Shown here piece after piece: positions 1-64,000 of a stretch of DNA of 64,000 nt. Positions within the stretch are counted from its first letter, which is position 1; every line of letters starts with the position of its first letter. This stretch comes from an uncultured Candidatus Saccharibacteria bacterium. GTDB lineage: Bacteria; Patescibacteriota; UBA1384; XYA2-FULL-43-10; 1-14-0-10-43-13. The stretch covers positions 17,192 to 81,191 of the forward strand of contig CAZGWE010000003.1 of assembly GCA_964529405.1 (NCBI GenBank), read 5' to 3'. Below the pieces are notes generated by a model that was given only the letters and a program-made list of their open reading frames with translations, was not told the origin of the DNA and did no database searches. Both the position numbers and the translations under genes were made by a program.

Positions 1-1395
1 AATTAAGTCCAGCTTATTGTTTTCTTCATCTTCTATCTTCGTTCGAGGCTCAATCGAGGAGAAGTAGAGATATCGGACACCTTGACTTTCCAGTGTCTGA
101 ATGCTGGGATATTCATACTCCTGCTTTATTTCCTTATAACTACCATAATTGACCCTTGCACCCTTTTCTATCAACCATCTGCCCCAAGCGCTGTTGCTGT
201 AAACCAGGGCATCTTTCGGCTCGATCAATCCGACCACGATATCCATCATCTGCCGGTCGTTTTTGGGCAAGGTGGAACCGGCGGCAAAATCCGTCAGCTG
301 CCATACCGTTAGTCTTTTGGTGATGCCCAGATTAACATTAACGATCATCAAAGCAATTGGGACAAAGATAATAATGGAATACTTTTCAAACGCCAATTTA
401 AGCATCTGGCTCAAGCCGAGAGCCGCCATAATTGCCACGGCGAATTCGAAGTAAAAATAGAAACGGCTGCCAAGAAAGATAATACCAAACCACTGCTTAA
501 AAGCTACCAATAAACTCAATACGGCAAATATTAGAAAAAGCCTTGATTTTTCGCTCTTTAGCCCCTGTTTCATTACAAAGACGGTACCGATGATTGCCAA
601 TAAATAAACTATTGACCGTCTCGGGTCAATGTCAAAGACATATCCTGGTAAAGATCTCTCCCCCTGCGACATTGAAGTCAATTTAAGTATGGTAAAAATT
701 CTCTGGAAAACGTCAGGGAAAAAACGCATCATGAGACCGAAGATAATTATTCCAAAAACACCCAAGCCCAGAGCGGCAATACGTTTTCTCCTGCTACCTG
801 TCGCCAACCAGTAAACCTCATAAATAGCAACCGTTAATCCCAGGATGCCGAACGGTATGGGATGGAAAAAAAGCAAAACTACGGCCAAAGGCAGCAGATA
901 GACCCACTTTTTTTTAATTAGAAGCAGATAGCAAAGTGAAAATATAACCCAACCAAAAGTTTCTGCCATAACGCCCATTCGCAAAGAATCATTAAGCCAC
1001 CGTGATGAAGCGGTCAGAAACATTGCCAGAATTGCTGCTCTATAATCTTTAAAAACCTCAAATGACAGGAGACCGGCTAATATAGCAACTAAAAACATAT
1101 TGAAACAGAGTGTAAATATAAATGTTCTCTCTAGCGAAAAATCAAACAAAAATTGCAGAACCCGATATTCAGCTACATAAGCGGCGGTAGAAAAGGGATA
1201 CAGGGAACTCTTAAAGTAATCGGCGAATCCATTTGTCATCAGACTTTTGGCCATCGAGGTATGGTTAACGACATCGTCTCCAATTGGAAAATCAGCCAAC
1301 CAGTAATATTGGAAAGCGGCATAAAATAAGTAAGCAACAAAAAAGATAAGGAGCAGTAAATAGATCTTCTTAGTCTGGCTAAAAGTGAACGGCAT
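1..1395 (-). CDS. polytopic integral membrane protein, 3' portion (gene runs off the left edge); possibly a GT-C-type glycosyltransferase
   Basis: Minus-strand ATG at 1393-1395 (MPFTFSQTKK...). I read every codon of this frame down to base 1 and found no stop (465 codons). It is absent from the ORF track only because it is truncated by the window edge. The translation is aromatic-rich hydrophobic helices throughout. Confidence 0.5.
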   Translation of the reverse strand, partial: MPFTFSQTKKIYLLLLIFFVAYLFYAAFQYYWLADFPIGDDVVNHTSMAKSLMTNGFADYFKSSLYPFSTAAYVAEYRVLQFLFDFSLERTFIFTLCFNMFLVAILAGLLSFEVFKDYRAAILAMFLTASSRWLNDSLRMGVMAETFGWVIFSLCYLLLIKKKWVYLLPLAVVLLFFHPIPFGILGLTVAIYEVYWLATGSRRKRIAALGLGVFGIIIFGLMMRFFPDVFQRIFTILKLTSMSQGERSLPGYVFDIDPRRSIVYLLAIIGTVFVMKQGLKSEKSRLFLIFAVLSLLVAFKQWFGIIFLGSRFYFYFEFAVAIMAALGLSQMLKLAFEKYSIIIFVPIALMIVNVNLGITKRLTVWQLTDFAAGSTLPKNDRQMMDIVVGLIEPKDALVYSNSAWGRWLIEKGARVNYGSYKEIKQEYEYPSIQTLESQGVRYLYFSSIEPRTKIEDEENNKLDLI

Positions 1396-1523
1396 ATTTC
1401 CCTCAAATAATAATAGTATTATAGCATTTCCTAAAGTTTATGAAAATCCCCGAACTCCAATAGGTTGACGACAGAAACACTTTTCTCTATATTTGGAAAA
1501 GACTAATCGATTGGGAGCACTCT

Positions 1524-2522
1524 ATGCTTAACGGTAAAACGATTTTAATCACCGGCGGTACCGGTTCTTTCGGTAAAAAATTTACCGAAAGAATCTTTGC
1601 CGAATATAAACCGAAAAAGATCATCATTTACTCCAGGGACGAGTATAAGCAGTACATAATGCGGCGCCAGTACGCCAAGTATGATGAGCGGTTGCGCTTT
1701 TTCATCGGCGATGTCCGGGACAAAGAAAGGCTTTGGCGGGCGCTCAACGGCGTTGACATTGTTATCCATGCCGCAGCGCTTAAACACGTGCCGGTGGCGG
1801 AGTATAATCCGCTCGAAGCAATTAAAACCAATATCCATGGCGCCGAGAATGTTATTGATGCCGCTCTGGATCGCAACGTCAAAAGGGTCGTTGCTCTCTC
1901 AACAGATAAGGCAGTTAATCCGATCAATCTTTATGGCGCCACCAAGCTGGTCTCCGATAAACTTTTTGTCTCGGCTAATGCTTACTCCGGCCGGAATGGC
2001 ACAGTCTTTTCAGTTGTCCGTTACGGCAATGTCGCCGGCAGCCGCGGTTCGGTTATTCCCTACTTTAAATCATTGATTGAGGCCGGCGAAAAAGTTATTC
2101 CCATTACCGATTTTAGGATGACCAGATTTTTAATTACTCTAAACCAGGGCGTTGATCTGGTTTTCCGGGCTTTAAGCGAAGCCAAGGGCGGCGAAATTTA
2201 TGTCGCTAAAATTCCCTCGATTAAAGTAGTAGATTTGGCCCGGGCCATGCATGAACAGGTCGAATTGAAAGAAATCGGTATCAGGGAAGGTGAAAAACTG
2301 CACGAAGTTATGATCACGGAAGAGGATTCCCGCTCCACCCACGACTATGGCGACCACTTTATTATCTACCCCAACCTGGATTGGTGGAAACCGGAAGCTC
2401 GCTGCAAGCCCGGCAGCCAAAAAGTTAAGGATGGTTTCCGCTACTCCTCCGATCTCAACGACCATTGGCTCGGCGTTGGTGGAATAGCCGAGTTCTTAAG
2501 AACCATTGAAATAGTCTATTGA
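1524..2522 (+). CDS. pseB: UDP-N-acetylglucosamine 4,6-dehydratase (inverting), PseB/FlaA1/CapD-like short-chain dehydratase
   Basis: N-terminal ILITGGTGSFGK Rossmann motif, ~330 aa, and the YGATK catalytic motif, typical of PseB/CapD-type polysaccharide biosynthesis dehydratases. The RBS-like GGGAGC lies upstream. Confidence 0.75.
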   Translation: MLNGKTILITGGTGSFGKKFTERIFAEYKPKKIIIYSRDEYKQYIMRRQYAKYDERLRFFIGDVRDKERLWRALNGVDIVIHAAALKHVPVAEYNPLEAIKTNIHGAENVIDAALDRNVKRVVALSTDKAVNPINLYGATKLVSDKLFVSANAYSGRNGTVFSVVRYGNVAGSRGSVIPYFKSLIEAGEKVIPITDFRMTRFLITLNQGVDLVFRALSEAKGGEIYVAKIPSIKVVDLARAMHEQVELKEIGIREGEKLHEVMITEEDSRSTHDYGDHFIIYPNLDWWKPEARCKPGSQKVKDGFRYSSDLNDHWLGVGGIAEFLRTIEIVY

Positions 2523-2531
2523 GGCATCGTT

Positions 2532-3692
2532 ATGTCTAATCTTATCCCTTATGGGAGACAGTGGATTGACCAGGACGATATTCAAGCCGTCACCACAGTT
2601 TTAAAAAGTGATTATCTGACCCAAGGTCCCAAAGTCGAAGAATTTGAAAAAGCTCTTTGCGACTACACGGGGGCAAAATTTTGCCTTGCTCTTTCTAACG
2701 GCACGGCCGCGCTGCATTTGGCTGTCGCTGCCATGAAGATCGAGAAAAGCATGGAGGGAATTACCTCGCCCATCACCTTCGCCGCCTCCGCCAACTGCCT
2801 GCTCTATAACGGTCTAAAACCGGTTTTTGCCGATATTGATCCTAAAACCTATACGATTAGCCCGGATGAAATTAAAAAGAAGATTACCGCAAAAACCAAG
2901 GTGATAATTCCGGTCGATTTTGCCGGCCAACCAGCCGAGATGGAACAGATCTCCAAGATTGCCAGAGAAAAGGATATCTGTGTCGTTGAAGATGCCGCCC
3001 ACGCCATTGGCTCGCGGTATAATGACGGAAATCATGTCGGTTCGTGTAAATATTCCGATATGACTATTTTTTCCTTCCATCCGGTTAAGACAATCACCAC
3101 CGGCGAGGGTGGAGCAATTACAACTAACAATAGAGAGCTATACAAACATTTGCTATTGTTACGTTCCCACGGTATTACTAAAGATCAGGCTAAACTTGAG
3201 CAAAATCCCGGCCCATGGTATTACGAAATGCAAACGCTCGGTTTTAACTATCGCCTAACCGACATCCAAGCCGCCCTGGGCATCAGCCAATTAAAAAGAC
3301 TTGATAAGTTTGTTGAAAAACGGCGGGAAATTATCCGAAAATACAACAAGGCTTTCAAAGACCTGCCCGATATGGTTGTCCCTTATGAAAAAGATGGCGT
3401 CTTCTCTGCTTTCCATCTCTATGTTTTGCAAATTGATTTTAAAAAAATCGGCACAAGCCGCGAAGAGATAATGGCCAAATTAAGAGAAAAAAATATCGGC
3501 ACGCAGGTTCACTATATCCCCGTTCACCTACAGCCATATTACAGAAACAACTTTGGCTACAAACCAGGCGATTATCCGATTGCTGAACAATATTATGAAA
3601 AAGCAATCAGCCTGCCGCTCTATCCAAAAATGTCTGACTCCGATGTCAAATACGTTATAGAAAATTTCAAACGCGTCTTAGGTGGAAAGTAA
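2532..3692 (+). CDS. pseC: DegT/DnrJ/EryC1-family PLP-dependent sugar aminotransferase (PseC-like)
   Basis: 386 aa. The N-terminus (IPYGRQWIDQDD...) and overall length fit UDP-4-keto-6-deoxy-sugar aminotransferases. It lies immediately downstream of the pseB-like gene with a 9-nt spacer. Confidence 0.75.
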   Translation: MSNLIPYGRQWIDQDDIQAVTTVLKSDYLTQGPKVEEFEKALCDYTGAKFCLALSNGTAALHLAVAAMKIEKSMEGITSPITFAASANCLLYNGLKPVFADIDPKTYTISPDEIKKKITAKTKVIIPVDFAGQPAEMEQISKIAREKDICVVEDAAHAIGSRYNDGNHVGSCKYSDMTIFSFHPVKTITTGEGGAITTNNRELYKHLLLLRSHGITKDQAKLEQNPGPWYYEMQTLGFNYRLTDIQAALGISQLKRLDKFVEKRREIIRKYNKAFKDLPDMVVPYEKDGVFSAFHLYVLQIDFKKIGTSREEIMAKLREKNIGTQVHYIPVHLQPYYRNNFGYKPGDYPIAEQYYEKAISLPLYPKMSDSDVKYVIENFKRVLGGK

Positions 3693-3717
3693 GGCATTAT
3701 CGCTTTAATAAAGGAAA

Positions 3718-4158
3718 GTGATGCCAACAATTTTTATCGGTGCCGACCATGGTGGCTATAAAATTAAAAAACAAGTCAAGCTGTGGCTAAACCAAAAGCT
3801 TATCCCGTTCAATGACCTCGGCGCTGATTCAGAAGATAGCTGCGACTATCCTATATTTGCCCAAAAGGTAGGGCGCGCGGTTGTTGAGAATCAGGGCAAG
3901 GGTATTTTGATCTGCCGAAGCGGCCAAGGCATGTCAATCGCCGCCAACAAGATTAAGGGAATTCGAGCATGCCTTGCTTGGAATCCGGAGGTCGCAATAA
4001 AATCCAGGGAGCACAATGATGCCAATGTTCTATGCTTGCCAGCCGACTATATTAGCAACGACGATAGCGTTAGTATTGTAAAGGCATGGCTTTCTACTCC
4101 ATTTTCTGATGAAATAAGACATATAAAGAGAATCCGGATGTTAGATGAAATAAATTAA
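3718..4158 (+). CDS. RpiB/LacA/LacB-family sugar-phosphate isomerase
   Basis: 146 aa; IGADHGGYKIK N-terminus and ICRSGQGMSIAANK motif characteristic of ribose-5-phosphate isomerase B family. Confidence 0.6.
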   Translation: MMPTIFIGADHGGYKIKKQVKLWLNQKLIPFNDLGADSEDSCDYPIFAQKVGRAVVENQGKGILICRSGQGMSIAANKIKGIRACLAWNPEVAIKSREHNDANVLCLPADYISNDDSVSIVKAWLSTPFSDEIRHIKRIRMLDEIN

Positions 4159-4203
4159 TTCAACTTTTTCTGACAAGCTCGTAAGCCCTGATCAAAAACA
4201 AAG

Positions 4204-5520
4204 ATGTTAAATTTAAAACAAAACGGCATTTTCTTTGCCCAAAAAAGCCATCAACGTTTTTTTGGACCGGCGATCGATCCGGAGATGAGATTGTTTTTGG
4301 TTAATCTTTTTTGGTCTTTTTTGGGCGGCGGCATTGCTTCAGCCGGCTTGCTTTTGGTTAATATTTTAGCCGGTCGCTACATGGGGCCGAGCGAATACGG
4401 TAAGTATAATCTGGTCTTCGTTTTAAGCCAGTTCTTTATCTTATTCGTTTTCTGGGGTTTGGATATTGCCAGTATTAAAGCGATCGCTGCGAGTAAAACC
4501 AGAGCCGAGAAGGGCAAAAATTTATCCAGTGCCTCTGTCTTTTTGGTCTTAACGCTTGGACTTCTTAGTTTGATCGCTTTTCTTGTTTATAAACCGGCGG
4601 CACAATACTTTGCCCTCGATCAGTCGCTTCTCTTCATTTTGCTCATTCTTTCAATCCCGTTGACTCTTAAAGCCATGTTCGATGGCTTTATTCGCGGCCT
4701 AAGACTATTCAAAGTCCAATTTGTCGCCAAAACTCTCGAGTGTTTTACCATCATCGCTCTCTTTGTTTTAATCTTTGTCGTTCTTGATAAAAGAACTTAC
4801 GAATTTTATATCTACGTGCTGATTGCCGGAGCTTTAGTCTCTGCTCTGATTAATTTCTCTAAAGTTAAAAAATACTTCGACGGCTTTGACAAAAAATGTT
4901 TGCAAGACCAGCTATCCCATGGTAAGTTTTACTTTATTGCTACCATTATCGGCACGCTCTTCACTTCACTTGATCGATTATTAGTTGCCAAATATTTAAG
5001 CTACTACGAGCTTGGCATCTATGGTGCCTATTATACTGCTTCTGTCACGCTCACCTACCAGCTAACCCAAATGTTTATCAATGTCTTCTTGCCCTCCATC
5101 GCTCATTTGGAAAACAAAACTTTTGTTAGAAAGATTGATAATATCTTTACTAGAGCCATAATCCCTATTTACTTGACTGTTTTAGTCCTTGTTTTTGTGG
5201 CGGTAAAACTGTTTGGCGCCAGGTTTGGCCTTATCTGGGGTTATGTGTTTGGTTTTAGCCTGCTCGCCACGCTTCAGCTAATACAGGGAATCTATAATAC
5301 AATTGTCCTAACACTGTCCAAAGATTTGTACAAACGATCATTGTTATTAGTAAACATCAGCAATGTCATAATTTTTTCTACTTATATTCCCCTTGTTTAC
5401 TTTAAGCTGATCTCCATCTCTTGGATTTTGGGCATTTTAATCTTAAGCATTACCTCCGCGATAACAATCCAGCGAACCTTTATTGGCATTTCAATCAACA
5501 GGTTTAACCAAAAAACCTGA
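4204..5520 (+). CDS. polysaccharide/oligosaccharide flippase (Wzx-like, MOP superfamily)
   Basis: 438 aa with ~12 predicted hydrophobic helices and no soluble domain; positioned inside a glycan biosynthesis cluster. Confidence 0.55.
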   Translation: MLNLKQNGIFFAQKSHQRFFGPAIDPEMRLFLVNLFWSFLGGGIASAGLLLVNILAGRYMGPSEYGKYNLVFVLSQFFILFVFWGLDIASIKAIAASKTRAEKGKNLSSASVFLVLTLGLLSLIAFLVYKPAAQYFALDQSLLFILLILSIPLTLKAMFDGFIRGLRLFKVQFVAKTLECFTIIALFVLIFVVLDKRTYEFYIYVLIAGALVSALINFSKVKKYFDGFDKKCLQDQLSHGKFYFIATIIGTLFTSLDRLLVAKYLSYYELGIYGAYYTASVTLTYQLTQMFINVFLPSIAHLENKTFVRKIDNIFTRAIIPIYLTVLVLVFVAVKLFGARFGLIWGYVFGFSLLATLQLIQGIYNTIVLTLSKDLYKRSLLLVNISNVIIFSTYIPLVYFKLISISWILGILILSITSAITIQRTFIGISINRFNQKT

Positions 5521-5549
5521 AACATTTGGACTTATCGTTCGCTCTCTAC

Positions 5550-6095
5550 TGAACCCACTCTATCGGCTGCAAGCCGATAGGTTCAGCACAGCGCTAAAGC
5601 ACCCTTGCTAATTGGCGTCGAGAATTGTAAAGGAATCACCGCGTTTGTCAGCATCTTCATCTTGATTCTCGATGTATTCCATGATCATTTCATCAGTAAT
5701 GTTTCCGGAGGATACGGCGCAGTAGCCTCTTCCCCACAGATGCTGTCCCCAAAACTGTTTGTTTAATTGAGGGAATTCCTGCAGTAGCTTTCTTGATGTT
5801 TTACCCTTGATATATTGTGAGATTTTGGAGATAGATATTTGCGGGGGATAAGAGATAAAGATGTGGATGTGATCCTTGCTTATATGACCGCGGATTATTT
5901 CAATGTTATGAGCGTCGCAGACTTCACGGATTAAATCCCTGACCCTGATGCCCACCTTATTGGTTAATATTGGTTTACGATATTTGGTCGCCCATATCAG
6001 ATGACACTTTATGTCAAATTGTGTATGAGAACCATTGCGATATATTTGCATAGCCAGAGTATACCATCTTGAAAGGATCGGCTAAAGCCGAGGGG
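5550..6095 (-). mobile_element. IS200-type (tnpA-only) insertion sequence with matching subterminal hairpins
   Basis: Imperfect palindrome TGAACC-CACT-CTATCGGCT-GCA-AGCCGATAG-GTTCA at 5550-5587 and a related hairpin GGATCGGCTAAAGCCGAGG at about 6074-6092 share the ATCGGCT/AGCCGA stem. They flank tnpA as expected for IS200/IS605 LE/RE. No tnpB is present. Confidence 0.6.
5608..6051 (-). CDS. tnpA: IS200/IS605-family transposase TnpA (Y1 HUH transposase)
   Basis: 147 aa; HIHIFISYPPQ HuH motif, KYRKPIL, and catalytic-Tyr-region SQYIKGKTSRKLL, typical of IS200 TnpA. Confidence 0.85.
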   Translation of the reverse strand: MQIYRNGSHTQFDIKCHLIWATKYRKPILTNKVGIRVRDLIREVCDAHNIEIIRGHISKDHIHIFISYPPQISISKISQYIKGKTSRKLLQEFPQLNKQFWGQHLWGRGYCAVSSGNITDEMIMEYIENQDEDADKRGDSFTILDAN

Positions 6096-6162
6096 TTTGT
6101 TCCCAAAGATTTGAAACCAACCATCACAGGTCGGTTCCAGCCCCTCTTTTATTTGGATTTTC

Positions 6163-7056
6163 TTGACAGCTAAAGGCCTTATCCGATTAAATGGTTCTAT
6201 GAACAAACTAGCCTTAGGCACGGTTCAATTTGGACTCGATTACGGCATCAACAACAAAGTCGGAAAAGTACCCGAGAGCGAGGTCTTTGCTATTTTGGAT
6301 TATGCCAAAAAAATTGGTATTAATACTTTGGATACTGCCTCGAGCTATGGCGAAAGCGAGAAAGTCCTTGGACAATACTTTGTCAAGAGAGGATCTGATA
6401 ATTTACAGATTGTCTCCAAATTCGCTGAAGCAGCGAATGTCTTATCTGACATTAAAACATCACTGCAAAACTTGAAGACAAACAGGCTTTACGCTTACCT
6501 GCTTCATCACTTTGAATCTCTGAAGCAACAACCCGACCTTTACAAAGAAATGGTTAAATTAAGAGAAGAAGGTTTAACGCAAAAGATTGGCTTCTCTCTC
6601 TATTATCCCCATGAACTACAATATTTACTGGATCGCTCCATCCCCTTTGATCTTGTTCAAGTGCCCTATAACATTTTCGATCAACGTTTCCTGCCCTACT
6701 TTGCCAAACTAAAAAAGGAAGGCAAAGAGATTCATGTCCGTTCAGCCTTTCTACAGGGATTAATTTTTAAAAATCCAAGCGATATACCCCCCTATCTGCA
6801 AGACATGAAGAAAAAACTTGAAAAACTACACCAACTTTCCTTGGAAAGTGAAATTCCTTTAGCAGCCATGGCTCTTAACTTCTGTACTAGCAACCCCTAT
6901 ATCGGCAAGGTAGTCATTGGCGTTGACAGCCTCAAGAATTTGCAGGATAATTTCTCTGATCTATCCCACCAGCAAGCCGTCGTCAACCTCATATCCGAAC
7001 TATTAGGACTTAGAGAAGATAATGAAGAACTAATTTTGCCAATCAACTGGAAATAG
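6163..7056 (+). CDS. aldo/keto reductase family oxidoreductase
   Basis: LALGTVQFGLDYG ... DTASSYGESE motifs of AKR superfamily; start uncertain (ATG 6163 or 6199). Confidence 0.7.
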   Translation: MTAKGLIRLNGSMNKLALGTVQFGLDYGINNKVGKVPESEVFAILDYAKKIGINTLDTASSYGESEKVLGQYFVKRGSDNLQIVSKFAEAANVLSDIKTSLQNLKTNRLYAYLLHHFESLKQQPDLYKEMVKLREEGLTQKIGFSLYYPHELQYLLDRSIPFDLVQVPYNIFDQRFLPYFAKLKKEGKEIHVRSAFLQGLIFKNPSDIPPYLQDMKKKLEKLHQLSLESEIPLAAMALNFCTSNPYIGKVVIGVDSLKNLQDNFSDLSHQQAVVNLISELLGLREDNEELILPINWK

Positions 7057-7072
7057 TCTTTGGATCTAAACT

Positions 7073-9157
7073 ATGGATATTATTGCAATTATTCAAGCCA
7101 GAGTCGGTTCGACCCGCTTACCTAATAAAGTTCTTTTACCATTGGGTGGCAAAACTGTACTCGAGCAGGTTGCGAGCCGAGTCGGCAGAAGCAAGCTTAT
7201 CAACAAGGTAATGGTCGCCACGACTACAAATAGTGACGATGACGCTATTGTTGAAATATTAGAAAAAGCTGGAATAGAGAGTTTCCGCGGCTCTGAAAAT
7301 GACCTTCTTGACCGCTATTACCAAGCAGCCAAACTTCATAAGCCAAAACATATAGTTAGAATCACGGCCGACTGTCCTCTAATTGATTCCGACGTCATTG
7401 ATGCAGTGATCAGTCTTCATCTTAAGGACAAAAATGATTATACTGCAAGCGCTTTCGTTGAAACCTTTCCGGATGGTCTTGATGTTGATGTAATGACCTT
7501 TAAGGCTCTTGAGGAAAGCTGGAAAAATGCCACCATTCCCTATCAAAGAGAGCACGTCACTCAATTCATCGCCAAAAATCCCCATCGGTTCAAAATAGGC
7601 AATCACTATCATACCGAGAACCTGTCTGATAAGCGATGGTGCATGGACGAACCCAATGATTATGCTTTCGTCGAGGCTGTTTACAGCGCGCTTGGGGCCG
7701 AGCGGGACTATTTCGGAATGGAAGATGTTTTGCGCTTCTTGTCGGCTAATCCAGATGTAGAAAAAATCAATCAAAACATCATCCGGAACGCCGGCATCTT
7801 AAAATCGACTGGCGCCGAGGCTGATTTGTTATTAGAAAGGAAAACGATGAGAACCGGACAAAATCTCTACAAGCGCGCCAAGGGCATTATTCCCGCCGGC
7901 ACGCAAATTCTTTCCAAGCGGCCGGAGCTGCACCTGCCAGGAGGCTGGCCCTCCTACTACAAGAAGGCCAAAGGCTGCGAAATCTGGGATATGGATGGCA
8001 AAAAATATGTTGATATGAGCTATATGGGTATTGGCGCCTGCGCTATCGGTTACGCCGACCCCGATATTGATAAAGCCGTTAAAAAAACTATCGACAACGG
8101 TATTGCCGCTACATTTAATTCACCAAAGGAACTCGAGCTGGCCGATATGCTTTTGGAGCTGCACCCATGGGCAGATATGGTTCGTTATGCTTGCGGCGGC
8201 GGCGAGATTATGGCTATTGCCATCAGAATTGCCCGGGCCAAATCCGGCAAGGACAAGGTGTTGTTTTGCGGCTATCACGGCTGGCACGATTGGTACTTAA
8301 GCTCCAACCTTGCTGACGATAAGGCGCTTGACGGCCACCTCTTACCCGGTCTGAAACCGCTCGGCGTACCACGCGCCTTAAAGGGTACGGCCATGCCATT
8401 TATGTACAACGATACCGAAGCTTTCTTGAAGTTAGCCAAGAAGCACAAAGGTGAAATCGGTGCTGTTGTCATTGAAGGTATGAGGAGTTATGAACCAGTA
8501 AAGGGTTTTTTGGAAACTATCAGAAAAGTAACCAAAGAGGAAAAAATTCCATTTATTATTGATGAAGTCTCATCAGGTTTTCGCTTGACCACCGGCGGCG
8601 CTCATATAAAGCTGGGCATTAAGCCAGATATGGCAGCCTTCGCTAAAGCTCTGGGTAACGGCTATCCAATTGCCGCCGTTATTGGCAAAAAAGAGGTCAT
8701 GGATGTGGTTGAGGACTGTTTTATTAGCTCAACCAACTGGTCAAATAATGTTGGCTTTGCTGCTGCTATCGCATCCTTGAAAAAGATGAAGGAGAAGCAC
8801 GTTGTCGACCATTTAATTAAGATGGGTAAAAAGGTGCAAGACGGCTGGGCAAAGATGGCTAAAAAAAACGGAGTTAATATTCACCTCTCCGGATTCTATG
8901 CCATTGGCCACTTTGATTTTGAATATGAAAATCCGCTAGTCTTAAAAACCCTCTTTACTCAAGAGATGTTAAAGCGAGGTTTCCTGGCAACCAACGCCTA
9001 CTACGCTTCGTATGCCCACAAAACCAAGCACATTAAAGCGTATTTAGAAAAGTGCGACGAGGTCTTTGCCATTGTTGCTGAAGCTATCAAATCAGGCAAG
9101 CCGGAAAGTTATTTAGAAGGGAATATCTGCCATGCCGGATTTAGAAGACTCACCTAG
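7073..9157 (+). CDS. bifunctional fusion: N-terminal acylneuraminate/CMP-sugar cytidylyltransferase-like (SpsF/PseF-like) domain + C-terminal class-III aminotransferase (glutamate-1-semialdehyde aminomutase-like)
   Basis: The N-terminus IIQARVGSTRLPNKVL ... ITADCPLID matches the CTP_transf_3 family. The C-terminal half (GWPSYYKKAKGCEIWDMDGKKYVDM ... GYHGWHDWY ... DEVSSGFR) matches HemL-like class-III PLP enzymes. Confidence 0.65.
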   Translation: MDIIAIIQARVGSTRLPNKVLLPLGGKTVLEQVASRVGRSKLINKVMVATTTNSDDDAIVEILEKAGIESFRGSENDLLDRYYQAAKLHKPKHIVRITADCPLIDSDVIDAVISLHLKDKNDYTASAFVETFPDGLDVDVMTFKALEESWKNATIPYQREHVTQFIAKNPHRFKIGNHYHTENLSDKRWCMDEPNDYAFVEAVYSALGAERDYFGMEDVLRFLSANPDVEKINQNIIRNAGILKSTGAEADLLLERKTMRTGQNLYKRAKGIIPAGTQILSKRPELHLPGGWPSYYKKAKGCEIWDMDGKKYVDMSYMGIGACAIGYADPDIDKAVKKTIDNGIAATFNSPKELELADMLLELHPWADMVRYACGGGEIMAIAIRIARAKSGKDKVLFCGYHGWHDWYLSSNLADDKALDGHLLPGLKPLGVPRALKGTAMPFMYNDTEAFLKLAKKHKGEIGAVVIEGMRSYEPVKGFLETIRKVTKEEKIPFIIDEVSSGFRLTTGGAHIKLGIKPDMAAFAKALGNGYPIAAVIGKKEVMDVVEDCFISSTNWSNNVGFAAAIASLKKMKEKHVVDHLIKMGKKVQDGWAKMAKKNGVNIHLSGFYAIGHFDFEYENPLVLKTLFTQEMLKRGFLATNAYYASYAHKTKHIKAYLEKCDEVFAIVAEAIKSGKPESYLEGNICHAGFRRLT

Positions 9158-9698
9158 CCAAATTAAAACCAAACTTAAGGCCGAATTTAAGACTGTTGGC
9201 ACTCGCCCAAAATCACCTCTCGAATCCTTTGACGGGATCGTTGTTCTGTCTGCCGAAGAGACAGATATCTCCGGCGAAAATAAGGAACGTCTTTTAGCCG
9301 GTCTTAACCTTATGGTCAAGATAAAAACGGGCGGCAATTTTATTTTCCTTGGCACCAAAATCCACAACGCCGGCGCAGAGAATTATATCTTGCAAAACCA
9401 CCCCGATATTGAGGCAAACTTTCCCGCTAAACGGAAAGAGGCCTCAACCAGAACGCAGATAAAGGACCTTTCAGCCTTTCTGCATAAAAAACCTCTCTCA
9501 AAGCTTTTGATAGTCTCGCAAGCCTATCACATACCGCGCATTGACCGTTACTGCCAAAGATATATGCCGGATCAATTATATGATGTCTCTCCGGTCGGCG
9601 ATATTAAATCATACGCCAAACAAGTTGAAGTCGAAATTAATAAGATCATCAAATACGCCGGCCAGGGGGACCTGGATCTTTTTCTAACGCACAATTAA
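9132..9698 (+). CDS. DUF218 (YdcF/SanA-like) domain protein
   Basis: 188 aa; IVVLSAEE ... SQAYHIPR resembles the DUF218 signature (xYHMxRA). Overlaps upstream gene by 26 nt. Confidence 0.35.
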   Translation: MPDLEDSPSQIKTKLKAEFKTVGTRPKSPLESFDGIVVLSAEETDISGENKERLLAGLNLMVKIKTGGNFIFLGTKIHNAGAENYILQNHPDIEANFPAKRKEASTRTQIKDLSAFLHKKPLSKLLIVSQAYHIPRIDRYCQRYMPDQLYDVSPVGDIKSYAKQVEVEINKIIKYAGQGDLDLFLTHN

Positions 9699-9713
9699 CT
9701 TGGAACGCAGCTT

Positions 9714-10628
9714 ATGGCAACAAAAAAACGCGGAACAAGGAGCGAACACAGAGGTCCGGTTATTGAAAATCATAAAGGGCATGAAATCATAGACTGCAAA
9801 GTGTGCAAATTCAAGCACGTCAATCCGATACCCACCGGCCAGGAGATCAATGATTTTTATGCCAGGTTCTACACCGACGAAAAGCCCAACTACTTCAAAG
9901 ATGCCGAGGAGGATCTGGAGTGGTGGCTGGCGGGATATAGGAACTATTACACTTTATTTGAAAAATATACCAAAGGTAGAAAGCTACTCGATATTGGTTC
10001 GGGGCCAGGCTACTTTCTAAAGTGCGGGGCTGATCGCGGCTGGGAGATTGTGGGCTTTGAACCTTCTAAACACGCTTACGATTATTCAACCAAGATGGGA
10101 CTCAAAGTCATCAATGATTATTTTAACATGGCTAAAGCCAAAGCGCTTGGTAAATTCGATGTTGTTTCATTAACCTTGGTTCTCGAACATCTGCCTAACC
10201 CTAAAAAATTGATCGAAGAAGCCAAGAGCATTTTAAACCCGGGGGGGTTACTTCTCATTCTATCGCCTAACGAATTTAACCCGCTTCAAAGGGCTGTAAT
10301 TAAGAGCAATAATTTAGAACCATGGTGGGTCTGCCCGCCGGAGCACATTAATTATTTTGATTTTCCATCTATCAAGAAATTAGTCAAATCCACCGGCCTT
10401 AAAATAGTAGATTCGCTGGCCACTTACCCCATGGAGCTCTTTCTGCTTAACGGCGAGATCTATATTAGCAACCGTGAGATAGGGCGAGGTTGCCATAAAA
10501 AACGAAAATCTTTTGAGATGAACCTCTACCAGCAAGACCCCGAGATCCTAAACAATCTCTACCGCAGCTTTGCCCGAAATAACATCGGCCGGGAATTTAT
10601 TATTATCGCCAAAAAAAATGAAAAATAA
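9714..10628 (+). CDS. class I SAM-dependent methyltransferase with N-terminal Cys-pair zinc-ribbon
   Basis: LLDIGSGPGYF (motif I), LEHLPNP, PGGLLLI motifs; CKVCKF Cys pair near N-terminus. Confidence 0.65.
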   Translation: MATKKRGTRSEHRGPVIENHKGHEIIDCKVCKFKHVNPIPTGQEINDFYARFYTDEKPNYFKDAEEDLEWWLAGYRNYYTLFEKYTKGRKLLDIGSGPGYFLKCGADRGWEIVGFEPSKHAYDYSTKMGLKVINDYFNMAKAKALGKFDVVSLTLVLEHLPNPKKLIEEAKSILNPGGLLLILSPNEFNPLQRAVIKSNNLEPWWVCPPEHINYFDFPSIKKLVKSTGLKIVDSLATYPMELFLLNGEIYISNREIGRGCHKKRKSFEMNLYQQDPEILNNLYRSFARNNIGREFIIIAKKNEK

Positions 10629-11820
10629 GAAGAACAAAATTCATGTCGCCGTGCAAACCAGCTCTATCAATTGGTCAGGTGGGAAGAATTTAGACGCGAA
10701 AATAATCAATGACCATCCGGTTGTATATTGGACAATTAAAAATATTATCGACCATATTCCAGATTCGTCGATCACTGTGGTTGCTCCAGAATTCGATAAA
10801 GACGGCTCCTTTAACACCCTGCCAACCGAGATCAACCACTCGATCTCCCTCTATTTCGGGTTTGACAATAGCCCGCTAGACAGGCTATTGTCAGCTTTTA
10901 ACCTTTTGGGGGACAATGACTATATCCTCCGTATCGACGGATTGAACTTTGGCTTTAATGGAAAAAAAGCTGTCGAGATGTATAAATACGCGCATGAACA
11001 TGAATTAGACTGCCTAAAATTTCCGGACGACTTCCCGATACACTTCACTTTAGATGTTTACCGGCTGGGAGCGCTAAGGCTTGTCAGGAAACTGCTTACA
11101 AAAAGTGATGACGTCTATAAGATCCATCCAAAGTATTATATGTTTATGCATCCGAATAAATTTAAAGTTGCGCATTATACAAATCTGCCGTCGTATCCAG
11201 ATATAAAATTACAAGAACTGCGACAGCTTTATCAATCGGTCTTTGAAATCCGGGAGGGAGATGTTGGCCGTCGAATCAAGACCGGAGATCAGCTTAACTT
11301 TCATTATGAATTAGCAAGTGAATATGTTGCTAAAAAGATGGATGTATTAGACATTGCCTGCGGAGAAGGTTATGGCACAGAAATATTGTCAAGGAGAGCA
11401 AAGCGCGTTATTGGCGCTGACTTAGATGATCCTGCCGTCAGGAAAGCCGCTAAGATACATCAGAATAAAAATCTGGAGTTCAGAATCGAAAATGCTCTCA
11501 GCACCTCATTTGATGACGAAAGCTTCGATATGATTACCAGTATGGAAACAATCGAACACATAAAAGAAGACATGAAGTACCTGAAAGAGATAAGGCGCAT
11601 CTTAAAGAAAGGCGGCTATTTCATCTTTAGCACTCCCCAAAACCGTCTCGGCCACGTTCCAATGAACAACGAGCACGTCCGCGAATACTCTTTGGAAAAA
11701 CTAAAAAAGATTGTCGGGCAGTATTTTACAATTGAAAAAATTATCGGCATCAAACAAGGACGGATTATTTTTTCCAATGACCCGCTTGGCACAAACACTA
11801 TTTTAGTCTGCCGAAAGTAA
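10618..11820 (+). CDS. bifunctional fusion: cytidylyltransferase-like (CMP-sugar synthetase-like) N-domain + class I SAM methyltransferase C-domain
   Basis: The N-terminus IHVAVQTSSINWSGGKNLDAKIINDHPVVYWTI fits the NeuA/CTP_transf_3 pattern. The C-terminus LDIACGEGYGTEIL ... METIEHI ... KKGGYFIFSTP is a Methyltransf_11-type domain. The start is taken at ATG 10618, 16 codons into the longer track ORF that begins at 10570. Confidence 0.55.
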   Translation: MKNKKNKIHVAVQTSSINWSGGKNLDAKIINDHPVVYWTIKNIIDHIPDSSITVVAPEFDKDGSFNTLPTEINHSISLYFGFDNSPLDRLLSAFNLLGDNDYILRIDGLNFGFNGKKAVEMYKYAHEHELDCLKFPDDFPIHFTLDVYRLGALRLVRKLLTKSDDVYKIHPKYYMFMHPNKFKVAHYTNLPSYPDIKLQELRQLYQSVFEIREGDVGRRIKTGDQLNFHYELASEYVAKKMDVLDIACGEGYGTEILSRRAKRVIGADLDDPAVRKAAKIHQNKNLEFRIENALSTSFDDESFDMITSMETIEHIKEDMKYLKEIRRILKKGGYFIFSTPQNRLGHVPMNNEHVREYSLEKLKKIVGQYFTIEKIIGIKQGRIIFSNDPLGTNTILVCRK

Positions 11821-11825
11821 AGTTA

Positions 11826-12953
11826 TTAATCCTCGAAATGACCGGTCGTTAATGGCTCTCGGGCTTTGATCGGTTTTCTAATCTTTCGACCTCGAAATAG
11901 ATGGAAGTTTTTTGGTTCGATTCCGCCCCAAGGACGCAAAGAGATAATTTTATCCTCTGTCACAATGTCGCCAGGCTTCATATCAGCAGCCGCATAAATA
12001 GAGCGTCTGGACCAACGGTCAAATATCTCATCACCTTTGTGCCCCGGCTTGGAAACCGGTTGTTTGATGCCGCCGCCGGAAAGCGCCGCTTCGGTGTTGC
12101 GAACCTCTTTAACAAAACGTTGAAATTCAGACACTTCCATTGAATTTGGGTCGTCATTACTACCACCCTCTCGCTCGTCGGTAATATGTTTTTCAATAAC
12201 GCATGCACCGAGCGCCACTGCCGCGATTGAAGCAGCGATATATGGGGGTTCGGAATGGTCAGAGTAGCCAACCGGTAATTTAAAAGCCTCTCTCAAAGTT
12301 GTGACGGCACGCAGGTTTAGATCAGAGAATTCCGGCGGATACATTGAAATGCAATGCATCAAAACGATCTGATTATTGCCAGCATCTCGGATAACTTTGA
12401 CAGCATGCGCCACCTCCTCCAAGTCAGCCATACCAGTAGAGAGAATAATCGGACGACCCTTCCCGGCAATATGAGTTAACAGAATATCATCAACGAGTTC
12501 ATAAGAACCAACTTTATAAGCACCGACATTAGCTTCGTCCAAGATATCAACCGCCTCTTTATCAAAGGGAGTCGAGAGGAAGATAATGCCAATCTTTTTG
12601 GCATAAACCGCAAGTTTATCTGTCCACTCGTACGGCATTTCAGCTGATTTAAAGAAACCGGAGAGCGTACCAACATTCTTGCCATTCCAATTATCAAAGA
12701 CTTCTACATCGGCGGCGATCTTATCGTGAGTTATGTGTTGAAATTTGACTACATCCGCACCTGCTTCTTTGGCTTTATCAATCAACTTGTAAGCATTGTT
12801 GATATCACCTCTATGGTTAGCGCCAACTTCCGCAATAATTAAAGTTGGCTGTCCATGACCGATAAGCCGGTCTCCAATTTTGATTGTCTCTAACGGTTCA
12901 AAATTCAGCTGTTTCGGTAAACTTTTATAAAATTTATCTCTTTCTTTGCCCAT
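11826..12953 (-). CDS. N-acetylneuraminate/pseudaminic acid synthase family (NeuB/PseI-like) with C-terminal SAF domain
   Basis: 375 aa; TLIIAEVGANHRGD, GADVVKFQ, ILSTGM, VGYSDHS motifs of NeuB TIM-barrel; C-terminal SAF-like tail. Confidence 0.8.
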   Translation of the reverse strand: MGKERDKFYKSLPKQLNFEPLETIKIGDRLIGHGQPTLIIAEVGANHRGDINNAYKLIDKAKEAGADVVKFQHITHDKIAADVEVFDNWNGKNVGTLSGFFKSAEMPYEWTDKLAVYAKKIGIIFLSTPFDKEAVDILDEANVGAYKVGSYELVDDILLTHIAGKGRPIILSTGMADLEEVAHAVKVIRDAGNNQIVLMHCISMYPPEFSDLNLRAVTTLREAFKLPVGYSDHSEPPYIAASIAAVALGACVIEKHITDEREGGSNDDPNSMEVSEFQRFVKEVRNTEAALSGGGIKQPVSKPGHKGDEIFDRWSRRSIYAAADMKPGDIVTEDKIISLRPWGGIEPKNFHLFRGRKIRKPIKAREPLTTGHFED

Positions 12954-13312
12954 ATTATCGAGCTCCCTTTTATCCGCTTATTCCCAATAATGATACTAAA
13001 TTTACTGATCATGGTCAATCTAATGTCAAATACCAATCGCGTACCGCGTAATGTGAAACTGCTCATACATTAGATAAACGTTTAACATTAATTGATACAA
13101 GCCGCGAGATATAGTTGTGCTGCGGCAATAAAAAAGGTATAGTTATCGCCAAGACTAGTACCGTAAGGAAGAGATCAATGGGTTCCGCCAACAGAAGAGT
13201 CGTAATCGAGTTGCAATGTTTGCAATTGTCCCGTTTTTGACTTAATATTAAGTACGTCCACCAGATTATTTATGGCACAAAGTTCTAACAAGTATCATTA
13301 GGCAATCTTATT

Positions 13313-14551
13313 ATGGGCAACACTAATAATAAAACCATACTTTTACTTGGCGCAGGAGCCGAACAACAGATCGCGATCGAGCTGGCAAAGGAGATGGGAT
13401 ATCGCGTGGTGGCTGCTGACGGCAATCCCAAAGCTCCCGGACTGGCTCTGGCCGATGTCGCCATTGCCGATGACATTAAAAATATTGAAAAGATGATTGA
13501 GGTCGGCAAAAAGCACAAAGTTGATGGGGTAATGACCCATGGGGTCGAAATCCCCCACATCATCTCTCGAATAGCCAAGGCCCTAAACTTACCGGGAATC
13601 GATCCGGAGATTGCCGACCGGACTACGTTTAAATCGGAGCGCATTAAGTATTTAAAAAGGGCCGGCATCAATGTCCCGGAATTTGTGGCTGTTAAGACCG
13701 TAAGCGAGGCTAAAAAGGCTGCTAAAAAGATCGGTTATCCGGTCGTAATCAAGCCGACGGATAACGCCGGTGCCAGGGGCGTAAAAGTTGTCAATAACGC
13801 CGCTGAACTCGAAAAGGCCTTTAACGAATCGCTTGGCTACTCCCATAACCGGGAGATTCTAATTGAACAACTGCTAAGCGGATTAGAGATCAGCACCGAG
13901 TCGTTGGTTTATAACGGCAAAATCTACACCACCGGCTTTGGGGATCGGAACTACTCAAGGAACATTGAATTTTATCCTTATTTTGTTGAGGATGGCCACA
14001 ATGTCCCCTCCGCCCTGCCGGCCGAAACCCAGAGAAAGATTATCTCCGAAGTCGAAAAGACAATCCGGGCCCTTGGTATTACCTGGGGCGTTGCTAAAGG
14101 CGATATCCTGGTAAACAAGAGCGATGACAAGGTTTATGTTCTTGAAATGGCCTCGCGGACCAGCGGAGGCTGGTTCTGCGCCGGCACCGTACCCCTGGCC
14201 ACCGGCGTCCACATTCTGAAACCCCTGATTAAAATGAGTGTTGGCGACCCTGTTGATGAAAACGACCTTAAACCAACCAAAGATCTGGCTGCCTGCCAAA
14301 GATATGTTATTCCAAGCCGTGACGGTACATTTATTAGAATTGAAGGTGTCAAAAAGGCCGGAAAGATGCCTGGAGTGGAGATGCTGGTGATATTCAAGCA
14401 ACCCAAGCGGGGCGAGTTAATCCACAAATCGACCAACCATTCGGAGAGGTTCGGCCAATTAATTGCTGTTGGCAAGGATGTGAAAGACGCCACCAAGAAG
14501 TGCGAAGAAGCCATCAGTTGTATCAGGGTGGTACTGGGTAAGGTTGAATAA
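13313..14551 (+). CDS. ATP-grasp domain enzyme (carboxylate-amine ligase-like)
   Basis: 412 aa; TILLLGAGAEQ pre-ATP-grasp, GYPVVIKPTDNAGARGV and LVLEMASR ATP-grasp motifs. Confidence 0.6.
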   Translation: MGNTNNKTILLLGAGAEQQIAIELAKEMGYRVVAADGNPKAPGLALADVAIADDIKNIEKMIEVGKKHKVDGVMTHGVEIPHIISRIAKALNLPGIDPEIADRTTFKSERIKYLKRAGINVPEFVAVKTVSEAKKAAKKIGYPVVIKPTDNAGARGVKVVNNAAELEKAFNESLGYSHNREILIEQLLSGLEISTESLVYNGKIYTTGFGDRNYSRNIEFYPYFVEDGHNVPSALPAETQRKIISEVEKTIRALGITWGVAKGDILVNKSDDKVYVLEMASRTSGGWFCAGTVPLATGVHILKPLIKMSVGDPVDENDLKPTKDLAACQRYVIPSRDGTFIRIEGVKKAGKMPGVEMLVIFKQPKRGELIHKSTNHSERFGQLIAVGKDVKDATKKCEEAISCIRVVLGKVE

Positions 14552-14573
14552 TATTACTTACAGGCTAGAATAA

Positions 14574-15458
14574 ATGGATTCAAGACAAAGAGAGAAGCTA
14601 AGAAAATATTTTGCCCAAGACCTTGGTTGGGGCTGGGCCAGAAATTATCAGGCGAAGAGAGTCTTTGATTTTCTGATTGAGGCTGCCGACTTCTGCCGAG
14701 GAGGAATTGTTCTCGATGCAGGCGCCGGACATCAACGTTACCGGCCATTTTTTGATCAATCACTCTATCTGTCCCAGGAACATGAAAGCGGTGTCAACTT
14801 TAAAGGCATGAACAATATCAACTACGACCTTATCAGTCCGGTTGATGTCAAAATACCACTTAAAGACAATTGTTTAGACGGAGTACTATCAACTTCTGTC
14901 ATTGAGCATATGGAGAATCCCCGAGAGTTCTGCAAGGAAGCTTATCGGGTGCTGAAACCGGGCGGCAAGCTGTTTATTAATGTGCCCTTCTCTATCATCG
15001 AGCACGAAAGACCATTCGATTTTACCCGGCCTACGCGCTACGCCTTGAAAAAATGGATGGAAGAGGCCGGTTTTAGTGATTTCCTGATTGAGCCATCGTC
15101 CTCCTGCACCGAAACAGTCTGCAATGTGCTGCCCATAACCGTTTACTGCGACTTTTTACAAACAGACCAGGGCTACAAAAAAAATTTGGCTGAAAATTTT
15201 GCCAGCTCTAAAAACATAATCGTAAAGCTATATTATACTTTCAGGGTTTTTGTGGCTGCTATCCTCTATCTAGCCACCAAAATACTAAGCTTTCTCTTAA
15301 AACTGTTAATTGACCGCGGACCATACGATAAGGCGCTGTTGCCGGTTGGCTGGATTGTTGTCGCCACTAAACAAGGCAAGATAACGCAAAATAGCAAAAC
15401 ACCGGATCGAAAAACTTTCTTGGCCAAGTTTGCCCTAGCCGATAAAAAGACAAGATGA
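14574..15458 (+). CDS. class I SAM-dependent methyltransferase with C-terminal membrane helix
   Basis: VLDAGAGHQ, IEHMENP, LKPGGKLFINVP motifs; hydrophobic C-terminal segment. Confidence 0.6.
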   Translation: MDSRQREKLRKYFAQDLGWGWARNYQAKRVFDFLIEAADFCRGGIVLDAGAGHQRYRPFFDQSLYLSQEHESGVNFKGMNNINYDLISPVDVKIPLKDNCLDGVLSTSVIEHMENPREFCKEAYRVLKPGGKLFINVPFSIIEHERPFDFTRPTRYALKKWMEEAGFSDFLIEPSSSCTETVCNVLPITVYCDFLQTDQGYKKNLAENFASSKNIIVKLYYTFRVFVAAILYLATKILSFLLKLLIDRGPYDKALLPVGWIVVATKQGKITQNSKTPDRKTFLAKFALADKKTR

Positions 15459-16438
15459 ATATTCAGAAACTCATCGAAAGCTATCTCGACATGGAGGCAT
15501 ATGGCAGCAATATTATTATCAAGGAATATTGCCGATTTCCCAAATGCCTTCCCTTGCCTTGCCATATGGAACATGGCTGGACTCCGATTCCCAATGCTCT
15601 GGTTACGGATTTAGTTATTGCCAGCAAGAAAAATATTATGCTGGTTTTCAGTGATCGGCGATTAAAATTTTGGCAAAAAGCCAGCAAGGTTCCGGTTTAT
15701 GTTATTGGCGCACCGTTCGTTCACTATCGCCGGATGGCCAACATTACCCCAAACCCAAAATCTCGAGGTACCATAGTTTTTCCAAGTCATTCAACGATCT
15801 TTTTGCAAAGCCAATACAATATCGATGAATACTGCAACAAACTGAAAAATCTACCCATGAAATTTCATCCAATTACTATCTGCTTACTCTACCCCGATAT
15901 CAAATTAGGTCGGGATAAGGAGTATCGAAAACGCGGCTTCAAGGTGGTCTCGGCTGGAAGAAAATTACGGGGCAGTAAAAAATTTCCGTTTAACTTTTAT
16001 AAAATTCTCGCCAACCACAAATATGCCACCTCAAACGAAATAGGCACATATACTTTTTATTCGATTGAGTTTGGCCTGCCATTCTTTCTGTCTGGCGATG
16101 AGCCAACAGTCGTTAACATTGGCGACAAAGATCCCAACAGCCATGGCAGTGGAAAAAATAGCGATTATGCCTTGGGCAAAAAGGTATTTGATTTATTCAA
16201 TGTTGGGACAAATGCCGTCATTACACCCGAGCAGCAGCAGCTAGTTAAAGACGAACTTGGCATAGAAAATCACATCGACCCCAAAAAGCTAAATAAGATA
16301 CTCTGGTCCAACACCAGAAATTTGCGTTATTGGCTAAAGTACGTACCAATGTACTGCCTGTTAACTTTTATTAAATTTGTCATCCCGCAAAATCTTGCTT
16401 ACTGGATTATTGAACGCAAGAACAAAAAGCCTGCTTGA
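15455..16438 (+). CDS. hypothetical protein (possible glycosyl/sialyl-transferase-like)
   Basis: 327-aa complete ORF with a 4-nt overlap with the upstream gene (operon-like). No motif I can name. Context only. Confidence 0.3.
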   Translation: MNIQKLIESYLDMEAYGSNIIIKEYCRFPKCLPLPCHMEHGWTPIPNALVTDLVIASKKNIMLVFSDRRLKFWQKASKVPVYVIGAPFVHYRRMANITPNPKSRGTIVFPSHSTIFLQSQYNIDEYCNKLKNLPMKFHPITICLLYPDIKLGRDKEYRKRGFKVVSAGRKLRGSKKFPFNFYKILANHKYATSNEIGTYTFYSIEFGLPFFLSGDEPTVVNIGDKDPNSHGSGKNSDYALGKKVFDLFNVGTNAVITPEQQQLVKDELGIENHIDPKKLNKILWSNTRNLRYWLKYVPMYCLLTFIKFVIPQNLAYWIIERKNKKPA

Positions 16439-16645
16439 CAGGAGTTAGCAAAAGCGCGATGTACTAAATCGGCTTGAACAATCTTATGGTTGTTGATTGC
16501 CGATTCGGCAATCAGTTCCCAACCCAAGCCGCCAGCAGATGCGCGATATTTGCATCACCGCTAATTAGATGGTATCTTGGGCAAAATAGATCAAAAAAAC
16601 AAAAACGTTTTATCAGCACATTAACCCAAGAGATAGAGATAAGAG

Positions 16646-19531
16646 ATGATGCCTTTCAGAGCGGAAAGTATCAAGCTGATATTTCGAGGAGGGGTTTTAG
16701 GATTATGGAGTTACTCTTCGTTTCTTTTTTTTTATGTTATTCTAAATCTTAATTACGTCCTGGCTGCCCTGTCCGGCCTGGTTGTTTATTGGCTCTTTGA
16801 CCTCCTGCTGTCGCAGCACGAACAACATTCTATCCAAAAGATTACATCTAAATTACTTTTAATACCGGCGGGTCTCTTTGTTGTCTGGGGGCTGGTCGGT
16901 CGTCTTAGCTTCTCCCCTGTTTTTGCCAACGCTCTGGTTGTCCTGCTGTTTTTAGCGGGCTATTTTGTCGGACCTGTTTATTACGAAGCCAGAAAAAAGG
17001 AAATCGACTTTCTGTTCTATCGTTACCGCTTTGTCTTAAACTACTGTCTGATTGGTTTTGGCTCAATTGTTTTAGAGTTAATAATCGCTACCACCCTAAA
17101 CCGATTTCTTAATCTCAACGTGATGCTTGGCAGCGTCATCGGCTTTATCTTTGGCGTTCTCTTCAGCTACATCCTTAATTCAAGGTTGAACTTTCAGGTA
17201 CCTAAGAAAAAGAGCGTCAAAACCTTTAAAATGTTTGCTCTCATCTCTCTTTTCAGTTATTCGCTTAGCATAATCCTGCTGCAATTGATCAGCAGCGTTA
17301 TGGACTTTGAATATTTCTATCTTCGCTTTTTAATTGCCGGTGTCCTCTTTGCCATCGGCTATACTTTACATCGCCGCTACACTTTTACCGACATTAAGTA
17401 TGTTGGCGTTGCCCTTTACCTCGACCCAAAAGAGAGCACCGACGATGTCTGGAACAAGATCCAGGATTACCCCGACTTCATCCACATCGACTTGGTTGAC
17501 CAGACCTATAACCCCAAATTCACGCCGGAGAACATTGATGTCAGCAAAGGTTACGACATCAAGTCTAAGTGGTTCGGCATCAAAACCATGACGCACGTTA
17601 TGTCCAAGTTCCCCTCCAAGTGGATCTCTGAAATTGCCGGCTTCTCCGACGTTATTATTGTCCACTATGAAATCGAAGAGAGTCTGAATGAGGTTATTGA
17701 AAGCATCAAAAAACTGAATAAGAAGGTTGGATTATCGATTCTCTACTCGACCGATATTGAATTAATCCGGCCATATCTCAAAGAAATGGACGTGGTTCAG
17801 GTCTTAGGTATTGCCCAACCGGGCATGTCCGGCCAGTTCTTGCAAAAAACCGCTCTGGAGCGATTGGTTAAACTCAATGCGATCAAGAAAGATTACAGTT
17901 TCGAGATTTGTTTTGACGGCGGTATCAAGCGCGAAAATATTGACAGCATCACCGCTAAATACGTCGTCTCGGCTTCCTCAATTTTGAACGCCAACGATCC
18001 GGTCAACGCCATCTTTGACTTAAAAACCAGCTCCCGCTACTTCTCGCAACGGGCATCGCTTAAAGATTTCCTCTCCAAGCGGATTTTAAACATAGGCGAG
18101 AACGAGCCTTCCATTGCCTCGATCAACATTGTCGGCTCATTTTCCGAAAAAGATGACCTCTCCGGCATCAGCGATATCGATATCGTTATCATTGCTGACG
18201 AACTCAACAAGGAAAAGTACGCCGATATCGTCAACCAGTTTAACCTGCTCAAGGAACAGATCGAGACCGACTACAGCTTGAGAGCCAAGATTAATGACAC
18301 CTTTGGCCCGCTCAAGTTTGACGACCGGTACGACGTCGTTCTGCACCTCATGATTTATGACACCAGGGGCCATCTTGACCACTGTGTCAAAAGCCCTTTC
18401 ACCGTCCTCGACTGGGAGAGAAGCCGGATGTATGCCAAGAAACCGATGAAAGAGATTATTGCCACCTTAAAACCCCAGCCCAACCAGCTGATGAGCTCGC
18501 GAAGAAGTCTTGACAGCTACTTGCGGGATCTGCGGCAGGGCAACATTACCTACCGCCAATATTCATTTAACGGATCAGAAAAAACACTGCAAGAGATTGC
18601 CAAGACCAAGAGAATGGCCGGCAAAGACAAGGTTGAATACGCCTTTCATATTATGAAGTTTATGATTTTGAATTTTATGAAGATCTACTCCGGCCAAAAT
18701 ATGCGCTTCTCCGAGGAGGTGATACAAAGTTTCTTCGGTCTGACCGATATGAACCGTAAATATCTGTCGCTTTTTAATGAATTGCACCGCAGAAAGTTGA
18801 ACAAAAGGACGGAGATCAGCGAGGAGGAGATCTGGCAATTACAGCTCTTCCTGCTGGAGTTTAAGATGGTTTTCGAAAAGGTCTTCCATCTGATGGGCAA
18901 AAGCGTCATTCTGATGCGCCACGCCCAAACCGAGTTAAACAAGAAAAAGGTCTTTCTGGGCCAACGGCATGATCCGGATATTATCACCGAGCCGATTAAG
19001 GACAAGATTGCCTCACTGTCCTCGTCTTTATCCGATATCGATATTGTTTACTCCTCTCCAATGCGGCGGGCACTGGAAACGGCCCGGCTGGTTAACAAAC
19101 CGCTCAAGCGCGAGATGGTGGTCAACTACGACATCAATGAGATAGACTATGGCGATATCGACGGCCAAGAGTTTGCTTATCTATTTAAAAATTATCCCGA
19201 TATTGTTAAAGCTTGGGAGAGGGGCGAGGATCCCAAGTTCCCCAACGGCGAAAATTACGCCGACCTTCTGGAGCGCCTGGACCGGTTCTGGCAATCGCTT
19301 CAAGAAAGAAATGACCGATGGTGCGGCAAGATCCTGGTTGTAACCCACAACGTCATCATGAGGGCAGTCGCCGGCCGGTCGCTGGGCATACCGCAGAAAT
19401 ATTGGCATAAAATCAACATTGACCATTTAGAAACCTTCGAACTTTTTATGGCCGGGAACGGTATTATACATTTGAATCTTGAGGGTGACCAGATCGCTAA
19501 AATATATTATAATATTTATACCAATGATTGA
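16646..19531 (+). CDS. four-part fusion: GtrA-like membrane N-domain + ribulose-phosphate-3-epimerase-like TIM barrel + Pol-beta-type nucleotidyltransferase + histidine phosphatase (PGM-family)
   Basis: N-terminal polytopic region; the RPE-like segment has IHIDLVDQTYNPKFT, QPGMSGQF and CFDGGIK; the NTase segment has GSFSEKDDLSGISDIDIVII; the histidine-phosphatase segment has ILMRHAQTELN (RHG motif) plus a conserved C-terminal His region. The exact start is uncertain. Confidence 0.5.
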   Translation: MMPFRAESIKLIFRGGVLGLWSYSSFLFFYVILNLNYVLAALSGLVVYWLFDLLLSQHEQHSIQKITSKLLLIPAGLFVVWGLVGRLSFSPVFANALVVLLFLAGYFVGPVYYEARKKEIDFLFYRYRFVLNYCLIGFGSIVLELIIATTLNRFLNLNVMLGSVIGFIFGVLFSYILNSRLNFQVPKKKSVKTFKMFALISLFSYSLSIILLQLISSVMDFEYFYLRFLIAGVLFAIGYTLHRRYTFTDIKYVGVALYLDPKESTDDVWNKIQDYPDFIHIDLVDQTYNPKFTPENIDVSKGYDIKSKWFGIKTMTHVMSKFPSKWISEIAGFSDVIIVHYEIEESLNEVIESIKKLNKKVGLSILYSTDIELIRPYLKEMDVVQVLGIAQPGMSGQFLQKTALERLVKLNAIKKDYSFEICFDGGIKRENIDSITAKYVVSASSILNANDPVNAIFDLKTSSRYFSQRASLKDFLSKRILNIGENEPSIASINIVGSFSEKDDLSGISDIDIVIIADELNKEKYADIVNQFNLLKEQIETDYSLRAKINDTFGPLKFDDRYDVVLHLMIYDTRGHLDHCVKSPFTVLDWERSRMYAKKPMKEIIATLKPQPNQLMSSRRSLDSYLRDLRQGNITYRQYSFNGSEKTLQEIAKTKRMAGKDKVEYAFHIMKFMILNFMKIYSGQNMRFSEEVIQSFFGLTDMNRKYLSLFNELHRRKLNKRTEISEEEIWQLQLFLLEFKMVFEKVFHLMGKSVILMRHAQTELNKKKVFLGQRHDPDIITEPIKDKIASLSSSLSDIDIVYSSPMRRALETARLVNKPLKREMVVNYDINEIDYGDIDGQEFAYLFKNYPDIVKAWERGEDPKFPNGENYADLLERLDRFWQSLQERNDRWCGKILVVTHNVIMRAVAGRSLGIPQKYWHKINIDHLETFELFMAGNGIIHLNLEGDQIAKIYYNIYTND

Positions 19532-20135
19532 GTATTTTATCGCCCTGACTCCCGAGCAACAGCTCTACAAAAAGATTGAATCGGTTAAGTCTTATGTTTT
19601 CGAGAACTTTGGCGACCAAGCTTATTTGCTTGACCCGCCCCACTCCACCCTCTGTGTCGGCACGACCGGTAATATCAAAGAAACTAACCGAGAGCTAGAA
19701 AAATTCACCGAGACAAACAAAAGGGTCGGTTTTGGAATAATCGATTGGCTCATCTTCGCCAATGACAAAGTGACAAAATCGTCATCACTGGTTTTGAGGT
19801 TTGATGAAAATTGCATCAAATCCCTTAGGCAGGTTCAAGCCGGAGTTCTGGATGCCGTCGCACCGTCGAGAAGCAAGGCGTGCGCAAAGAGGTATAAGAG
19901 CGTTAAATTTTCGCCAGTCGAGAAGCAAAATTTAATAAGCTTCGGCTTTCCCTATGCCGGCGAGATCTGGATCCCTCACATCGGCATCTGCGCTATGTCC
20001 GATGAACACATCGCCGATGTCAAGACAAAATTTGATATCAAAGACTTTAGCCAGCCAAGCTGTTTCGACCGGATTTCTTTATATAAACTTGAGAGCGAAA
20101 AACCAATATTAATTAATTCGTTTGATCTACTATGA
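19524..20135 (+). CDS. hypothetical protein, weak 2H-phosphoesterase-like features
   Basis: PHSTL and PHIGI resemble degenerate HxT/S motifs. The longer track ORF overlaps the upstream gene, so the start is taken at the internal MIEYF. Confidence 0.25.
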   Translation: MIEYFIALTPEQQLYKKIESVKSYVFENFGDQAYLLDPPHSTLCVGTTGNIKETNRELEKFTETNKRVGFGIIDWLIFANDKVTKSSSLVLRFDENCIKSLRQVQAGVLDAVAPSRSKACAKRYKSVKFSPVEKQNLISFGFPYAGEIWIPHIGICAMSDEHIADVKTKFDIKDFSQPSCFDRISLYKLESEKPILINSFDLL

Positions 20136-20836
20136 AACATCAATTGTTAAAAAAAATGGTCTGGCAAGCTAATCGGGCGCTATCTGGTTCCGGTTTGATT
20201 ATTTTAACCTGGGGCAATGCCAGCGCTTACGATCGTGAAGCGGGCGTAATTGCTATCAAACCAAGCGGTGTTTCTTACGCCGAGATGAAAGTTGACGATA
20301 TCGTCGTACTTGATATCGAGGGTAAAATTATTGATGGTAATAAAAAACCGAGCGTCGATACGCCAACGCATTTAGAAATTTACCGCAGCTTTCCAGCTAT
20401 TAACGGTATCGTCCACACCCACTCACTCCACGCCACCGCCTTCGCCCAGGCCGGCACACCGATTGAATGCCTCGGCACAACACACGCCGACCACTTTTAC
20501 GGCCGTATTCCGGTGGCCAGAAAGTTATTGAAAAGAGAAATGGACGCCTATGAAAAAAACACCGGCAAGGTCATCGTTGAATTATTCCGCCAAGAGCAAC
20601 TCGATCCGCTTCATGTTCCGGGCTGTCTGGTGGCCGGCCACGGCGTCTTTACCTGGGGCAAGAGTGCTGATGACGCAGTCAATAATGGGATTGTTGCCGA
20701 GTTTCTGGCTAAGGCGAATCTGGCAACTTGCACTATTAACAACAAGACAGTGAAACTGCCTAAGCACATTCTGGAAACCCATTTTTTAAGAAAACATGGT
20801 AAAAATAGCTATTATGGACAAGGAGAAAAGAAATGA
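20132..20836 (+). CDS. class II aldolase/adducin-family protein, L-ribulose-5-phosphate 4-epimerase (AraD)-like
   Basis: 234 aa; IKPSGV, VHTHS, GHGVFTWG motifs of AraD/FucA family; 4-nt overlaps on both sides (operon). Confidence 0.7.
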   Translation: MKHQLLKKMVWQANRALSGSGLIILTWGNASAYDREAGVIAIKPSGVSYAEMKVDDIVVLDIEGKIIDGNKKPSVDTPTHLEIYRSFPAINGIVHTHSLHATAFAQAGTPIECLGTTHADHFYGRIPVARKLLKREMDAYEKNTGKVIVELFRQEQLDPLHVPGCLVAGHGVFTWGKSADDAVNNGIVAEFLAKANLATCTINNKTVKLPKHILETHFLRKHGKNSYYGQGEKK

Positions 20837-21594
20837 TTAATTTGATTCCAATGGCCGGACTTGGCAACCGCTTTGCCGCCGCCGGCTATACCACCCCAAA
20901 AGCCTTAATTCCGATTTCCGGCAAACCGATGATTTTACGCGTAACTGAAATGATGCCCAAAGCCGATAAGTGGGTCTTTGTTTTGCGAAAGGAGCATGTC
21001 GACAAGTACCAAGTTGACGAGGCGATCAAGAAAGAGGTGCCCAACAGTGAATTTATTATTATCGATTACAACACCGAGGGCCAGCTTTCAACCTGCTTGT
21101 TAGCCGAAAAGTATATCAACAACGATGAGGAGCTGTTTATCGGCGCCTGCGACCACGGCTTTCTCTGGTCGGAGAAAAAGTTTAATTCGCTGCGCAAAAA
21201 ATATGACGTGGTACCCTGGGTTTTTACCAAACAGAAAACCCTCTCCGATAACCCGACCGCCTGGGGCTGGGTCAAAACCGATAAAGCGGACAACGTCTTA
21301 GGTGTCTCGGTCAAAACGCCTATCAGCGATACTCCCTTTGACGATTACGCTATCACCGCCGCTTTTTATTATCGCACCGGCAAGATTTTCCTTGATATCG
21401 CCAATAAAGTTATAGCCGATGATACCAGAATTAAAGGTGAATTTTATGCTGACACAACTATTGATTACGCCCCAAAGATGAATTACAAGACCAAAGCCTT
21501 TGTGGTTGATAAATATTTGAGTTGGGGCACCCCACGAGACTACGAAGAGTTCCTCTTCTGGCAAGAAGTATTTGGAAAAGTAAAGTTCATGTAA
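20833..21594 (+). CDS. sugar-phosphate nucleotidyltransferase (MobA/LicC-like NTP_transferase)
   Basis: The N-terminus LIPMAGLGNRFAAAGYTTPKALIPISGKPMI is a G-rich nucleotide-binding loop typical of sugar nucleotidyltransferases. Confidence 0.6.
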   Translation: MINLIPMAGLGNRFAAAGYTTPKALIPISGKPMILRVTEMMPKADKWVFVLRKEHVDKYQVDEAIKKEVPNSEFIIIDYNTEGQLSTCLLAEKYINNDEELFIGACDHGFLWSEKKFNSLRKKYDVVPWVFTKQKTLSDNPTAWGWVKTDKADNVLGVSVKTPISDTPFDDYAITAAFYYRTGKIFLDIANKVIADDTRIKGEFYADTTIDYAPKMNYKTKAFVVDKYLSWGTPRDYEEFLFWQEVFGKVKFM

Positions 21595-21648
21595 TCTTAT
21601 CTATCCCTCCCCTAGATTAGGGGAGGCTAGGTGAGGTAGAAGAGCCCT

Positions 21649-22059
21649 ATGAAACAGCTTTTTGTTAAGTATCGCCACTTTATCGTCTTCTCCCTGATCG
21701 GGGCATTTTGCGTTGTGATTGATTTTGTCTTTTACCTTCTCTTCCTAAAAATTTTTGACATCGTTGTTCTCTCTAAAATCTGCTCCTCAATCATCAGCGT
21801 CAGCGTAAACTACCTTTTAAACTCCCGCTTCAACTTTGACAATAAGCAAAAAGTCAGCACCAAATTCTATACTCAGTATTTAATTGTTTATGCTTTCCTG
21901 ATCGGCCTCAATGCCCTCTTTAATTCGGTTTTTCTTCAAACTACCGGCAGCATTAACCTCTCCTTCTGGCTAGCCGCCATAATCGCCGCTTTCACCAATT
22001 ACGCCGCCATCAAGATCTTCTTCAAGGTCATCAATAGATCATATCGCTTGCCAATCTGA
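21649..22059 (+). CDS. GtrA-family membrane protein
   Basis: 136 aa, 4 hydrophobic helices, YLLNSRFNF motif. Confidence 0.6.
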   Translation: MKQLFVKYRHFIVFSLIGAFCVVIDFVFYLLFLKIFDIVVLSKICSSIISVSVNYLLNSRFNFDNKQKVSTKFYTQYLIVYAFLIGLNALFNSVFLQTTGSINLSFWLAAIIAAFTNYAAIKIFFKVINRSYRLPI

Positions 22060-22243
22060 ATATATTTAGTCATTTGAGCAAAGTTCTAACCCGTTCGACA
22101 GACTCGGGACAACCTCCGCAAAGAATCCCTCGGCAAACTCAGGATAAGTTCTGTAGAGGGATTTTTTAGTAACCCAACAAAAAAGACGGCAACCCTAGCG
22201 GTCACCGCCCAACACACCCTCCCACTCTGGCTACTGAGGAACC

Positions 22244-23263
22244 TCAGTAGCTGATCGACAACAGGTCGCCGATCTCTGCGCGGAAGCGCAAAGCCGCGCC
22301 GACGAGCTTGCTCTCAATCTCACGGCTAGCCGTAAACACGGTGCCAGCTCGATGCCACATCTCTTTGGGCGAAACCGCGGCCGCGTTAGCCGTGAGCTGC
22401 TCGCCGAAGATATCAACCTCGAGTCGCACATTGCCGCCGGTCTGATCGAGCGCCCGGGCAATGGCTTGTGTGGGAGCAGTGTCCCACACCTTCCAGTCCG
22501 GTTGGCAGTTGAACGAGATATTCATCGGCTCAAGCGCCGTGAATGCCTCTAGCTTACCAACCGGCTCCACGAGAGAACGGAAGACTTGCAGCGCCTGCAA
22601 GCCCGCTCCACCTGTCGGTACCTGTACAGCGTCGATACCAAGCTCATACAGGAGTTCGGTGAAACGCTCATCGAAAAGGGACTGCGGGTAGTAGATCCGT
22701 CGGTTATACCGGATCTGTCCTTTCTGGCGGTCCCTGATCGGCCGCACACCCATGATGCGGACGCTACCTTCCTCTTCGGTGGCAAAGCACACCTGCCGCC
22801 CCTCGCTGATGAGAGCGAACTGGCCCAGCACGTGATATATCATACCCGCCACCGGAAGGAACGGCTCGTTAGGCGATTCCCGGCAAAGCTTGGTGATGAG
22901 AACGGTCGGCGATATGACCTGATCCGTTCTCACCGACTTCGCCAGGTCGCCACTCCCGTCGAGCGGATCGACCATGTAGATCTCCGTCGCCATCCGGCGA
23001 TCGGGCGAGTCCTGCTCCTCGGTGAAAGAGCCGGGGTAGCGCCCCGCGAGGCCTTCCACACCCGGAATGCCGCCATAGAGGAGGGCATGACTTGCGCTTA
23101 CGTCCACCTCTGTAACGACTTCGCCGAAGTTGGCTCCGGCAGTAACGAGCTTGATGCCCGTCTTCTTGCGCATCGCGGGCAGGATCACCGCCGCTACGAC
23201 GCGCGCGACCTGGGGGAACACCCATCTCTGCATCTCGTCAGTGTGAGATATACCTGCTAGCAT
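22244..23263 (-). CDS. inositol-monophosphatase/FBPase/CysQ-family (FIG superfamily) phosphatase
   Basis: MVDPLDGSGD (DPxDG metal site) and WDTAPTQAIA (WDxA) motifs; gene lies in a ~65% GC segment. Confidence 0.65.
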   Translation of the reverse strand: MLAGISHTDEMQRWVFPQVARVVAAVILPAMRKKTGIKLVTAGANFGEVVTEVDVSASHALLYGGIPGVEGLAGRYPGSFTEEQDSPDRRMATEIYMVDPLDGSGDLAKSVRTDQVISPTVLITKLCRESPNEPFLPVAGMIYHVLGQFALISEGRQVCFATEEEGSVRIMGVRPIRDRQKGQIRYNRRIYYPQSLFDERFTELLYELGIDAVQVPTGGAGLQALQVFRSLVEPVGKLEAFTALEPMNISFNCQPDWKVWDTAPTQAIARALDQTGGNVRLEVDIFGEQLTANAAAVSPKEMWHRAGTVFTASREIESKLVGAALRFRAEIGDLLSISY

Positions 23264-23420
23264 CTACTTTCCCTTCCACCGGCACGTTTGCCAGTCCTGC
23301 GTATTATACATTTATAGAATAATATGTCAACATCCCTTTCTTGATATACACAGTTAATTATGGTATGGTGGTGAGCTTAGCTAGACTATCAGACAGATAA
23401 GCTAAGCAGAGGGGGACAAC

Positions 23421-23921
23421 ATGCCGAAAACAATACAAATCCAGGACGTCACCGAGGAGAAGTTGAGATCCGGCAAACTGAGAAGACTGCTGCCGGAGAT
23501 CTACGATCTCAAGCGCGTAGTCGAGAACAACGTCTGGCATAAGAACCAGACGGTCTTCGACCACACCGTCGGAGTCTTCCAGGGCATGAGGGAGGTCTTG
23601 GACTTTCGCCTCAACGAAACTTTAAAGGCGCGGCTAGCCAGTACCCAGGTCGGCACGTTGTCTCGGTCTGAAGCCCTGCTTGCCGCCGCCCTGCTCCACG
23701 ACATTGCCAAACCGGTGACCTGGAAACGCGATGTCACCGGCATCACTTCGTGTCCCTGGCACGAGGAAATCGGTAGTACCATGGTACCCGCTTTCGCCGA
23801 TCGGCTCTGTCTCGATCTGATGGATGTGCAACACATCCAAAGCCTAATCAAGGGCCATGGCTTCGCCTATGGTACCTTCACCCTTATCTCCGACTTGCTT
23901 GACCTTTTAAAGGATTTTTGA
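23421..23921 (+). CDS. HD-domain phosphohydrolase
   Basis: H..H ... LLHDIAKP motif; ~55% GC. Confidence 0.55.
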   Translation: MPKTIQIQDVTEEKLRSGKLRRLLPEIYDLKRVVENNVWHKNQTVFDHTVGVFQGMREVLDFRLNETLKARLASTQVGTLSRSEALLAAALLHDIAKPVTWKRDVTGITSCPWHEEIGSTMVPAFADRLCLDLMDVQHIQSLIKGHGFAYGTFTLISDLLDLLKDF

Positions 23922-23933
23922 GAGAGTACCACT

Positions 23934-24920
23934 ATGATGTGGTTTAGCTTCATCGCACTCCTACTAATTGCTTCGTTTGCCTACTCTGCCATAGGCAAGA
24001 TTTTGGTCATTAAAAAAATCTTTACCTCAATAATGGTTGGCTTGAGCTTTTCGGGCTTGCTGGTCGGCACGCTGGCCAATTTTAACGCCGGCATCATCAG
24101 GCCGGTGGCTGTTACCGTCATTACTATCGGGCTAATTCTGGCTATAAGAAACATCAGAAAATCAGACAGCGCCAAAATTGATCCCTCTCTCTACGCTTTT
24201 CTGGCTGCGGTCGGCCTGACATTATTTATTCTCAATTATCCAACAAGAGTTTTTTTAGATAACAACACTTTGCTTTACAATATTCATTACTCCTACTTCT
24301 CCAATCTCTCCTCGGAAATGTTGACCGCTAACTATTTTAGCCGGTTAAGAGTGTCTGAGTTCGTACCTTACGAGTGGAGCATCTACCACTTTTTCAACTC
24401 CGGTGTGCAGGCATCAATCTCCGGCCTCATTCCCCGCCCCGGCCTCTTTTCTTATTTTTTCGCCCAGCTCTTCGTCGTTATTTTTATAATTTTAGCCCTG
24501 TTAGAAAACCTCTTCGATCTATTTGGTTTTAACGCAAGAACAGCGGCCGCCTCGGTCATCTGGTTAGCTTTTGGCTTTACCTTTTTTTCGAACGCCTTCG
24601 CCTGGAACCTGGCCACTACCGGCCCCCTCTCAGTCTTTGCGATGATCTTGCTCCTTATCTCGATTTACAAAAACAATACAAAAGAGTTCATTCTGTTTTC
24701 CTTAATACTGGGTGCCAGCGCCTTCCGCCTGCTGCCGCTAGCCATTGTTGCGTTTATCCTACTCTTTCTCTCCACTCTCCTGCCTGATTACAAGAAACCA
24801 AAAACAATATCGGCCACCTTTAAAAAACTTTTGCCCGATTACCCGACGCTGCTCTTCTATCTGCTCTTTCTAGCCTACAATGTCTCAACCATTATTTTTG
24901 GCTCTCTGCCGGCAAGGTAA
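23934..24920 (+). CDS. polytopic membrane protein, unknown function
   Basis: 328 aa, ~9 hydrophobic helices. Confidence 0.35.
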   Translation: MMWFSFIALLLIASFAYSAIGKILVIKKIFTSIMVGLSFSGLLVGTLANFNAGIIRPVAVTVITIGLILAIRNIRKSDSAKIDPSLYAFLAAVGLTLFILNYPTRVFLDNNTLLYNIHYSYFSNLSSEMLTANYFSRLRVSEFVPYEWSIYHFFNSGVQASISGLIPRPGLFSYFFAQLFVVIFIILALLENLFDLFGFNARTAAASVIWLAFGFTFFSNAFAWNLATTGPLSVFAMILLLISIYKNNTKEFILFSLILGASAFRLLPLAIVAFILLFLSTLLPDYKKPKTISATFKKLLPDYPTLLFYLLFLAYNVSTIIFGSLPAR

Positions 24921-24943
24921 GCTACCAAAAGGAACAAGACGCT

Positions 24944-25846
24944 ATGATCGACTTCCAATACAGCTTTCAAGATGATTGGTCATCGGGATTGGCCTTTTAC
25001 CGGACCATTGGTATCTTTATTCAGCGCTTTCTCCATCGGGGCGTCTTTTTGGAGGCCAACTTTAACAACTCAATGCATAAACCGATTGAAAATATACTCT
25101 CTAGCTGGTTTTTATTTATCTCGGCCATCTTTGCCTTCATCTTTCTTATCGATTGCCTGATCTGCTACTATAATAAAGCCGGACTAAAAAAAACCATCAA
25201 CATGGCTTCCCTCTTTCTGGTTGGCTTGTTAGGCTCTGCCGGCCTGGCCCGGATATTTCCCAAGATCGCAGTAGCCAAGCTGGTCCTGGTCACCGCACCC
25301 TATCTGCTCTTGAGCCTCGGCCTGCTTTATTTGGTCCAAAATCAGATAGCACCGAAATTTTTTTCCAATAAAGATGGCGCCGCCCGCCCATTGGTTAATC
25401 CCTTTATCTTCCTGATTCTGATGGTTTTGACAGGTTTTGCCATGCAGTTTCTAAGGTTGGGTCCGGCCGTTAAAATACCGGCGCTTTTTATACCCTACGA
25501 CATTCTGCTTTGGGGCATACTCGGTCTTTTTCTCTTTGTTCACTCGCACATTAAGATCAAACTTTTATACCAAACCCTCTTTGTTGTCATGCTGGTCTTT
25601 GTTTATGAAGTTCCTCTAAATTCGCTTTTAACGATCAAATCGCCGGCCCCGATTGATATTTCCCCGCTCCTAGCGTCTAACCTTAATCGTTCCGACTACC
25701 TTGACAGCCGGAGCGGCCTGTGCAAATTTGATTACGACGATCAGACTAAAACCGTTGTTTATGCGGCCGTTCTGGGTTGCGACCTCAAATACTCGGCGGC
25801 CAGGAAAGAATCTTTAAGCATTAACTTTTTGGCAAAAGACAAGTGA
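24944..25846 (+). CDS. polytopic membrane protein, unknown function
   Basis: 300 aa; hydrophobic helices; begins 23 nt after previous membrane ORF. Confidence 0.35.
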   Translation: MIDFQYSFQDDWSSGLAFYRTIGIFIQRFLHRGVFLEANFNNSMHKPIENILSSWFLFISAIFAFIFLIDCLICYYNKAGLKKTINMASLFLVGLLGSAGLARIFPKIAVAKLVLVTAPYLLLSLGLLYLVQNQIAPKFFSNKDGAARPLVNPFIFLILMVLTGFAMQFLRLGPAVKIPALFIPYDILLWGILGLFLFVHSHIKIKLLYQTLFVVMLVFVYEVPLNSLLTIKSPAPIDISPLLASNLNRSDYLDSRSGLCKFDYDDQTKTVVYAAVLGCDLKYSAARKESLSINFLAKDK

Positions 25847-26580
25847 ATATGAAAAAATACTCCATCATCGTTCCCTGTTACAATGAAGCCAAAAACATTC
25901 CCCTGATTTTAAAACGTTTCCAAACAGCTATCGGCAAACGCTCGGATACCGAACTTATTCTGGTCAACAATGGTTCTGTTGACGATTCAGACAAGGTCAT
26001 CTCTGCCAACCTGCCGCGCTTCACCTTTGCCAAATCGATCAAGGTGACCAAAAATATCGGCTACGGCCACGGTGTCCTGACCGGGCTCAAAGAGGCCAAT
26101 GGGCAGTTCCTTGGCTGGACCCATGCCGATATGCAAACCGACCCGGTTGATGTTTTGAAAGCGTTTGCAATTTTAGAGGGAGCCGACAAACCAGATAATA
26201 TTTTTATTAAAGGCAGAAGGGTCGGACGTCCGGTATTTGACCGCTTGTTTAGCCTTGGAATGGGTGTATACGCTTCATTAAAACTTAGAGTCAGATTTTA
26301 TGAGATCAACGCCCAACCGACCATCTTCTCAAAAAGATTTTTTAACTCCTGGCGCAACCCGCCCTCCGACTTTTCTCTCGACCTCTTTGCCTATTGGCAA
26401 GCCCAAAAAAACAATTTGCGAATTATCCGCTTTCCCGTCCTCTTTCCGGAAAGAAAGTTTGGCCAGTCGTCCTGGAACACCTCCTGGAAAAAACGAATAG
26501 CAATGATAAAAAGGTCAGCGGATTTTATCAAAAAGTTAAAAGAAAGGACAAAAAGTGAACTACATCGCCCACCGCGTTAA
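25843..26580 (+). CDS. GT2-family glycosyltransferase (polyprenyl-phosphate sugar synthase, DPM1/ArnC-like)
   Basis: YSIIVPCYNEAKNI, LVNNGSVDDS, GYGHGVLTG motifs. Confidence 0.7.
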   Translation: MNMKKYSIIVPCYNEAKNIPLILKRFQTAIGKRSDTELILVNNGSVDDSDKVISANLPRFTFAKSIKVTKNIGYGHGVLTGLKEANGQFLGWTHADMQTDPVDVLKAFAILEGADKPDNIFIKGRRVGRPVFDRLFSLGMGVYASLKLRVRFYEINAQPTIFSKRFFNSWRNPPSDFSLDLFAYWQAQKNNLRIIRFPVLFPERKFGQSSWNTSWKKRIAMIKRSADFIKKLKERTKSELHRPPR

Positions 26581-27148
26581 CACGATTGAAGAGTTAAAGA
26601 AAGTGCCCGGAGAGTATGGAGTCGAGATTGACCTGCGCGACCGCGACGACGGTAAAATCATTATGGTCCATGACCCCTTCACTCCGGGAGAGGATTTCGA
26701 GGAGTATCTTAAGCACTATCACCACGGTACCATGATTTTGAACATCAAGAGCGAGCGGATCGAGCACAAGGTTTTAGAACTTATCAAGAAAGCCGATGTT
26801 AAAGACTATTTCTTTTTGGACTCTTCATTTCCAATGATCTACCTCCTCTCCAACCAGGGTGAAAAAAATTTAGCCGTACGTTTTTCAGAATACGAAGGCT
26901 TGGATACTATATTAGCAGTCAAAGATCGAGTTAAGTGGATTTGGGTTGATTGCTTTACCAAACTACCCCTTGATGATAAAACGGTCAAAGCGCTCAAGGG
27001 AACCGGTCTGAAACTCTGCCTGGTCTCTCCGGAACTCCAGGGACGACCGGAAGATATCGAACCATACAAAAAGCAACTGAAAGACCTTGGCATCGCCTTT
27101 GACGCCATTTGCACTAAGATCTATAACATCGAAAAGTGGCAAGCCTGA
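26555..27148 (+). CDS. glycerophosphodiester phosphodiesterase-like (GDPD family) protein
   Basis: IAHRVN ... VEIDLRDRDDGKIIMVHD matches GDPD N-terminal signature. Confidence 0.5.
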   Translation: MNYIAHRVNTIEELKKVPGEYGVEIDLRDRDDGKIIMVHDPFTPGEDFEEYLKHYHHGTMILNIKSERIEHKVLELIKKADVKDYFFLDSSFPMIYLLSNQGEKNLAVRFSEYEGLDTILAVKDRVKWIWVDCFTKLPLDDKTVKALKGTGLKLCLVSPELQGRPEDIEPYKKQLKDLGIAFDAICTKIYNIEKWQA

Positions 27149-27162
27149 ACGAATATTTATTC

Positions 27163-28896
27163 TCACTTAACAGAAGCAATACTGTCTAAAGATAAATTTA
27201 ACGTGTCCGCTAACCGTTCTGTTGGAACTTGGCAAACTCCAATCATTTTGCTTCTTAGTTTTTCAGTAACGGACAGGTTGTTGCCAGGGCAAGATAATTG
27301 GCTCGGATTATAAGCAATATAAACATAGCCGAACTGGGTCACCTTTGACATGCTAAACTCTTTCTTGTGCGACATTAACGTCAACCCCTCTTCCGGTGAA
27401 TAAAGTAAAATGGGCCGCAAAAGATTAGCCGAGGCAAAGGGAAAGCTGATAGGAATTTTGTTCTCTTCCGGACTAATAAAAATAATCGGGGCTCGATCGC
27501 GAGGTAAAACAGAGTCCAATTCCGAATAAATTGCGGACGGCATTGTTTTTGATTCATTTAGATAGCCGTATTTATATTCAGCGAACAACTTCATGTTCTC
27601 ATTCGTTAATCCGTAAGTTGCAAGAATAATGATTAATCCGATTTTCCATTTTGCCAACTCGAATGGTTTTTGGCTGCAAATAACAGTTAGGGATAGAAGG
27701 AAAAAACCAAAGACTAGAGATAAATATACCGCCCAAGTGGCAGAAAACCAGTAGTGAATATAGACGAGATTCCTAAAAACGAAATGATATATAAAAGAAG
27801 GAACAAAAGCCAGCCAGATGGCCGCCATAACCGGACCAGATTTGTCATTGGTTGGCACTCTCCGATTTAATATGATCGCTAAAAAGAACAAGACCGCAGC
27901 AATGGCGCTTGCCGACACAGTAGCATATAAAATAGGCATAGACCAGCCTGCCAGAAATTGCCTTGCGGTGACAACTAAAAACGTGTCGGCAAGCGGTACC
28001 GAAGTTCTATCCTTACCCCTTAATAAAAAAATTTCCAGAAAGTAAGAATATCCTCGTAGGTTTGAGTACAAAGCAAACATAGCCAACACGGCCAGAACAC
28101 AACCAGCGATTAAAGATATAATATGTTTAAGTAGATATTTTGCAATAAGTATTTTTTCACGAAAATATGTACCCAGAACAACAGACAATAATACAATCGA
28201 AGCTATGCCAACACCTATTACGCTTAAATATTCAGAGAAACCGGCCAGAAAACCGATGACGGCAGTAATTACAAAACTTCCTTTACCGGCGAGGTAATTT
28301 GTTGCGCCACTCTTCTCTTTCAAGGCCATGGATATAACATATAGCCGGTTTAGACACCAGGCGGTAAGCACCAGAAAAACAACAAGAGACAGGGTTGGAG
28401 GAAAATAGCCGTCAATATTCCAAATCAATACCGGTTTGCTTGTCATAAAAAATAGGAGAACCAGATGAGTGATCCAAAATCCAAAAACAGGAAGCATCAT
28501 AAACGCCGATACTAACACAGCCAGCAAAATCACAACGTGGCCAATCACCTTTCCTAAAACAATCGGGTGCACCGATGATCCAAAGACGCGCTCTGCGCCA
28601 TAATGAAGCAAAAAAGCAAGCGGAGGCATAGAGAAATAATCCTGGTCTGATGCACTCCATTCCGGGACTTCCTGATCAATTGATCTGGATGGCACAACCG
28701 ATCTCGTAATAATACCTTCTCTTTGCCAATTCTCACTCGATATTACAACTTGCCCAAGCTGGTACTCAAAATGAGTAAATATTGGAGCTTTTGTAATTGG
28801 CAACCGTTGATATGTCAAAAAAGCAAACTCTACTGTCAACAACACTGCCAGGACAAGGTATCGGTTAAGCACAATCAATGATTTTAGTCGTTTCAT
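27163..28896 (-). CDS. large polytopic membrane protein, possible GT-C-type glycosyltransferase
   Basis: 577 aa, >12 hydrophobic helices, adjacent to a polyprenyl-P-sugar synthase-type GT2. Confidence 0.35.
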   Translation of the reverse strand: MKRLKSLIVLNRYLVLAVLLTVEFAFLTYQRLPITKAPIFTHFEYQLGQVVISSENWQREGIITRSVVPSRSIDQEVPEWSASDQDYFSMPPLAFLLHYGAERVFGSSVHPIVLGKVIGHVVILLAVLVSAFMMLPVFGFWITHLVLLFFMTSKPVLIWNIDGYFPPTLSLVVFLVLTAWCLNRLYVISMALKEKSGATNYLAGKGSFVITAVIGFLAGFSEYLSVIGVGIASIVLLSVVLGTYFREKILIAKYLLKHIISLIAGCVLAVLAMFALYSNLRGYSYFLEIFLLRGKDRTSVPLADTFLVVTARQFLAGWSMPILYATVSASAIAAVLFFLAIILNRRVPTNDKSGPVMAAIWLAFVPSFIYHFVFRNLVYIHYWFSATWAVYLSLVFGFFLLSLTVICSQKPFELAKWKIGLIIILATYGLTNENMKLFAEYKYGYLNESKTMPSAIYSELDSVLPRDRAPIIFISPEENKIPISFPFASANLLRPILLYSPEEGLTLMSHKKEFSMSKVTQFGYVYIAYNPSQLSCPGNNLSVTEKLRSKMIGVCQVPTERLADTLNLSLDSIASVK

Positions 28897-29069
28897 GCTT
28901 TAAGTTCCATGATTAATAGCTCATCTCATCGGTCAACGATAGCTTATCGGTATTATTACCGTTGTGCAAGGTTTGCCAGAGCTCAAAAATATAGCCAAAA
29001 TTGCTAATTATATTCGTAACGCCAAAACGGACACCACCTCCCGCCAATGCCCTTCGGTTGAAATCAACT

Positions 29070-31232
29070 TTACTTTATCTTGATAAGAATACTGTACGGA
29101 TCTTTATAAACCACGCCGCCGCCGCTATACTGCTTCATTAGGCCTAGATTTTGATAATCGTTATTATTAACCCACCAATCCCGCCTGGCTAAAACACCGC
29201 TAAACTTGGCGTAAGAGTACAAAAAGTACGCGGGTCTCTGAGCAACCTCATTGGCGCTATCTATCTCATCCTGAATTGACTGGTAAAGAATCGGATCATA
29301 TTTTTTTACCAGAACCATCTTTTCTTCCGGCTCCTTGATTACCTTTTTTTCCAAATTAAACACGGAAACCTTTGTCCCGCGAGTAATTACTAAATTTTTG
29401 TCTTCATCAATTTTTAACGTAGAAAGAATATTGTCCTCAACCTGCGACGGGTAATCGTTCACGATTTTACTAATCTCCTTCGAAAACTCTGCCTGGTTGT
29501 TAAATTTTGTCTTCTTATATATCGGGATAAAAGTTTTGTTTCCGCCATAGATGTAAGAGATATTGTGGTTGACCTGAGTTGAAAAGATAATACTGTCAGA
29601 TGGAAGTTCCTTTATTTTCTTGATCACGCCTTTTTCGGCCGGGACAACCTGGCCGCCCATAAAGACCGTTCCGATCATAGTCCCGGTGATACCGACCAGG
29701 AGCCCCAGCCAGAGGAGAGCAATAAATATTTTTGAATTAACGATAGACTTACCCCGCTCCTCCGTCTTGGCCAACAATACAATTATTATGAATATCATCG
29801 CCAGCATAATATGCGGCCAGGTCCGGTTTGGAAAGAGGTTTATCCCTATTCGCGGAAATATTTCGGCAATAAAGAGATAAACAAACAGGAAAACAGATGT
29901 TGGCAGCAGCAGCAAGAAAATACTTTTTTCGCCGTTCGGATTAGCCAAGAAACGCCTTTTACTGCAATAGAATAATCCCAAAACAATTATTAAGGCCGCT
30001 ATCATGTTAAGACCGTTATAGAGATAGTAGAGGACAGCGCTCAAGCCCGGCCACCGGATCACACCGTCATCGATATTTGTAAAACTATCCAGAAACCACC
30101 ATTTCCAATAAGGTCCCGCGATAAAATCCAGTATTTTAGCGTAAGACAGCTGAAAGATCTGCGCCGAAACAGCCGACCGTAATGCGTCTAAAAATTGGTT
30201 CATTAGCAATAGATAGGGTAAAATGATGACAAAAGACAGCTTTAGATTTGACCGGACAAACTTAATTGCCTCCCCCTTCCGGCTGATAATCCCCAAAATA
30301 AAAGCCACCAGTGAAGCAAGAAATAAGAATATGCCGAATTCATGAAATCTAAACGAAACGTACGAATAGATTAGGGCGATTGCGGTCAGAAGTATGCTTG
30401 ATTGTTTCACCGAAAGGTAGAGCAAATAAAATACCGGGAGACTGAAAAAGATAACAAATGTTTCCGGTCTGACGTTCTCGCTCATAATTACCAATATAGG
30501 CGAAGCAATAATCAGGTTATATGTTAAAAATGCCAGATGCCTGTTTTTAATTGTTTTGATCAAATCGAAAAGCACAATAGCAGTAAAATAATAAAGCAGC
30601 GGTATTAAGAATTTAGTGAAACCGACGTAATCAATCCCGGCAATGAACTTTGAGTAAACCATAAAGAGGGCAAATCCATTTCGCTGTCCAACTAGCCAGC
30701 TGCTGTCAAAACCTTTGTCTATTATATGACGATAGATATTATAGTACTGGAAGGCATCGATCTCATAAATATATGGATTGAATAACAACCTAATGCCAAA
30801 CAAAACAATCGGAACCAGTGCGAACAAGACCAACCTTTTGTTTTCAGAAGTTAATTTGAATGGCAAAAATTGTTCATTTTGACGGTTCTTTAAGGATGTC
30901 AGGAAGTTCAAACAGAACAATCCCAAGTTTAGACCAATCATAAATATATGGCTTTTGTACTCAGAATAATTTACAACCCCCCGAAAAGCCGTGTAGAAAA
31001 TATAAACTGTGGCAATAGAACTTGTTATATCCAGTGCAAATTTCGTACTCCAGCTAATTTGCTTTGCGCTCTTTCTTAGCAAAACGTCATTTAAGTTATT
31101 TCCCGGCAAGTAGTAGAGTAGCAACACTCCCGGAATGAATTTTAGAAACTCTATACCCGGGTAACGGCCAATAAAGATGACAATTATAAAGACCCCTAAG
31201 ACCAATAAATTTATTACTGTTTTTAGTTTCAC
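29070..31232 (-). CDS. large polytopic membrane protein with C-terminal soluble domain, possible GT-C-type glycosyltransferase
   Basis: 720 aa; N-terminal ~500 aa hydrophobic, C-terminal ~200 aa hydrophilic. Confidence 0.35.
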   Translation of the reverse strand: MKLKTVINLLVLGVFIIVIFIGRYPGIEFLKFIPGVLLLYYLPGNNLNDVLLRKSAKQISWSTKFALDITSSIATVYIFYTAFRGVVNYSEYKSHIFMIGLNLGLFCLNFLTSLKNRQNEQFLPFKLTSENKRLVLFALVPIVLFGIRLLFNPYIYEIDAFQYYNIYRHIIDKGFDSSWLVGQRNGFALFMVYSKFIAGIDYVGFTKFLIPLLYYFTAIVLFDLIKTIKNRHLAFLTYNLIIASPILVIMSENVRPETFVIFFSLPVFYLLYLSVKQSSILLTAIALIYSYVSFRFHEFGIFLFLASLVAFILGIISRKGEAIKFVRSNLKLSFVIILPYLLLMNQFLDALRSAVSAQIFQLSYAKILDFIAGPYWKWWFLDSFTNIDDGVIRWPGLSAVLYYLYNGLNMIAALIIVLGLFYCSKRRFLANPNGEKSIFLLLLPTSVFLFVYLFIAEIFPRIGINLFPNRTWPHIMLAMIFIIIVLLAKTEERGKSIVNSKIFIALLWLGLLVGITGTMIGTVFMGGQVVPAEKGVIKKIKELPSDSIIFSTQVNHNISYIYGGNKTFIPIYKKTKFNNQAEFSKEISKIVNDYPSQVEDNILSTLKIDEDKNLVITRGTKVSVFNLEKKVIKEPEEKMVLVKKYDPILYQSIQDEIDSANEVAQRPAYFLYSYAKFSGVLARRDWWVNNNDYQNLGLMKQYSGGGVVYKDPYSILIKIK

Positions 31233-31237
31233 AACTT

Positions 31238-32260
31238 TTAGAGAACCTTTCTAATTACTTGCCAATACAAATTGTTTATAGCATTAAACCAGTTTAGGGC
31301 TGGAATATCCATTTCTGAGAATTTTAAAGCAGTTGACCCGTATCGATCCATTAAAACCCGATCGGTAACTTTACGCCCCTTTTGGATTCTCCTCCGGCAA
31401 GCAACAAGGTGGGGCAGCAACTTAAGATAACCGAAGTAACTGCTAAGCTTCTTGGAGAACCACCCCTCTTTTAAAGAATATGCAATCATCGCCAATTCGG
31501 TAATAAGCCCAAGGGGTAGCAATAGTAAAAGCGTTCTACATTGAAAGTTTTTTGTCATAAAGGCCAAACGATTACGCTCAGCTAAGTACATTTTTTTCAT
31601 ATTGCGGGAAAAGCTGTATTTGTGCCAAACCAATGCGGCCGGTTCCAGTTTGATGTCATATCCAGCCATCCTGGCCCGCCAGAACAGGTCAACGTCTTCG
31701 TGATACATGAAGAATTCGCTGTCGAACAATCCGATCCGGTCGAGAATTGGCATCGGAATAAAAGCAGCTGCGCCGCTAGCCAATGCGATCGGTTTTTCTT
31801 TTGACAAGTTTGCCTGATAACCCTGGCGGTAACTACCGCAATAACTAAATCCCAGAATATGAACAACATTGCCGGCAGTGTTAATTAAATTGGTTTTCTG
31901 CCCATCGTGCAACAGAACTAAAGGCTGCAATATCTCCTTATCGTTTACTTTCTCCGACAATATCCGCAAGCACTTTAAGTCAATAACGGTGTCGGGATTT
32001 AAGAGCATTATATATTTAGCCCCAATCTTTTTTGCCTGCCTAATTCCAATATTATTCGCTTCAGCAAAACCGTAATTGCCCTTATTTTTAATCGCCAGTA
32101 CTTCCGGAAAATTTGATTCGATATATTCCAGCGAATCGTCAGTTGAGCAGTTATCCACAAATATCACCTTAAATTTCCCGCATTCAGACCTAAAAATGCT
32201 CCCTAAGCAGTCCGGGAGAAAGTTCCGACTATTAAAACCAACGATAATAATTGCGGTCAT
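31238..32260 (-). CDS. GT2-family glycosyltransferase (rhamnosyltransferase/WbbL-like)
   Basis: IIVGFNSRNFL, VDNCSTDDS, GNYGFAEANN, DxD-like HEDVD motifs. Confidence 0.7.
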   Translation of the reverse strand: MTAIIIVGFNSRNFLPDCLGSIFRSECGKFKVIFVDNCSTDDSLEYIESNFPEVLAIKNKGNYGFAEANNIGIRQAKKIGAKYIMLLNPDTVIDLKCLRILSEKVNDKEILQPLVLLHDGQKTNLINTAGNVVHILGFSYCGSYRQGYQANLSKEKPIALASGAAAFIPMPILDRIGLFDSEFFMYHEDVDLFWRARMAGYDIKLEPAALVWHKYSFSRNMKKMYLAERNRLAFMTKNFQCRTLLLLLPLGLITELAMIAYSLKEGWFSKKLSSYFGYLKLLPHLVACRRRIQKGRKVTDRVLMDRYGSTALKFSEMDIPALNWFNAINNLYWQVIRKVL

Positions 32261-32279
32261 AGTCGTTAGGCGTTAAGGG

Positions 32280-32621
32280 CTAGCTCTTTTCTTTTTTGTT
32301 GTGAAGAAGCTTGGAAATATTAACGGATAAATCTGTCAGCTCTTTATCAACGCTGTCAATTTTAACGTAAAGCCGAAAAGTAAGATAAAAAATTAAAATT
32401 AAGGCCAGAAAAAAAATGGTATCAATACCGCGCGATAAGCCCAAGAAACCGGCAATCTTGTCCGAGATTTTCGGATTGAGGACAAGAATAAGGGTTGCTG
32501 CCCATATTAACAACCAAAAAACAGCGGAGCTAGAGCTAATAGTTCTTTCCCTAAATCTAAGCATCGCCCGTGAAGATGCGAAAGCAATGAAAATTATCGT
32601 TAAAACTTTAATTACCGTCAC
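32280..32621 (-). CDS. small membrane protein (DUF2304-like)
   Basis: 113 aa, 3 helices, 4-nt overlap with upstream GT2; such proteins typically accompany GT2 genes. Confidence 0.35.
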   Translation of the reverse strand: MTVIKVLTIIFIAFASSRAMLRFRERTISSSSAVFWLLIWAATLILVLNPKISDKIAGFLGLSRGIDTIFFLALILIFYLTFRLYVKIDSVDKELTDLSVNISKLLHNKKEKS

Positions 32622-33310
32622 GACGCCAATTTCCTGATTAAGACTTTAAGACCGATCTTCCAGAAGTTCGAACTGCGCTGTCCCTTTTTCAACGAATATT
32701 CGGAGTAGATTAATTTCACTGCCACTTCCTGATAACAAAGATTATGCCGCTGAATTTCATCTATTATCTCCGAAGCATGCTCCATACCTCTTTGGCGAAT
32801 ATTTATCTTGTCCAGTGCTTTCAGGCCAATTGCACGCAAACCGTTATGAGTATCAGTTAGGGAGGTTTTGGAAACAATATTTGTAAACAGAACGCCTGCC
32901 TTTAATATCGCTTTCCTGAAAGCAGGCAGGGCTGTTTCGTTGGTTAAGAACCGCGACCCCAGGGCAATATCGCACTTTTCCTCAAGAACCGGTTCCATCA
33001 ACATTACCAGGTCTTTGGCTTGATGCTGCCCGTCTGCATCGAAAGTCGCCACGACTTGCGGCCGCACATTTTCCCTTAAATATTCAATTCCCGTCCTTAA
33101 AGCAGCCCCCTGTCCACGGTTTATGACATGGTTTATCACTTCAGCGCCAGCTCTGGCCGCAACTGCGGCCGTTTTGTCGGAACTACCATCATTTACAACC
33201 AGGATGTCGTTATAGCCCTCCGCTTGCAAAGATCTTATAACTCGGCCAATATGTTTTTCTTCATTGAAAGCCGGTATTAAGATGTAAATTTTTTTCCCTC
33301 GATGTTTCAT
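32618..33310 (-). CDS. GT2-family glycosyltransferase (dolichyl/polyprenyl-phosphate mannose synthase-like)
   Basis: IYILIPAFNEEKHI, VVNDGSSDKT, FDADGQH motifs. Confidence 0.75.
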   Translation of the reverse strand: MKHRGKKIYILIPAFNEEKHIGRVIRSLQAEGYNDILVVNDGSSDKTAAVAARAGAEVINHVINRGQGAALRTGIEYLRENVRPQVVATFDADGQHQAKDLVMLMEPVLEEKCDIALGSRFLTNETALPAFRKAILKAGVLFTNIVSKTSLTDTHNGLRAIGLKALDKINIRQRGMEHASEIIDEIQRHNLCYQEVAVKLIYSEYSLKKGQRSSNFWKIGLKVLIRKLAS

Positions 33311-33493
33311 ATAATCGTAAAGATCAACTGCCCTTAGGTAAGGATTAACATATACTATTGCAAAACCTCAATCGAACTAGTGTTAGCATTATTATAACCA
33401 GCAAAGTTTAATTTTGCAAAGAGCCGGTCGTTTAGCGTGTAACTCGTAATAATTAATACCTCTAACACACGCTTAAAATCAGGCGCTAAATAT

Positions 33494-34435
33494 TTAACGA
33501 TTGTCCAGGTATTCGCCCAGCATCTTCTGCCAAGATCTGACTTTAATAGCCAAGGCTTGTTCAATTTTTGATTTGTCTAAATATGAATAAGCCGGGCGCT
33601 TGGCTTTTTGGGGATACTGATTACTGGTAATCGGCTTGACTTCGATTTTGATATTAGATTGCTTAAATATTTCAACTGCAAAGTCATACCAGGAACAGGC
33701 ACCCGTGCCGGAGAAATGGTAAGTGCCGTAGGGTAACGTCGGACGTTGATCGGTTGCGAGGCCCGTTTCGGTTTTCGGTAACGTTAGACGTGGCCTCTCG
33801 ATGATACGGGCATCGTTACCGTAACCGCTAGACGCAATCCGATCTATCACTTCAACTAAATCCCCCGTGTAAGTTGGCGATCCGATTTGGTCATTGACAA
33901 CCGATAATTCATTACGCTCTTTGGCCAGGCGCAACATTGTCTCAACAAAATTTGTTCCCGGGTGGCCTTCCGGCAGTTCGCCAAACAACCAGGCAATGCG
34001 CAGAATGTAATATTTATCGCAGATTTTAGCCACGGCTTTTTCACCCTCATACTTTGTCATACCATAGACCGAGAGAGGGTTAGGCGTTTGGCGTTCGGAG
34101 TAGGGCGTATTTTGTTTGCCATCAAAAACATAATCGGTTGAGATGTAGATTAATGTTGCATCATTCGCCTTGGCTGCTTTGGCCACATTCTCCGTCCCGT
34201 AAACATTTATTCTGCGGCATAGCTCCTCGTTTTCTTCCGCCGCGTCAACTTTTGTATAAGCCGCACCATGGATGATAAATTTAGGTTCTTCTCGGCCAAT
34301 AACTTCATTGACAATCCCTGGATTAGTAATATCCATATCGTCGGAATCGGTCAGAATTAGTTTGCAGTTGGCGGATAGCAGTTGGCGGATTTTATAACCA
34401 AGCTGGCCCTTGGCACCAGTCACCAATATTTTCAT
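33494..34435 (-). CDS. rmlD: dTDP-4-dehydrorhamnose reductase (RmlD) carrying an in-frame ~30-aa insertion derived from a repeat element
   Basis: MKILVTGAKGQLG ... YISTDYVF ... YGMTKYEGE motifs of RmlD. There is an extra segment GNDARIIERPRLTLPKTETGLATDQRPTLPY immediately before the conserved GTYHFSG block. The start is taken at ATG 34435; the track ORF extends to a TTG at 34507. Confidence 0.75.
   Translation of the reverse strand: MKILVTGAKGQLGYKIRQLLSANCKLILTDSDDMDITNPGIVNEVIGREEPKFIIHGAAYTKVDAAEENEELCRRINVYGTENVAKAAKANDATLIYISTDYVFDGKQNTPYSERQTPNPLSVYGMTKYEGEKAVAKICDKYYILRIAWLFGELPEGHPGTNFVETMLRLAKERNELSVVNDQIGSPTYTGDLVEVIDRIASSGYGNDARIIERPRLTLPKTETGLATDQRPTLPYGTYHFSGTGACSWYDFAVEIFKQSNIKIEVKPITSNQYPQKAKRPAYSYLDKSKIEQALAIKVRSWQKMLGEYLDNR
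33752..33826. repeat. MITE-like repeat, copy A (inside rmlD coding sequence, in frame)
   Basis: GGTTGCGAGGCCCGTTTCG ... GATACGGGCATCGTTACCGTAACC; shares both ends with copies B and C. Confidence 0.7.
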
Positions 34436-34462
34436 AAAATTCCTCTTCGTCTTATGTTTAAG

Positions 34463-34553
34463 GGTTGCGAAGCCCGTTTCGTTTAGCGTTATTCGGCTAC
34501 GGTTCAAGATGAACGACGTAACCGCCTAACGATACGGGCATTGTTACCGTAGC
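34463..34553. repeat. MITE-like repeat, copy B (rmlD-rmlB intergenic)
   Basis: GGTTGCGAAGCCCGTTTCG ... GATACGGGCATTGTTACCGTAGCC. Confidence 0.7.
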
Positions 34554-34562
34554 CCATTGATA

Positions 34563-35609
34563 TTAGATCCCTATTTTTGCTTTGGAATCTTGGCTTTTGG
34601 CTTTATTAGCTGCTGCCCTTTGGCTGTCTAAATACTCTTTTGAAATAATTCGTTCCCACCATTCTCGATTGTCTTGATACCATTCGATTGTCTTCTTGAT
34701 CCCCTCATCAAAGGTCACAGAGGGCTGCCAGCCGAGCTCACGGCTTATTTTTGAGTGATCCATAGCATAACGCATATCGTGACCCTTGCGATCCTCAACA
34801 AAGGTTTTTAAGGAATCCGGTTTGTTTAATGCCTCGAGAATGGCGTCAGCCATATCAATGCCGTTTTTCTCTGCGTCTCCTCCAATACAGTAAGTTTCAC
34901 CGTCTTTGCCCTCATGTAATATCGCATCGATTGCGCCGGTATGGTCTGTTACAAACAAATAATCGCGAACGGCTTTTCCGGAGCCATAGATCGGCAGCGG
35001 TTTGTCTTGCATGGCGTTTGTAATAAACAGCGGGACCACCTTCTCGGGAAAATGATACGGACCATAGTTGTTGGTGCAGTTTGAGATTGTGACAGGCAAA
35101 GCATAAGTCTCGCTATAGGCCCTTACCAGATGGTCTGAGCTTGCTTTTGAGGCTGAATACGGAGACCTGGGTGAATAAGGAGTATTTTCGGTAAACTTTT
35201 CTTCCGGCTTGTCTAGTCTTAATGCGCCAAATACCTCATCGGTCGAGACATGATGAAACCGCTTAATGTTTTTGGCTCTTGCGGCATCTAGCAACACCTG
35301 CGTCCCGATTACATTGGTCTCGACAAAGATGGCTGGAGCGCTGATTGATCGGTCAACGTGCGACTCGGCCGCAAAGTGGACTACCCAATCGCAGCCCTCC
35401 ATAGCCTTTTCAACGATATCGCGGTCGCAAATATCGCCTTGAATAAAAGAGTAATTCGGATTGTCCTCGACGGATTTTAGATTCTCAAGATTCCCAGCGT
35501 ATGTTAGCTTGTCCAAATTAACAATCTTATAATCCGGATACTTCTCCATCATATAAAGTATGAAGTTCGAGCCGATAAAGCCGGCCCCGCCGGTGACTAA
35601 TAGTTTCAT
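34563..35609 (-). CDS. rmlB: dTDP-glucose 4,6-dehydratase
   Basis: MKLLVTGGAGFIGSNF, full-length match to RfbB/RmlB pattern (YSASKASSD, NNYGPYHFPEK). Confidence 0.9.
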   Translation of the reverse strand: MKLLVTGGAGFIGSNFILYMMEKYPDYKIVNLDKLTYAGNLENLKSVEDNPNYSFIQGDICDRDIVEKAMEGCDWVVHFAAESHVDRSISAPAIFVETNVIGTQVLLDAARAKNIKRFHHVSTDEVFGALRLDKPEEKFTENTPYSPRSPYSASKASSDHLVRAYSETYALPVTISNCTNNYGPYHFPEKVVPLFITNAMQDKPLPIYGSGKAVRDYLFVTDHTGAIDAILHEGKDGETYCIGGDAEKNGIDMADAILEALNKPDSLKTFVEDRKGHDMRYAMDHSKISRELGWQPSVTFDEGIKKTIEWYQDNREWWERIISKEYLDSQRAAANKAKSQDSKAKIGI

Positions 35610-35624
35610 ATGACCACCAGATTT

Positions 35625-36176
35625 TTAATATTCAAAATTTACATCACTGTCTTTAAGCAGCGGGGCGTTTCTGTCTTTATCCGATAGTATTGGTTCGGAA
35701 ACGCCCCAGTCAACACCGATCTCCGAATCATCAAAGCGAATGCCGCGGTCATGCTCGGCTGAATAATATTCGTCAACTTTGTATTGGAATTCAGTATCTG
35801 GCTCAAGCGTTAAGAAACCATGAGCAAAACCTTTGGGAATAAAGAATTGTTTTTTATTCTCTGCCGACAACTCAACAGATACCCATTTCTTGTATGTCGG
35901 AGAGTTCTTGCGCAGATCGACAGCCACATCCAGAACCGCGCCCTTGGTACAGCGAATCAATTTGGCTTGAGCCTTTGGCGCAAGCTGAAAGTGCAAACCT
36001 CGCAAGATTCCTCTGGCCGCGCTCATCGAGTGGTTGTCCTGGACGAAGTCAACCTCAATGCCAAGTTCGGCCAACTTCTTCTTGCTATAAGACTCAAAAA
36101 ACCAACCCCGCTCATCGCCAAAAACATCCGGTTCGATAATTTTAACGTCTTCAATTTTGGTTGAAACAATCTTCAT
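35625..36176 (-). CDS. rmlC: dTDP-4-dehydrorhamnose 3,5-epimerase
   Basis: 183 aa; FGDERGWFFE, RGLHFQ, HGF cupin motifs of RmlC. Confidence 0.85.
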   Translation of the reverse strand: MKIVSTKIEDVKIIEPDVFGDERGWFFESYSKKKLAELGIEVDFVQDNHSMSAARGILRGLHFQLAPKAQAKLIRCTKGAVLDVAVDLRKNSPTYKKWVSVELSAENKKQFFIPKGFAHGFLTLEPDTEFQYKVDEYYSAEHDRGIRFDDSEIGVDWGVSEPILSDKDRNAPLLKDSDVNFEY

Positions 36177-36198
36177 AACTCCCCTGACGAAATTATCA

Positions 36199-36282
36199 CC
36201 CCCTCACTAAATTACGAATTAGCAGTCCGAGTTTGATTCGTACTTTCGCGTTTTCGTGCAAATTCGCAATTTAGTGAGGGGG
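36199..36282. repeat. long imperfect palindrome (stem-loop) in rmlA-rmlC spacer
   Basis: CCCCCTCACTAAATT (36199-36213) is the reverse complement of AATTTAGTGAGGGGG (36268-36282); inner TACGAATT / AATTCGCA arms. Confidence 0.8.
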
Positions 36283-36291
36283 GCGAAGTTA

Positions 36292-37017
36292 TTATACTTG
36301 CGCCCTGGCTTTCTCTGCCATAATCTGGTTGGCCCGCAGCAGACTATCGAACGTGCCGGCATCTTCCCAAACACCCTCGATAATATTAACCTTCAGCTCT
36401 CGTTTTTTGAGATAAACATTATTTAGGTCGGTAATCTCGATCTCGCCCCTGGCAGAGGGCTTCAAATTTTTAGCGTATTCAATAACCCGATTGTCATAAG
36501 TATAAATGCCGACTACGGCATAATCGCTTTTTGGTGTGGACGGTTTCTCCTCGATTGATAAAACTTTCATGTTTTTGTCGAATTCGGCCACACCAAACCG
36601 TTCCGGATCATGGACTTTTTTAGCAAAAACCATGGCGCCTTTTTCGAAAGATTTGACATCGCGCGAAAAATCATGGTCAAAGATATTGTCGCCGAGAATC
36701 ATAGTAACACTATCTTTGCCGATAAAATCCTCCCCGACGATAAAAGCGTCAGCTAAACCGCGCGGCTCTTCCTGGATGACATAGCTGAATCTAGCCCCAA
36801 ACTCCTTGCCGGTTCCCAGCAAATTCAAGAAGTGGCCGGAGTAATCGGGGGCAATGATGATCAAAATATCTTTGATGCCGGCGTTAATCAATGTCTCGAT
36901 CGGATAATAGATCATCGGTTTATTGTAAACCGGCAACAACTGTTTAGAAGTGATCTTAGTCAAAGGCCTAAGCCTTGTCGCACGCCCCCCCGCCAGAACG
37001 ATACCTTTCATCTTCAT
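36292..37017 (-). CDS. rmlA: glucose-1-phosphate thymidylyltransferase (short form)
   Basis: GIVLAGGRATRLRPLT, EEPRGLADA motifs; 241 aa short-type RmlA. Confidence 0.85.
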   Translation of the reverse strand: MKMKGIVLAGGRATRLRPLTKITSKQLLPVYNKPMIYYPIETLINAGIKDILIIIAPDYSGHFLNLLGTGKEFGARFSYVIQEEPRGLADAFIVGEDFIGKDSVTMILGDNIFDHDFSRDVKSFEKGAMVFAKKVHDPERFGVAEFDKNMKVLSIEEKPSTPKSDYAVVGIYTYDNRVIEYAKNLKPSARGEIEITDLNNVYLKKRELKVNIIEGVWEDAGTFDSLLRANQIMAEKARAQV

Positions 37018-37080
37018 AACAACTCCTGTTATTACGATGCTAATCTACGAACAACATCCGAATGCCGCAAATGGGATCGA

Positions 37081-37122
37081 GCAATCAATATTCGCAGCAT
37101 TCGCATGTTAATTCGCAGCATT
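37081..37122. repeat. 21-bp direct tandem repeat x2 (ATTCGCAGCATTCGCATGTTA / ATTCGCAGCATTCGCATCGCT) between gtrA-like and rmlA
   Basis: Read directly; 19/21 identical; each unit contains ATTCGCA twice; same heptamer also in the 36199-36282 hairpin. Confidence 0.8.
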
Positions 37123-37566
37123 CGCATCGCTTGCGTTCGTTTTAAATGTCCACAATTTATTGGCGCCAAAATTCCAAAAGAAAACCAAAAACACGGCAAT
37201 CAGTTTGCCCACATTATAAGCAGATATCTCCCTTCCGGCAAGAGCCAGGCTCCGGTCTATCGCAGCAACATAAAAGTTAACGATTAACTCCGTTAACAAT
37301 AAACCGATGACGGAGACTATCGCGAATTGGCTGAATTTCTTGGCCTCCTGGCCCTCCGTATCATAACTGAAAGTCCAGCGCGAGTTCATATAGTAGCCGT
37401 TAACAGTCCCACCGATAAAACCGACCGCCACGGCTATCCACAATAGCCAACCCAACCACGTTTTAAGGATGTTTAGTAAGACCATATCAATCGCCGTACT
37501 GACGGCACCGACAACCCCGTATTTAACAATTTGGTTAATGATTGGCTGCTCTTGCTTCTTTACCAT
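37108..37566 (-). CDS. GtrA-family membrane protein
   Basis: VKYGVVGAVSTAIDM ... NSRWTF ... NKLWTFK GtrA pattern; 4 helices. Confidence 0.6.
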   Translation of the reverse strand: MVKKQEQPIINQIVKYGVVGAVSTAIDMVLLNILKTWLGWLLWIAVAVGFIGGTVNGYYMNSRWTFSYDTEGQEAKKFSQFAIVSVIGLLLTELIVNFYVAAIDRSLALAGREISAYNVGKLIAVFLVFFWNFGANKLWTFKTNASDANAAN

Positions 37567-37716
37567 AGAACCTCGCTCGGTTAAAAATATATTGTCTTGA
37601 TTATACAATAAAAATCACTTTTTTTATATCCGTGTTGACGATGTGCCAAGTCATCTTGTAGAATGAGTGGGAAATTAGGATTTAGACATTCCCCGTCTTA
37701 CGGGGCAGGAGGCATC

Positions 37717-38364
37717 ATGCTGAACGTAGATATCGAAAAGATTTTACCCGTGACGGAGGCAAGAGATTCGCTCAACAAGATTGTTGAAGAGGTCAGCAGT
37801 AGCGACGAAATGTATGTTCTAACCGTCAACGGCAAACCGAATGCCGTTGTGGTAGGCGTACAACACTTGGAAAAGCTGACTGGCAACTCCCGTGATGATC
37901 TTATGGCTAAAGCCGGCATCGCCGCCGCAACCGGTAGCCAGACCGATGATGCAACTAACGCCAAAATAGGAAACACATCCGCAGATGATACCGCTAACAA
38001 TCTCAACACTAAGCCGGTTGAATCCTTGCCGACCGATTCAACGCCAAGCCAACCTCTGGTTGGCCAAGACGCAAGCGGCACCGAATCCCCTCTGCCGACT
38101 ATGCCGGCGGGCGAAAATGCCGCTCCGACCGATACGGCCCAAACAACCCAACCGGGACAGCAGCAAGACCCCGAGGCGGCAGTGCCTCTGAACGGTGAAC
38201 CGGCGGACGCCTCTCCGATGACAACCGGCCAAAGCATTACTCCGGAGACAGATCCGTTTGCCACTCCCGGCCCCAACGATATTTTTGAACAAACCAATTC
38301 CCAAAGTCAAAATCCGCCTCAAAGTAACGGAAACCAGCCAACCAGCAATCCCCCGGCTGTCTAA
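37717..38364 (+). CDS. Phd/YefM-type antitoxin-like domain fused to a long low-complexity P/T/Q/S-rich tail
   Basis: The N-terminus ILPVTEARDSLNKIVEEVSSSDEMYVLTVNGKPNAVVVGVQHLEKL fits the Phd/YefM fold signature. About 150 further residues are compositionally biased (55% GC DNA). Confidence 0.45.
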   Translation: MLNVDIEKILPVTEARDSLNKIVEEVSSSDEMYVLTVNGKPNAVVVGVQHLEKLTGNSRDDLMAKAGIAAATGSQTDDATNAKIGNTSADDTANNLNTKPVESLPTDSTPSQPLVGQDASGTESPLPTMPAGENAAPTDTAQTTQPGQQQDPEAAVPLNGEPADASPMTTGQSITPETDPFATPGPNDIFEQTNSQSQNPPQSNGNQPTSNPPAV

Positions 38365-38382
38365 TTATGGAGTAAGTGGAAC

Positions 38383-38652
38383 ATGCTAAATATGACCAGC
38401 AGAGAAAGCGAAGAGACAACCAAAAAAGATAACGCCCGATGGCTGGTCAAGGTTGACCAGGAGTTGTGCGCCGGATGCGGAACTTGCACTTATTATGCCA
38501 AAAAAATCTTCGGCCTCAGCGACGACGGAGTAGCGACAGTTAAAAAAAACACCCAGGCAAACGACTTGCAAGCAGTCATTAAAGCAGCCGAGAACTGTCC
38601 CAACGGCGCTATCATCATCGAGGATACCCAAACCGGTAAGAGCTATTCATAA
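38383..38652 (+). CDS. small single-cluster [Fe-S] ferredoxin
   Basis: CAGCGTC ... CP motif; 89 aa. Confidence 0.6.
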   Translation: MLNMTSRESEETTKKDNARWLVKVDQELCAGCGTCTYYAKKIFGLSDDGVATVKKNTQANDLQAVIKAAENCPNGAIIIEDTQTGKSYS

Positions 38653-38680
38653 AGCATAAAGCAAAAGATAGCTACCAAAC

Positions 38681-38722
38681 AAAAGAATAGCCCTGCCAAA
38701 CGGCGGGCTATTCTTTTTTAAT
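38681..38722. terminator. bidirectional rho-independent terminator between convergent ferredoxin and sod genes
   Basis: GAATAGCCCTGCC-AAAC-GGCGGGCTATTC stem-loop followed by TTTTTT on + strand and A-run on the other side. Confidence 0.6.
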
Positions 38723-38740
38723 TTTTGTTTTGTTGAAGAG

Positions 38741-39388
38741 TTACTCCTCGTACAGTTTTTCAACCTGTGGCCAGTTGACCACATTCCAGAAATTCTTGAT
38801 ATATTCGGCTCTGCGGTTTTGATATTTTAGGTAGTAGGCGTGCTCCCAAACGTCAATCAATAGTAACGGCGTGTCTCCTTGCGAAAGCGGACTATCCTGG
38901 TTGGGCAGAGAGTAAACTTTGAGTTTTCCATTTCTATCCTTAACAAACCAGGCCCAACCGCTACCAAAGTGATCGACGGCTTTTTGGCTCATCTCTTCCT
39001 TAAACTGGTCAAACCCGCCAAATGTTTCGCGGATCGCTTCTAAAAGTTTTCCGCCCGGTTCTCCCCCGCCGGTGCTTCCTTTTACTGTTGTCATGATCGG
39101 CCAAAACACGGAGTGGTTTAGATGTCCTCCGCCCTGGTTCTTTACAGAATCACGGATATCTTCCGGAACCTGCCGAAGGTCCTTCAACAGTTCCTCGACC
39201 GGTTTTTTATAAAGCTCAGGATATTTTTCCAAGGCGGCATTCAGTTTATCAACGTAAGCCTTGTGATGCTTATCATGGTGAACCCTCATCGTTTCTTCGT
39301 CGATATAGGGTAATAGTGCATCATAAGGATAGGGCAAATCTGGTAGCTTGTGTTCGTTCCGCTTTGCAGCGGAGTCGATTTGATTCAT
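38741..39388 (-). CDS. sod: Fe/Mn superoxide dismutase
   Basis: LPYPYDAL, HHDKHH, DVWEHAYYL motifs. Confidence 0.9.
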   Translation of the reverse strand: MNQIDSAAKRNEHKLPDLPYPYDALLPYIDEETMRVHHDKHHKAYVDKLNAALEKYPELYKKPVEELLKDLRQVPEDIRDSVKNQGGGHLNHSVFWPIMTTVKGSTGGGEPGGKLLEAIRETFGGFDQFKEEMSQKAVDHFGSGWAWFVKDRNGKLKVYSLPNQDSPLSQGDTPLLLIDVWEHAYYLKYQNRRAEYIKNFWNVVNWPQVEKLYEE

Positions 39389-39524
39389 ACATCCTCCTCT
39401 CCTCCTTGGTTAATTTAAGGTTTGCGCCTTAGATATCCTGCAGCTTAACAAAGGCAATCGGTTGCCAATCATGCAGTTTTCGACTTAGCATTTATCAGTG
39501 ATCGAGATTCAATCACTGATAGAG

Positions 39525-40136
39525 CTAGATTTTCCCGACCAAATCCATTCCCGTCTTCAAAGCGTCCTCTCCCGGATGCCAGTTGGCCGGACAGGCTTCC
39601 GCGCCGCCGTGCTCCCGCACAAATTTGGCCGCTTGGAGCTTGCGCAATAATTCTGAGGTATTCCGGCCAATGTTGTTGTCATTGACTTCATAAGACCGGA
39701 TAATGCCCTCCGGGTCAACAATAAAGCTACCACGCAAATCAATGCCCTCACCATCAAGATAAACGCCCAATTTTCTGGATAACGCGGCAGCAGGATCGGC
39801 AACCATGGGAAATTCAATTTTTTTAATTGCCGGAGAAGCGTCATGCCAGGCTTTATGAACATAAACCGTATCGGTACTGATGCTCAAAATCTCTGCTCCC
39901 TCTTTTTTAAATTTGTCGTAGTGCGCGGCTGCGTCTGTAAGTTCCGTTGGGCAAACAAAAGTGAAATCGGCGGGATAAAAAACTAAAACCAGCCATTTGC
40001 CCTTATAACTGGAAAGTTTGATCCTTCGTTGCTTCCCGGCCTGATAGGCCTCCAATTCGATGTCGGGAATTTTTTTACCGACCAGCGGAACCGGCTGTTC
40101 GTTAAATTCCTCAAAGCCGTAATCCTCTTCTGCCAT
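39525..40136 (-). CDS. peroxiredoxin (AhpC/TSA family)
   Basis: FYPADFTFVCPTE peroxidatic Cys motif; start taken at MAEEDY. Confidence 0.85.
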   Translation of the reverse strand: MAEEDYGFEEFNEQPVPLVGKKIPDIELEAYQAGKQRRIKLSSYKGKWLVLVFYPADFTFVCPTELTDAAAHYDKFKKEGAEILSISTDTVYVHKAWHDASPAIKKIEFPMVADPAAALSRKLGVYLDGEGIDLRGSFIVDPEGIIRSYEVNDNNIGRNTSELLRKLQAAKFVREHGGAEACPANWHPGEDALKTGMDLVGKI

Positions 40137-40236
40137 CGTGACCTCCCGTTTCATTTTAGAAAGAAATGTTTCAAGCGTACTTATTTATTTCACCTACAAA
40201 TTAACACTTTTAATATTAATAAACATTGTGATTTTT

Positions 40237-40455
40237 TTAATGGGCAAAAACCATCTCTGCGTCTGCAAAGCCGCTTAAAAGTTCAAACTCGGCCCGATCG
40301 GTGCCGCACACGGGACACGACCAGCCTTTATGAATTCCGTCAAAGGGAGTACCGGGAAAAACAAAGTTTTTAGGGTCCCCGTCCCTTGGATCATAAATAT
40401 AACCGCAAGGCCCGCAAATATACTCGGGAAAACCCGCTCGCTTTAAAACTTCCAT
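40237..40455 (-). CDS. rubredoxin
   Basis: CGPCGYIYDP ... WSCPVCG two CxxCG knuckles. Confidence 0.8.
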   Translation of the reverse strand: MEVLKRAGFPEYICGPCGYIYDPRDGDPKNFVFPGTPFDGIHKGWSCPVCGTDRAEFELLSGFADAEMVFAH

Positions 40456-40582
40456 AATCTCCTTTCTTGGGACCTGCACCCCCCGCACACATAAATTCCC
40501 GAATTTGGGCTGTGCTCCAGAAAGGCATCCAGCACCACGATTCCCCGCCCGGGGAATTTACGGCGCTTTTTCCGCAATCCTG

Positions 40583-41041
40583 TCATTGGGATTTAACGGT
40601 ACTGCCAGCTTGGGTCTTTTTGCTAATCTTTTTTTTCTTATTCTCTACGCACTTCTGGCACAAACCATAAACATTGCATTCGATCTGGTCAATCTGTCCC
40701 AGATAACCAAGCTGTTCGGCAATCGCTCCGCCAACTTGCCAGATGTCATGGACAAAAGAACAATGACGGCAAATAAAGTGGTAGTGGCATTTATTATTTC
40801 CATCAAAACGACACTTGCCTTCACCCATATTCAATTGGATAATAAAACCGTTGGCAACCAAATACTTAAGATTGCGATAGACCGTGCCCAAACTGATAGT
40901 CGGCAGGCTTTTTTTGATTTTGTCGTAAACCTCTTCTGCCGTAGGGTGGTGGTCCGCGCCGCGCAAATGTTCAAGTATTAACAAGCGCTGGCTGGTCAAA
41001 CGGTCACCTTGTGCTTTGATCTTTGCTTTTATTTTGTCCAT
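40583..41041 (-). CDS. Fur-family metalloregulator (PerR-like by context)
   Basis: LTSQRLLILEHL, HPTAEEVY, HYHFICRHC ... CQKC motifs. Confidence 0.75.
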   Translation of the reverse strand: MDKIKAKIKAQGDRLTSQRLLILEHLRGADHHPTAEEVYDKIKKSLPTISLGTVYRNLKYLVANGFIIQLNMGEGKCRFDGNNKCHYHFICRHCSFVHDIWQVGGAIAEQLGYLGQIDQIECNVYGLCQKCVENKKKKISKKTQAGSTVKSQ

Positions 41042-41158
41042 CTCGATTAACCAAATTAATGTTACCTCTCCGAACTATTAACTCCCGTCCTAATATTTAG
41101 CGCCTAACAATAACCGATGCGTAATAATAATGAATGGGTATTGATAGTCAGAAACTAA

Positions 41159-41181
41159 TGATAAGATAGCGCTATCAATAA
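41159..41181. promoter_or_regulatory. candidate Fur/PerR-type operator upstream of the first fur-family gene
   Basis: TGATAAGATAGCGCTATCAATAA has a perfect 12-nt palindromic core GATAGCGCTATC (41165-41176) with flanking TGATA/AATAA arms. It lies ~120 nt upstream of the minus-strand start at 41041. Confidence 0.3.
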
Positions 41182-41263
41182 CAACTGTCAATAACCCGCT
41201 GTGGATAAGTCATTTTTTTGGAAGAAATGGCAATATCGGGACATTCCTCGCAATCTGTCAGGC

Positions 41264-41303
41264 AACAAAAAAACGGGGAAACCGGTATATGCCGTGCCCG
41301 TTT
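41264..41303 (-). terminator. rho-independent terminator downstream of second rubredoxin
   Basis: Minus-strand AAACGGG-loop-CCCGTTT stem followed by TTTTTGTT. Confidence 0.5.
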
Positions 41304-41345
41304 ATGGCTATCGAATGTAGTTATTAGACAGGCTCTAAGAGAATG

Positions 41346-41579
41346 CTATCCTTCCACTTTTGATCCCTCTAAACCGGTAGTGTTTTGATAGTACTCGTTT
41401 TCAGGCTCAAATTCTGCTTTTGTCACGCCGCACAACGGACACAACCAGTCGTCTGGAATATCCTCGAATGCTGTGCCAGCTGGAATGCCGCCCTCCGGGT
41501 CCCCCTCGGCCGGATCATAAACATAACCGCAGGGCGGACATAAATAACGCTTTGAAGTTTTGTCCTTAGATATAATCAT
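41346..41579 (-). CDS. rubredoxin (with C-terminal extension)
   Basis: [10 protein letters not shown] ... WLCPLCG motifs. Confidence 0.8.
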
Positions 41580-41773
41580 TCTCTCTAAAAAGTTAAGCTG
41601 ATTAATTACAGTTTAAAATCCTAATTGCTAATTTCTAAATCTCTTCGAGAGCCTGAGGACTCCTCAGAGCCTCGAACGGCCTAAACAGATTCTAATGTTC
41701 AAATGTCAAAACGTTTTGAGATTATTTTTTGCATTTTGATATTCTTTAGGATTTAGGATTTCGTGCTTAGGAT

Positions 41774-41813
41774 TTATTGGTATTTGCAACACATGTGTTG
41801 CAAATACCAATAA
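41774..41813. repeat. perfect 40-bp palindrome TTATTGGTATTTGCAACACATGTGTTGCAAATACCAATAA
   Basis: Read directly; centre between 41793/41794. It extends to 42 bp with one flanking pair and overlaps the stop codon and last 13 codons of the Fur paralogue. Confidence 0.9.
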
Positions 41814-42223
41814 ACATAGTACTCAACCTGCTTGATTTTGCCCATACTTTTCAGATCTTTGGCAATGCGGCGGCTGGCCTGCCAGATGTCGTAAATCTTA
41901 ACGCACTCAGTGCAGATGAAGTGCCCGTGATACTGAGTGTTGGCATCATATCGGCTCTTGCCGTCATTTGCCACCACTTGGATAATAAAGCCATTATCAA
42001 CCGAATATTTTAAATTGCGATAGACGGTTGAAATATTGATTTTAGGTAAATCCTTTTTAACTGCCTCGAATATGTCCTCTGCCGTCGGATGGTTGCTAAC
42101 ACTCCGCAGATATTGAAGTATCAAGGTACGCTGTTTGGTCAAACGATTTCCGGTATTGTTGACGATCTCTTTGATATCCAAGACATCGTCTGCACACATT
42201 TCTTCCACCATATTTACCCTCAC
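41774..42223 (-). CDS. Fur-family metalloregulator paralogue (PerR/Fur-like), atypical C-terminus
   Basis: LTKQRTLILQYL, HPTAEDIF, HGHFICTEC motifs. The last 13 codons are encoded by a perfect palindrome, and the second CxxC pair is replaced by MCC. Confidence 0.7.
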   Translation of the reverse strand: MRVNMVEEMCADDVLDIKEIVNNTGNRLTKQRTLILQYLRSVSNHPTAEDIFEAVKKDLPKINISTVYRNLKYSVDNGFIIQVVANDGKSRYDANTQYHGHFICTECVKIYDIWQASRRIAKDLKSMGKIKQVEYYVYWYLQHMCCKYQ

Positions 42224-42615
42224 TATTGCTATTAAGTTGCATTAACAATGCACCGCTTATTGCAAATTAGTGTCAATAATTAATCAGTGGATAACTTACT
42301 TACCAGACAGAACGTAAACCTGGACAGTATTTTTTTCAAAATAATGGTTAGTATGGAAAAGTTGTCTCTTGGCTGGAGCTTGCGCTGTCCTCGCCCCCGT
42401 TCTGATTAGCTATGGCAAAGTAGTAAATTAAAGCATAAATCAACCCGCCGATGATTACATAAAGCAGAATCCACTGCCAAAGCGGACGCTTCCCATAGCC
42501 TCGATTTTTATTGTCTTCTTCTTGATAATTTTCAGATATTTGTACTCCTTTTGCCTTTTATAGCTCAAATGCAAATACAATCAAATGCCGCTAATCAATG
42601 ATTAACAGCAATTCT

Positions 42616-42705
42616 TGGCGGAGAGGGTGGGATTTGAACCCACGAGGAGCTTGCACCCCTGGCTGTTTTCAAGACAGCTGCACTAGACCGCTATGCGACC
42701 TCTCC
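42616..42705 (-). tRNA. tRNA-Ser (anticodon UGA)
   Basis: On the minus strand this folds as a cloverleaf. The acceptor stem is GGAGAGG/CCUCUCC, the D-stem has 3 bp, and the anticodon stem GCUGU/ACAGC carries the loop CUUGAAA. There is a long variable arm, a T-arm GUGGG-UUCAAAU-CCCAC, and the 3' CCA is encoded. Confidence 0.85.
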
Positions 42706-43112
42706 AGATCTATCAAATTCTAACATTTTTGAGCTCATTTTACAACCTTGAAGCGCATAGTAAAACATAATATGATGGAGAAGAAAATGAAGTTAACCAG
42801 CTAACAACTTGATCGATTGTCAGATATTTTAAGTAACCTTAGTTTGATTTTCTTTGCTTCGTTAGTTGTACCACTTCTCATTGATTCTGGTGATAAAATT
42901 TCGATTATTAAATTTTTGTTTGGACTACTAATTAGTATCTACTTCTGGACAATAAGCCTGATCTTTGTCAAAAGGAGTAAAAATGGATAATTTAATTCTT
43001 TTCTATTTAACCGGCGCCATCCTTTTGCTGATAACAATATTATTATTTTGGCCATATATTCACGGCCGAAGCGAAGATTCAAAAAAAAACAGATAAAAAG
43101 AAAAAGAGATAG

Positions 43113-43862
43113 ATGCCCATTCCACAGTTCAATGAAAAATTTAATTCAGAGAACTCGATAAAAGCCTTGGAGATGTTACTCAATAACAACAAAGTCTCCG
43201 ATATTTCTGAACTGCCAAAAGCACCAACAAACTGTATTTTTAGTCCTCTAACCAAGATTAGGCCAGCTATCGAAGAAAAAGTTGGGCTTAAAAGAGGTCC
43301 GGGCATTATCGAACCAATTCTAATTTCGGATAATATCGCTACCTACTGCAACTTTGTCGGTTTTGGGGCGCCAATGTGGTCTTGGATCTTTGAGCAACTA
43401 ATCGCTTATGGCATCAAAAATTTTATCTATGTTGGCGTCTTCGGCAAAGTTAATTCAAAATACGACAATGAATCGATTTACGTTGTAGAAAAAGCCTTGA
43501 GAGACGAGGGTGTCTCTTATCACTATTTGAAAGATGATGATAAGTGGTCGTACCCAAATAATGAACTAACCCAAAAACTGATCAATAATGGAGCCAAGCC
43601 AATTTCAATATGGACCACTGACTGCATGTTTAGGCAGACCTTTGCTGAAATTGATTATGCTTGCCAAAATGATATTGCCGGCTTTGAGATGGAGTGCTCC
43701 GCCCTCTTCGCTGTCGCCAAGGAAAAAGGCGTCAAAATCGCTTCTCTGCAAGTTGTCAGCGATTACTATTTGGATGACAAACACACTTCGATTTTTAACA
43801 CAGAACCATGCATTAACAATCTCAACAAAGCAATCGAATTAGCTCTCAAAGTATTGCGATAG
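43113..43862 (+). CDS. PNP/UDP-family (phosphorylase family 1) nucleoside phosphorylase/nucleosidase-like protein with atypical N-terminus
   Basis: The C-terminal GFEMECSALFAVAKEKGVKIASLQVVSDYY block matches the EME...SD motif region of the PNP/UDP/MTAN family. The N-terminal ~100 aa do not show the usual phosphate-binding start. Confidence 0.5.
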   Translation: MPIPQFNEKFNSENSIKALEMLLNNNKVSDISELPKAPTNCIFSPLTKIRPAIEEKVGLKRGPGIIEPILISDNIATYCNFVGFGAPMWSWIFEQLIAYGIKNFIYVGVFGKVNSKYDNESIYVVEKALRDEGVSYHYLKDDDKWSYPNNELTQKLINNGAKPISIWTTDCMFRQTFAEIDYACQNDIAGFEMECSALFAVAKEKGVKIASLQVVSDYYLDDKHTSIFNTEPCINNLNKAIELALKVLR

Positions 43863-44012
43863 TTTGGTCTCTAACTTTCGGAAGAATGTGTCGATCGACG
43901 TAAATCTCCGAAACAAAAAATATTTTTTGTCAGATTCTTTGTTTAATTTAAGATTTATAGGCTTGCCATCGCCAACATTGACAGCCAGTAACCGTAGCAG
44001 TACCATTGAATC

Positions 44013-44462
44013 ATGAAGAAAGAAATAACAAACAATGACATAATTGCGGCAATAGAAAAAATCGATCACAAGGTTGATCAAGTTAAGGGCGAGCTAAAAA
44101 GTGACATAATTGCGGCAACAAAAAAGACGGATGACAAAGTCGATCAGGTTAGAGGTGAGCTCAAACAGGACATCACTGATATCAAAGCGTCGCTAGCGAG
44201 TTCAACCGATACTCTCAAGTTGGACATTACCGATATTAAAAAGGGATTTACAGATCTGGCTCAAACTGCCATCAACAGTTTTACTCACATTGAAAGACGG
44301 CTTGAAAAAGTAGAAACCAACACGACATGGATGCGAAATATCTTAGAGCAAAACACCGGAACATTACTGCGCTTGGACCAAGAGCGTCTTTTTACCATCA
44401 ACCATGTCAATCGGTTGGAAAACGAAATTAAACAAATCAAAGCCCAATTAAAGATCTCTTAG
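44013..44462 (+). CDS. coiled-coil protein with internal tandem 22-23-aa repeats
   Basis: DIIAAIEKIDHKVDQVKGELKSD / DIIAATKKTDDKVDQVRGELKQD / DITDIKASL... heptad-like repeats; corresponding ~66-bp DNA tandem repeat at 44037-44171. Confidence 0.4.
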   Translation: MKKEITNNDIIAAIEKIDHKVDQVKGELKSDIIAATKKTDDKVDQVRGELKQDITDIKASLASSTDTLKLDITDIKKGFTDLAQTAINSFTHIERRLEKVETNTTWMRNILEQNTGTLLRLDQERLFTINHVNRLENEIKQIKAQLKIS

Positions 44463-44464
44463 AG

Positions 44465-44935
44465 ATGAAACGTTTTGAAATCTATGGCTTTGCTTTTCAG
44501 AAAAGCAATATTAGTTCAATTACTCTCTATCAATTAAAGAACATTGATTGTTGCTATCTGGTTTGGGGCACGAGTTCGATCGAGACTTATCTCGATTTTT
44601 TGTTGCAGCATCAACCTGCGCATATCTTAGGGCTCGGAGCTTATACCGGCAAAGATCAAGACAAAATTCGCATCGAGCAAACTTGCACCAATAAGTTTCG
44701 TAATGGTTTTATCGAGGGTAATTCACTCGAGACCATTCAAATTAATCCCTATCTTAAATCCAATCCGACATCAAAGTTTGCCAAAGGCATCGGCAACTCT
44801 TACTGCAACTATATATCTTATCGAATCACAAAATTGATCGAGACCGGTGAACTAAAATCTCGATACACTTTCTTGCACCTGCCAAAATCTTTCAACCTGT
44901 ATCTAGCAGTTCAAAGCATTGATCAAATGATCTAG
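44465..44935 (+). CDS. pyrrolidone-carboxylate peptidase-like (peptidase C15-like) protein
   Basis: GIGNSYCNYISY resembles the catalytic-Cys block (G.S.xAGxYxCN) of Pcp; 156 aa is short for the family. Confidence 0.4.
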   Translation: MKRFEIYGFAFQKSNISSITLYQLKNIDCCYLVWGTSSIETYLDFLLQHQPAHILGLGAYTGKDQDKIRIEQTCTNKFRNGFIEGNSLETIQINPYLKSNPTSKFAKGIGNSYCNYISYRITKLIETGELKSRYTFLHLPKSFNLYLAVQSIDQMI

Positions 44936-44968
44936 AATTTCGTCGATCGACGAGAATCGGTGAATAAA

Positions 44969-45682
44969 TTATCCCCTAGCTACCACCACTCCCCAAACCT
45001 TCTTAGCACCCGCTTCTTTTAACACCTTGGCGCACTCGTTTAGAGTCGAAAGAGTTGTAGCCACGTCGTCAACCAATAAAATCGTTTTGCCTTCAATAGA
45101 TTCAGCATCGGCAATTCTAAAAGCATCAGTGATGTTGGTCCGGCGTTTGGTACCAGAGAGCTTGGCCTGTGGATCAGTATATCTGGTTCTCTCCAGCGCC
45201 AGACTGCCATGAAGCTCCAGTTCATTCGAAAGATAGCGAGCCAGTAATTCAGCTTGGTTAAAGCCTCTCTCCTTCTCCTTTCGGGGATGCAGCGGCACCG
45301 GCACAACCCACAACAGATCGCCCCGGGGTAGTTTGTATCTTAATCTCTGACAAATTAATTCACCCAGCATCGGCGCCAGTTCCGCTAATCCGCCATACTT
45401 GAGTTCGTGAATCATCTCCTTGGTCGGACCCTGATCATAACGGGCTGAGACGATTAATCCGTCGAGCGATAAATTAAGGCGGCGCTTGCAATTTTGGCAA
45501 AATTCACCATAGCGGTTTATTCGTCCGCACTCCGGACAGGTTGGTGTTTGGATCCTTTCGATCCGGCCGGCGCAATCAAAACAGAGATAAACTCCCTCCA
45601 AGCCGCAACCGACACAGACTTTAGGAAAAAAGATGTCGAGAAAAAGATCCTTGGTTTGTGTTAATAAAGTCTTGGATTGCAT
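44969..45682 (-). CDS. comF: ComF-family protein (phosphoribosyltransferase domain with N-terminal Cys4 zinc finger)
   Basis: CVGCG ... CFDC ... CPECG Cys clusters plus C-terminal ILLVDDVATTLSTL PRTase motif. Confidence 0.75.
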   Translation of the reverse strand: MQSKTLLTQTKDLFLDIFFPKVCVGCGLEGVYLCFDCAGRIERIQTPTCPECGRINRYGEFCQNCKRRLNLSLDGLIVSARYDQGPTKEMIHELKYGGLAELAPMLGELICQRLRYKLPRGDLLWVVPVPLHPRKEKERGFNQAELLARYLSNELELHGSLALERTRYTDPQAKLSGTKRRTNITDAFRIADAESIEGKTILLVDDVATTLSTLNECAKVLKEAGAKKVWGVVVARG

Positions 45683-45708
45683 AATAATCTATTCGTTCAT
45701 CGTTTAAT

Positions 45709-45802
45709 GGTTACGAAGCCAGTATCGTCAAAAGTCTGTCGGTCACGGCCTAAGAAACCAAAAGACATAACCGCTCAACGATACCGGCTTCGTTACCGTA
45801 AC
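45709..45802. repeat. MITE-like repeat, copy C (comF-hsp20 intergenic)
   Basis: GGTTACGAAGCC ... GATACCGGCTTCGTTACCGTAACC. The 3' end is an inverted copy of the 5' end (TIR GGTTACGAAGCC / GGCTTCG-TTACC-GTAACC). Confidence 0.65.
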
Positions 45803-45878
45803 CGTTTTACATTGTACTTCCAATTCTTTATTGACTATTATCCAGTAATTTAACTATAATGGATATAGTACACAAAGC

Positions 45879-46346
45879 ATGAAGCGCAGAACAACGCGAC
45901 AGGTATCCGAATGTTTCATGTTCCATGAATATAAAGGAGGGACGGTGCAAGAGGGAAATTTGCACGACGACTGGCTCTCTGAGACATCAGAGGGTGAACT
46001 TGCTATAGATGTTTGCCATGATGCGCACAACATCTATATTCTTGCACCTGTCGCTGGTGTCAAGGCTTCTGATGTTGACGTTTCCATTACCGACGAAGTT
46101 GTTACTATTCGCGGCCAACGCAAACCAAACCATGACGTCCCGGAGGAAAAGCACTTCACTCAAGAGTGCTACTGGGGACTTTTTTCTCGCTCCTATGTTT
46201 TGCCCATGGCCGTTAACTCCGAGGAAGCTAAGGCAACCCTTAAGGATGGCCTATTAAAAATTGTCATTCCAAAAGATGCCAAGGTTAAAACAAAAGTTCT
46301 AGAGATCATGGAAGAAGAACCAACATCCCTAATCAAAGAAAAATAA
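45879..46346 (+). CDS. Hsp20/alpha-crystallin family small heat-shock protein
   Basis: AIDVCHDAHNIYILAPVAGV ... VSITDEVVTIRGQRK ... LKDGLLKIVIPK alpha-crystallin domain; start may be internal Met at 45921. Confidence 0.7.
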   Translation: MKRRTTRQVSECFMFHEYKGGTVQEGNLHDDWLSETSEGELAIDVCHDAHNIYILAPVAGVKASDVDVSITDEVVTIRGQRKPNHDVPEEKHFTQECYWGLFSRSYVLPMAVNSEEAKATLKDGLLKIVIPKDAKVKTKVLEIMEEEPTSLIKEK

Positions 46347-46364
46347 TTGTTATGGAATTTTGCA

Positions 46365-47246
46365 ATGAAAAAAATACGTAAAGCCGTCGTTCCTGCTGCG
46401 GGGTACGGAACAAGATTTTTGCCCGCTTCAAAAGCTATGCCGAAAGAAATGCTGCCAATTGTTGACAAACCGGTTATCCAATATGTCGTCGAGGAGCTGG
46501 CTGAGGCTGGGATAGAGCAGATTATCATTGTTACCGGTTGGCACAAGAGAGCGATTGAAGACCATTTTGACCGCCATCTGGAGCTTGAGCACAAACTCGA
46601 GACAGCCGGAAAAGAAGCGCAGTTAAAAACGATCCGCGACTTATCGAACCTGGCAGAATTTGTTTATGTCAGGCAGAAAGAAGCGCGCGGCAACGGCGAC
46701 GCGATTTTAACGGCCAAGAATATCATCGGCAACGAGCCTTTTGTTGTGCTTTGGGGCGATGACTTTATTGTGGCTGAACCGTCCCGCACCAGACAGCTGA
46801 TCGAGGCTTACAACAAATACGGCACGACCATCGCCGCCGGCATCCGGACCAGCAAACCCGAAGATTATAAACGTTACGGCTACGTCAAGGGCGAAGAGAT
46901 CGAACCCGGCATCATCAAAATCTCCGAATTGGTCGAAAAACCGGGACCGAAAAATCCCCCCTCCAATCTGGCCGTCGTCTCCGGTTTTGTTTTCCCGCCG
47001 GAGATCTTTAATGCCCTGGAATACTATGAAACCGAAATCGGCCAGGAACTGGTCTGGGTTGACGGCGTCAATGTGCTTCGAGATCAGGGCCAGGATGCTT
47101 ATGCCACTGAAATCAAGAGCGGCAAATATTATGACTGCGGCAACATTACAGAGTATTTGAAAACCAATGTTGAGATGGCTTTGCGCCGCGACGATATTAA
47201 TGGCGAATTCAAAAAATTCATCAAAGAAACAGCACGGGGATTGTAA
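46365..47246 (+). CDS. galU: UTP--glucose-1-phosphate uridylyltransferase
   Basis: KAVVPAAGYGTRFLPASKAMPKEMLPIVDKPVIQY and VVLWGDD motifs. Confidence 0.85.
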   Translation: MKKIRKAVVPAAGYGTRFLPASKAMPKEMLPIVDKPVIQYVVEELAEAGIEQIIIVTGWHKRAIEDHFDRHLELEHKLETAGKEAQLKTIRDLSNLAEFVYVRQKEARGNGDAILTAKNIIGNEPFVVLWGDDFIVAEPSRTRQLIEAYNKYGTTIAAGIRTSKPEDYKRYGYVKGEEIEPGIIKISELVEKPGPKNPPSNLAVVSGFVFPPEIFNALEYYETEIGQELVWVDGVNVLRDQGQDAYATEIKSGKYYDCGNITEYLKTNVEMALRRDDINGEFKKFIKETARGL

Positions 47247-47339
47247 GTTTATAAAGTTATTAAAGTTTGTAAGGTTTATAAAGTTCGTAAAGTAAAACAG
47301 TAATTACCATTGAACTTTATAAACTTAAGGCGGAGGGAC

Positions 47340-48722
47340 ATGTCCTCTTTTAAACAGGTTTGGAAAATCAGTAAATATATCGCCTGCGCGATTATTTTTT
47401 CGATTGCCCTCTCCGGTTGCACCCTGACGGGCAAAAAGCAGACAACCGATGCCGATGCCAAAAAAATCGTCGTCTGGAGTTTTGAAGAGGAGGACGTCTG
47501 GAAGCAGGTTATTAAAGATTTTCAGAACCAGGCCAAAGATTACGCCATCACCTATGAAAAGCAAACTTTTGATGCCAATTATGAAAACCGGGTTTTGAAT
47601 TCTATGCTGGCCGGCCAGGGTCCCGATGTCTGGGCTATGCCGAATGACTGGGTTTATCGCCACAAAGAAAAGCTCTATCCGATGCCAGACTCCCTAGCCA
47701 AAACGGTCAATTTGGACAACCAATACGTGCCCTCGGTCAAACAATCAGTTTTATTTGATAACAAAATTTATGCCCTAACTCCCTCGGTTGAACCACTGAT
47801 GGTTTTTTACAATTATAAAATGTTTGATTCCCGGCTGGCCGAACTGAAAAAATCAACCAAAGACAAGACGGAAACCGACAAATACAATTCGCTGCTTAAA
47901 GAAGTACCAAAAACCTGGACCGATTTTGCCGAAGCGGCTAATTTCCTGACGATTAAAAACGGCGAGAACATAACCACTTCGGGGGTCGTCCTGGGCACGG
48001 CCAATATTGCCAACGCCAGCGACATTCTCTATTTTCTGATGGCACAGAACGAAACCGACATCCTGACCGCGGATTATTCTCTGGCCACCTTTAACCTGCC
48101 CAAAAACACCGCCACCGGAGAAAACGATACTCCCGGACAAAGGGCGCTGGAGTTTTACGCCTCCTTTGCCGATCCTAATTCCCAAAATTACACCTGGAGC
48201 GATTCGCTCGGCAACGATCTGGAAGCGTTTGGCGCCGGCAAGGCTGCTATGATCCTGGGTTACTCCAGCCTTCAAAATTACCTGGCGCAAAAGTATCCGA
48301 ATTTGCAATACAAAAAAGCCTTTATGCCCCAGGTTGACCAGGATTCGGAAAAAATTACCGATTTTGCCCGTTTCACCGCTTTCGGCGTTAACCGGCTGTC
48401 CAAAAATCCGGGGGCGGCATGGACATTAGTCAATACGCTCGGCACAAAAAGCTCCAACGCTTTCAGTTCTGCCACCAAAACATATACCTCCAAAAAACAG
48501 CAGGGTATCAACACGTCCATCACCAAAAGAACTGGCAACAGTCCGGAGAAGACGGCCGTGGCCATTGCCAAAACGCTAGTCAAAGGCCGTTATCCGATCG
48601 AATTCGACCGTTACATCAGAGCAGCCGCCGAAAATGTTAACGATGGCAACCAAGACCCGAAGTCGGCTCTCGACCTTGCCGCCAGCACCATTACTGAATT
48701 ACTAAGAAAGAAGGACTGGTAA
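47340..48722 (+). CDS. extracellular solute-binding lipoprotein (ABC-type SBP family 1-like) without adjacent permease genes
   Basis: Signal peptide with lipobox IALSGC and a ~440-aa periplasmic-binding-protein-like body (WSFEEEDVWKQVIKDF...). The RBS GGAGGGA lies upstream. Confidence 0.6.
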   Translation: MSSFKQVWKISKYIACAIIFSIALSGCTLTGKKQTTDADAKKIVVWSFEEEDVWKQVIKDFQNQAKDYAITYEKQTFDANYENRVLNSMLAGQGPDVWAMPNDWVYRHKEKLYPMPDSLAKTVNLDNQYVPSVKQSVLFDNKIYALTPSVEPLMVFYNYKMFDSRLAELKKSTKDKTETDKYNSLLKEVPKTWTDFAEAANFLTIKNGENITTSGVVLGTANIANASDILYFLMAQNETDILTADYSLATFNLPKNTATGENDTPGQRALEFYASFADPNSQNYTWSDSLGNDLEAFGAGKAAMILGYSSLQNYLAQKYPNLQYKKAFMPQVDQDSEKITDFARFTAFGVNRLSKNPGAAWTLVNTLGTKSSNAFSSATKTYTSKKQQGINTSITKRTGNSPEKTAVAIAKTLVKGRYPIEFDRYIRAAAENVNDGNQDPKSALDLAASTITELLRKKDW

Positions 48723-48742
48723 AGTTAGCCAAAGATATTTTT

Positions 48743-49096
48743 ATGCTCAATAATCAACGCTACGCAATAATATTTCCAAAAGCCCTGGCTGCCGACGACA
48801 AGCTTAAGGTCGGCGTGCCGGTCAAAAACGGCCAGGAAACTTACACCGGTTCCAAGAGCAACCCCATTTATCAGCAATATATGTCCGACCTCTACTCCTT
48901 TGCCATTATTCTCGGCGCCTCTTTAGCCACCCTAATGATTGTTTACGCCGGATATAAATATATGACCTCGCAGGGTAATCAAACCGCTCTCAATGATGCC
49001 AAAGAGGTCCTGACCGGAGCACTGCTCGGTTTAGCCATACTTCTGCTGATTCGAGTCATTTTAAATTTTCTAGCCATGCCCGATGTGACGAGTTAA
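48743..49096 (+). CDS. small two-helix membrane protein, VirB2/TrbC-like (T4SS-pilin-like) candidate
   Basis: 117 aa with the pattern helix1 (AIILGASLATLMIVYAGYKYMT), short polar loop (SQGNQTALNDAKEV), helix2 (LTGALLGLAILLLIRVIL). It has the same architecture as three other modules in this locus. Confidence 0.4.
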   Translation: MLNNQRYAIIFPKALAADDKLKVGVPVKNGQETYTGSKSNPIYQQYMSDLYSFAIILGASLATLMIVYAGYKYMTSQGNQTALNDAKEVLTGALLGLAILLLIRVILNFLAMPDVTS

Positions 49097-49100
49097 TACT

Positions 49101-52100
49101 ATGTTCCACCTAAAGAACCTTCGGAAATTTACCCGCCTCTCCGTCTTTGCCGGAGCATCTTTGCTGCTGTTTTTTATTGTTGCCTTCAGTTATAATAATT
49201 TTTTTGCCGGCGCCGATACGGAAATTTCAGTCTATTGCCGCAACAACACCGTCATTAACCCCAATTGCGACGAAGACCACTTCGTTGTTTTTAATATTCA
49301 AAAATATTTGACCGACCCCGAGGCAATCAAAAAAGTCGCGGCCTTGGACGGATACCTTTTAGACAACGGCAGAGACGCCAAAATGCCGGTCGGGCTAGAA
49401 CCCGATGAAATTGACGACATTTACGATCAGAACGGCAAACAGGTCGGCGACGGCTACAAGGCCTGGTCGGCTGTCAAAAGGCTCTACCAGACAGTTGCTT
49501 CAGCCGCTGCCCGGGACAAAAACTCGGTCAACCAGGGTTTGGCCAACCGTTCCATCCAGGAGATAGACCGCCGGATAAGCACGAGCTTGGCCAGCTACCA
49601 GCAAAGCGGTGACAAATTTGTCGTTTACAATGTCTCTAAACACATTAGAAAAAAGGCTGACCGGGAAGCTTTGGCCGCTTTTCTGAAGGCAAACGACATT
49701 GGTTTTATCAGCTATGACACAAACGCCGATATTGCCAATCTCTATCCGACTATCAGCGATTCCATTATTGGTGATATTAAGCTCGACAGCCTCAATCTGG
49801 CTGTTTGGAAAAATATTGCCACCCTTTACAAAGCGGTTAACGCCAGCGCCAAAACGCGGCCCGCTGAAGCCGAAAACGATATCGGCCAATCCCGCATGTC
49901 TTACGACGCAATCAACGCCAAAACCGCCGGGTACAAGCCTTCGACCAGCGGCTACGAACGCGTCACCGAAAACGGCCAAGAATATTTCCTCATCGGCAAC
50001 TATTCAAAGTGGCTCTCAAAAGATGATTTGAAACAAATCCAGGAAAATGATGCTCTCTTTGCCGGCAAAACGATCCGCAACGCCTTTACCGGCCAATTTA
50101 TCAAGCTGCCCGTTAGTATCAACCCCGAAAGCGACATTTCATCCGGGCATACGCCACTGACAAATTCTATCGCCGGAAAGGTCGTTTCAATTTACCAGGT
50201 CGTCTTCAATGCCGGCGAAGCCACCGATAAGGATGTTGACGACTCGAAGGCCTCTATCGAGAGTTTGGGCCGGTTTATCAGCGATTACTATGCGCAGAGG
50301 GGATGCGATAACGCCAACTACTCTTTCGGCCTTAGCGGCAGCAATGTTATGATTTGCGACTTTTCCAAGAAACTTAGCAAGAGCTCTTACATGGCAATCA
50401 ACCAGCTGGTTGTCCATATCAAACAGGTTGCAGGCAAAGAACTGCCGATTGTCGCCGTCAACGATAATTCAATCAAATCCGATTCTGTCACCATCCCCAG
50501 GGTCTATGGCGCCGGCAACGTCGTCATTTACGACAACAACGACAAGAAGGGTTGGCAAGCGGTCGTTGAACTTTACCGCTATATTTTCAACAATGCCCGC
50601 GACGATCAGGCAGAATTGAAAAGCGATGTCGCTGCCTCCATTAACACTATTGAAGATAGTGCAAAAAACCCGCCGGTTTATGTTCTTCTCGGCACCGGCA
50701 AAGGCAATAAATGCGAACAGGGAGACAGCCACTGCCAGCTCCAGGTTTTTAAGAGTTTCGCTTCATGCAAAAATTTAAAACAGGGCGATGACCAAAATAT
50801 AACGGTTGATGATATGTCATGTATCATTAGTAATCCTGGCGACAACAATGGCGAGTATTTTGAACCGAAAGAAAATTCCAAAGCCCGCAACCTACTCAAA
50901 GCCGTTCTGGCAGCAACCACAAATGCCGATGATAAAGTAATAATCCAAGCGTTTCTTGACGATTATGAGTCGCAGTTTCTTGGCGAGAGTAGCGACGGCA
51001 ATGTTAGACTCGCTGCACCGAAGCTATTGAAACAAACTAGCCCTGACGGGCTGAGCGGATTCCAGAATTACGGCGCTAATGTACCGCTCAAATATAATAT
51101 CGATATAAATGAATCTCTCACTAGAAAATTGGCTGCGTCTGGGAATGATTATAAACTCGGAATATCTGCCTATGTCAGCAATGGCTCAAATGCTGACGGC
51201 AGGCTCATTGGAGTATCAGAAGCAAAAAACAGTGGAGAAATTATTTGGAATGCAAACGCCTCGAGTGACCCTGATCTTAAATCTTACGTTGAAATTGGCA
51301 AGCATAAATTTACAACAGTACTTTTTGCTTATGATCAGACGGTAGGACTACCGTCTTCCGGCGATCAAGCCGTAGAACCCGACAATGTATATAGTAAGCT
51401 CGGGTATGACTTCGAAATTGTCGGTCCCAATGGTGAACGCGACCCCTCGCAGGTACTCAGCGACAATCCAGATTCATGTACCGGCGGGAAGATTTCTATC
51501 GTTGCTCCCAGTATTGTCAAGCCGGCAAACACCGCCAACATTACCGCAAATGTAACGCCGCCAAAAGTCAGCCGATCAGACGGAGCTACAGACATCTTTG
51601 AAATCTCTATCTCTATTAACAAGTCTCCTCTCGGCACAAAACCGGAAGATTTGCCAAAACCGGAGACAGTTACTAACTGGTCTCTAAAAACCAGGGGCGA
51701 TTTCAGCAATAGTACACAAACTCCTCAAAAAGTCTCAATAGACGACGCTCACGCCTGGCCCAATCCAACGTCTGATGAGGGTATCCATTACATTAAAGTT
51801 CAAACATTTACGGTTATAGACGGAGCAAAATATTGTACTGGCGTCGCCTACAAAGCAATCACCTTAGACAAAGCAGCTCCAGAAGATAAGTGTAGATTAG
51901 TTGGCGGCAAAAAGGTCTGCGATGGCGATGAAGAAGCCGGGGCGCCCTCCCGACCGGCTTTGCCGGCTGGCGAGGGTTCATCCATTGGAACGCTCCCTGA
52001 TTTAGTTAACCGGATTATCGATATTTTCTTCTCTGTCATCGGAGCCCTGGCCGTGCTTGGTAATGTCATTGGTGGTATTATGTACCTGACAGCCGGAGGA

Positions 52101-52235
52101 GATAGCGGCAAGGCCGAGAAGGCCAAAAAAGCGGTTCTTTACTCCTCCATCGCAGTCATTATCGCCGTTACGGCCTACGTCATCTTGCATGCGTCCGTCG
52201 GAACCATTAATCAGATTATTACCGGGAGAAAATGA
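49101..52235 (+). CDS. large secreted/surface protein (1044 aa) with N-terminal signal-anchor and C-terminal VirB2/TrbC-like pilin-like two-helix module
   Basis: The N-terminus LSVFAGASLLLFFIVAF is hydrophobic. About 930 aa are hydrophilic with several Cys pairs. The C-terminus IIDIFFSVIGALAVLGNVIGGIMYLTAGGDSGKAEKAKKAVLYSSIAVIIAVTAYVIL aligns by eye with the flanking small proteins (shared YLTAAG / G-D/N-x-x-K-A-E/A-K-K core). Confidence 0.55.
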   Translation: MFHLKNLRKFTRLSVFAGASLLLFFIVAFSYNNFFAGADTEISVYCRNNTVINPNCDEDHFVVFNIQKYLTDPEAIKKVAALDGYLLDNGRDAKMPVGLEPDEIDDIYDQNGKQVGDGYKAWSAVKRLYQTVASAAARDKNSVNQGLANRSIQEIDRRISTSLASYQQSGDKFVVYNVSKHIRKKADREALAAFLKANDIGFISYDTNADIANLYPTISDSIIGDIKLDSLNLAVWKNIATLYKAVNASAKTRPAEAENDIGQSRMSYDAINAKTAGYKPSTSGYERVTENGQEYFLIGNYSKWLSKDDLKQIQENDALFAGKTIRNAFTGQFIKLPVSINPESDISSGHTPLTNSIAGKVVSIYQVVFNAGEATDKDVDDSKASIESLGRFISDYYAQRGCDNANYSFGLSGSNVMICDFSKKLSKSSYMAINQLVVHIKQVAGKELPIVAVNDNSIKSDSVTIPRVYGAGNVVIYDNNDKKGWQAVVELYRYIFNNARDDQAELKSDVAASINTIEDSAKNPPVYVLLGTGKGNKCEQGDSHCQLQVFKSFASCKNLKQGDDQNITVDDMSCIISNPGDNNGEYFEPKENSKARNLLKAVLAATTNADDKVIIQAFLDDYESQFLGESSDGNVRLAAPKLLKQTSPDGLSGFQNYGANVPLKYNIDINESLTRKLAASGNDYKLGISAYVSNGSNADGRLIGVSEAKNSGEIIWNANASSDPDLKSYVEIGKHKFTTVLFAYDQTVGLPSSGDQAVEPDNVYSKLGYDFEIVGPNGERDPSQVLSDNPDSCTGGKISIVAPSIVKPANTANITANVTPPKVSRSDGATDIFEISISINKSPLGTKPEDLPKPETVTNWSLKTRGDFSNSTQTPQKVSIDDAHAWPNPTSDEGIHYIKVQTFTVIDGAKYCTGVAYKAITLDKAAPEDKCRLVGGKKVCDGDEEAGAPSRPALPAGEGSSIGTLPDLVNRIIDIFFSVIGALAVLGNVIGGIMYLTAGGDSGKAEKAKKAVLYSSIAVIIAVTAYVILHASVGTINQIITGRK

Positions 52236-52558
52236 GCAGCCGTTTAATCGAAAAAATATTTGCAGCCAAAACACCGACAACAATCTGGAATGGTGGTTCC
52301 TTTAACGGTGCCGATCCCAACAAAGGCTTGGGCGATATCAAGAACTTTATTGACGACACTGTAACAGTTGCGTTAAATGCTGCCATTGTGGTAGCATTGT
52401 TAATGATATTATATGCATCATTTCAATATGCGATGTCCTACGGGGACGAGAACAAGGCAGAGACTGCTAAAAAAACTCTCATCTGGTCGATCGTAGGATT
52501 AGCTGTCGTTGCCGTAGCTCGAACTGCAGTTAGCCTGCTTAAAAAAGAATTGAGCTAG
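52232..52558 (+). CDS. small two-helix membrane protein, VirB2/TrbC-like (T4SS-pilin-like) candidate
   Basis: 108 aa; VALNAAIVVALLMILYASFQYAMSYGDENKAETAKKTLIWSIVGLAVVAVA; 4-nt overlap with upstream large gene. Confidence 0.4.
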   Translation: MSSRLIEKIFAAKTPTTIWNGGSFNGADPNKGLGDIKNFIDDTVTVALNAAIVVALLMILYASFQYAMSYGDENKAETAKKTLIWSIVGLAVVAVARTAVSLLKKELS

Positions 52559-52641
52559 AGCTGGGGCAATCTTCGAACGAAGCGAGAACTTCGCGGGTTT
52601 TTCACTATCGTTCGAAGAAACAACTTAAAAGAGGAGGAGAA

Positions 52642-52968
52642 ATGAACTTAGTAGAAAGAGCGTTCGCAGAATTGTCCGGCAGCGGTACTAGTATTTCAAT
52701 AAACCCTGATACTGACACTGCCCCAACAAGCATTCAAGATTTCATTTTCAGTGCGATAAGTAATGTTATCATTCCAATCGCAGGCGCAATTGCCGTCCTT
52801 TATTTAATCTACTCAGGCATTCTTTATCTTACTGCCGCTGGTAATCCGGACGCAGCTAAGAAGGGACAGCAGGGTGTTGTTAATGCTATTATCGGTATAA
52901 TAATTATTGCTCTATCTTATGTAATCATTAAAGCAGTTTCTGGCACAGTCGGCGGAACAACAATTTAA
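52642..52968 (+). CDS. small two-helix membrane protein, VirB2/TrbC-like (T4SS-pilin-like) candidate
   Basis: 108 aa; IPIAGAIAVLYLIYSGILYLTAAGNPDAAKKGQQGVVNAIIGIIIIALSYVII; RBS AAGAGGAGGAG upstream. Confidence 0.4.
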   Translation: MNLVERAFAELSGSGTSISINPDTDTAPTSIQDFIFSAISNVIIPIAGAIAVLYLIYSGILYLTAAGNPDAAKKGQQGVVNAIIGIIIIALSYVIIKAVSGTVGGTTI

Positions 52969-52978
52969 ATATAAATCA

Positions 52979-53025
52979 AAGCCGCCTTATTTCTAGAAAT
53001 AGATTTAGGAGCGGCTTTTTTTGTT
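52979..53025. terminator. rho-independent terminator (likely bidirectional) between pilin-like operon and pilB
   Basis: AAAGCCGCC ... GGAGCGGCTTTTTTTGTTTG; stem GCCGC/GCGGC with T-run. Confidence 0.5.
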
Positions 53026-53035
53026 TGACATGACT

Positions 53036-54700
53036 TTAGCTCTTCGTTACTCGCCAGACCTCTTCAACCGTCGTTTCGCCCTTGAGGGCCTTAATCAGGC
53101 CGTCCTGCTCCATCGTCACTATACCCTGGGCTACGGCCGCTCTTTCAAATTCCGTAATAGAGGCTGTTTTGGCCAGCAAACCCTCGATCGAGCTGTCGGG
53201 CACCAAAACTTCGATCACCACCTCGCGGCCGGAGTAGCCGGACTTGGTGCACTTGTCGCAACCCTTGCCGCGGTGCAAAAGAGGAGCGGCGCTATCAAGC
53301 AATTTAATAACATCCGGGCTAAGCCTCTTCTTGATCGGTTCCATTAACCGCTTTACCTCCTGCCAGATCTCCGGCCTCGGCGCGTATTGCTCTCTGCAGT
53401 TGGCGCAAACTTTTCTAACCAGGCGCTGGGCCATAACCAGATTAATCGAACCGGAAAGAAGATAAGGTTTGACGCCCATCTCCAGCAAACGGGCAAAGAC
53501 AGCCGGGGCCGAGTTGGCGTGGATGGTCGAAACAAGCAGGTGGCCCGTCAGAGCCGCCTGTACCGCTATTTCGGCCGTCTCGACATCGCGTATCTCGCCA
53601 ACCATTAAAACATCGGGGTCTTGGCGCAGGGAGGCTCTAAGGCCATCGGCAAACTTGTACCCGGCGGCGTTATCCACTTGGCTCTGTTCAATACCCTCAA
53701 TCCGGTATTCAACCGGGTCTTCTAAAGTGATGATTTTAATGCCCGGCTTATTTAGCGCCATTAAAATAGCATAAAGAGTCGATGATTTGCCGCTGCCGGT
53801 CGGACCGGAAGTCAAAATCATACCGTGGGGCTTGGAGATTGCTTCTCTGATCGCTGCCAAGGCTTCGTCCCGGAAGCCCAATTTATCGAGGGCCAAAATT
53901 GATTTAGCCTGGCCCAAAATCCGAATGACGATTGACTCGCCGAAAGAAGACGGCATAATCGATATGCGCAAATCAATCGTTTCATTATCAAGCTCTTTAA
54001 CTGAAAAGCGGCCGTCCTGGGGCTGGCTGGCGATATCCATACGCAGCTTTGCCAAGTATTTAATTCTGGAAATCAGCTGCTTATATCGGGGTAGAGGCAG
54101 CTTGACCACATCCTGTAAAACGCCGTCAACCCGGTATCGAACCAAAAACTCCTTCTCCTCCGGTTCCAGGTGGATATCGGAGGCTTTTGTCTTAAGAGCG
54201 CCGATAATTATGACGTCCAAAAGCTGGGTGACGCTCACTTTTTTGGCCGCGATACCGACCGAACCCAAATCGCTGATATTAATATCAAAATCTTCCTCTT
54301 TCGGCGCCACATCGCTGTTATCCTGCATTTTGGCCGCTTCCCTTTTTAACGTCTCGTAAAAAGTGATGCCGTAGAGAAAACTTGTCTGGGAAATAACGGA
54401 GATAACAAACTCCACACCCACGGTCTGGCTGTGGCGCTTCAAAAAGTCCATCGTGGCCGGGTCGGCGGGATGGACCACTCCCACCCGGACCGAGCGGCCA
54501 AGTTTGAGGTAAGGAATAACCCGGAATTGGATCGCCAAATTTTCCGGAATAGCGTCAATCACTTCTTTGGTTATGGGATAAGAGGTCAGATTGATATAGG
54601 GTAGGTTGAGCTTGTTTGCCAGCTCCCGGGTGTGATGCTCCTCCTGCTCCCGATTCAAGTGGTAAATTGTTTTTGTGATATCGGTCATAATAATTAGCAC
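53036..54700 (-). CDS. pilB: type II secretion/type IV pilus assembly ATPase (GspE/PilB family)
   Basis: Walker A LTSGPTGSGKSSTLYA, Asp box, Walker B LMVGEIRD, His box, tetracysteine CANC ... CDKC; two N-terminal T2SSE_N-like domains; 554 aa. Confidence 0.85.
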   Translation of the reverse strand: MLIIMTDITKTIYHLNREQEEHHTRELANKLNLPYINLTSYPITKEVIDAIPENLAIQFRVIPYLKLGRSVRVGVVHPADPATMDFLKRHSQTVGVEFVISVISQTSFLYGITFYETLKREAAKMQDNSDVAPKEEDFDINISDLGSVGIAAKKVSVTQLLDVIIIGALKTKASDIHLEPEEKEFLVRYRVDGVLQDVVKLPLPRYKQLISRIKYLAKLRMDIASQPQDGRFSVKELDNETIDLRISIMPSSFGESIVIRILGQAKSILALDKLGFRDEALAAIREAISKPHGMILTSGPTGSGKSSTLYAILMALNKPGIKIITLEDPVEYRIEGIEQSQVDNAAGYKFADGLRASLRQDPDVLMVGEIRDVETAEIAVQAALTGHLLVSTIHANSAPAVFARLLEMGVKPYLLSGSINLVMAQRLVRKVCANCREQYAPRPEIWQEVKRLMEPIKKRLSPDVIKLLDSAAPLLHRGKGCDKCTKSGYSGREVVIEVLVPDSSIEGLLAKTASITEFERAAVAQGIVTMEQDGLIKALKGETTVEEVWRVTKS

Positions 54701-54709
54701 TTAATTGAT

Positions 54710-54799
54710 TGGCGGAAGCGAGAGGATTCGAACCTCTGAGCCGATTGCTCGACTAACGGTTTTCGAGACCGCCACATTCGACCGCTCTGTCACGCTTCC
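54710..54799 (-). tRNA. tRNA-Ser (anticodon CGA)
   Basis: Minus-strand cloverleaf with acceptor stem GGAAGCG/CGCUUCC, anticodon stem GCGGU/ACCGU and loop CUCGAAA. It has a long variable arm, a T-arm AGAGG-UUCGAAU-CCUCU, and an encoded CCA. Confidence 0.75.
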
Positions 54800-54828
54800 C
54801 CTATTCTATCACATTCGTCCCGACCGCA

Positions 54829-55704
54829 TTAACCACCTTTTTTTCTGATGGTAATGTTTACCCCGCTTTTCTTCTCCTGTTTTTTTAGGCGCCTGTCCAT
54901 AATACGGGAGACAAAATCTTTCTTTCCAGGTTTTTCCGCCTCAACTTCATGGACAATTTCTTCGACATCAACTTTGGCCACTTCTTTTGATTCCTCTTTG
55001 CGAATTTTAATATTTTTATTGACATACCATTGCTGGGAGATAATAAACAAATTGGTCACAATCCAGTAGAGAGCAAGCGCCGCCGGCACGGTCCGGCCGA
55101 TAAAAAGCGTCATAACCGGAAAGATATAAGTCATCTGTTTCATCATCATAGCAGTCATGTCCTGCTCGCCTGCTTTGCCAGTGTTAATCTGGGGCGGCAT
55201 CATCAATAGGGAAAGAACCAGCTGGGTCAGACCGGCGATAATCGGCAAAACCCACAAATCCGGCTTGGAGAGGTCGATACCCCATAAAAAGGTATTAACG
55301 CTCTCCGGATGGGGCACGAAAGAGTAAAGCAAAGAAAAACGCGAAGTATCCAGGCCGTTACGAAAGACCTGGTATAAAACAAGAATGATCGGCAGCTGGA
55401 TCAATTGGGGCAGGCAGGAACCGAAGGGCGAGACGCCTTCCTCTTTGTACAGGTTCATTAGAGCTTTGGCCTGCTCCTGCTGGTCTTTGATTTCGGCCCG
55501 GAGTTTATTGATTTTCGGCTGCAATAATTGAAGACGCATTTGAGCCCTGGCCGCTTTGAGCGAGCTGGGCAAAAGAATAATTCTGATTAAGACGGTTAGA
55601 AGAATTATCGCCCAGCCAATCGAGTGGCCCGGCACCAGCCAAGCCAAAAAAATCAATAGGTTATAGAGAGGCTGATATAAAAGCACTTTTAAAAGGTTCT
55701 TCAT
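54829..55704 (-). CDS. yidC: membrane protein insertase YidC (short form)
   Basis: 291 aa; VLIRIILLPSSLK, PFGSCLPQLIQLPI YidC/Oxa1 motifs. Confidence 0.85.
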   Translation of the reverse strand: MKNLLKVLLYQPLYNLLIFLAWLVPGHSIGWAIILLTVLIRIILLPSSLKAARAQMRLQLLQPKINKLRAEIKDQQEQAKALMNLYKEEGVSPFGSCLPQLIQLPIILVLYQVFRNGLDTSRFSLLYSFVPHPESVNTFLWGIDLSKPDLWVLPIIAGLTQLVLSLLMMPPQINTGKAGEQDMTAMMMKQMTYIFPVMTLFIGRTVPAALALYWIVTNLFIISQQWYVNKNIKIRKEESKEVAKVDVEEIVHEVEAEKPGKKDFVSRIMDRRLKKQEKKSGVNITIRKKGG

Positions 55705-55747
55705 AGGATATCCAGATTAATTTTTTATGTTTTGTCCGCAACAAATG

Positions 55748-55842
55748 TCAGATAACGCAATTGATAATAGACAGTGGAAGATAGAAGCCGGATATTGAAA
55801 TTGGAAGATTTAATTATTTGAAATTTGGATTTGAGATTTATT
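55748..55842. repeat. origin-proximal repeat family, copy 1 (yidC-yidD spacer)
   Basis: TCAGATAACGCAATTGATAATAGACAGTGGAAGATAGAAGCCGGATATTGAAATTGGAAG ... ATTTGGATTTGAGATTTAT; ~93% identical to copy 2. Confidence 0.8.
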
Positions 55843-56065
55843 TAACAGGATCCATTCCCCCTTTTGAAAAAGGGTTGCACCGCAAGACTCGCCAAAACGC
55901 TAACCAGCCTCCATAAATCAGACCGTGCTTTATAATGGCTTGCCGGCCATACTCGGAGCAGTGGGGTTGATACCTGCAATAGCCACCCCGACGTTCGAAC
56001 CAACCCGAGTCCAAAGACAACGTCCGCTGATAAATTTCTATTAGTTTAATGACCAACTGTTTCAT
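55838..56065 (-). CDS. yidD: membrane protein insertion efficiency factor YidD
   Basis: 75 aa; CRYQPHCSEYGRQAIIKHG ... LRCNPFS. Confidence 0.8.
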   Translation of the reverse strand: MKQLVIKLIEIYQRTLSLDSGWFERRGGYCRYQPHCSEYGRQAIIKHGLIYGGWLAFWRVLRCNPFSKGGMDPVK

Positions 56066-56074
56066 TATTTATTT

Positions 56075-56185
56075 TTGATGATAGACAGTAGAAGATGGAA
56101 GATAGAATTTGAGGTTGGATGATGGAAATTGGAGTCTAGCTTCTAATCTCCAGTTTCTATTGTCTATCATCAATTATCTGAAGGC
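56075..56185. repeat. origin-proximal repeat family, rearranged hairpin-forming copy 3 (yidD-rnpA spacer)
   Basis: TGATGATAGACAGTAGAAGATGGAAGATAGAA ... GGAAATTGGAG resembles the core. The right end CTATTGTCTATCATCAATTATCTGAA is the inverted start of the element, so the two ends form a 16-bp stem. Confidence 0.6.
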
Positions 56186-56524
56186 CTTGGCTCTTGTAAG
56201 TGCTTCTCGAAGCTGTTCTTTGATCTCATCAAGTTGATATGGATATTTGAAATTACTCTTTACAATAACAACAATATCCAAGCCCGGTTTGACTAATGGC
56301 AGTATTTCCCGCGTTACCACTCTCAATCTCCTCTTAAGCGCATTTCTGCGGGTTGAGCGTTTATCAACCTTGTTGCTGATGACAAAACCAAACCGGGCCG
56401 GTGAAAGTGCCCCGGGTTTTTGGCTTACCCGCACGGACAAATTATTAACAAAAACGGGACGGGAGTTCTTGAAGACTTTCTGAAAATCCCGGCCTTTCTG
56501 CAATCTGTTTTCTCTCCTAAGCAT
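56174..56524 (-). CDS. rnpA: ribonuclease P protein component
   Basis: RLQKGRDFQKVF ... FGFVISNKVDKRSTRRNALKRRLR motifs; start taken at ATG 56522-56524 (track ORF extends to 56605). Confidence 0.8.
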   Translation of the reverse strand: MLRRENRLQKGRDFQKVFKNSRPVFVNNLSVRVSQKPGALSPARFGFVISNKVDKRSTRRNALKRRLRVVTREILPLVKPGLDIVVIVKSNFKYPYQLDEIKEQLREALTRAKAFR

Positions 56525-56647
56525 ATCGTCTCTCCCTACGTTCAATAGTAACACATGGTCTCTTCGATTACTATCCAACTTAAGCTGCTTAAGCCATAAT
56601 AACAAAAAAGAGCCGGGTAGCTCAGATTTTATTTAAACCAAGCAAAA

Positions 56648-56782
56648 TCAGGCCGCGATGACTTTTCGTCCCTTGGTCCGGCGCCGTCTTAAAACATTTC
56701 GGCCATCCAAGGTCAGCATTCTCTTTAGAAAACCGTGGATTCTTTGCCGTCTTCGCTTGTTAGGTTGAAAAGTTCTCTTCAT
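56648..56782 (-). CDS. rpmH: 50S ribosomal protein L34
   Basis: 44 aa [44 protein letters not shown], found by hand-translating the minus strand; it is below the ORF-track size cutoff. Confidence 0.9.
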
Positions 56783-56888
56783 TTCTAAGCTAGAATACAC
56801 TAATTTCGCGCTTGCGTCAAGCTGCTGATTTAAGTGATTTAGGTTATCTCATAGCGAATGCCCCGTCCAACGCCCCATTGACGTACCC

Positions 56889-56897
56889 TGTGGATAA
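56889..56897. promoter_or_regulatory. consensus DnaA box TGTGGATAA in dnaA promoter region
   Basis: Exact 9-mer match ~45 nt upstream of dnaA start. Confidence 0.5.
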
Positions 56898-56942
56898 CTT
56901 GGTATATTTTTGGTACAACTATTGCAGGGAGAACAAACGCCA

Positions 56943-58343
56943 ATGGATAAAAACGAAATATGGAAAAACGTCTTAGGCGAGCTGGAGGTCAGCATCTCTA
57001 AGCCGAACTTCGAAACCTGGTTTAGAAACACATTTCTGATTGATTACAAGAAAGGCTATTTTACAATCGGAGTGCCAACAATATTTATAGAAGACTGGCT
57101 TAGAAAGAAGCATTTGCGCGAGATACTACAAGCCTTACAGAAACAGGTTGACGACCAGGTACTGGGCATTAAATTCAAAATAGCTTCGCCTTCTCCCGAA
57201 CAAAGAATCTCTCTTGATAAAACTAAAGTTATCCACAAGCCTGTGGATAAACCCGCCGGACAAACAGCCTCAACCGGTGTCCAATTATTGCCTAAAAACA
57301 TCACCTTGAATGACGATTATAAATTTACCAATTTTATCGTCGGCCAATCAAACCAACTGGCCCATGCGGCTTCCCTGGCTGTTGCCAGCAAACCCGGCAC
57401 TATGTATAATCCGCTTTATATCTACGGCAACTCCGGATTGGGTAAAACCCATCTGATGCAAGCCATCGGCCACTCATACCTCGAAAATTATCCGGGCAAA
57501 AATGTTCTTTACGTGACGTCTGAAACATTCATTAACGAATTTATCAACGCTGTCGAAGCTGGACACGGCAAGGCCAAGAATTTCAAAGACCATTACCGCA
57601 ATGTTGATATCCTATTAATAGACGACATCCAGTTTCTCTCCAATAAAGAATCAACGCAGGAAGAATTCTTCCACACTTTTAACCATCTTCATCAAAATAA
57701 GAAGCAAGTAGTGCTTACCTCCGACCGGCCGCCCAAAGACATTAAGGGCTTGGAAGTCAGGCTAAAAACCCGTTTTGAAGGCGGCATGGTAGCCGATGTT
57801 ACCACACCGGATTTTGAAACAAGGGTGGCTATACTCAAACAAAAAGCCAAAAAGCTGAATATTGTTTTTAAAGAAGAAAAAATTGACGAAGTCCTGCATT
57901 TGATCGCCGAAAATATCCAATCTTCAATCAGGGAACTTGAGGGAACATTTACCAAAATTATTGCCACTTGCAACCTTGAGGGGAGTACGATCAACAAAGA
58001 CCGGGTTGCCTCCATTCTAAGCGGTATAATCCAAAAGAAAAAACAGGTTGTCACTCCGGAGTTAATTCTGCGGGAAGTCCATAAATTTTATCAGATTCCG
58101 CTCGAAGACATCCTGGGCAAAAAACGTACCAAGGAGATAGTTCTGCCGAGACAAATCACGATGTACCTGCTGCGCCATGAAGCTAATATGTCCTATCCGG
58201 AGATCGGCAAAAAAATCGGCGGCAAGGACCATTCAACCATTATCCACGGCTGCGAAAAGATTGAAGCCGATATTTCGGACAACCAGAGGATAAAAGAAGA
58301 CCTGGCTGTTTTGAAAGAAAAGATATACGCCATGGTACGATAA
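56943..58343 (+). CDS. dnaA: chromosomal replication initiator protein DnaA
   Basis: EIWKNVLGELEVSISKPNFETWF N-domain, GNSGLGKTHL Walker A, LLIDDIQF Walker B, C-terminal DNA-binding helix-turn-helix; start at ATG 56943. Confidence 0.95.
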   Translation: MDKNEIWKNVLGELEVSISKPNFETWFRNTFLIDYKKGYFTIGVPTIFIEDWLRKKHLREILQALQKQVDDQVLGIKFKIASPSPEQRISLDKTKVIHKPVDKPAGQTASTGVQLLPKNITLNDDYKFTNFIVGQSNQLAHAASLAVASKPGTMYNPLYIYGNSGLGKTHLMQAIGHSYLENYPGKNVLYVTSETFINEFINAVEAGHGKAKNFKDHYRNVDILLIDDIQFLSNKESTQEEFFHTFNHLHQNKKQVVLTSDRPPKDIKGLEVRLKTRFEGGMVADVTTPDFETRVAILKQKAKKLNIVFKEEKIDEVLHLIAENIQSSIRELEGTFTKIIATCNLEGSTINKDRVASILSGIIQKKKQVVTPELILREVHKFYQIPLEDILGKKRTKEIVLPRQITMYLLRHEANMSYPEIGKKIGGKDHSTIIHGCEKIEADISDNQRIKEDLAVLKEKIYAMVR

Positions 58344-58973
58344 ATCATAAAGCGTGAGATACTATTCATAGGCCGTTAGATATTTCACCTTAAAAATTAT
58401 ATGGCTTACTTATCCCCAACTTTTCAAGGCTAAATCGGGAATTAAACAAGTTAATATATTTAGTAATACTAATAGTAAGCGCTGTGGATTATGGGGAAAA
58501 GTTAAATTAAGTAATTTGAAACTTGAAATTTGAAACTTTTATTTGGGGATAAGATGGTGGATGAAGCGGTGATAAGGTGTGGATGAAACGGGGATAAGTT
58601 AAAAAATGCCAAAATCCGAATGCCAAATATCAGATAACGCAATTGATAATAGACAGTGGAAGATAGAAGCCGGATCTTGAAATTGGAAGTTTGAATTATT
58701 TGCCATTTGGATTTGGGATTTATAAATAATTTATCCACAACCAAAACGGCCTAAACGCCTTTTTTCCCCGGCTAAAATATCGCAAATAAAAATTATAATC
58801 CCAAATACAACAATTTAGCTAAATTTTTTCCCCGTTATCCACAGGTAACAAAAAAGATGGGGATAAATATTGTTTAATTGCTAAATTGTTTGCATAGCTA
58901 AAGATAAGCTTTGTTTCAAGAATGCTATTATCTTAAGATAACAATTTAACAATTGGTCGACGAAAGGAGACTC
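58344..58973. promoter_or_regulatory. candidate chromosomal replication origin (oriC) with DnaA-box cluster
   Basis: Two perfect TTATCCACA boxes (58731-58739, 58826-58834). Near-consensus boxes: TGTGGATTA 58483, GGGGATAAG x3, GTGGATGAA x2, GTGATAAGG. Position is dnaA-dnaN. AT-rich tracts present. Confidence 0.6.
58630..58723. repeat. origin-proximal repeat family, copy 2 (inside dnaA-dnaN oriC region)
   Basis: Near-identical to copy 1; ends 8 nt before a perfect DnaA box. Confidence 0.8.
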
Positions 58974-60080
58974 GTGAAAGTAACAATCCTACAATCGAAT
59001 TTTGCCAAAGGCTTAAACCAGGTTTCGCGCGTTGTTGGAAACAGGACAACCCTGCCGGTTCTGTCCAATATTTTAATTTCAGCCAAAAAAGGCCATATCA
59101 CGCTCTCCGCCACCGATCTGGAAATCGGAGTAACGACAAAAATACCTGGCAAGGTTGACAAGGAGGGCGACCTGACCGTCCCCGCCCGTCTTCTTTCGGA
59201 CTTTGTCTTAAATAACAGCGATGAAACAATCGAAGTTACGGCCGAAGAAACCAAGATGAAACTCAAATCGGAGAGGTTTGAGGCCAATATCGGCGGCATC
59301 TCGGCCGAGGAGTTTCCAACTATACCGAACACAAATCAGGAGTCGTTTTGTTCAATCAAGAAGGAAGACTTTATTGAAGCGCTTAAAAAGGTGGCAATCG
59401 CCCCGGCTCACGACGAGACAAGGCCGGTCTTGGCCGGTATTTATTTTCAGTTTGAGGCTAAAAATCTGGTTTTAGCCGCGACTGATTCGTATCGCCTGGC
59501 TGAAAATAGGCTGGAGTTGGAAAAGGAGGCCGGCGAAAAGAAGATGATCGTTCCCACCAAGACCGTGACCGAAGTTTTGCGTCTGGCCGGCGGGGCGGAG
59601 GGTTTATCCGAAATTAAGCTGTCTTCGACTGAAAATCAGGTCTCGTTCATCATCGGCGAAACAGAAGTAGTCTCGCGCGTCATTGAAGGCGCTTTTCCCA
59701 ATTATAGCCAAATTATTCCCGCTTCATCCAAAATTACAGCTGTCGCCAGCCGGGCCGAACTTGTCTCGGCAGTTAAAATGGCCTCCCTTTTTGCTAAAGA
59801 CGCCGCCAATAATATTAAGATTACGGTGGCGCCAAAAGAGCTTTTAATCAGTTCGGCCATGGCCCAGGCCGGCGGCGCTTCGGCCAAAGTCAAAGCTTCG
59901 GTTAAAGGCGAGGAAGTCTCTATCTCATTTAACGCCCGCTACATCCTCGAGATGCTGCAGGTTGTTTCTTCCGATGAAATCACTTTAAAATTTAACGACA
60001 GCGCCTCCTCCGGCTTGATCGAATCGGCCAAGGACAAAGGCTTTATCTACCTGGTTATGCCGTTGAGGATGGAGAATTAA
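58974..60080 (+). CDS. dnaN: DNA polymerase III beta sliding clamp
   Basis: Three-domain clamp pattern. GTG start at 58974 is preceded by RBS AAAGGAG; the track uses TTG at 58953. Confidence 0.9.
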   Translation: MKVTILQSNFAKGLNQVSRVVGNRTTLPVLSNILISAKKGHITLSATDLEIGVTTKIPGKVDKEGDLTVPARLLSDFVLNNSDETIEVTAEETKMKLKSERFEANIGGISAEEFPTIPNTNQESFCSIKKEDFIEALKKVAIAPAHDETRPVLAGIYFQFEAKNLVLAATDSYRLAENRLELEKEAGEKKMIVPTKTVTEVLRLAGGAEGLSEIKLSSTENQVSFIIGETEVVSRVIEGAFPNYSQIIPASSKITAVASRAELVSAVKMASLFAKDAANNIKITVAPKELLISSAMAQAGGASAKVKASVKGEEVSISFNARYILEMLQVVSSDEITLKFNDSASSGLIESAKDKGFIYLVMPLRMEN

Positions 60081-60108
60081 GTAGCTTAGGTTACCCGGGT
60101 CGCTTAGA

Positions 60109-61143
60109 ATGCTTAAAAATCTGTCACTTGAAAACTTTCGCAGCCACCAACATTTTGAACTTGAATTGGAACCAAACACGGTTCTAGTAGGCAGGAATGG
60201 CGCCGGCAAAAGCAATATCTTAGAATCAATTGTCCTCTTGTCGCACTGCCGGTCTTACCGCGAAGACCGCAAGGCCAACCTGATTAACAACGGTTCCGAA
60301 TTTGCCCGGGTAACCGGAGACGACCTTGAGCTTTTCCTGTCCAAAAATCCCCAATTCTATATGAAAGCGAGAAAGGGCGGCGTCTTTAAACGCTTGACGG
60401 AATTCGTGGGCATTTTGCCGTCGGTTGTCTTCTCGCCGGAAACTCTGGCCATTATCACCGGTTCGCCCAAAGAGAGAAGGAGGCTTCTTGATATTCTGAT
60501 CAGTCAAACCAGCCGGGAATATCTTAGGGCGCTGGTGGAATACGAAAAAATCAGGCGCCAGCGCAACAGCTTGCTTAAAGCAATCAGGGAGAAGCGCGGC
60601 GCTGTTACGGAGCTTGGTTACTGGAACGGCCAGCTTGTGGAATCAGGCGGCAAAATCATCATGGAGCGGGAAAAAGCCGTTGCTTTTATTAATAATTCCC
60701 TGCCTGAATTTTATCAAAAAATTGCCGGGGACGAATCCAGCCGGTTGAAGCTGGTTTATTTAAAGAGCAGCGATAATCTGGAAAAAGATCTGGAAAGAAT
60801 CGTTACCAGGGAGATCTGCGAAGAGAGGACGCTGATCGGTCCGCACAAAGACGATTTGCGTTTTGATTTGAATGGCTTTAATATGCAAAACTTTGCTTCC
60901 CGGGGTGAAATCAAGTCGGCTGTCCTGGCCCTTAAACTTTCGGAGGTTGGTTATCTCGAAGTGGCCGGAGCTGGCGTCAAACCTATCCTCTTAGTTGACG
61001 ATGTCTTTTCCGAGTTTGATCCTGTTCGCCGCGGACATCTGGGCGATTTGATCTTAAATTATCAGACTTTAATCACCACCGCAGAGAAGGAGCAGCTGTC
61101 AAAGGAGCTGCTCAAAAAGGCGAAGGTGGTGGAACTTAAATAA
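60109..61143 (+). CDS. recF: DNA replication and repair protein RecF
   Basis: LENFRSHQ ... GRNGAGKSNILESI Walker A, LLVDDVFSEFD Walker B/signature. Confidence 0.9.
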   Translation: MLKNLSLENFRSHQHFELELEPNTVLVGRNGAGKSNILESIVLLSHCRSYREDRKANLINNGSEFARVTGDDLELFLSKNPQFYMKARKGGVFKRLTEFVGILPSVVFSPETLAIITGSPKERRRLLDILISQTSREYLRALVEYEKIRRQRNSLLKAIREKRGAVTELGYWNGQLVESGGKIIMEREKAVAFINNSLPEFYQKIAGDESSRLKLVYLKSSDNLEKDLERIVTREICEERTLIGPHKDDLRFDLNGFNMQNFASRGEIKSAVLALKLSEVGYLEVAGAGVKPILLVDDVFSEFDPVRRGHLGDLILNYQTLITTAEKEQLSKELLKKAKVVELK

Positions 61144-61174
61144 CTTGGGCTGCTTACGTTGCTCGGAGGTCATT

Positions 61175-61444
61175 ATGAAACAATTAAACGAATTTTTATG
61201 GTCAAGCCTTGGCAAGAAGGGCCTCCGCAAGGAAGCAGAAGCCTCTTACGTTTGCTTTGTAGCAGCCGAGTGGGGCAAGGGCCGTTTTGGCGCCACATCT
61301 TTTTCCAGAGGGATTTTGAAGCTTTCCGTCGGCTCCTCTGCCGCCGCCCAGGAGGTGCAGATGGAGACGGAAAAACTGACCGATTTTGTCAACTCGAAAA
61401 TCGGCAAAAAAATAGTCAAAAGAGTACGGATACTTGTCGGTTAA
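61175..61444 (+). CDS. DUF721-like small protein (possible DciA-type helicase-loader homologue)
   Basis: ~90 aa, basic, immediately after recF where DUF721 genes characteristically sit. No strong motif was read, so the call rests on context and size. Confidence 0.3.
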   Translation: MKQLNEFLWSSLGKKGLRKEAEASYVCFVAAEWGKGRFGATSFSRGILKLSVGSSAAAQEVQMETEKLTDFVNSKIGKKIVKRVRILVG

Positions 61445-63996
61445 AATCCGATGTGCGTGAATGATACGGTTTGGGGATTGTCCCACAATCCGGCCCGAGT
61501 GCCGGCCGGGTTATCCGGCGATCCGGAAGCGCAGATGCCGTTGGCGGCAAAGTATCCCTCCCCCATTTTCTTACAAACGTTATCGTCAACCAGCTGGTTC
61601 CAGTAGGCCACATCTTCGGCCCGGCCGGTCATAATTTGGTTGGGGATGACATCGCGGTAGAGCGGGTTGTACTGCATTTGTAATAAGTCGCCGATAAGCT
61701 GGCGGGCACGGGTTTGGGCCGCCAAAATTGTATTTTGTTGATGGGTAACAATGTTCAGGCCGTCCCAGGTCGGGATGCCGGTCGAATTGACAGCATCCCT
61801 GGCCTTTTGGTCATCGGAGGCGTTATTACCGGTCGAGTAAAAACCGTCGGCCGTGCATCTGACGTCAGTCCGGTAAACCCCAAACAGATTCATATAGAGA
61901 ATCATGCCCAATTGGACATAAATCATCCAGGGCTGGATACCCGTTTTGGCGATCATGCCGAGGGCTTTCATTGCCATGGGCACGCCGACGCTGATGGCAA
62001 TACCGGCCATCATTTGGGTTGTGCCCGGTGCCAGATTGAGGGAGTCGTCAACGGAAGCAAATGATTTACTGAAAAGCTTGTCGATAATGGTCGTGACGGC
62101 AAAGGTAACGACGGCGACTTTAGCCGTGTCAAGATTGCTTTCAAGTTTCTGCTGCTGGTCAGATGCTTGCTGCAGGCCCAATCCGTTGGCATCGATTGAT
62201 TTACCGGTCTCAATATTTTTAAACGTGCCGTCGGCTTGTTTGATATAAGTGCCGGTACTGACGGTCACCTTTCCGCCGGTTTTGACGACGCCGTTTAGGT
62301 TTTGGACATTATCCCAGGCAGCCCGAATGGCGCCGGCATTAAATGCGTCTCGGGCGGCTTGGGCTTTCCGCATTTGGTCGTATAAACTGTAAGCCTGATA
62401 AATGGTACCGGCCGGAATGTGAAGTTGTTTGTCGGCCCAATTAAAGACAAGACGTTTTAATTCGTTGGTGGCTGCTCTTTGGAGTGTCGGCGCATGAAGT
62501 TTGCCCTTGGCACCGGCGTAGTAGCCATCGGTGATATTATTTCCACTCATACCCCAGTTGCCCGTGCTAACACCGACAAGTATAGCGTCGATCGTGCCCT
62601 CCGGCAATTTGAAGTCGATGGCGTTGGATACAAATTCGCTAAATTTAGTCTTAAAGAAAGCAAACGATTTGTCGCGATTGGAGAGAAAATCATCCAGCTC
62701 GCCCGGCCGGTTAAGATTGACAATGTGGTCGATTGCCAATGCCCACTCGGCGGCATCGCTGATTTTGTGAATATCGGTGCCAAAGAGTTTGCCGTTTTCG
62801 GCGCCGTTTAAGAGATATGTGCCAAGCGCCTTTAGTTTAGTCTCGCCATTACCCTTGATCAGATCCCAGGCAAAGCCCGGGTAAACATTTTTATCCATTT
62901 TCCAGAGGGTGGCATCCATCAGGCGGTATTCGAGCGCTTCGCGAAAATTGGCCCGGGTTTCCTTTTTGCCCTGTTCCTCCGCCTGGCGCATGGCTTTTAA
63001 TTGCGCCTGGTCGTAAACGGCCTGCTCACAGGCGGTTTGCTCGGCCGTCGGGGTTGCTGTTGTTTCAGCTGCCGGATCATAACTCTGACAAGCCCGGCTG
63101 GCAATAATGCCCCTGTTGGTTGCTTCTTTTGACTCTAACTGCACCCTTTGAGCTTGGACTTTGGCAACCATTTCGGCATCGGAAACCTGGATGCCCGTGT
63201 TATGTCTCATCGCATAGCGCTCTCCGGCAGCGATATTATCCGGGGTGCGGGCGGCGCCGGTACCGGCGTTGTGATTGCGGACAATTTGCTGTATCGGATC
63301 ATCGCTGCCGGCAACCGGCCCATGAATTGTACTGCCAAAAGGCCGGGCCTGTTCGCCGGGGACAGTCACGGCGGCATCGGTGACGAGAGGATATTGGGCC
63401 GCAACCGCGCCGTAACTTTCCGAATCGGCGTCACCGACAATGGCGAACTTAATGTCGGCATAAGAAACCTGCAATCCGGACGGCAGCTGATCCTCCTGTC
63501 CTGTCTCATTAATGAAGCGGTTCATCGCATAGGAGAGTCCGGCGATTTCGAGATAACGCAAATCGCCGTTAAAGACAAGCTCGTTGATATCGCCGGCCGG
63601 CATAATGAGCGTCCCGTGCGTCGCCGTACTAATAGCCGAACCGATACGGTTTGAAATGATTGTTTTAACCGAGCCAAGCTGGCTTAGGGCTTGTTTGATC
63701 TTGGACTCATTGCTGCCGCCGTCGTTACGGCGATTGCTTTCGCAATTTTCTATTGCCCGGCTTATATTTTGGTCCATGTTGGCACTTTGGCCGTTCATAA
63801 AAGGTTGATAATTGTCAGGATCGGCGCAAAAGAGCTTGCGTTCCTCGACTTTTTGGTCGATGCAATTGTTGATCGCTCTTTCTCTGAGCATCGATCTTAA
63901 AGTCTCGTTTTTGGATTGGTTGTACTGCAATTTGTCTTTGTCGCTCATAGAATCAAGAAAGTTAGCCGAGCAGCCGGCTCTAAAATCTGCCCGCAT
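61441..63996 (-). CDS. large (>850 aa) unknown protein with C-proximal transmembrane helix pair; may start beyond right edge
   Basis: Complete ORF in the track with its first ATG at 63994-63996, and the frame is still open at the window edge. It is mostly hydrophilic, Ala/Gly/Asn/Gln-rich. Hydrophobic segments VAVVTFAVTTII and MMAGIAISVGVPMAMKALGMI ... WMIYVQLGMILYMNLFGVY lie about 250 aa before the C-terminus. Confidence 0.45.
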   Translation of the reverse strand: MRADFRAGCSANFLDSMSDKDKLQYNQSKNETLRSMLRERAINNCIDQKVEERKLFCADPDNYQPFMNGQSANMDQNISRAIENCESNRRNDGGSNESKIKQALSQLGSVKTIISNRIGSAISTATHGTLIMPAGDINELVFNGDLRYLEIAGLSYAMNRFINETGQEDQLPSGLQVSYADIKFAIVGDADSESYGAVAAQYPLVTDAAVTVPGEQARPFGSTIHGPVAGSDDPIQQIVRNHNAGTGAARTPDNIAAGERYAMRHNTGIQVSDAEMVAKVQAQRVQLESKEATNRGIIASRACQSYDPAAETTATPTAEQTACEQAVYDQAQLKAMRQAEEQGKKETRANFREALEYRLMDATLWKMDKNVYPGFAWDLIKGNGETKLKALGTYLLNGAENGKLFGTDIHKISDAAEWALAIDHIVNLNRPGELDDFLSNRDKSFAFFKTKFSEFVSNAIDFKLPEGTIDAILVGVSTGNWGMSGNNITDGYYAGAKGKLHAPTLQRAATNELKRLVFNWADKQLHIPAGTIYQAYSLYDQMRKAQAARDAFNAGAIRAAWDNVQNLNGVVKTGGKVTVSTGTYIKQADGTFKNIETGKSIDANGLGLQQASDQQQKLESNLDTAKVAVVTFAVTTIIDKLFSKSFASVDDSLNLAPGTTQMMAGIAISVGVPMAMKALGMIAKTGIQPWMIYVQLGMILYMNLFGVYRTDVRCTADGFYSTGNNASDDQKARDAVNSTGIPTWDGLNIVTHQQNTILAAQTRARQLIGDLLQMQYNPLYRDVIPNQIMTGRAEDVAYWNQLVDDNVCKKMGEGYFAANGICASGSPDNPAGTRAGLWDNPQTVSFTHIGF

Positions 63997-64000
63997 AGCA

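Follow-up and report, generated by a model that had tools for sequence, protein, structure and literature searches.

In prophages of Acinetobacter baumannii, EpaA, a fusion of a cytidylyltransferase (CT) and an aldo-keto reductase (AKR), and the SDR EpaB turn Pse5Ac7Ac into its 8-epimer, as seen by NMR (PMC12053666). Vibrio B9-25K2 likewise has a CT fused to an AKR, plus a dehydrogenase, and makes a PseAc2 isomer whose mass is unchanged (PMC7371886), and genetic work in Bacillus subtilis found SpsF to act at the activation/transfer step (PMC7439481). 8-Amino-3,5,7,8,9-pentadeoxy-nonulosonic acid occurs naturally (PMC3210612). A literature search for CT–aminotransferase fusions found no biochemical data for any of them.

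We analyzed a cluster of 14 ORFs in a 64-kb stretch of DNA (hereafter, the window; Table 1) from a Patescibacteria genome whose DnaA is closest to Berkelbacteria-like genomes. With moderate confidence, we read the region as a locus in which a nonulosonic acid of the pseudaminic type is made, tailored, and exported, one of its carbons being remodeled by an AKR and an aminotransferase. The CT and AKR pair matches EpaA, although EpaA has the two fused and the window has them as adjacent genes; the partner is an aminotransferase here, whereas it is the SDR EpaB in the Epa system. The AKR/aminotransferase pair is an add-on module that would probably alter one position of the pseudaminic-type sugar. 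All the genes listed in an earlier, sequence-only reading of the cluster were located where it had placed them, with strong statistics overall and a marginal match for the DUF218 protein (28.9 bits, cut-off 27.6).

Table 1. Features of the cluster, with positions in the window
Feature	Length (aa)	Position	Strand	Match
pseB, UDP-GlcNAc 4,6-dehydratase (inverting)	332	1524..2522	+	TIGR03589; PF02719, E 4e-106
pseC, UDP-4-amino-4,6-dideoxy-N-acetyl-beta-L-altrosamine transaminase	386	2532..3692	+	TIGR03588
rpiB-family sugar-phosphate isomerase	146	3718..4158	+	NF004051, 159 bits (cut-off 135)
Wzx-like flippase	438	4204..5520	+	PF01943, E 1e-20; PF13440
IS200-type Y1 transposase, between wzx and AKR gene		5608..6051	-	PF01797 (Y1_Tnp), E 5e-42, full-length
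Aldo-keto reductase (AKR)	297	6163..7056	+	PF00248, E 4.5e-35
SpsF/EpaA-type CT domain of 694-aa fusion; proposed CMP-nonulosonate synthetase		7073..7810	+	PF02348, E 1e-31
Class-III (GSA-aminomutase-like) PLP aminotransferase domain of 694-aa fusion		7811..9157	+	PF00202, E 4.5e-43
DUF218 protein, overlaps end of fusion gene	188	9132..9698	+	PF02698
SAM methyltransferase (Methyltransf_23)	304	9714..10628	+	PF13489, E 1e-25
Degenerate SpsF-like CT-fold domain, N-terminal half of 416/400-aa protein		10618..11340	+	HHalign
SAM methyltransferase domain (Methyltransf_11), fused to pseudo-CT		11341..11820	+	PF08241, E 3e-23
NeuB-family nonulosonate synthase, PseI-like	375	11826..12953	-	PF03102, E 1e-79
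ATP-grasp ligase, L-amino-acid-ligase type	412	13313..14551	+	PF02786, PF07478, PF18603 (LAL_C2)
SAM methyltransferase, C-terminal hydrophobic hairpin	294	14574..15458	+	PF08241, E 5e-12
Orphan GT-B-fold protein	327	15455..16438	+	no family match

The first two enzymes were identified by the NCBI equivalog cut-offs. PseB scored 529.6 bits (cut-off 407.75) and PseC 541.1 bits (cut-off 423.5) against their models. For the dehydratase, the FnlA and LegB models scored far under their own cut-offs, and the LegC family was rejected for the transaminase (252 against 420). The NeuB homolog was closest to PseI (TIGR03586) among NCBIfam models, its 312.9 bits falling below the cut-off of 340.25, and reached 299.2 bits against NeuB_NnaB (cut-off 399.65); its neighbors among solved structures were SpsE (197 bits), Campylobacter jejuni PseI (195), and NmNeuB (162). 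At two fingerprint residues separating the synthases of the Pse and Neu/Leg pathways (PMC7371886), it carries Tyr where Pse enzymes have Phe and Neu/Leg enzymes Gly, and Ser at the N184 position, as in Pse enzymes; by score and by these residues, the enzyme is PseI-like. Family membership shows a predicted route from UDP-GlcNAc to UDP-4-amino-4,6-dideoxy-beta-L-AltNAc through PseB and PseC, and a predicted condensation of the released hexose with PEP by the PseI-like enzyme. The sequence-only reading had proposed a nonulosonic-acid cluster unless the dehydratase proved PglF/CapD-like and the synthase a KDO-8-P synthase or NeuB sensu stricto; we found neither, the dehydratase being an inverting PseB equivalog and the synthase nearest to PseI.

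The CT domain of the 694-aa protein (residues 4–203) is the sole CTP_transf_3-like match in the window besides a degenerate domain discussed below. Its closest solved structure is 6oew (151 bits), and within the family neither the CTP-binding S13, R15, and K19 nor the D100-C-P motif varies. A placement among PseF, LegF, NeuA, and PtmB, as suggested earlier, suits neither CT of the cluster: the active one is of the SpsF/EpaA type and scored 27.7 bits against the PseF model (cut-off 205.7). The sequence-only reading had missed that its fusion partner is a class-III aminotransferase. This second domain scored 259 bits with NF004856 and 244 bits with GntE, both under the cut-offs, and its solved neighbors are GSA aminomutases, an aminopentol aminotransferase, and aminoglycoside C-6' aminotransferases. 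Two residues, D497 and K525, do not vary within the family and, from the GSA-aminomutase fold, are taken as the putative PLP-binding Asp and Schiff-base Lys.

The cassette is not unique to the window, and the CT/aminotransferase and AKR module is widespread. The fusion protein occurs in many phyla, and at least 585 species representatives, as well as viral contigs, carry it with AKR, NeuB, PseB, and PseC neighbors; the earlier description of the cluster as unusually rich is thus overstated for its core, and the trio of methyltransferase, pseudo-CT-methyltransferase, and ATP-grasp ligase is also found again in another phylum. We counted co-occurrence among 40 fusion-bearing loci with full flanks. 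NeuB accompanies the CT/aminotransferase in 37, DegT in 33, a PseB-like gene in 31–32, and the AKR, a steady partner, adjoins it in 34–36. Gene fusions also tie the four activities together: CT with class-III aminotransferase (the window and thousands of homologs), CT with AKR (EpaA; Vibrio), DegT with AKR (Woesearchaeota locus L003), and GNAT with aminotransferase and CT (P0059). In one otherwise homologous cassette (L170), an SDR takes the place of the aminotransferase; its AKR (46% identical to that of the window), CT, methyltransferase, pseudo-CT-methyltransferase, ATP-grasp ligase, and NeuB are 30–56% identical to their counterparts here.

We propose that the AKR and the fused aminotransferase would form a redox/transamination pair remodeling one carbon of the nonulosonate, probably C8. 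As the SDR of the Epa system is replaced here by an aminotransferase, the most likely order would be oxidation of the C8 hydroxyl to an 8-keto group by the AKR and its conversion to an 8-amino group by the aminotransferase, followed by CMP activation; the target position (C8 or C4) is suggested solely by the analogy with Epa. AKRs are usually reductive rather than oxidative, which counts against the AKR as the oxidizing partner and favors the reverse reading, in which the pair removes nitrogen or merely epimerizes: the class-III enzyme would turn the free 7-amino group, made by PseC and left unacetylated without PseH, into a ketone and the AKR would reduce this to a hydroxyl or epimeric center, so that a 9-deoxy-nonulosonate, either mono-amino or epimeric, would result. 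Should Epa-like modules keep the AKR as their fixed reductase, keto formation would fall to the partner that varies, the SDR or the aminotransferase; the class-III fold also covers racemases and a C-6' epimerase, and the equal-mass isomer from Vibrio fits an epimerization. We nevertheless consider this reading unlikely. Both PseG and GNAT are found in 14 of the 40 loci, where the full di-N-acetyl pathway leaves no free amine to deaminate; aminating and then deaminating one carbon would be wasteful when the 4-keto product of PseB is directly reducible; and the GNAT-aminotransferase-CT triple fusion suggests an amine product that is then acetylated.

In the preferred reading, amination at C8, the 694-aa protein would make the CMP-sugar with its CT domain; no other CT in the window is intact. 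This CT domain may serve something other than CMP-nonulosonate synthesis, since a true PseF adjoins the SpsF-type CT in some loci: L050 has a bona fide PseF (TIGR03584, 280 bits), NeuA/PseF-type CTs are present in L007 and L055, and an additional PseF-type CT occurs in 4–5 of the 40 loci. Moreover, L002 combines the fusion with two AKR genes and a Glyphos_transf gene and has no NeuB within 10 kb. The CT, aminotransferase, and AKR might then make a CMP- or CDP-activated amino-alcohol or similar compound, which a TagF-like 327-aa GT-B protein would transfer as a phosphodiester onto a glycan, with the true PseF, PseG, and PseH encoded outside the window. This is improbable, as the SpsF-type enzyme is the only CT beside NeuB in 35–36 of the 40 loci and both B. 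subtilis SpsF and A. baumannii EpaA belong to nonulosonate pathways. Furthermore, the 327-aa family has only 56 homologs, all from loci resembling that of the window, against a CT/aminotransferase spread over many phyla, and a Pfam search assigned it to no family, Glyphos_transf included.

In agreement with the sequence-only reading, which had recognized neither PseG nor PseH, no scanned ORF of the window matched Glyco_tran_28_C (PseG), GNAT (PseH), or a PseF-type family, and local HMMs from bona fide PseG, GNAT, and PseF gave zero matches among stop-to-stop ORFs of at least 70 aa over the whole 64 kb; the genes could lie elsewhere than in the window, whose source contig is listed at 86.8 kb. 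That these missing steps and the IS200 element between wzx and the AKR gene mark a decaying or nonfunctional remnant is highly improbable, because two independent Patescibacteria loci (L001 and L007) keep the same gene content at 50–64% protein identity, likewise with no PseG or PseH in the fetched stretches, all 14 ORFs are uninterrupted and full length relative to their families, the element falls between genes and is encoded on the opposite strand, and a nearby PseG is missing from half of the fusion-bearing loci. The 327-aa GT-B protein is a candidate for either the CMP-nonulosonate transferase or the missing NDP-sugar hydrolase: in our preferred reading it would pass the CMP-sugar to a lipid-linked glycan, or else it would stand in for PseG as a UDP-sugar hydrolase.

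Of the two CT-like domains reported earlier, the first is clear, and the second was recovered as a homolog solely by profile–profile comparison. This domain, the N-terminal ~240 aa of a 416-aa ORF, had no Pfam or NCBIfam match even at E = 1 but aligned with the CT family in HHalign with a probability of 99.5% (E 2e-22). It has 117 representative homologs, most of them ~400 aa long, and the CTP-binding and DCP motifs are gone family-wide (QARxxSxRLPxK to QASSxSWxG and RxTxDCP to RxDGLN). The domain is a genuine but degenerate CT homolog with its catalytic motifs lost, which fits the option of a repurposed cytidylyltransferase raised earlier. Three methyltransferases would put on methyl groups, one of them steered by this catalytically dead domain, putatively still binding the cytidine-nucleotide sugar. 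The fused methyltransferase domain is 56% identical to its L170 counterpart; the 304-aa enzyme is 43% identical to MT306 of L170 and has homologs in L001, L007, and 7 of the 40 loci, and the 294-aa enzyme has hydrophobic segments at residues 215–246. The ATP-grasp ligase has 4dim and the L-amino-acid ligase BL00235 as solved neighbors and homologs in L001, L007, and L170, with no GNAT gene in the fetched stretch of any of these. As the canonical acetyltransferase PseH is absent, the ligase is a candidate for its replacement, probably N-acylating a free amine (N7 and/or the new one) using an amino acid or another carboxylic acid. The methylated or amidated product envisaged by the sequence-only reading is plausible given these enzymes. 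The DUF218 gene directly 3' of the CT/aminotransferase recurs in L001 and L007 and in just 1 of the 40 other loci.

The product would be flipped by Wzx, which has ~12 hydrophobic segments and a homolog within the cassettes of L001, L006, and L007. Glycosylation of pili or a VirB2-like fiber had been suggested, yet nothing ties the sugar there, and no Maf-type Pfam family was found among the ORFs scanned; the surrounding genes (rml genes and those for the flippase, GT2 transferases, and conserved polytopic membrane proteins) point to a surface glycan linked to a lipid. RpiB, previously counted among the tailoring enzymes, probably lies outside the nonulosonate pathway and more likely belongs with the downstream pentose-phosphate genes: its gene is present in 0 of the 40 related loci and is also absent from L001 and L007. 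The IS200 transposase within the cluster had gone unnoticed in the sequence-only reading; in the syntenic L001, pseC is followed directly by the AKR gene.

ORF calling and family scans placed 14 intact genes, 12 of them on the forward strand, in the interval 1524–16438, and every member of the cluster that the sequence-only reading had named was recovered. That gene list was correct as far as it went, but it had missed a class-III aminotransferase (AT-III) joined to the first cytidylyltransferase (CT) domain and an IS200 element.

Genes of the nonulosonate cluster, with coordinates in the window and supporting matches
Product	Position	Strand	Match or remark
PseB	1524-2522	+	TIGR03589, 529.6 bits (cut-off 407.75); inverting UDP-GlcNAc 4,6-dehydratase/5-epimerase
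PseC	2532-3692	+	TIGR03588, 541.1 bits (cut-off 423.5); aminotransferase specific for the L-arabino 4-keto sugar
RpiB	3718-4158	+	
Wzx-type flippase	4204-5520	+	
IS200 Y1 transposase	5608-6051	-	between wzx and the AKR gene
Aldo-keto reductase (AKR)	6163-7056	+	
694-aa fusion protein	7073-9157	+	CTP_transf_3 domain and class-III aminotransferase
DUF218 protein	9132-9698	+	marginal match
Methyltransf_23 enzyme	9714-10628	+	
416-aa protein			C-terminal half is a Methyltransf_11 domain; more likely 400 aa, from the ATG at 10618
NeuB-family synthase	11826-12953	-	
ATP-grasp ligase	13313-14551	+	LAL_C2 domain of L-amino-acid ligases
Third methyltransferase	14574-15458	+	C-terminal hydrophobic hairpin
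327-aa ORF	15455-16438	+	no family

In L001, a related locus fetched for comparison, the AKR gene directly follows pseC, in contrast to the window, and rpiB, wzx and the IS element therefore look like later insertions. RpiB, which had been counted among the tailoring enzymes, was rejected in that role as it is conserved in no related locus. Decay of the cluster is unlikely because the ORFs are intact and the synteny is conserved. A search for solved relatives of the DUF218 protein gave none that were informative.

The best NCBIfam model for the synthase was PseI (312.9 bits, under the cut-off of 340.25), with NeuB_NnaB at 299.2 bits. Against the PDB, it matched B. subtilis SpsE (197 bits), an enzyme assigned to the legionaminic acid (Leg) pathway, and C. 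jejuni PseI (195 bits) equally, and N. meningitidis NeuB at 162 bits. A published active-site fingerprint has one position occupied by Gly in sialic-acid-type (Neu) and Leg enzymes and by Phe in pseudaminic acid (Pse) enzymes, while at position 184 Pse enzymes have Ser, Leg enzymes Tyr, and Neu enzymes either Asn or Tyr (PMC7371886). The aligned window synthase reads K-V-G-S-Y-E, with Tyr at the Phe/Gly discriminator, and H-C-I-S-M-Y-P, with Ser at 184; an aromatic residue combined with Ser gives the Pse pattern. The proposal of a nonulosonate cluster thus held, as the enzyme is no KDO-8-P synthase and lies nearest to PseI, and we read the locus as a Pse-type nonulosonate locus.

With the canonical PseB-PseC-PseH-PseG-PseI-PseF pathway of Campylobacter jejuni and Helicobacter pylori, the window shares the PseB and PseC equivalogs and the PseI-like synthase, but it lacks the GNAT PseH, the GT28-like hydrolase PseG and a PseF-type CT. 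Pfam and NCBIfam scans and local jackhmmer detected no PseH/GNAT among the ORFs of the 64-kb window, and family scans found no Glyco_tran_28_C/PseG or NeuA/PseF-type CT among the ORFs scanned across the 64 kb. We also built search HMMs from bona fide PseG (20 sequences), GNATs and PseF-type CTs of the related loci, the representatives of which score 334 bits on TIGR03590 (PseG) and 280 bits on TIGR03584 (PseF-type CT). Among stop-to-stop ORFs of at least 70 aa in the 64 kb, the PseG and GNAT models had zero matches, and the sole match of the PseF-type model was a weak one on the CT domain of the fusion. The three canonical genes may sit beyond the window, as the source contig (86.8 kb) extends past it; the stretches fetched for L001 and L007, another related locus, contained no PseG or PseH gene either. 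The end product must be a CMP-activated nine-carbon sugar, and the window's candidates for the PseH, PseG and PseF steps are the SpsF-type CT, the ATP-grasp ligase and the orphan GT-B-fold protein of 327 aa.

With 27.7 bits on TIGR03584 (cut-off 205.7), the fusion's CT domain is not a PseF. The models nearest to it were those of KdsB-like subfamilies, well under their cut-offs, its nearest structure was the unannotated 6oew, and JGI labels homologues "SpsF". In the AT-III domain, D497 and K525 are invariant, and we read them as the PLP Asp and Lys. Its nearest solved relatives were GSA aminomutases, followed by an aminopentol aminotransferase and the aminoglycoside C-6' aminotransferases and epimerase; those beyond the GSA aminomutases act on carbonyls of sugars or polyols. 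Literature searches for a characterized role of AT-III or AKR in nonulosonate clusters gave no biochemistry.

The fusion proved to be common. Homology to the 694-aa architecture at E ≤ 1e-10 was found for 7,999 of the 8,000 candidates scored, and a scan of one genome per species identified the CT-aminotransferase in at least 585 species. The carriers include Prochlorococcus, Synechococcus, Pelagibacteraceae, Leptospira, Marinobacter and Moorena as well as Lachnospiraceae, Sphingobacterium, Patescibacteria, Woesearchaeota and Methanosarcinales; hundreds of species thus carry the module, the most abundant bacteria of the sea and the viruses of these among them. We counted neighbors in the 40 loci having full 10-kb flanks. 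NeuB was present in 37, an AKR adjacent to the CT-aminotransferase in 34–36, a DegT/PseC-like gene in 33 and a PseB-like gene in 31–32. GNATs were found in 27 loci and PseG in 20, ATP-grasp ligases (6 loci) and an extra PseF-type CT (4–5 loci) being rarer, and the complete PseB/C/H/G/I set occurred in 14. The gene order in L001, whose fusion is 64% identical to that of the window, is PseB-PseC-AKR-MT-ADH-ATP-grasp-fusion-DUF218-NeuB-MT-Wzx-318 aa-GT2 (MT, SAM methyltransferase), and that in L007 is Wzx-PseF-like CT-AKR-CT-AT-III-DUF218-MT-ATP-grasp-...-NeuB-327-family-GT2. These closer relatives repeat the particular set of the window. Its core is thus a common, conserved cassette, and the parts specific to Patescibacteria are the DUF218 protein, the 327-aa family and the absence of PseG and PseH.

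Two further sets of loci carry related genes. Among 80 CT-bearing viral loci from IMG/VR (L090–L169), AT-III lay beside the CT in 43, and PseB-like, NeuB and AKR genes were present in 41, 21 and 12, respectively; viruses therefore seem to encode or carry the sugar-remodeling module, and one of the CT-carrying viral contigs is a giant-virus MAG. In a Woesearchaeota locus (L003), a 1334-aa protein (12433–16437) combining GNAT, B12-binding radical-SAM, HAD and ATP-grasp domains adjoins the CT/aminotransferase, and a DegT-AKR fusion, a sulfotransferase and an APS kinase are also present, giving even more elaborate tailoring on seemingly the same core pathway.

Gene fusions link all four activities in several combinations: CT with AT-III in the window and its homologues, DegT with AKR in the Woesearchaeota locus, and GNAT with AT-III and CT in the protein P0059. 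CT-AKR fusions have been described in Vibrio sp. B9-25K2 (PMC7371886) and as EpaA (PMC12053666). In the window, AKR and CT belong to separate genes, the first ending 16 bp ahead of the second. A functional parallel comes from prophages of A. baumannii, in which EpaA (CTP_transf_3 and Aldo_ket_red) together with the short-chain dehydrogenase (SDR) EpaB converts Pse5Ac7Ac to 8-epi-Pse5Ac7Ac, as demonstrated by complementation and NMR (PMC12053666). Shared with the Epa module, which acts on a Pse-type substrate, is a non-NeuA CTP_transf_3 domain coupled to Aldo_ket_red; the window differs in its separate AKR gene and in the CT being joined to AT-III, and the likeness to EpaA is one of domain content. 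The window cluster contains no adh_short gene for an EpaB/AciE-like SDR, and AT-III occupies that place. An EpaA-like CT-AKR fusion was also sought in phage records and IMG/VR, and CT/aminotransferase cassettes were returned instead.

The two arrangements are connected by L170, a locus from a genome with a T9SS-tail protein. It has the order AKR-SDR-CT-PseG-MT-(pseudo-CT-MT)-ATP-grasp-...-NeuB, where pseudo-CT denotes a degenerate CT-like domain, and is thus an unfused AKR-SDR-CT version within a cassette homologous to that of the window (identities of 46% for AKR, 36% for CT, 43% for MT, 46–56% for pseudo-CT-MT, 30% for ATP-grasp and 40% for NeuB). The presence of an SDR in a homologous cassette indicates that SDR and AT-III are alternative partners of one AKR and CT pair.

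Other characterized or described clusters share parts of this set. The nab cluster of Vibrio sp. B9-25K2 has PseB and PseC in common with the window and an SpsF-like CT-AKR fusion replacing NeuA/PseF, but it retains PseG and PseH, and a dehydrogenase stands where the window has the aminotransferase; the sugar made by this strain, with its CT-AKR fusion and dehydrogenase, matches PseAc2 in mass and differs in fragmentation pattern (PMC7371886). The sps genes of B. subtilis (SpsM, C, D, G, E and F) share the SpsF-type, COG1861-like CT as activator, and spsF mutants still make Leg while its transfer is lost, as expected for the activating enzyme (PMC7439481). In contrast to the window, sps follows the retaining Leg route with the GNAT SpsD and the PseG-like SpsG and is without the aminotransferase fusion, AKR, ATP-grasp ligase and methyltransferases (PMC7439481). 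In the LPS locus of Legionella pneumophila strains outside serogroup 1, a GSA-aminomutase-like AT-III, a non-NeuA CT and an aryl-alcohol dehydrogenase/AKR lie adjacent and unfused inside a nonulosonate O-antigen cluster, which, unlike the window, also holds PseG, a GNAT and acetamidino HisH/HisF-type genes (PMC3694923).

These parallels suggest a chemistry in which the AKR would oxidize one hydroxyl, that at C8 by analogy with Epa, and the variable partner would then act on the ketone: an SDR would reduce it from the other face to an epimer, and AT-III would aminate it to an amino sugar. The CT would make the CMP derivative of the remodeled sugar. We infer this scheme as the simplest model that also fits the 14 loci in which PseB/C/H/G/I are all present. 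Amination at C8 specifically, drawn from the Epa analogy, is possible rather than probable. A nonulosonic acid of this kind, 8-amino-3,5,7,8,9-pentadeoxy-nonulosonic acid, occurs in Flexibacter (Tenacibaculum) maritimus (PMC3210612), and the literature searched contained no report of its biosynthesis; if the scheme is true, the module would be the biosynthetic route to tri-amino nonulosonic acids.

Two alternatives bear on this scheme. The substrate of the SpsF-type CT may not be a nonulosonate, a view favored by the additional true PseF of some loci and by the resemblance of the GT-B protein to TagF; in most of the loci counted it is nevertheless the only CT next to NeuB, and SpsF itself behaves as the activator of Leg. 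Alternatively, AT-III may deaminate or epimerize instead of aminating, and its solved relatives include an epimerase alongside the aminotransferases. Returning to oxidation followed by amination, the joint reading would be that AT-III joined to an SpsF-type CT and working with AKR forms an unrecognized and very widespread system that swaps a hydroxyl of a Pse-type sugar, probably at C8, for an amino group before CMP activation; its carriers would be viruses and at least 585 species, as diverse as Prochlorococcus, Pelagibacter, Leptospira, Patescibacteria and archaea, with an ATP-grasp ligase and the orphan GT-B protein replacing PseH and PseG in Patescibacteria. We put this forward tentatively, as possible rather than probable in its entirety. 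The main value of the locus lies in giving a testable hypothesis for a widespread module and candidate noncanonical replacements of PseG and PseH in Patescibacteria. The exchange of SDR and AT-III beside one CT and AKR pair, together with the EpaA/EpaB result, poses a concrete in vitro question, namely whether an amino-substituted Pse is made.

The 327-aa protein has no Glyphos_transf or other Pfam match, and its family profile gave only noise against PDB sequences. An AlphaFold2 model based on a 36-sequence alignment contains the two Rossmann domains of a GT-B fold. The protein resembles TagF and was compared with TagF-like CDP-alditol phosphotransferases and GT-B sialyltransferase-like enzymes; H112 is invariant and H40 nearly invariant in the family alignment. 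The best structural matches bind cytidine nucleotides, and in L001, L007 and a further related locus, L006, the gene of this family directly follows NeuB or Wzx and precedes GT2 genes, whatever the upstream tailoring set. The pathway requires a CMP-sugar transferase as well as a UDP-sugar hydrolase, and the 327-aa protein is a candidate for either. The nucleotide specificity of the matches and the flippase and GT2 neighbors favor a CMP-sugar transferase, an assignment that we consider plausible at slightly less than an even chance, over a UDP-sugar hydrolase, which appears unlikely. A divergent PseG recognizable by sequence was rejected, the HHalign probability against PseG being 0.2%. The locus thus puts forward an orphan GT-B family as a candidate for a missing step.

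Without PseH, the 4-amino group introduced by PseC would have to be acylated by other means. The ATP-grasp ligase belongs to the L-amino-acid-ligase type and accompanies the absence of GNATs in the window and in the stretches fetched for L001, L007 and L170, which suggests that an amino acid or another carboxylate is attached to the nitrogen at the expense of ATP. The three methyltransferases would methylate the acyl substituent or the sugar, and the last one, with its hydrophobic hairpin, may act at the membrane. Decoration of the N-acyl groups of Pse or Leg by extra enzymes such as amide ligases and methyltransferases is seen in Clostridium botulinum, with its N-methyl-glutamyl legionaminic acid, and in the Ptm-type tailoring of Campylobacter flagellin. 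The window would follow the same idea, but no PtmA-H, PseA or Maf homologues were recognized here and the export setting, with Wzx and GT2 proteins, is not flagellar.

One of the methyltransferases is joined to the second CT-like domain (10618–11340). This domain has no Pfam or NCBIfam match and only 5.3 bits on the CT-family HMM, so that both Pfam and a plain HMM missed it and HHalign alone recovered it: an alignment of 74 homologues matched the SpsF-type CT family with a probability of 99.5% (E 2e-22), indicating a homologous fold. The CT motifs QARxxSxRLPxK and RxTxDCP are replaced throughout the family by QASSxSWxG and RxDGLN/H, and R10, R15, K19 and D100-C-P, conserved among the CTs, are all substituted family-wide. 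Judged by its sequence, the domain is a real but degenerate CT homologue, and we infer that it is a nucleotide-sugar-binding module that has lost CMP transfer and presents the substrate to the fused methyltransferase. The two cytidylyltransferase fusions reported from the sequence alone are therefore of different kinds, the first being a common fusion of an SpsF/EpaA-type CT with AT-III and the second a fusion of a methyltransferase with a dead CT-like domain.

Elsewhere, the window encodes dnaN, recF, a PilB-like ATPase, YidC, rmlABCD and several GT2 genes, and a 720-aa membrane protein (29070–31232) has homologues of 25–28% identity beside the nonulosonate cassette in L001, L006, L007 and L050. 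No Maf (DUF115)-type family member was found among the ORFs scanned across the window. The combination of Wzx, GT2, rml and polytopic proteins without Maf points to a lipid-linked surface glycan. The earlier interpretation had correctly placed a nonulosonate cluster here, but its further suggestion of pili or another fibre as the glycosylation target was not supported: the context does not point to direct cytoplasmic glycosylation of such a structure, and nothing in the window ties fibres to the sugar cluster. Three large polytopic membrane proteins without Pfam matches are encoded on the reverse strand at 1–1395, at 27163–28896 and at 29070–33310; the 720-aa protein, with GT2 genes on both sides, may be a polymerase, ligase or oligosaccharyltransferase of the glycan. 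A 1044-aa protein (49101–52235, forward strand) has a C-terminal T4SS-pilin domain (PF18895) as its only recognizable domain, and a PilB/GspE-type ATPase (53036–54700, reverse strand) is encoded near it.

Nonulosonic acids are major surface determinants with roles in how phages and antibodies recognize the cell, in escape from immunity and in building flagella and S-layers. Patescibacteria live attached to host cells, and to our knowledge almost nothing has been established about their surface chemistry; from the locus, we predict for this group a Wzx-exported glycan bearing an acidic sugar that is methylated and N-acylated.

Directly downstream of the cluster lies a pentose-phosphate-type gene set (16646–22059, forward strand), to which rpiB more likely belongs. 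It starts with a 961-aa protein with about eight hydrophobic segments, including GtrA, and with ribulose-phosphate 3-epimerase, Pol-beta-type nucleotidyltransferase and histidine phosphatase domains, followed by a 218-aa protein with weak DUF1045/phosphonate-operon similarity and then by AraD (L-ribulose-5-P 4-epimerase, 318 bits), an NTP transferase and a second GtrA protein. The set resembles a pathway to a pentose or pentitol linked to a nucleotide or a lipid and was found beside the nonulosonate cassette in no related locus. Further downstream, a 339-aa ORF (22244–23263, reverse strand) lies in a local G+C peak of 0.55 compared with about 0.44; it has only a faint Inositol_P match but contains the motif DPLDGS, as IMPase/CysQ-type phosphatases typically do, and genes of the Inositol_P family adjoin NeuB in L007 and L170. 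An RNA gene in the high-GC stretch at 22–24 kb was rejected, as there was no Rfam match and the stretch encodes the divergent IMPase-like protein. DnaA (56910–58343) shares 62–68% identity with proteins that carry the names Patescibacteria group or Candidatus Berkelbacteria. The replication origin probably falls within the window: dnaA, dnaN and recF lie within 56910–61143 on the forward strand, and around 58 kb the cumulative GC skew begins to rise.

Follow-up and report, generated by a model that had tools for sequence, protein, structure and literature searches.

The open reading frame at 7073–9157 on the forward strand of the window (the whole 64,000-nucleotide stretch of DNA that was analysed) is a real gene fusion, in which an SpsF-type cytidylyltransferase (CT) is joined to a class-III pyridoxal phosphate (PLP) aminotransferase (AT). 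The single reading frame starts with ATG and encodes 694 amino acids in an uninterrupted translation that ends in GFRRLT before the stop codon. The fusion belongs to a gene cluster for a pseudaminic-acid (Pse)-type nonulosonic acid (NulO). With moderate confidence, we propose that the protein is a bifunctional enzyme of a variant Pse-type pathway, in which a cassette of an oxidoreductase, the CT and the AT would CMP-activate a Pse-like sugar and convert one of its hydroxyls by way of a keto group into an amine.

Domain architecture of the CT-AT protein

Comparison of the two halves with Pfam models recovered the two-domain anatomy described in the initial annotation, each domain scoring above its gathering cutoff. 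CTP_transf_3 (PF02348) covers residues 4–203 (E = 1.2e-31, 110.6 bits, cutoff 22.6), and Aminotran_3 (PF00202) covers residues 295–607 (E = 4.5e-43, 147.9 bits, cutoff 30.5). These E-values for two domains in one 2.1-kb reading frame, together with more than 100 full-length homologues, exclude a chance co-occurrence. A database protein (P0001) is 100% identical to the 694-residue fusion. The AF2 model of the fusion is of good quality for each domain (pLDDT 88); its pTM is 0.67, so the juxtaposition of CT and AT in the model is not reliable. When the model was compared with the PDB using Foldseek, the AT half alone was matched, and no solved two-domain analogue was found. Residues Arg-15, Lys-19, Asp-100, Asp-192, Asp-196, Asp-497, and Lys-525 are invariant across 26 fused homologues (alignment A1). 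With their catalytic residues intact, both halves look active.

The CT domain consists of residues 1–239 (7073–7789, forward strand) and ends in an RNxG..KS motif. In the form RNEGxxKSL, this C-terminal motif is kept only in CTs that are paired with this AT. The motifs RLPxK, DCP, and VDEPxD are conserved, with Pro-17 and Pro-102 also invariant in the 26 homologues. By analogy with KdsB, we take the Arg and Lys of GSxRLPxK, the DCP motif, and VDxxxD to be the residues that bind CTP and Mg. The structure in PDB entry 6oew, deposited as "cytidylyltransferase," matches residues 4–236 with an E-value of 3e-43, whereas KdsB structures reach only about 1e-4.

The CT had been labelled PseF-like, which is wrong at the family level. 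The PseF model TIGR03584 gives 27.7 bits against a cutoff of 205.7 and aligns with the N-terminal 70 residues only. The KdsB model TIGR00466 gives 40.8 bits (cutoff 155.2), and among the KdsB-like subfamily models the best reach 69 bits (cutoffs 193–255). The domain groups with the SpsF/6OEW clade (SpsF type, COG1861-like), and homologues carry the JGI name "SpsF (cytidylyltransferase family)." It shares family PF02348 with the CMP-ulosonic-acid synthetases PseF, NeuA, and KdsB, with SpsF of Bacillus subtilis, and with 6OEW, but differs from PseF and KdsB in failing both equivalog models, in bearing the RNEGxxKSL extension, and in being joined to an aminotransferase.

The AT domain, which matches PF00202, consists of residues 259–694 (7847–9157, forward strand). 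Its PLP Schiff-base lysine, Lys-525 (codon at 8645–8647, forward strand), lies within AAFAKALGNGYPIAAV. Lys-525 and the pyridine-nitrogen aspartate Asp-497 align with the catalytic Lys-273 and with Asp-245 of glutamate-1-semialdehyde 2,1-aminomutase (GSAM, HemL), where the lysine context reads tlgkiigggl. The motif and lysine reported earlier for this region are present, but the string given for them, FSAF/ALGNGYPIAAV, was slightly garbled. The best NCBIfam match is the GSA-aminomutase-like model PRK06209 (residues 257–693, 259.5 bits, cutoff 486). The HemL model TIGR00713 gives 196.4 bits (cutoff 527.3), PRK00062 gives 213.7 (cutoff 398), and PRK12389 gives 175.7 (cutoff 637). The GntE-type transaminase model NF041362 reaches 244.2 bits against a cutoff of 525, which makes GntE a relative only.

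GSAM structures match the AT at E-values of about 1e-47, and Foldseek returned GSAM, FumI (TMt 0.88), GenB3/GenB4, and PctV. The relatives of the AT include the carboxylate-free aldehyde/ketone transaminases FumI, GenB3/GenB4, and GntE. With HemL the AT shares the class-III fold, the PLP lysine and aspartate, and about 26–30% identity over about 350 residues. It differs in several respects: the substrate-specific C-terminal third of GSAM is unaligned (alignments end near residue 362), the region of the gating loop is extended and bears a distinct conserved signature, LDGHLLPGLxPxGVP, the C terminus is an invariant GF(K/R)RL tail, and the genetic setting is a glycan cluster.

The gene cluster and related loci

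Upstream of the fusion on the forward strand are genes for PseB, the inverting UDP-GlcNAc 4,6-dehydratase (1524–2522; TIGR03589, 529.6 bits, cutoff 407.75), and for the DegT-family aminotransferase PseC (2532–3692; TIGR03588, 541.1 bits, cutoff 423.5). An aldo/keto reductase (AKR), the proposed redox partner, is encoded directly upstream (6163–7056, forward strand; PF00248, E = 4.5e-35), and its catalytic tetrad Asp-57/Tyr-62/Lys-86/His-115 is invariant in 49 of 49 family members. The 3' end of the fusion is overlapped by 26 nucleotides by a gene for a DUF218 protein (9132–9698, forward strand; PF02698, 28.9 bits), which also follows the fusion in the related locus L081. A NeuB/PseI-like nonulosonic acid synthase is encoded on the reverse strand (11826–12953; PF03102, E = 1e-79). 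Its best model is TIGR03586 PseI, with 312.9 bits for a cutoff of 340.25, and NeuB gives 299.2 bits for a cutoff of 399.65. An L-amino-acid-ligase-like ATP-grasp enzyme (13313–14551, forward strand), matched by Pfam ATP-grasp families and LAL_C2, is a candidate N-acylating enzyme, and its presence near the fusion is conserved in L081. The neighboring genes also encode a flippase and methyltransferases. GC content is uniform, at about 0.40–0.51 in 4-kb bins, with no sign of a foreign cluster, and an Rfam scan of the window gave only two tRNAs, both far from the locus.

In the window ORFs scanned to about 37 kb, there was no match to GNAT, Glyco_tran_28_C, TIGR03590, or TIGR03585 that would indicate PseG or PseH, and neither was found among the window ORFs without Pfam matches. 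Because the window has no recognizable PseG or PseH, the pathway is not that of canonical Pse. One conserved ORF (f31, 15455–16438) was considered as a divergent PseG, as it is confined to loci without PseG, but it was rejected with an hhalign probability of 0.1%.

Across 79 related loci, NeuB is present in 57, PseB in 54, PseC in 46, and PseG in 34. The usual gene order in the relatives is PseB-PseC-AKR-[CT-AT]-PseG-(PseH)-PseI. PseG is directly 3' of the fusion in L022, L006, and L004, and PseG/PseH are present in many of the related loci. As this order is canonical, the fusion occupies the slot of PseF, in the interval between PseC and PseG. The CT sits in that slot, yet judged by its sequence it is no member of the PseF family; only seven of the 79 loci contain a PseF-like CT.

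An NAD(P) oxidoreductase is encoded at most two genes from the CT/AT in 58 of the 79 loci (AKR in 44, GFO in 12, and SDR in three). Where GFO/IDH/MocA partners replace the AKR, they resemble sugar secondary-alcohol dehydrogenases and UDP-GlcNAc 3-dehydrogenase. GFO-CT-AT triple fusions exist, and so does a CT-GNAT-AT fusion. The varied fusions among oxidoreductase, CT, and AT indicate that the three proteins act together. Carriers of the cassette include Prochlorococcus, Synechococcus, SAR11, Patescibacteria, Acidobacteria, and methanogens. A second type of cluster (L014, L016, L033, L035, L047, and L082) is without PseC and PseG and combines PseB, an RmlD-like reductase, NeuB, the oxidoreductase, CT, and AT. 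The PseH-type N-acetyltransferase is missing from the clusters of L003, L008, and L028.

Proposed function and alternatives

In the proposed pathway, PseB and PseC, as identified by their model scores, would make UDP-4-amino-4,6-dideoxy-L-AltNAc, and the NeuB/PseI-like synthase would condense the derived hexose with phosphoenolpyruvate. The CT half would then convert the NulO and CTP into CMP-NulO, the task of PseF in canonical clusters. This assignment draws on gene context and on the genetics of B. subtilis, where SpsF is required for NulO transfer, after synthesis, and not for synthesis itself (PMC7439481). The AT half and the neighboring NAD(P) oxidoreductase, which is the AKR here and a GFO/IDH/MocA or SDR protein in other lineages, would convert a sugar hydroxyl to a keto intermediate and then to an amine. 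The new amine would be open to acylation or methylation, for which the ATP-grasp enzyme and the three methyltransferases are the candidates in the window. It had been suggested initially that the AT and the CT work on one and the same sugar, which may be CMP-activated; conservation of the oxidoreductase-CT-AT cassette and the existence of triple fusions fit this idea. We infer the substrates, the choice between free and CMP-linked sugar as the AT substrate, the carbon that is aminated, any channelling, and the sequence of the reactions. The literature searched contained no functional study of either the cassette or its AT.

Some points temper this proposal, among them the lack of a recognizable PseG or PseH in the window. 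A PseF-like CT is encoded in addition at seven loci, one of them that of the close relative L017, so that the SpsF-type CT may not be a simple replacement for PseF. Reduction is the usual direction of AKRs, and a conversion from amine through ketone to alcohol would fit this enzyme no less than the opposite course. More tentatively, the cassette could make a class of NulO that has not been described, such as a Pse-type sugar that bears a third amino group, at C4 or C8 for instance, or a Pse-type sugar with its amino group transposed or inverted; the change would be installed on the CMP-linked sugar by the physically coupled CT and AT. If so, the broad host range of the cassette would make this a widespread surface sugar.

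A somewhat unlikely alternative is that the CT is a plain equivalent of PseF and that the AT acts earlier, at the level of the hexose or UDP-sugar, the fusion serving for co-expression only. The AT would then provide a second amination, or one alternative to that of PseC, or would use the free aldose released by PseG. In the second type of cluster, a class-III AT could supply the amino group that is missing without PseC, and the AT relatives GSAM, GntE, and GenB prefer aldehydes, as which a free aldose would qualify. However, PseC is already present in most loci, and the repeated independent fusion of AT with CT, as well as the GFO-CT-AT triple fusions, argue that the steps around the CT reaction follow one another.

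It is more doubtful still that the AT works without net amination, as a GSAM-like aminomutase or a PLP-dependent epimerase that, with the oxidoreductase, shifts or inverts an existing amino-bearing center to give a regio- or stereoisomer of Pse. The closest characterized relatives of the AT are GSA 2,1-aminomutases, and epimerases and racemases are among the enzymes with the class-III fold, with a 6'-epimerase/aminotransferase (9au3) and amino acid racemases among the PDB matches. The clusters of L003, L008, and L028 would, without PseH, leave a free amine, and extra dehydrogenase modules in Acinetobacter have been suggested to yield epimers from CMP-Leg (PMC5595891). Against such a role stand the unaligned substrate-specific third of GSAM, the longer gating loop with its own signature, and the scores of all HemL models far below cutoff.

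Phosphonate pathways have fusions of nucleotidyltransferases with aminotransferases. By analogy with this architecture, the CT might activate a phospho- or phosphono-compound made by the AT, giving a CMP- or CDP-linked decoration that is no CMP-NulO, and the retention of a separate PseF-like CT in some loci would fit. We give this reading a slim chance. CTP_transf_3 enzymes of known function act on 2-keto-3-deoxy-ulosonic acids, and the nearest models to the CT are of KdsB type. Furthermore, the fusion co-occurs tightly with NeuB, PseB, and PseG, most clusters contain no other CT, and no phosphonate or phosphotransfer genes were seen next to the fusion.

Recurrence and origin of the fusion

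Of the 120 best homologues in the database, 116 contain both Pfam domains; these proteins are about 675–720 residues long, share 45–64% identity with the fusion, and come from bacteria and archaea. The same fusion, which the initial annotation had proposed to look for in related genomes, occurs there and in unrelated ones as well. At least 600 species genomes contain pattern matches to it, isolates and complete genomes included, and carriers include Moorena, Neptuniibacter MED92, Marinobacter persicus, and Synechococcus MIT S9452. A neighbor-joining tree places fused proteins in at least four separate clades.

The linker between the domains (residues 240–258; 7790–7846, forward strand) is predicted to form a helix in the AF2 model (pLDDT of about 68–74). 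It is the least conserved stretch of alignment A1 and is rich in gaps; in relatives whose two genes are split, the stop codon and the intergenic spacer lie here. Among species-representative genomes, the nearest (L017 from Patescibacteria, L019, and L021) have CT and AT as split but adjacent genes. Overlapping the end of the linker is a Shine-Dalgarno-like AAAGGA followed by the ATG codon of Met-259 (7836–7849, forward strand; TATTAGAAAGGAAAACGATG). This sequence aligns with the TAG stop codon, AGGAG, and ATG of the split L017 genes, and the fused sequences have one additional base upstream. Split AT genes begin with M-x-(K/R)-G-Q at the position that matches Met-259. The motif and its ATG may be a relic of the start of an ancestral AT gene, or a start that is still usable. 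A one-nucleotide frame change that eliminated the stop codon of the CT gene would have produced the fusion from adjacent CT and AT genes. The fusion would keep a physical partnership of CT and AT that is probably present in the split form too.

It is very unlikely that two adjacent genes were wrongly joined in this contig by an indel from assembly or sequencing, the artefact that had been offered initially as an alternative. L017, L019, and L021 do have a stop codon and a frame change at the junction, the very pattern in relatives that had been named initially as refuting the fusion, and the difference in register is a single nucleotide in an A-rich stretch that still holds the out-of-frame TAG, the Shine-Dalgarno-like motif, and the ATG. 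However, the equally close P0002 (identical to L081, on three contigs), P0003, and P0004, from independent assemblies and with 62–64% identity, are fused and have different linkers. The extra base is common to L081, and finished genomes carry fused forms. With equally close relatives either split or fused, the state is polymorphic rather than an error.

Comparison with known systems

In the Pse cluster of Vibrio sp. B9-25K2, an SpsF-like CT is fused to an aldo-keto reductase and was proposed by the authors to replace NeuA/PseF (PMC7371886). The CT clade, the slot after PseC, and the AKR partner are common to both systems. There, the CT is joined to the AKR and not to an AT, and a "dehydrogenase" comes next. 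The O-antigen locus of Legionella pneumophila Sg6/Sg12 contains PseG, a GSA-aminomutase-like class-III AT, a cytidylyltransferase, an acetyltransferase, and an aryl-alcohol dehydrogenase (AKR) side by side (PMC3694923). It is an unfused version of the cassette, with functions by annotation only, and differs in having separate genes accompanied by HisH/HisF-type acetamidino genes. An unfused precedent had initially been placed in the flagellin-glycosylation loci of Campylobacter; no paper linking a HemL-like gene to those loci was found in the literature searched, and the precedent found is that of Legionella.

Pairs of dehydrogenase and aminotransferase that turn a sugar hydroxyl into an amine include KdnB/KdnA, which work with KdsB for Kdo8N in Shewanella, and WbpB/WbpE/WbpD. 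In aminoglycosides, 6'-oxidation is followed by a class-III transaminase of the GenB/NeoB type. The cassette may share with these systems the logic of an oxidoreductase and a PLP transaminase (with an N-acyltransferase in some) around nucleotide activation. GenB3/GenB4 are detectable structural relatives of the AT, but most components come from other families, and the cassette is fused in various ways and lies in Pse-type clusters.

That the AT half is a true HemL for 5-aminolevulinate and tetrapyrrole synthesis has practically no chance of being correct: although the top named matches are GSA aminomutases, no HemL model comes near its cutoff (196 against 527 bits for TIGR00713), no tetrapyrrole genes were found among the window neighbors scanned, and the family lies inside glycan clusters in 79 of 79 loci. 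Misannotation as "glutamate-1-semialdehyde aminomutase" is pervasive in glycan loci, and identification of the product would correct such labels.

Flagella, pili, capsules, and lipopolysaccharide carry nonulosonic acids, pseudaminic acid among them, and these sugars shape recognition by phages and the immune system. Taken by itself, the window yields a modest result, in that it adds a single member to a protein family that already exists and has been annotated automatically. Taken over all loci, the evidence points to a very widespread pathway variant in which the PseF step is replaced by an oxidoreductase, an SpsF-type CT, and a class-III AT. Identification of its product would define a new tailoring route for NulO sugars, and Marinobacter, Neptuniibacter, Flintibacter, and Moorena are cultivable carriers for tests.

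The fused protein and its two halves

Positions 7073..9157 (+) of the window hold one ORF with an ATG start and 694 codons. Pfam assigns CTP_transf_3 to residues 4–203 (E 1.2e-31) and Aminotran_3 to residues 295–607 (E 4.5e-43), and residues 257 to 693 align with the GSA-aminomutase-like NCBIfam model PRK06209. The PLP lysine of the class III aminotransferase half (AT) is K525, in AAFAKALGNGYPIAAV (nt 8645–8647), and D497 is the aspartate contacting the pyridine nitrogen. Neither residue varies among 26 fused homologues, and both line up with catalytic residues in crystallized glutamate-1-semialdehyde aminomutase (GSAM, HemL). The nucleotide/metal motifs of the SpsF-type cytidylyltransferase half (CT), namely R15, K19, D100, D192, and D196, are invariant across the 26-homologue alignment. 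Active-site residues are intact in both halves, and the two-domain description in the initial annotation was right at these coordinates. An invariant GF(K/R)RL tail closes the AT family, fused and split alike.

An AF2 model from a 26-sequence alignment (pLDDT 88.1, pTM 0.67) predicts two well folded domains linked by a helix at residues 240–258. Foldseek matched PDB entries to the AT half only (GSAM, FumI with TMt 0.88, GenB3/GenB4, and PctV) and found no solved two-domain CT-AT protein in the PDB.

That the C-terminal half might be a true HemL, a doubt raised at the outset, was ruled out by scores far under every curated HemL cutoff: 196 versus 527 for TIGR00713, 259 versus 486 for PRK06209, and 214 versus 398 for PRK00062. 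GSAM alignments end near residue 362 of the AT domain, short of the substrate-specific region of GSAM, and the loop that follows the CGYHGWHDWY motif is longer, with its own invariant signature. Detectable AT relatives are GenB3/GenB4, FumI, and GntE. At the family level the earlier label "PseF-like" does not hold for the CT half, which scores 27.7 versus 205.7 bits with the PseF model; KdsB membership was also rejected (40.8 versus 155.2 bits). Its sole close solved relative is 6OEW (E 3e-43), deposited as "cytidylyltransferase," and JGI names its homologues "SpsF (cytidylyltransferase family)." Automatic database names of the fusion are "aminotransferase class III-fold…" and "glutamate-1-semialdehyde 2,1-aminomutase."

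Recurrence and origin of the fusion

The same fusion was sought in other genomes, as the initial annotation had proposed. In a search of 5.8 billion proteins, 116 of the 120 best matches contain both Pfam domains; these homologues are 665–881 residues long (mostly ∼675–720), are 45–64% identical, and span many phyla, Woesearchaeota included. Scanning one genome per species gave at least 600 pattern matches. Isolate or finished-genome matches listed include Moorena bouillonii, Neptuniibacter caesariensis MED92, Marinobacter persicus, Synechococcus MIT S9452, and Ca. Njordibacter. Because sequence databases already contain many proteins of this architecture, the window gene is not new as a sequence family; as a fusion, it is ordinary.

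ORFs were called and clustered in 85 sequences (84 loci and the window's first 24 kb). CT and AT are fused in 42, split yet adjacent in about 17–20, and reordered as AT-AKR-CT, with an aldo/keto reductase (AKR) between them, in 8. Among the split carriers are Flintibacter muris, one MAG each from Methanoregula and Woesearchaeota, and L017, a Patescibacteria MAG that is the closest species representative. A neighbor-joining tree of the AT domain requires at least four fused/unfused state changes and nests the window and locus L081 (protein P0002, 64% identity) as a fused pair within split relatives. Fusion has occurred repeatedly, and the CT/AT partnership is conserved.

The window junction reads TTA-TTA-GAA-AGG-AAA-ACG-ATG; at this place L017 has the TAG that stops CT, an AGGAG, and the start codon (ATG) of AT. 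Just upstream, the window and L081 each have an additional base, so the fusion arose by a frame change reading past the old CT stop. That an indel in the window contig falsely joins the two genes is very improbable, since P0002, P0003, and P0004 are also fused in independent assemblies. Within the linker, 7836–7849 holds a Shine-Dalgarno-like AAAGGA 5 nt upstream of an ATG (M259). The former AT ribosome-binding site and start persist here, perhaps as a relic, or they may allow separate translation of free AT.

Oxidoreductase, CT, and AT as a cassette

In 58 of 79 related loci, CT/AT has an NAD(P) oxidoreductase no more than two genes away. The types are AKR (44), GFO/IDH/MocA (GFO; 12), and SDR (3). 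The GFO type sits exactly where the AKR otherwise does, and its best models, inositol 2-dehydrogenase and UDP-GlcNAc 3-dehydrogenase, are sugar secondary-alcohol dehydrogenases. The D-Y-K-H tetrad is kept in 49/49 AKR family members. Three Acidobacteria genomes encode a 1028-residue GFO-CT-AT triple fusion (L058:8957–12046, L065:8960–12046, and L067:8960–12046); the same arrangement in L057 is apparently frameshift-broken. P0059 (881 residues, ENA metagenome) joins CT (residues 4–206), GNAT (271–428), and AT (481–799).

The CTs that pair with this AT, whether fused to it or split from it, have RNEG(Y/L)xKSL at their C terminus. The motif is missing from second SpsF-like copies beside GFO, DegT, and GNAT modules, which suggests that CT-AT contact is older than the fusion. 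These tail-less copies form a second recurring module with GFO, DegT, and GNAT in L008, L035, L075, and L082 (e.g. L082:13458–18167), apparently a parallel hydroxyl-to-acetamido cassette using another aminotransferase family.

Gene neighborhood and the PseF position

PseB (529.6 versus cutoff 407.75) and PseC (541.1 versus 423.5) lie upstream of the fusion, followed by RpiB and a Wzx flippase. An IS200/Y1-type transposase (5608–6051 (-); PF01797, E 5e-42) sits between the flippase and the AKR and parts PseB/PseC from the other nonulosonic acid (NulO) genes. The AKR is directly 5′ of the fusion. A DUF218 gene (9132–9698 (+)) overlaps the fusion 3′ end by 26 nt and also follows the fusion in L081, suggesting translational coupling. 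Two methyltransferases lie downstream of it; a NeuB/PseI-like synthase (-) (PseI model, 312.9 versus cutoff 340.25), an ATP-grasp ligase, and then a third methyltransferase are also downstream of the fusion. Neither PseG nor PseH was found among the window ORFs scanned up to ∼37 kb, so what the window itself makes is not canonical Pse5Ac7Ac. Patescibacteria MAGs are the closest relatives for the cluster genes, and the L081 locus is syntenic.

A conserved ∼330-residue protein (f31) at 15455–16438 (+) matches no Pfam or NCBIfam model. It has homologues at L017:15753–16751, L047:13004–14029, and L081:16221–17177; among clustered loci its family is restricted to four, each without a PseG-family gene. 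As a PseG relative it was rejected (hhalign probability 0.1%).

The canonical pseudaminic acid (Pse) order is pseB-C-F-G-H-I. The commonest order in related loci, PseB-PseC-AKR-[CT-AT]-PseG-(PseH)-PseI, is the same but has AKR and CT-AT in the place of PseF. NeuB occurs in 57, PseB in 54, PseC in 46, and PseG in 34 of the 79 loci, and a PseF-like CT in only 7. In Moorena, Marinobacter, and a Rhodocyclaceae MAG, the gene directly 3′ of the fusion is PseG (238–326 versus cutoff 153.55).

Published B. subtilis genetics show a requirement for SpsF in NulO transfer, not in its synthesis (PMC7439481). In a Vibrio Pse cluster without NeuA, an SpsF-like CT and an AKR form one fused protein (PMC7371886). 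The L. pneumophila Sg6/Sg12 O-antigen locus, with PseG, a class III AT, CT, an acetyltransferase, and an aryl-alcohol dehydrogenase, is an unfused version of the set (PMC3694923).

Proposed role of the cassette

We propose that CT would synthesize CMP-NulO in PseF's stead. The oxidoreductase would turn one hydroxyl of that NulO into a carbonyl, and AT would convert this to an amine then open to acylation or methylation. Fusion would retain the CMP-sugar, which is labile, or else the keto intermediate, between both sites. KdnB/KdnA, a dehydrogenase/transaminase pair, acts before KdsB in Kdo8N synthesis; WbpB/WbpE/WbpD follow dehydrogenase/transaminase logic, and GenB/NeoB-type class III enzymes perform aminoglycoside 6′-amination. 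The cassette logic would parallel these systems.

AT may instead act earlier in the pathway, as allowed by a second cluster type, which has PseB, an RmlD-like reductase, NeuB, and the cassette without PseC or PseG. It may act before CMP activation or after. The redox steps may also run in reverse, from amine through ketone to alcohol, or the AT domain may be a mutase or epimerase. That the cassette is a widely distributed pathway variant is well supported; a literature search turned up no study of AT or the cassette, whether biochemical, genetic, or glycan-structural.

Other features of the window

Glycan synthesis takes up about 35 kb of the window. A 961-residue ORF (16646–19531 (+)) combines a GtrA membrane domain, ribulose-phosphate 3-epimerase, NTP_transf_2, and histidine phosphatase. 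With RpiB (3718–4158), an AraD-like L-ribulose-5-P 4-epimerase (20132–20836; 318 bits versus cutoff 257), NTP_transf_3 (20833–21594), and a second GtrA (21649–22059), it resembles a module for a sugar derived from pentose phosphate. At 33494–37017 (-), downstream of the NulO cluster, lie a full rmlD-rmlB-rmlC-rmlA operon for dTDP-rhamnose and, with it, several GT2 glycosyltransferases. Farther on are a large protein that ends in a T4SS_pilin domain (49101–52235), a PilB-type ATPase (53036–54700 (-)), and DnaA (56910–58343). The cumulative GC-skew minimum lies at ∼56–60 kb, so the window probably includes a replication origin.

Follow-up and report, generated by a model that had tools for sequence, protein, structure and literature searches.

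A four-domain fusion protein from a Candidatus Saccharibacteria bacterium belongs to a widespread gene module with a putative role in lipid-linked sugar decoration

Results and Discussion

The Four-Domain Fusion Protein

The window, i.e., the whole 64,000-nucleotide stretch of DNA analyzed, contains on its forward strand an ATG-initiated ORF of 961 aa (16646–19531) for which ORF, Pfam, and NCBIfam analyses showed an N-terminal transmembrane region followed by a GtrA domain, an RPE-like domain, an ANT-like nucleotidyltransferase (NTase), and a histidine phosphatase. The GtrA, RPE-like, Pol-beta NTase, and phosphatase domains of the original prediction were thus all recovered by Pfam, and the peptides quoted in it were present.

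The N-terminal hydrophobic region (16646–16990, forward strand) had no Pfam match in the window copy of the fusion, and aligned with the first GtrA-like domain of longer homologues (alignment columns 1–140); two tandem GtrA domains (GtrA-GtrA) were detected by domain HMM in the fusions of loci L001 and L006. It is followed on the same strand by a GtrA/DPMS transmembrane domain (17042–17386, aa 133–247; Pfam GtrA_DPMS_TM, PF04138, 6e-15). Among the 45 related loci scanned with domain HMMs, GtrA and RPE were joined in one polypeptide everywhere except in L016, where the GtrA model gave no match. The RPE-like TIM barrel (17432–17983, forward strand, aa 263–446) matched Pfam Ribul_P_3_epim (PF00834, 77 bits, 1.7e-21) and scored far under the cut-off of the NCBIfam rpe equivalog model (80 against 212.6). 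Residues H280, D282, H317, and D424 of the fusion aligned with H35, D37, H70, and D175 of human RPE (3ovp), which we take to be the catalytic residues, and this His/Asp/His/Asp set was invariant in an alignment of 21 homologues.

The Pol-beta NTase with its helical domain (18080–18895, forward strand, aa 479–750) showed an ANT-like two-domain fold, and Pfam NTP_transf_2 matched at aa 485–551 (7.7e-5; 23.4 bits, cut-off 21). This fold is shared with O-adenylyltransferases whose targets are hydroxyls of sugars or cyclitols, a likeness on fold level only with all Foldseek E-values above 0.001. Compared to the aminoglycoside O-nucleotidyltransferases ANT(9), ANT(3'')(9), and ANT(4'), the domain showed 9–12% identity and no sequence-level match; in contrast to these enzymes it carries family-specific invariant residues (H..H, SPFT, DW, RR) and is located in a glycan-synthesis fusion, not in a resistance-gene context. 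The domain family is rare, with only 400 representatives among 1.84 billion, which agrees with the view that the domain combination is unusual. The histidine phosphatase (branch 1; 18905–19438, forward strand, aa 754–931; Pfam His_Phos_1, PF00300, 117.8 bits, 6.4e-34) scored under every NCBIfam equivalog cut-off, and its closest solved relatives were the phosphoserine phosphatase PspA, CobC, and fructose-2,6-bisphosphatase.

Full-length homologues of the fusion (n = 21) showed 37–57% identity, and the fusion or its split parts were found in 22 protein clusters and 42 species-level genome loci, a recurrence far beyond chance. Alignments showed intact catalytic residues and motifs in all domains. 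Errors of assembly or annotation, or unrelated genes brought together by chance, have nothing but the rarity of the architecture in their favour, and this explanation was rejected as practically inconceivable: the 830–990-aa architecture was present in independent NCBI, JGI, ENA, and Logan assemblies, the catalytic residues were invariant, and synteny was found in 45 loci.

Genes Adjoining the Fusion

A 2H phosphoesterase gene (19524–20135, forward strand; 203 aa, ATG start) lies between the fusion and araD and overlaps the fusion by 8 nt. The protein retains both HxT motifs, its homologues at related loci bear PF13563 (2_5_RNA_ligase2), and the family profile matched YjcG (2d4g, 6.5e-5), LigT PH0099, and a cyclic phosphodiesterase. 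The gene was present in 34 loci and in some of these was joined to the NTase and the histidine phosphatase. The following gene (20132–20836, forward strand) encodes an AraD L-ribulose-5-phosphate 4-epimerase (NF006047, 318 bits against a cut-off of 257) that aligned over its full length with E. coli AraD (1jdi, E 1.7e-71). It was found in 33 loci; 12 of the 45 had no adjacent AraD, and several of these 12 were cut by contig ends. The canonical AraD and the retained RPE-like catalytic residues, checked by alignment, uphold the idea of pentose-phosphate precursors.

Overlaps of 4 nt join the 2H gene to araD (20132–20135) and araD to the next gene (20833–20836), which encodes an RmlA/GlmU-fold sugar-phosphate nucleotidyltransferase (NTP transferase; 20833–21594, forward strand; 253 aa; PF12804 and PF00483, both weak) present in 35 loci. 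A stand-alone GtrA protein (21649–22059, forward strand; 136 aa; PF04138, 3.6e-12) follows, and such genes were found at 13 related loci. AraD, the NTP transferase, and GtrA were hence where the original prediction had placed them, including the 4-nt overlap of the first two, but the fusion adjoins the 2H gene and not araD as it had stated.

The best match of the NTP transferase profile was 4evw (1.2e-16), followed by GlmU and HddC, all sugar-1-phosphate enzymes, and the LicC/MobA label given earlier to this protein is therefore weak. The profile also matched inositol-1-phosphate cytidylyltransferase (3e-6) and IspD (5e-5). These matches, together with the weak PF12804 match, favour a cytidylyltransferase with a pentulose- or pentitol-5-phosphate as substrate, in the manner of TarI or AbpA, the CDP-pentulose or CDP-pentitol then serving a phosphodiester-type decoration and the Pol-beta domain being a LicD/FKRP-like phosphotransferase. 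Ketopentose-5-phosphates would be the obvious substrate pool, and LicD and FKRP have NTase-like folds. The CDP-ribitol and CDP-arabinitol pathways (TarI/TarJ, Acs1, AbpA/AbpB) likewise have ribulose- or xylulose-5-phosphate as their starting point and depend on a nucleotidyltransferase with a GT-A fold. However, a search for the reductase partner implied by the earlier analogy with TarI/TarJ and AbpA/AbpB showed none conserved in the module, which has a polyprenyl-phosphate GT2, GtrA, and GT-C in place of TagF- or LicD-type phosphotransferases. We regard this explanation as improbable.

Genes Further Downstream

The span considered previously (16646–22059) proved too narrow, since a GT2, a GDPD-like gene, and candidate GT-C genes are located downstream; the earlier gene list lacked 2H, GT2, and the GDPD-like protein, all three of them conserved. 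On the reverse strand, 22244–23263 encodes a 339-aa accessory protein with IMPase-like motifs (DPLDGSG, WDTAP) and no match in Pfam, NCBIfam, or PDB sequences. Homologues with 41% identity occur within the module at L006, L011, and L014. The gene has its own 12/12 promoter and terminator, the GC content of 22001–24000 is 55% compared to 44–45% in the bins on either side, and the gene has the appearance of a cassette that was inserted.

A split GT-C may be represented by two neighbouring ORFs for polytopic membrane proteins (23934–25846, forward strand), which are 328 and 300 aa long and lie in different reading frames; neither had a Pfam match, and the 328-aa ORF resembles the N-terminus of a membrane protein of 581 aa encoded after the GDPD-like gene in L034. 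Next to them, a small GT2 of the polyprenyl-phosphate glycosyltransferase type (25843–26580, forward strand; 245 aa, no transmembrane segment; PF00535) had ArnC (1.6e-10) and DPMS (1.3e-8) as best solved relatives and was present in 39 loci. It is followed by a GDPD/PI-PLC-like TIM barrel (26555–27148, forward strand; 197 aa; AF2 model pLDDT 93.9), found in 32 loci. This protein had no match in Pfam, NCBIfam, or PDB sequences; the GDPD structures 7e2a and 2o55 were among the best Foldseek matches of its model (TM 0.69–0.72), and close homologues are labelled "PI-PLC/GDPD family" at NCBI. The protein also has the catalytic motif of GDPD enzymes. Residues H6, E24, D26, R28, and H39 did not vary in either alignment; the same was true of R7 in that of the closer homologues. 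Two further candidate GT-Cs, polytopic membrane proteins of 577 aa (27163–28896, about 10 transmembrane segments by a crude hydropathy count) and 720 aa (29070–31232, about 12), lie on the reverse strand, both without a family match.

Distribution of the Module and a Sister Module

The fusion forms the core of a more extensive module, uncharacterised and common to tiny archaea and many bacteria; no published description of it was found in the literature. The 45 loci belong to DPANN archaea, Patescibacteria, Bacteroidota, Planctomycetota, and others, i.e., to archaea and at least seven bacterial phyla. Fusion, 2H, NTP transferase, GT2, GDPD-like gene, and AraD co-occur in 32–39 of them, and 31 have a polytopic protein (at least 7 transmembrane segments and 400 aa) within three genes of the module, some of these GT-C candidates matching PMT_2 or YfhO. 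With GtrA, an ArnC/DPMS-like GT2, and candidate GT-Cs as conserved neighbours, the predicted lipid-linked decoration of a surface glycan gains support. The domains are shuffled between loci: an NTase-HisPhos-2H fusion was detected by domain HMM in four, and 2H-NTase-HisPhos, HisPhos-2H, and GtrA-RPE-NTase with a separate HisPhos were also found. The tightest pair was GT2 and the GDPD-like gene, which in Leptospiraceae-type loci occur with GtrA alone and no precursor genes nearby.

A sister module was found in the E. coli IncR plasmid p5-S1-CAM-01-A (NZ_CP145712.1), Azospirillum brasilense p5, Aliarcobacter cryaerophilus, and one metagenome contig, where it is annotated by generic family names only. 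It retains the NTP transferase, GtrA, GT2, and the GDPD-like gene. The window GT2 showed 49% identity to that of the E. coli plasmid, and the GDPD-like protein 46–47% to those of the E. coli and Azospirillum plasmids and 70% to that of Aliarcobacter. In the sister module, a different set of proteins takes the place of RPE, the ANT-like NTase, the histidine phosphatase, 2H, and AraD: a PRK-family kinase anchored in the membrane, an additional NTP domain, a HAD phosphatase, and a class II aldolase-family protein of 350 aa with no relationship to AraD. The NTP transferase there is a double one, and its C-terminal half shows 38% identity to the window NTP transferase. This match fits an equivalence of kinase plus N-terminal NTP domain with the Pol-beta NTase, with two nucleotidylation-type steps in both variants.

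Proposed Pathway

The most likely role of the module is to convert pentose-phosphate intermediates to a sugar that is carried on a lipid and decorates the cell surface, and to do so with enzymes new to sugar activation. Ketopentofuranose side branches without a known donor pathway have been described (PMC7685785, PMC11380512, PMC9614988). We give even chances to the more specific reading that the fusion is the core of an undescribed donor-synthesis branch of Gtr-type three-component glycosylation, in which a ketopentofuranose is activated by the steps proposed here.

Judged by homology, the RPE-like domain and AraD would interconvert the ketopentose-5-phosphates D-Ru5P, D-Xu5P, and L-Ru5P, possibly on to L-Xu5P; the RmlA-fold enzyme would make the NDP-sugar, the ArnC/DPMS-like GT2 with GtrA would load the sugar on polyprenyl phosphate and flip it, and a polytopic GT-C would transfer it to the surface glycan. 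The sugar may be a ketopentofuranose (L-ribulo- or xylulofuranose). The furanose ring of a ketopentose closes through O5, and a ketopentose-5-phosphate cannot form it; the 5-phosphate therefore has to come off first, a step that we assign tentatively to the histidine phosphatase. The anomeric C2 bears a tertiary hydroxyl that to our knowledge no ordinary kinase or mutase serves, and a four-step activation route is therefore proposed. The ANT-like NTase would O-nucleotidylate the C1-OH beside C2, the GDPD/PI-PLC-like enzyme would convert the diester into a 1,2-cyclic phosphate, the 2H phosphoesterase would open this to the anomeric 2-phosphate, much as CPDase opens ADP-ribose 1'',2''-cyclic phosphate, and the RmlA-like enzyme would form the NDP-ketofuranose.

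Both the sequence of reactions and the nature of the sugar are purely conjectural. The GDPD-like enzyme may act with or after GT2 and not upstream of the NTP step, because the pair occurs with GtrA alone in the Leptospiraceae-type loci; as for the histidine phosphatase, it might in fact be a mutase, or might come into play once the sugar is on the lipid. The absence of a 2H gene from the sister module counts against the proposed route.

A late removal of the 5-phosphate would resemble the mycobacterial and Citrobacter systems: a 5-phosphorylated pentofuranose would be placed on polyprenyl phosphate, the membrane-tethered histidine phosphatase would then dephosphorylate it, and the RPE-like domain might epimerise the lipid-linked intermediate. 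Known three-component pentofuranose systems run in this way, from PRPP to undP-Ribf-5-P, a phosphatase, and then epimerases (PMC11127046, PMC11194591); GtrA anchors the fusion in the membrane, and the sister module, too, has a phosphatase as well as a kinase that is membrane-anchored. However, neither a UbiA-type phosphoribosyltransferase nor a ketose-aldose isomerase was found among the module ORFs scanned, the furanose is impossible for a ketopentose-5-phosphate, and the NTase, 2H, and GDPD-like enzymes are left unexplained. We consider this route unlikely.

The GDPD-like, 2H, and phosphatase enzymes might also be housekeeping or proof-reading functions that clear sugar cyclic phosphates arising spontaneously from a labile NDP-sugar or free polyprenyl phosphate from dead-end intermediates. 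A 2H enzyme followed by a phosphatase is the classic order of end healing, and the GDPD-like gene accompanies GT2 and GtrA even where precursor genes are not nearby. Enzymes that free Und-P from stalled Und-P-sugars are known (PMC11898649). Strict conservation, and fusion of such domains to NTase and RPE in many lineages, which is commoner for consecutive pathway steps, make this somewhat less probable still than either a cytidylyltransferase or a late dephosphorylation.

Comparison with Known Lipid-Linked Systems

Compared to the proposed donor synthesis, the PRPP-dependent pentofuranose systems (Kelly et al., 2024; PMC11127046) and mycobacterial decaprenyl-phospho-arabinose synthesis are similar in bringing a pentose from central metabolism onto polyprenyl phosphate, in their dedicated phosphatase and epimerases, and in the final transfer by a GT-C. 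They rely on PRPP with a UbiA-type phosphoribosyltransferase and on a phosphatase of the HAD or PAP2 type, and their epimerases, SDR or DprE enzymes, act on the lipid, whereas the module contains no PRPP enzyme and instead has sugar-phosphate epimerases (RPE, AraD) and a Leloir-type GT2 with an NTP transferase.

The Gtr-type systems (GtrA/GtrB/GtrC, ArnC/ArnT, PpgS/Rv3632/Rv3779, CsbB/GtcA/YfhO) share with the module a GtrA-family protein, a GT2 near ArnC/DPMS, and adjacent polytopic GT-C-like proteins. Unlike in these systems, the GT2 of the module has no transmembrane segment and is always paired with the GDPD-like enzyme, and the donor would be no common UDP-sugar but the product of six dedicated enzymes or domains (RPE-like, AraD, ANT-like NTase, histidine phosphatase, 2H, and NTP transferase). 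A second GT2, which is PpgS-like, was found in the window at 32618–33310.

Domain composition of the fusion protein

Pfam detected four domains in the 961-aa ORF at 16646–19531 (+), in agreement with the four-domain fusion of the original prediction: GtrA_DPMS_TM (aa 133–247, E 6e-15), Ribul_P_3_epim (PF00834; aa 263–446, E 1.7e-21, 77 bits, cut-off 21.1), NTP_transf_2/Polbeta (PF01909; aa 479–551, 23.4 bits against a cut-off of 21) and His_Phos_1 (PF00300; aa 754–931, E 6.4e-34, 117.8 bits). The first 115 residues were hydrophobic and aligned, in longer homologues, with the first GtrA-like domain, and about 200 residues between the nucleotidyltransferase (NTase) core and the phosphatase were left without a Pfam assignment.

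H280, D282, H317 and D424 of the RPE-like domain aligned with metal-binding/catalytic residues of human RPE, which we take to be H35, D37, H70 and D175. This His/Asp/His/Asp set was unchanged across 21 homologues, so that the loss of catalytic residues raised in the original prediction as a possible objection was not observed. The domain scored below orthologue level (80.3 bits for the TIGR01163 rpe equivalog, cut-off 212.6) and is on these scores a divergent paralogue of rpe; for this reason its substrate may differ, e.g., L-Ru5P. The histidine phosphatase (HisPhos) domain contained the RHxxT motif (RHAQT, aa 753–757) and was alignable with PspA and CobC, and it reached no NCBIfam equivalog cut-off. 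A role in cobamide synthesis (CobC) was dropped on account of the score below cut-off and the glycan synthesis context.

For the NTase domain, 18 of 19 members matched PF01909, and the G, S, D, D and YD residues of the G-S...D-x-D motif and third carboxylate were invariant, which places the domain in the Pol-beta-type nucleotidyltransferase superfamily as predicted from its sequence. A profile of aa 462–752 gave only insignificant matches to PDB sequences (Pol X), and LicD, FKRP and sugar-1-phosphate enzymes were absent from these matches. The domain did not qualify as an aminoglycoside nucleotidyltransferase (ANT), as defined by sequence-level family membership together with an antibiotic substrate; ANT membership was not found at sequence level. 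The family is rare, with 400 representatives among 1.84 billion (HMMER), 167 of them below 1e-30. Lengths of about 475, about 680 and 840–990 aa corresponded to NTase-HisPhos, NTase-HisPhos-2H and the full fusion, respectively. Since representatives are few and their lengths fit these architectures, the domain seems to be confined to this module.

Genes downstream of the fusion

The gene order described originally was correct in substance, except that AraD (L-ribulose-5-phosphate 4-epimerase) does not directly follow the fusion: a 203-aa gene with an ATG start (19524–20135) lies between them, and the 4-nt overlaps are those of this gene with AraD and of AraD with the sugar nucleotidyltransferase (NTP). 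The 203-aa protein is assigned to the 2H phosphoesterase superfamily by its two conserved H-x-T/S motifs (H40-x-T42 and P151-H152-x-T) and by family profile matches to YjcG (2d4g, 6.5e-5), LigT (1vdx, 1.4e-4) and a plant cyclic phosphodiesterase (1fsi, 0.019). Homologues in related loci carried PF13563; the window 2H by itself gave no Pfam match. AraD (20132–20836) matched NF006047 (318.2 bits, cut-off 257) and aligned over residues 6–230 with the whole chain of E. coli AraD (1jdi, E 1.7e-71). The HTH, HAD, HG and C-terminal YYGQ motifs, presumably the Zn ligands and acid/base residues, were visible in the alignment, and the protein is by sequence a canonical AraD. NTP (20833–21594), a 253-aa protein of the RmlA/GlmU fold, had as its best match among solved structures 4evw (1.2e-16), an NDP-sugar pyrophosphorylase from Vibrio that is itself uncharacterised. 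GlmU and HddC came next; matches to inositol-1-P cytidylyltransferase and IspD were weaker. A stand-alone GtrA was detected by Pfam at 21649–22059.

Comparison with related loci showed that the module is larger than the span first described. Four extra genes separate NTP/GtrA from a small glycosyltransferase (GT2; 25843–26580), whose closest solved relatives were ArnC (1.6e-10) and dolichol-phosphate mannose synthase (DPMS). This GT2 has no TM helices, a trait of PpgS-type enzymes, which act together with a GtrA-like protein. For the following 197-aa protein (26555–27148), sequence searches of Pfam (with E as high as 10), NCBIfam and, by profile, the PDB gave nothing, and it was recognised by fold search alone. 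Its confident AlphaFold model (pLDDT 93.9) was a TIM barrel, and the glycerophosphodiester phosphodiesterases (GDPDs) 7e2a and 2o55 were among the best Foldseek matches (TM 0.69–0.72, E 3e-6 and 1e-5). H6, E24, D26, R28 and H39 did not vary in either alignment, nor did R7 in that of closer homologues, a set that reads as the GDPD/PI-PLC catalytic pattern (N-terminal HR...E.D...H). Typical GDPDs exceed this GDPD-like protein by about 50 residues. Its family, of more than 5,000 clusters, has no Pfam model; a few members are named "PI-PLC/GDPD family" by NCBI.

The predicted logic of the module is that of Gtr-type three-component systems, in which a polyprenyl-phosphate GT2, a GtrA-family protein and a GT-C transferase are encoded side by side. 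GtrA and a GT2 nearest to ArnC/DPMS were present in the window, where the polytopic neighbours had no family match; some equivalents in related loci showed PMT_2 or YfhO signatures. Two consecutive polytopic membrane ORFs (23934–24920 and 24944–25846, both +) were found in different frames, 23 nt apart. The product of the former resembled the N-terminal part of a membrane protein that is one chain of 581 aa at the same position in a related locus (L034), and the pair may represent a frameshifted or genuinely split polytopic transferase (GT-C).

Distribution and fusion patterns

A genome scan with the single fusion protein gave no matches; a scan based on the fusion alignment succeeded, and the 42 species-level loci obtained were supplemented with metagenome loci. 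All ORFs were clustered and 45 loci compared. Six gene families were found to co-occur: the fusion or its parts (45/45 loci), the small GT2 (39/45), NTP (35/45), 2H (34/45), AraD (33/45) and the GDPD-like protein (32/45). Besides, 31 of the 45 loci had, no more than three genes from the module, a polytopic protein of 400 aa or more with 7 or more TM segments; a stand-alone GtrA was present in 13 loci and a TylF-type O-methyltransferase in 6.

GtrA and RPE were fused in all loci except L016, where the GtrA model had no match. The single-chain GtrA-RPE-NTase-HisPhos form was found in archaea (Woese-, Pace-, Nano- and Micrarchaeota, Methanosarcinales and Thermoplasmatota), in one Patescibacteria MAG and in the window. 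A split form, GtrA-RPE plus NTase-HisPhos, was found in Bacteroidota, Planctomycetota, Gracilibacteria, Marinimicrobia, Actinomarina and alpha- and gammaproteobacterial MAGs and SAGs. Further fusions were NTase-HisPhos-2H (four Bacteroidota loci), 2H-NTase-HisPhos (one Pirellulales locus) and HisPhos-2H (L018). These Rosetta-stone links suggest that RPE, NTase, HisPhos and 2H form one functional unit. The module is real, widespread and uncharacterised, and its function is predicted. No published description of this gene combination was found in a full-text literature search.

A sister module in cultured Proteobacteria

In cultured Proteobacteria, close homologues of the window GDPD-like protein were located in another set of genes, which contains a double NTP transferase, GtrA, GT2, the GDPD-like gene, a membrane-anchored PRK-family kinase, a HAD hydrolase, a 350-aa class II aldolase-family protein unrelated to AraD and a hypothetical protein (about 590 aa). 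This set was found in an E. coli IncR plasmid (NZ_CP145712.1), in Azospirillum brasilense p5, in one metagenome contig and in Aliarcobacter cryaerophilus, on an island adjoining integrases. Identity to the window GDPD-like protein was 70% for Aliarcobacter and 46–47% for the plasmid copies. The GT2s of both modules were 49% identical, and the window NTP was more similar to the C-terminal domain of the double NTP (38%, 2e-50) than to the N-terminal one (24%). Leptospiraceae-type loci contained GtrA-GT2-GDPD-like alone. From these comparisons, NTP (C-type), GtrA, GT2 and the GDPD-like protein are the invariant core, and the precursor-handling enzymes are interchangeable, with kinase, NTP-N and HAD in one module and ANT-like NTase, 2H and HisPhos in the other.

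In a comparison with L006–L047, the window GDPD-like protein showed about 70% identity to the copies of loci of the sister or triad-only type (Aliarcobacter, Leptospiraceae), only 30–45% to most copies of fusion-type loci and 55–60% to those of Planctomycetota. Because of this closer relationship, the GT2/GDPD-like pair of this genome may not share its origin with the fusion-AraD-NTP block.

The E. coli plasmid module (L051; 6022–14984) adjoins IS26, and among 5,426 complete E. coli genomes it was present in only 2. For the GDPD-like protein of this plasmid, the metagenome cluster representatives at 88–97% identity (P0144–P0263) numbered more than 100. The plasmid module thus seems to abound in some population that is uncultured or unsampled, and to be taken up by E. 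coli plasmids only rarely. The Aliarcobacter sister DNA gave no matches in E. coli genomes, and no GDPD-like gene was found in phages.

Predicted function

Homology supports a pathway in which the RPE-like domain and AraD would interconvert ketopentose-5-phosphates, the module would form an NDP-sugar, GT2 and GtrA would make and flip a polyprenyl-phosphate sugar, and a candidate GT-C would transfer the sugar outside the membrane. We consider this general model, a Gtr-type glycosylation module fed with ketopentose phosphate, about evenly balanced between right and wrong. It retains the pentose-phosphate precursors and the lipid-linked transfer of the original prediction, but not the analogy to CDP-ribitol and CDP-arabinitol synthesis (TarI/TarJ, AbpA/AbpB). 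That analogy fails because no cluster of a pentulose-5-P or CDP-pentulose reductase was conserved with the module among the ORF clusters of the 45 loci. The sole SDR cluster was scattered over 15 loci and was of the ordinary NDP-sugar dehydratase/epimerase type, and the AKR at 6163–7056 is part of the upstream nonulosonate locus.

The module also parallels the PRPP-dependent pentofuranose systems described in 2024 (PMC11127046, PMC11194591). The donor-forming enzymes differ, and the paper on those systems mentions no GT2, ribulose or nucleotidyltransferase. The module did not qualify as a system of this type, since neither a UbiA-type polyprenyl phosphoribose synthase nor a HAD/PAP2 phosphoribose phosphatase was found in the scanned window ORFs (1524–32260) or in the module clusters.

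A more specific chemistry can be proposed, in which the anomeric OH of a ketofuranose is activated via O-nucleotidylation, a 1,2-cyclic phosphate and an anomeric phosphate to the NDP-sugar; we put it forward as a speculative scheme that is probably not correct as it stands. The anomeric C2-OH of a ketopentose is tertiary, and we know of no kinase or mutase for it. HisPhos would free O5 and so allow the furanose ring, which gives the phosphatase a role because the ring needs a free O5. The ANT-like NTase would then O-nucleotidylate the C1-OH, the primary hydroxyl beside C2. In the sister module, the kinase would instead phosphorylate C1, as PRK does with Ru5P, and the extra NTP domain would then catalyse NDP formation. 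Next, the GDPD-like enzyme would cyclise the diester in PI-PLC fashion to the 1,2-cyclic phosphate, and 2H would open it to the anomeric phosphate. CPDase, which converts ADP-ribose 1'',2''-cyclic phosphate to the 1''-phosphate, is a precedent for this step. Finally, NTP, as a conventional pyrophosphorylase, would make the NDP-ketopentofuranose. The main weak point is the GDPD-like enzyme, which may act on or after the lipid-linked product instead, since its pairing with GT2 is tight.

The divergent RPE and AraD would also permit the route D-Xu5P to L-Ru5P to L-Xu5P, and L-xylulofuranose is a known side branch in Yersinia O:10 (PMC11380512). According to reviews, the activated donor of xylulofuranose (Xulf) is not known (PMC7685785). 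No link between the module and xylulose-bearing organisms could be established: a protein search gave metagenome matches only, and the literature on RM1221 was of no help.

Ketopentofuranose residues (D- and L-xylulose) are known to occur as side branches, antigenic in nature, of O antigens, capsules and viral N-glycans. If correct, the proposed route would be the missing one to xylulo- and ribulofuranose branches of Yersinia, E. coli O95/O97, Campylobacter and chlorovirus glycans, and would be common to DPANN archaea, CPR bacteria and many free-living bacteria. Roles in sugar-nucleotide synthesis would be new for ANT-like nucleotidyltransferases, 2H phosphoesterases and the GDPD-like family. 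The module and its proteobacterial sister provide concrete, clonable candidate genes for a ketopentofuranose donor, one set being on an E. coli plasmid. The fully fused form, common to DPANN archaea and Patescibacteria, bears on surface chemistry and gene exchange in these ultra-small episymbionts, the glycans of which are essentially unknown.

Other genes in the window

A 339-aa gene (22244–23263, −) lies within the module on the opposite strand, in a region of higher GC content (55% in 22001–24000 versus 44–45% in flanking bins). It has a promoter-like site at 23330–23303 (−) with a perfect 12/12 sigma-70 consensus (TTGACA-16-TATAAT) and a terminator-like site at 22210–22184 (−) with an 11-bp stem. 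The protein contains IMPase-like motifs (DPLDGSG, WDTAP), an assignment for which Pfam and PDB sequence searches gave no confirming match. Homologues (41% identity) were present inside the module of three archaeal loci (L006, L011 and L014), and the gene has the appearance of an accessory phosphatase cassette that was acquired separately. The adjacent 166-aa HD-domain protein (23421–23921, +), whose HD domain is closest to those of GlnD and CCA-adding enzymes, was found in the module of the window only.

Upstream, a nonulosonic-acid (pseudaminic/legionaminic-type) biosynthesis locus (1524–14551) includes a PseB-like dehydratase, a DegT aminotransferase, a Wzx-like flippase, an aldo-keto reductase, DUF218, methyltransferases, NeuB (11826–12953, −), an ATP-grasp ligase and an unusual 694-aa fusion of a CMP-sugar cytidylyltransferase and a class III aminotransferase (7073–9157). 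Further glycan genes at 31238–35609 (−) include a GT2 (31238–32260), RmlD-like and RmlB-like genes and a second small GT2 (32618–33310) resembling the polyprenyl-phospho-GalNAc synthase PpgS (197 bits, below cut-off). On account of this second small GT2 and the further glycan genes, two or more distinct polyprenyl-phosphate-sugar systems seem to be encoded in the region.

A 1044-aa protein (49101–52235, +) ends in a T4SS_pilin domain (PF18895), and a T2SSE/PilB-type ATPase (53036–54700, −) is located nearby. The pilin-domain protein and dnaA-dnaN-recF (56910–61143, +) mark the window as bacterial, and the latter genes, with a cumulative GC skew minimum at about 56–58 kb, would fit an origin of replication in a bacterial genome.
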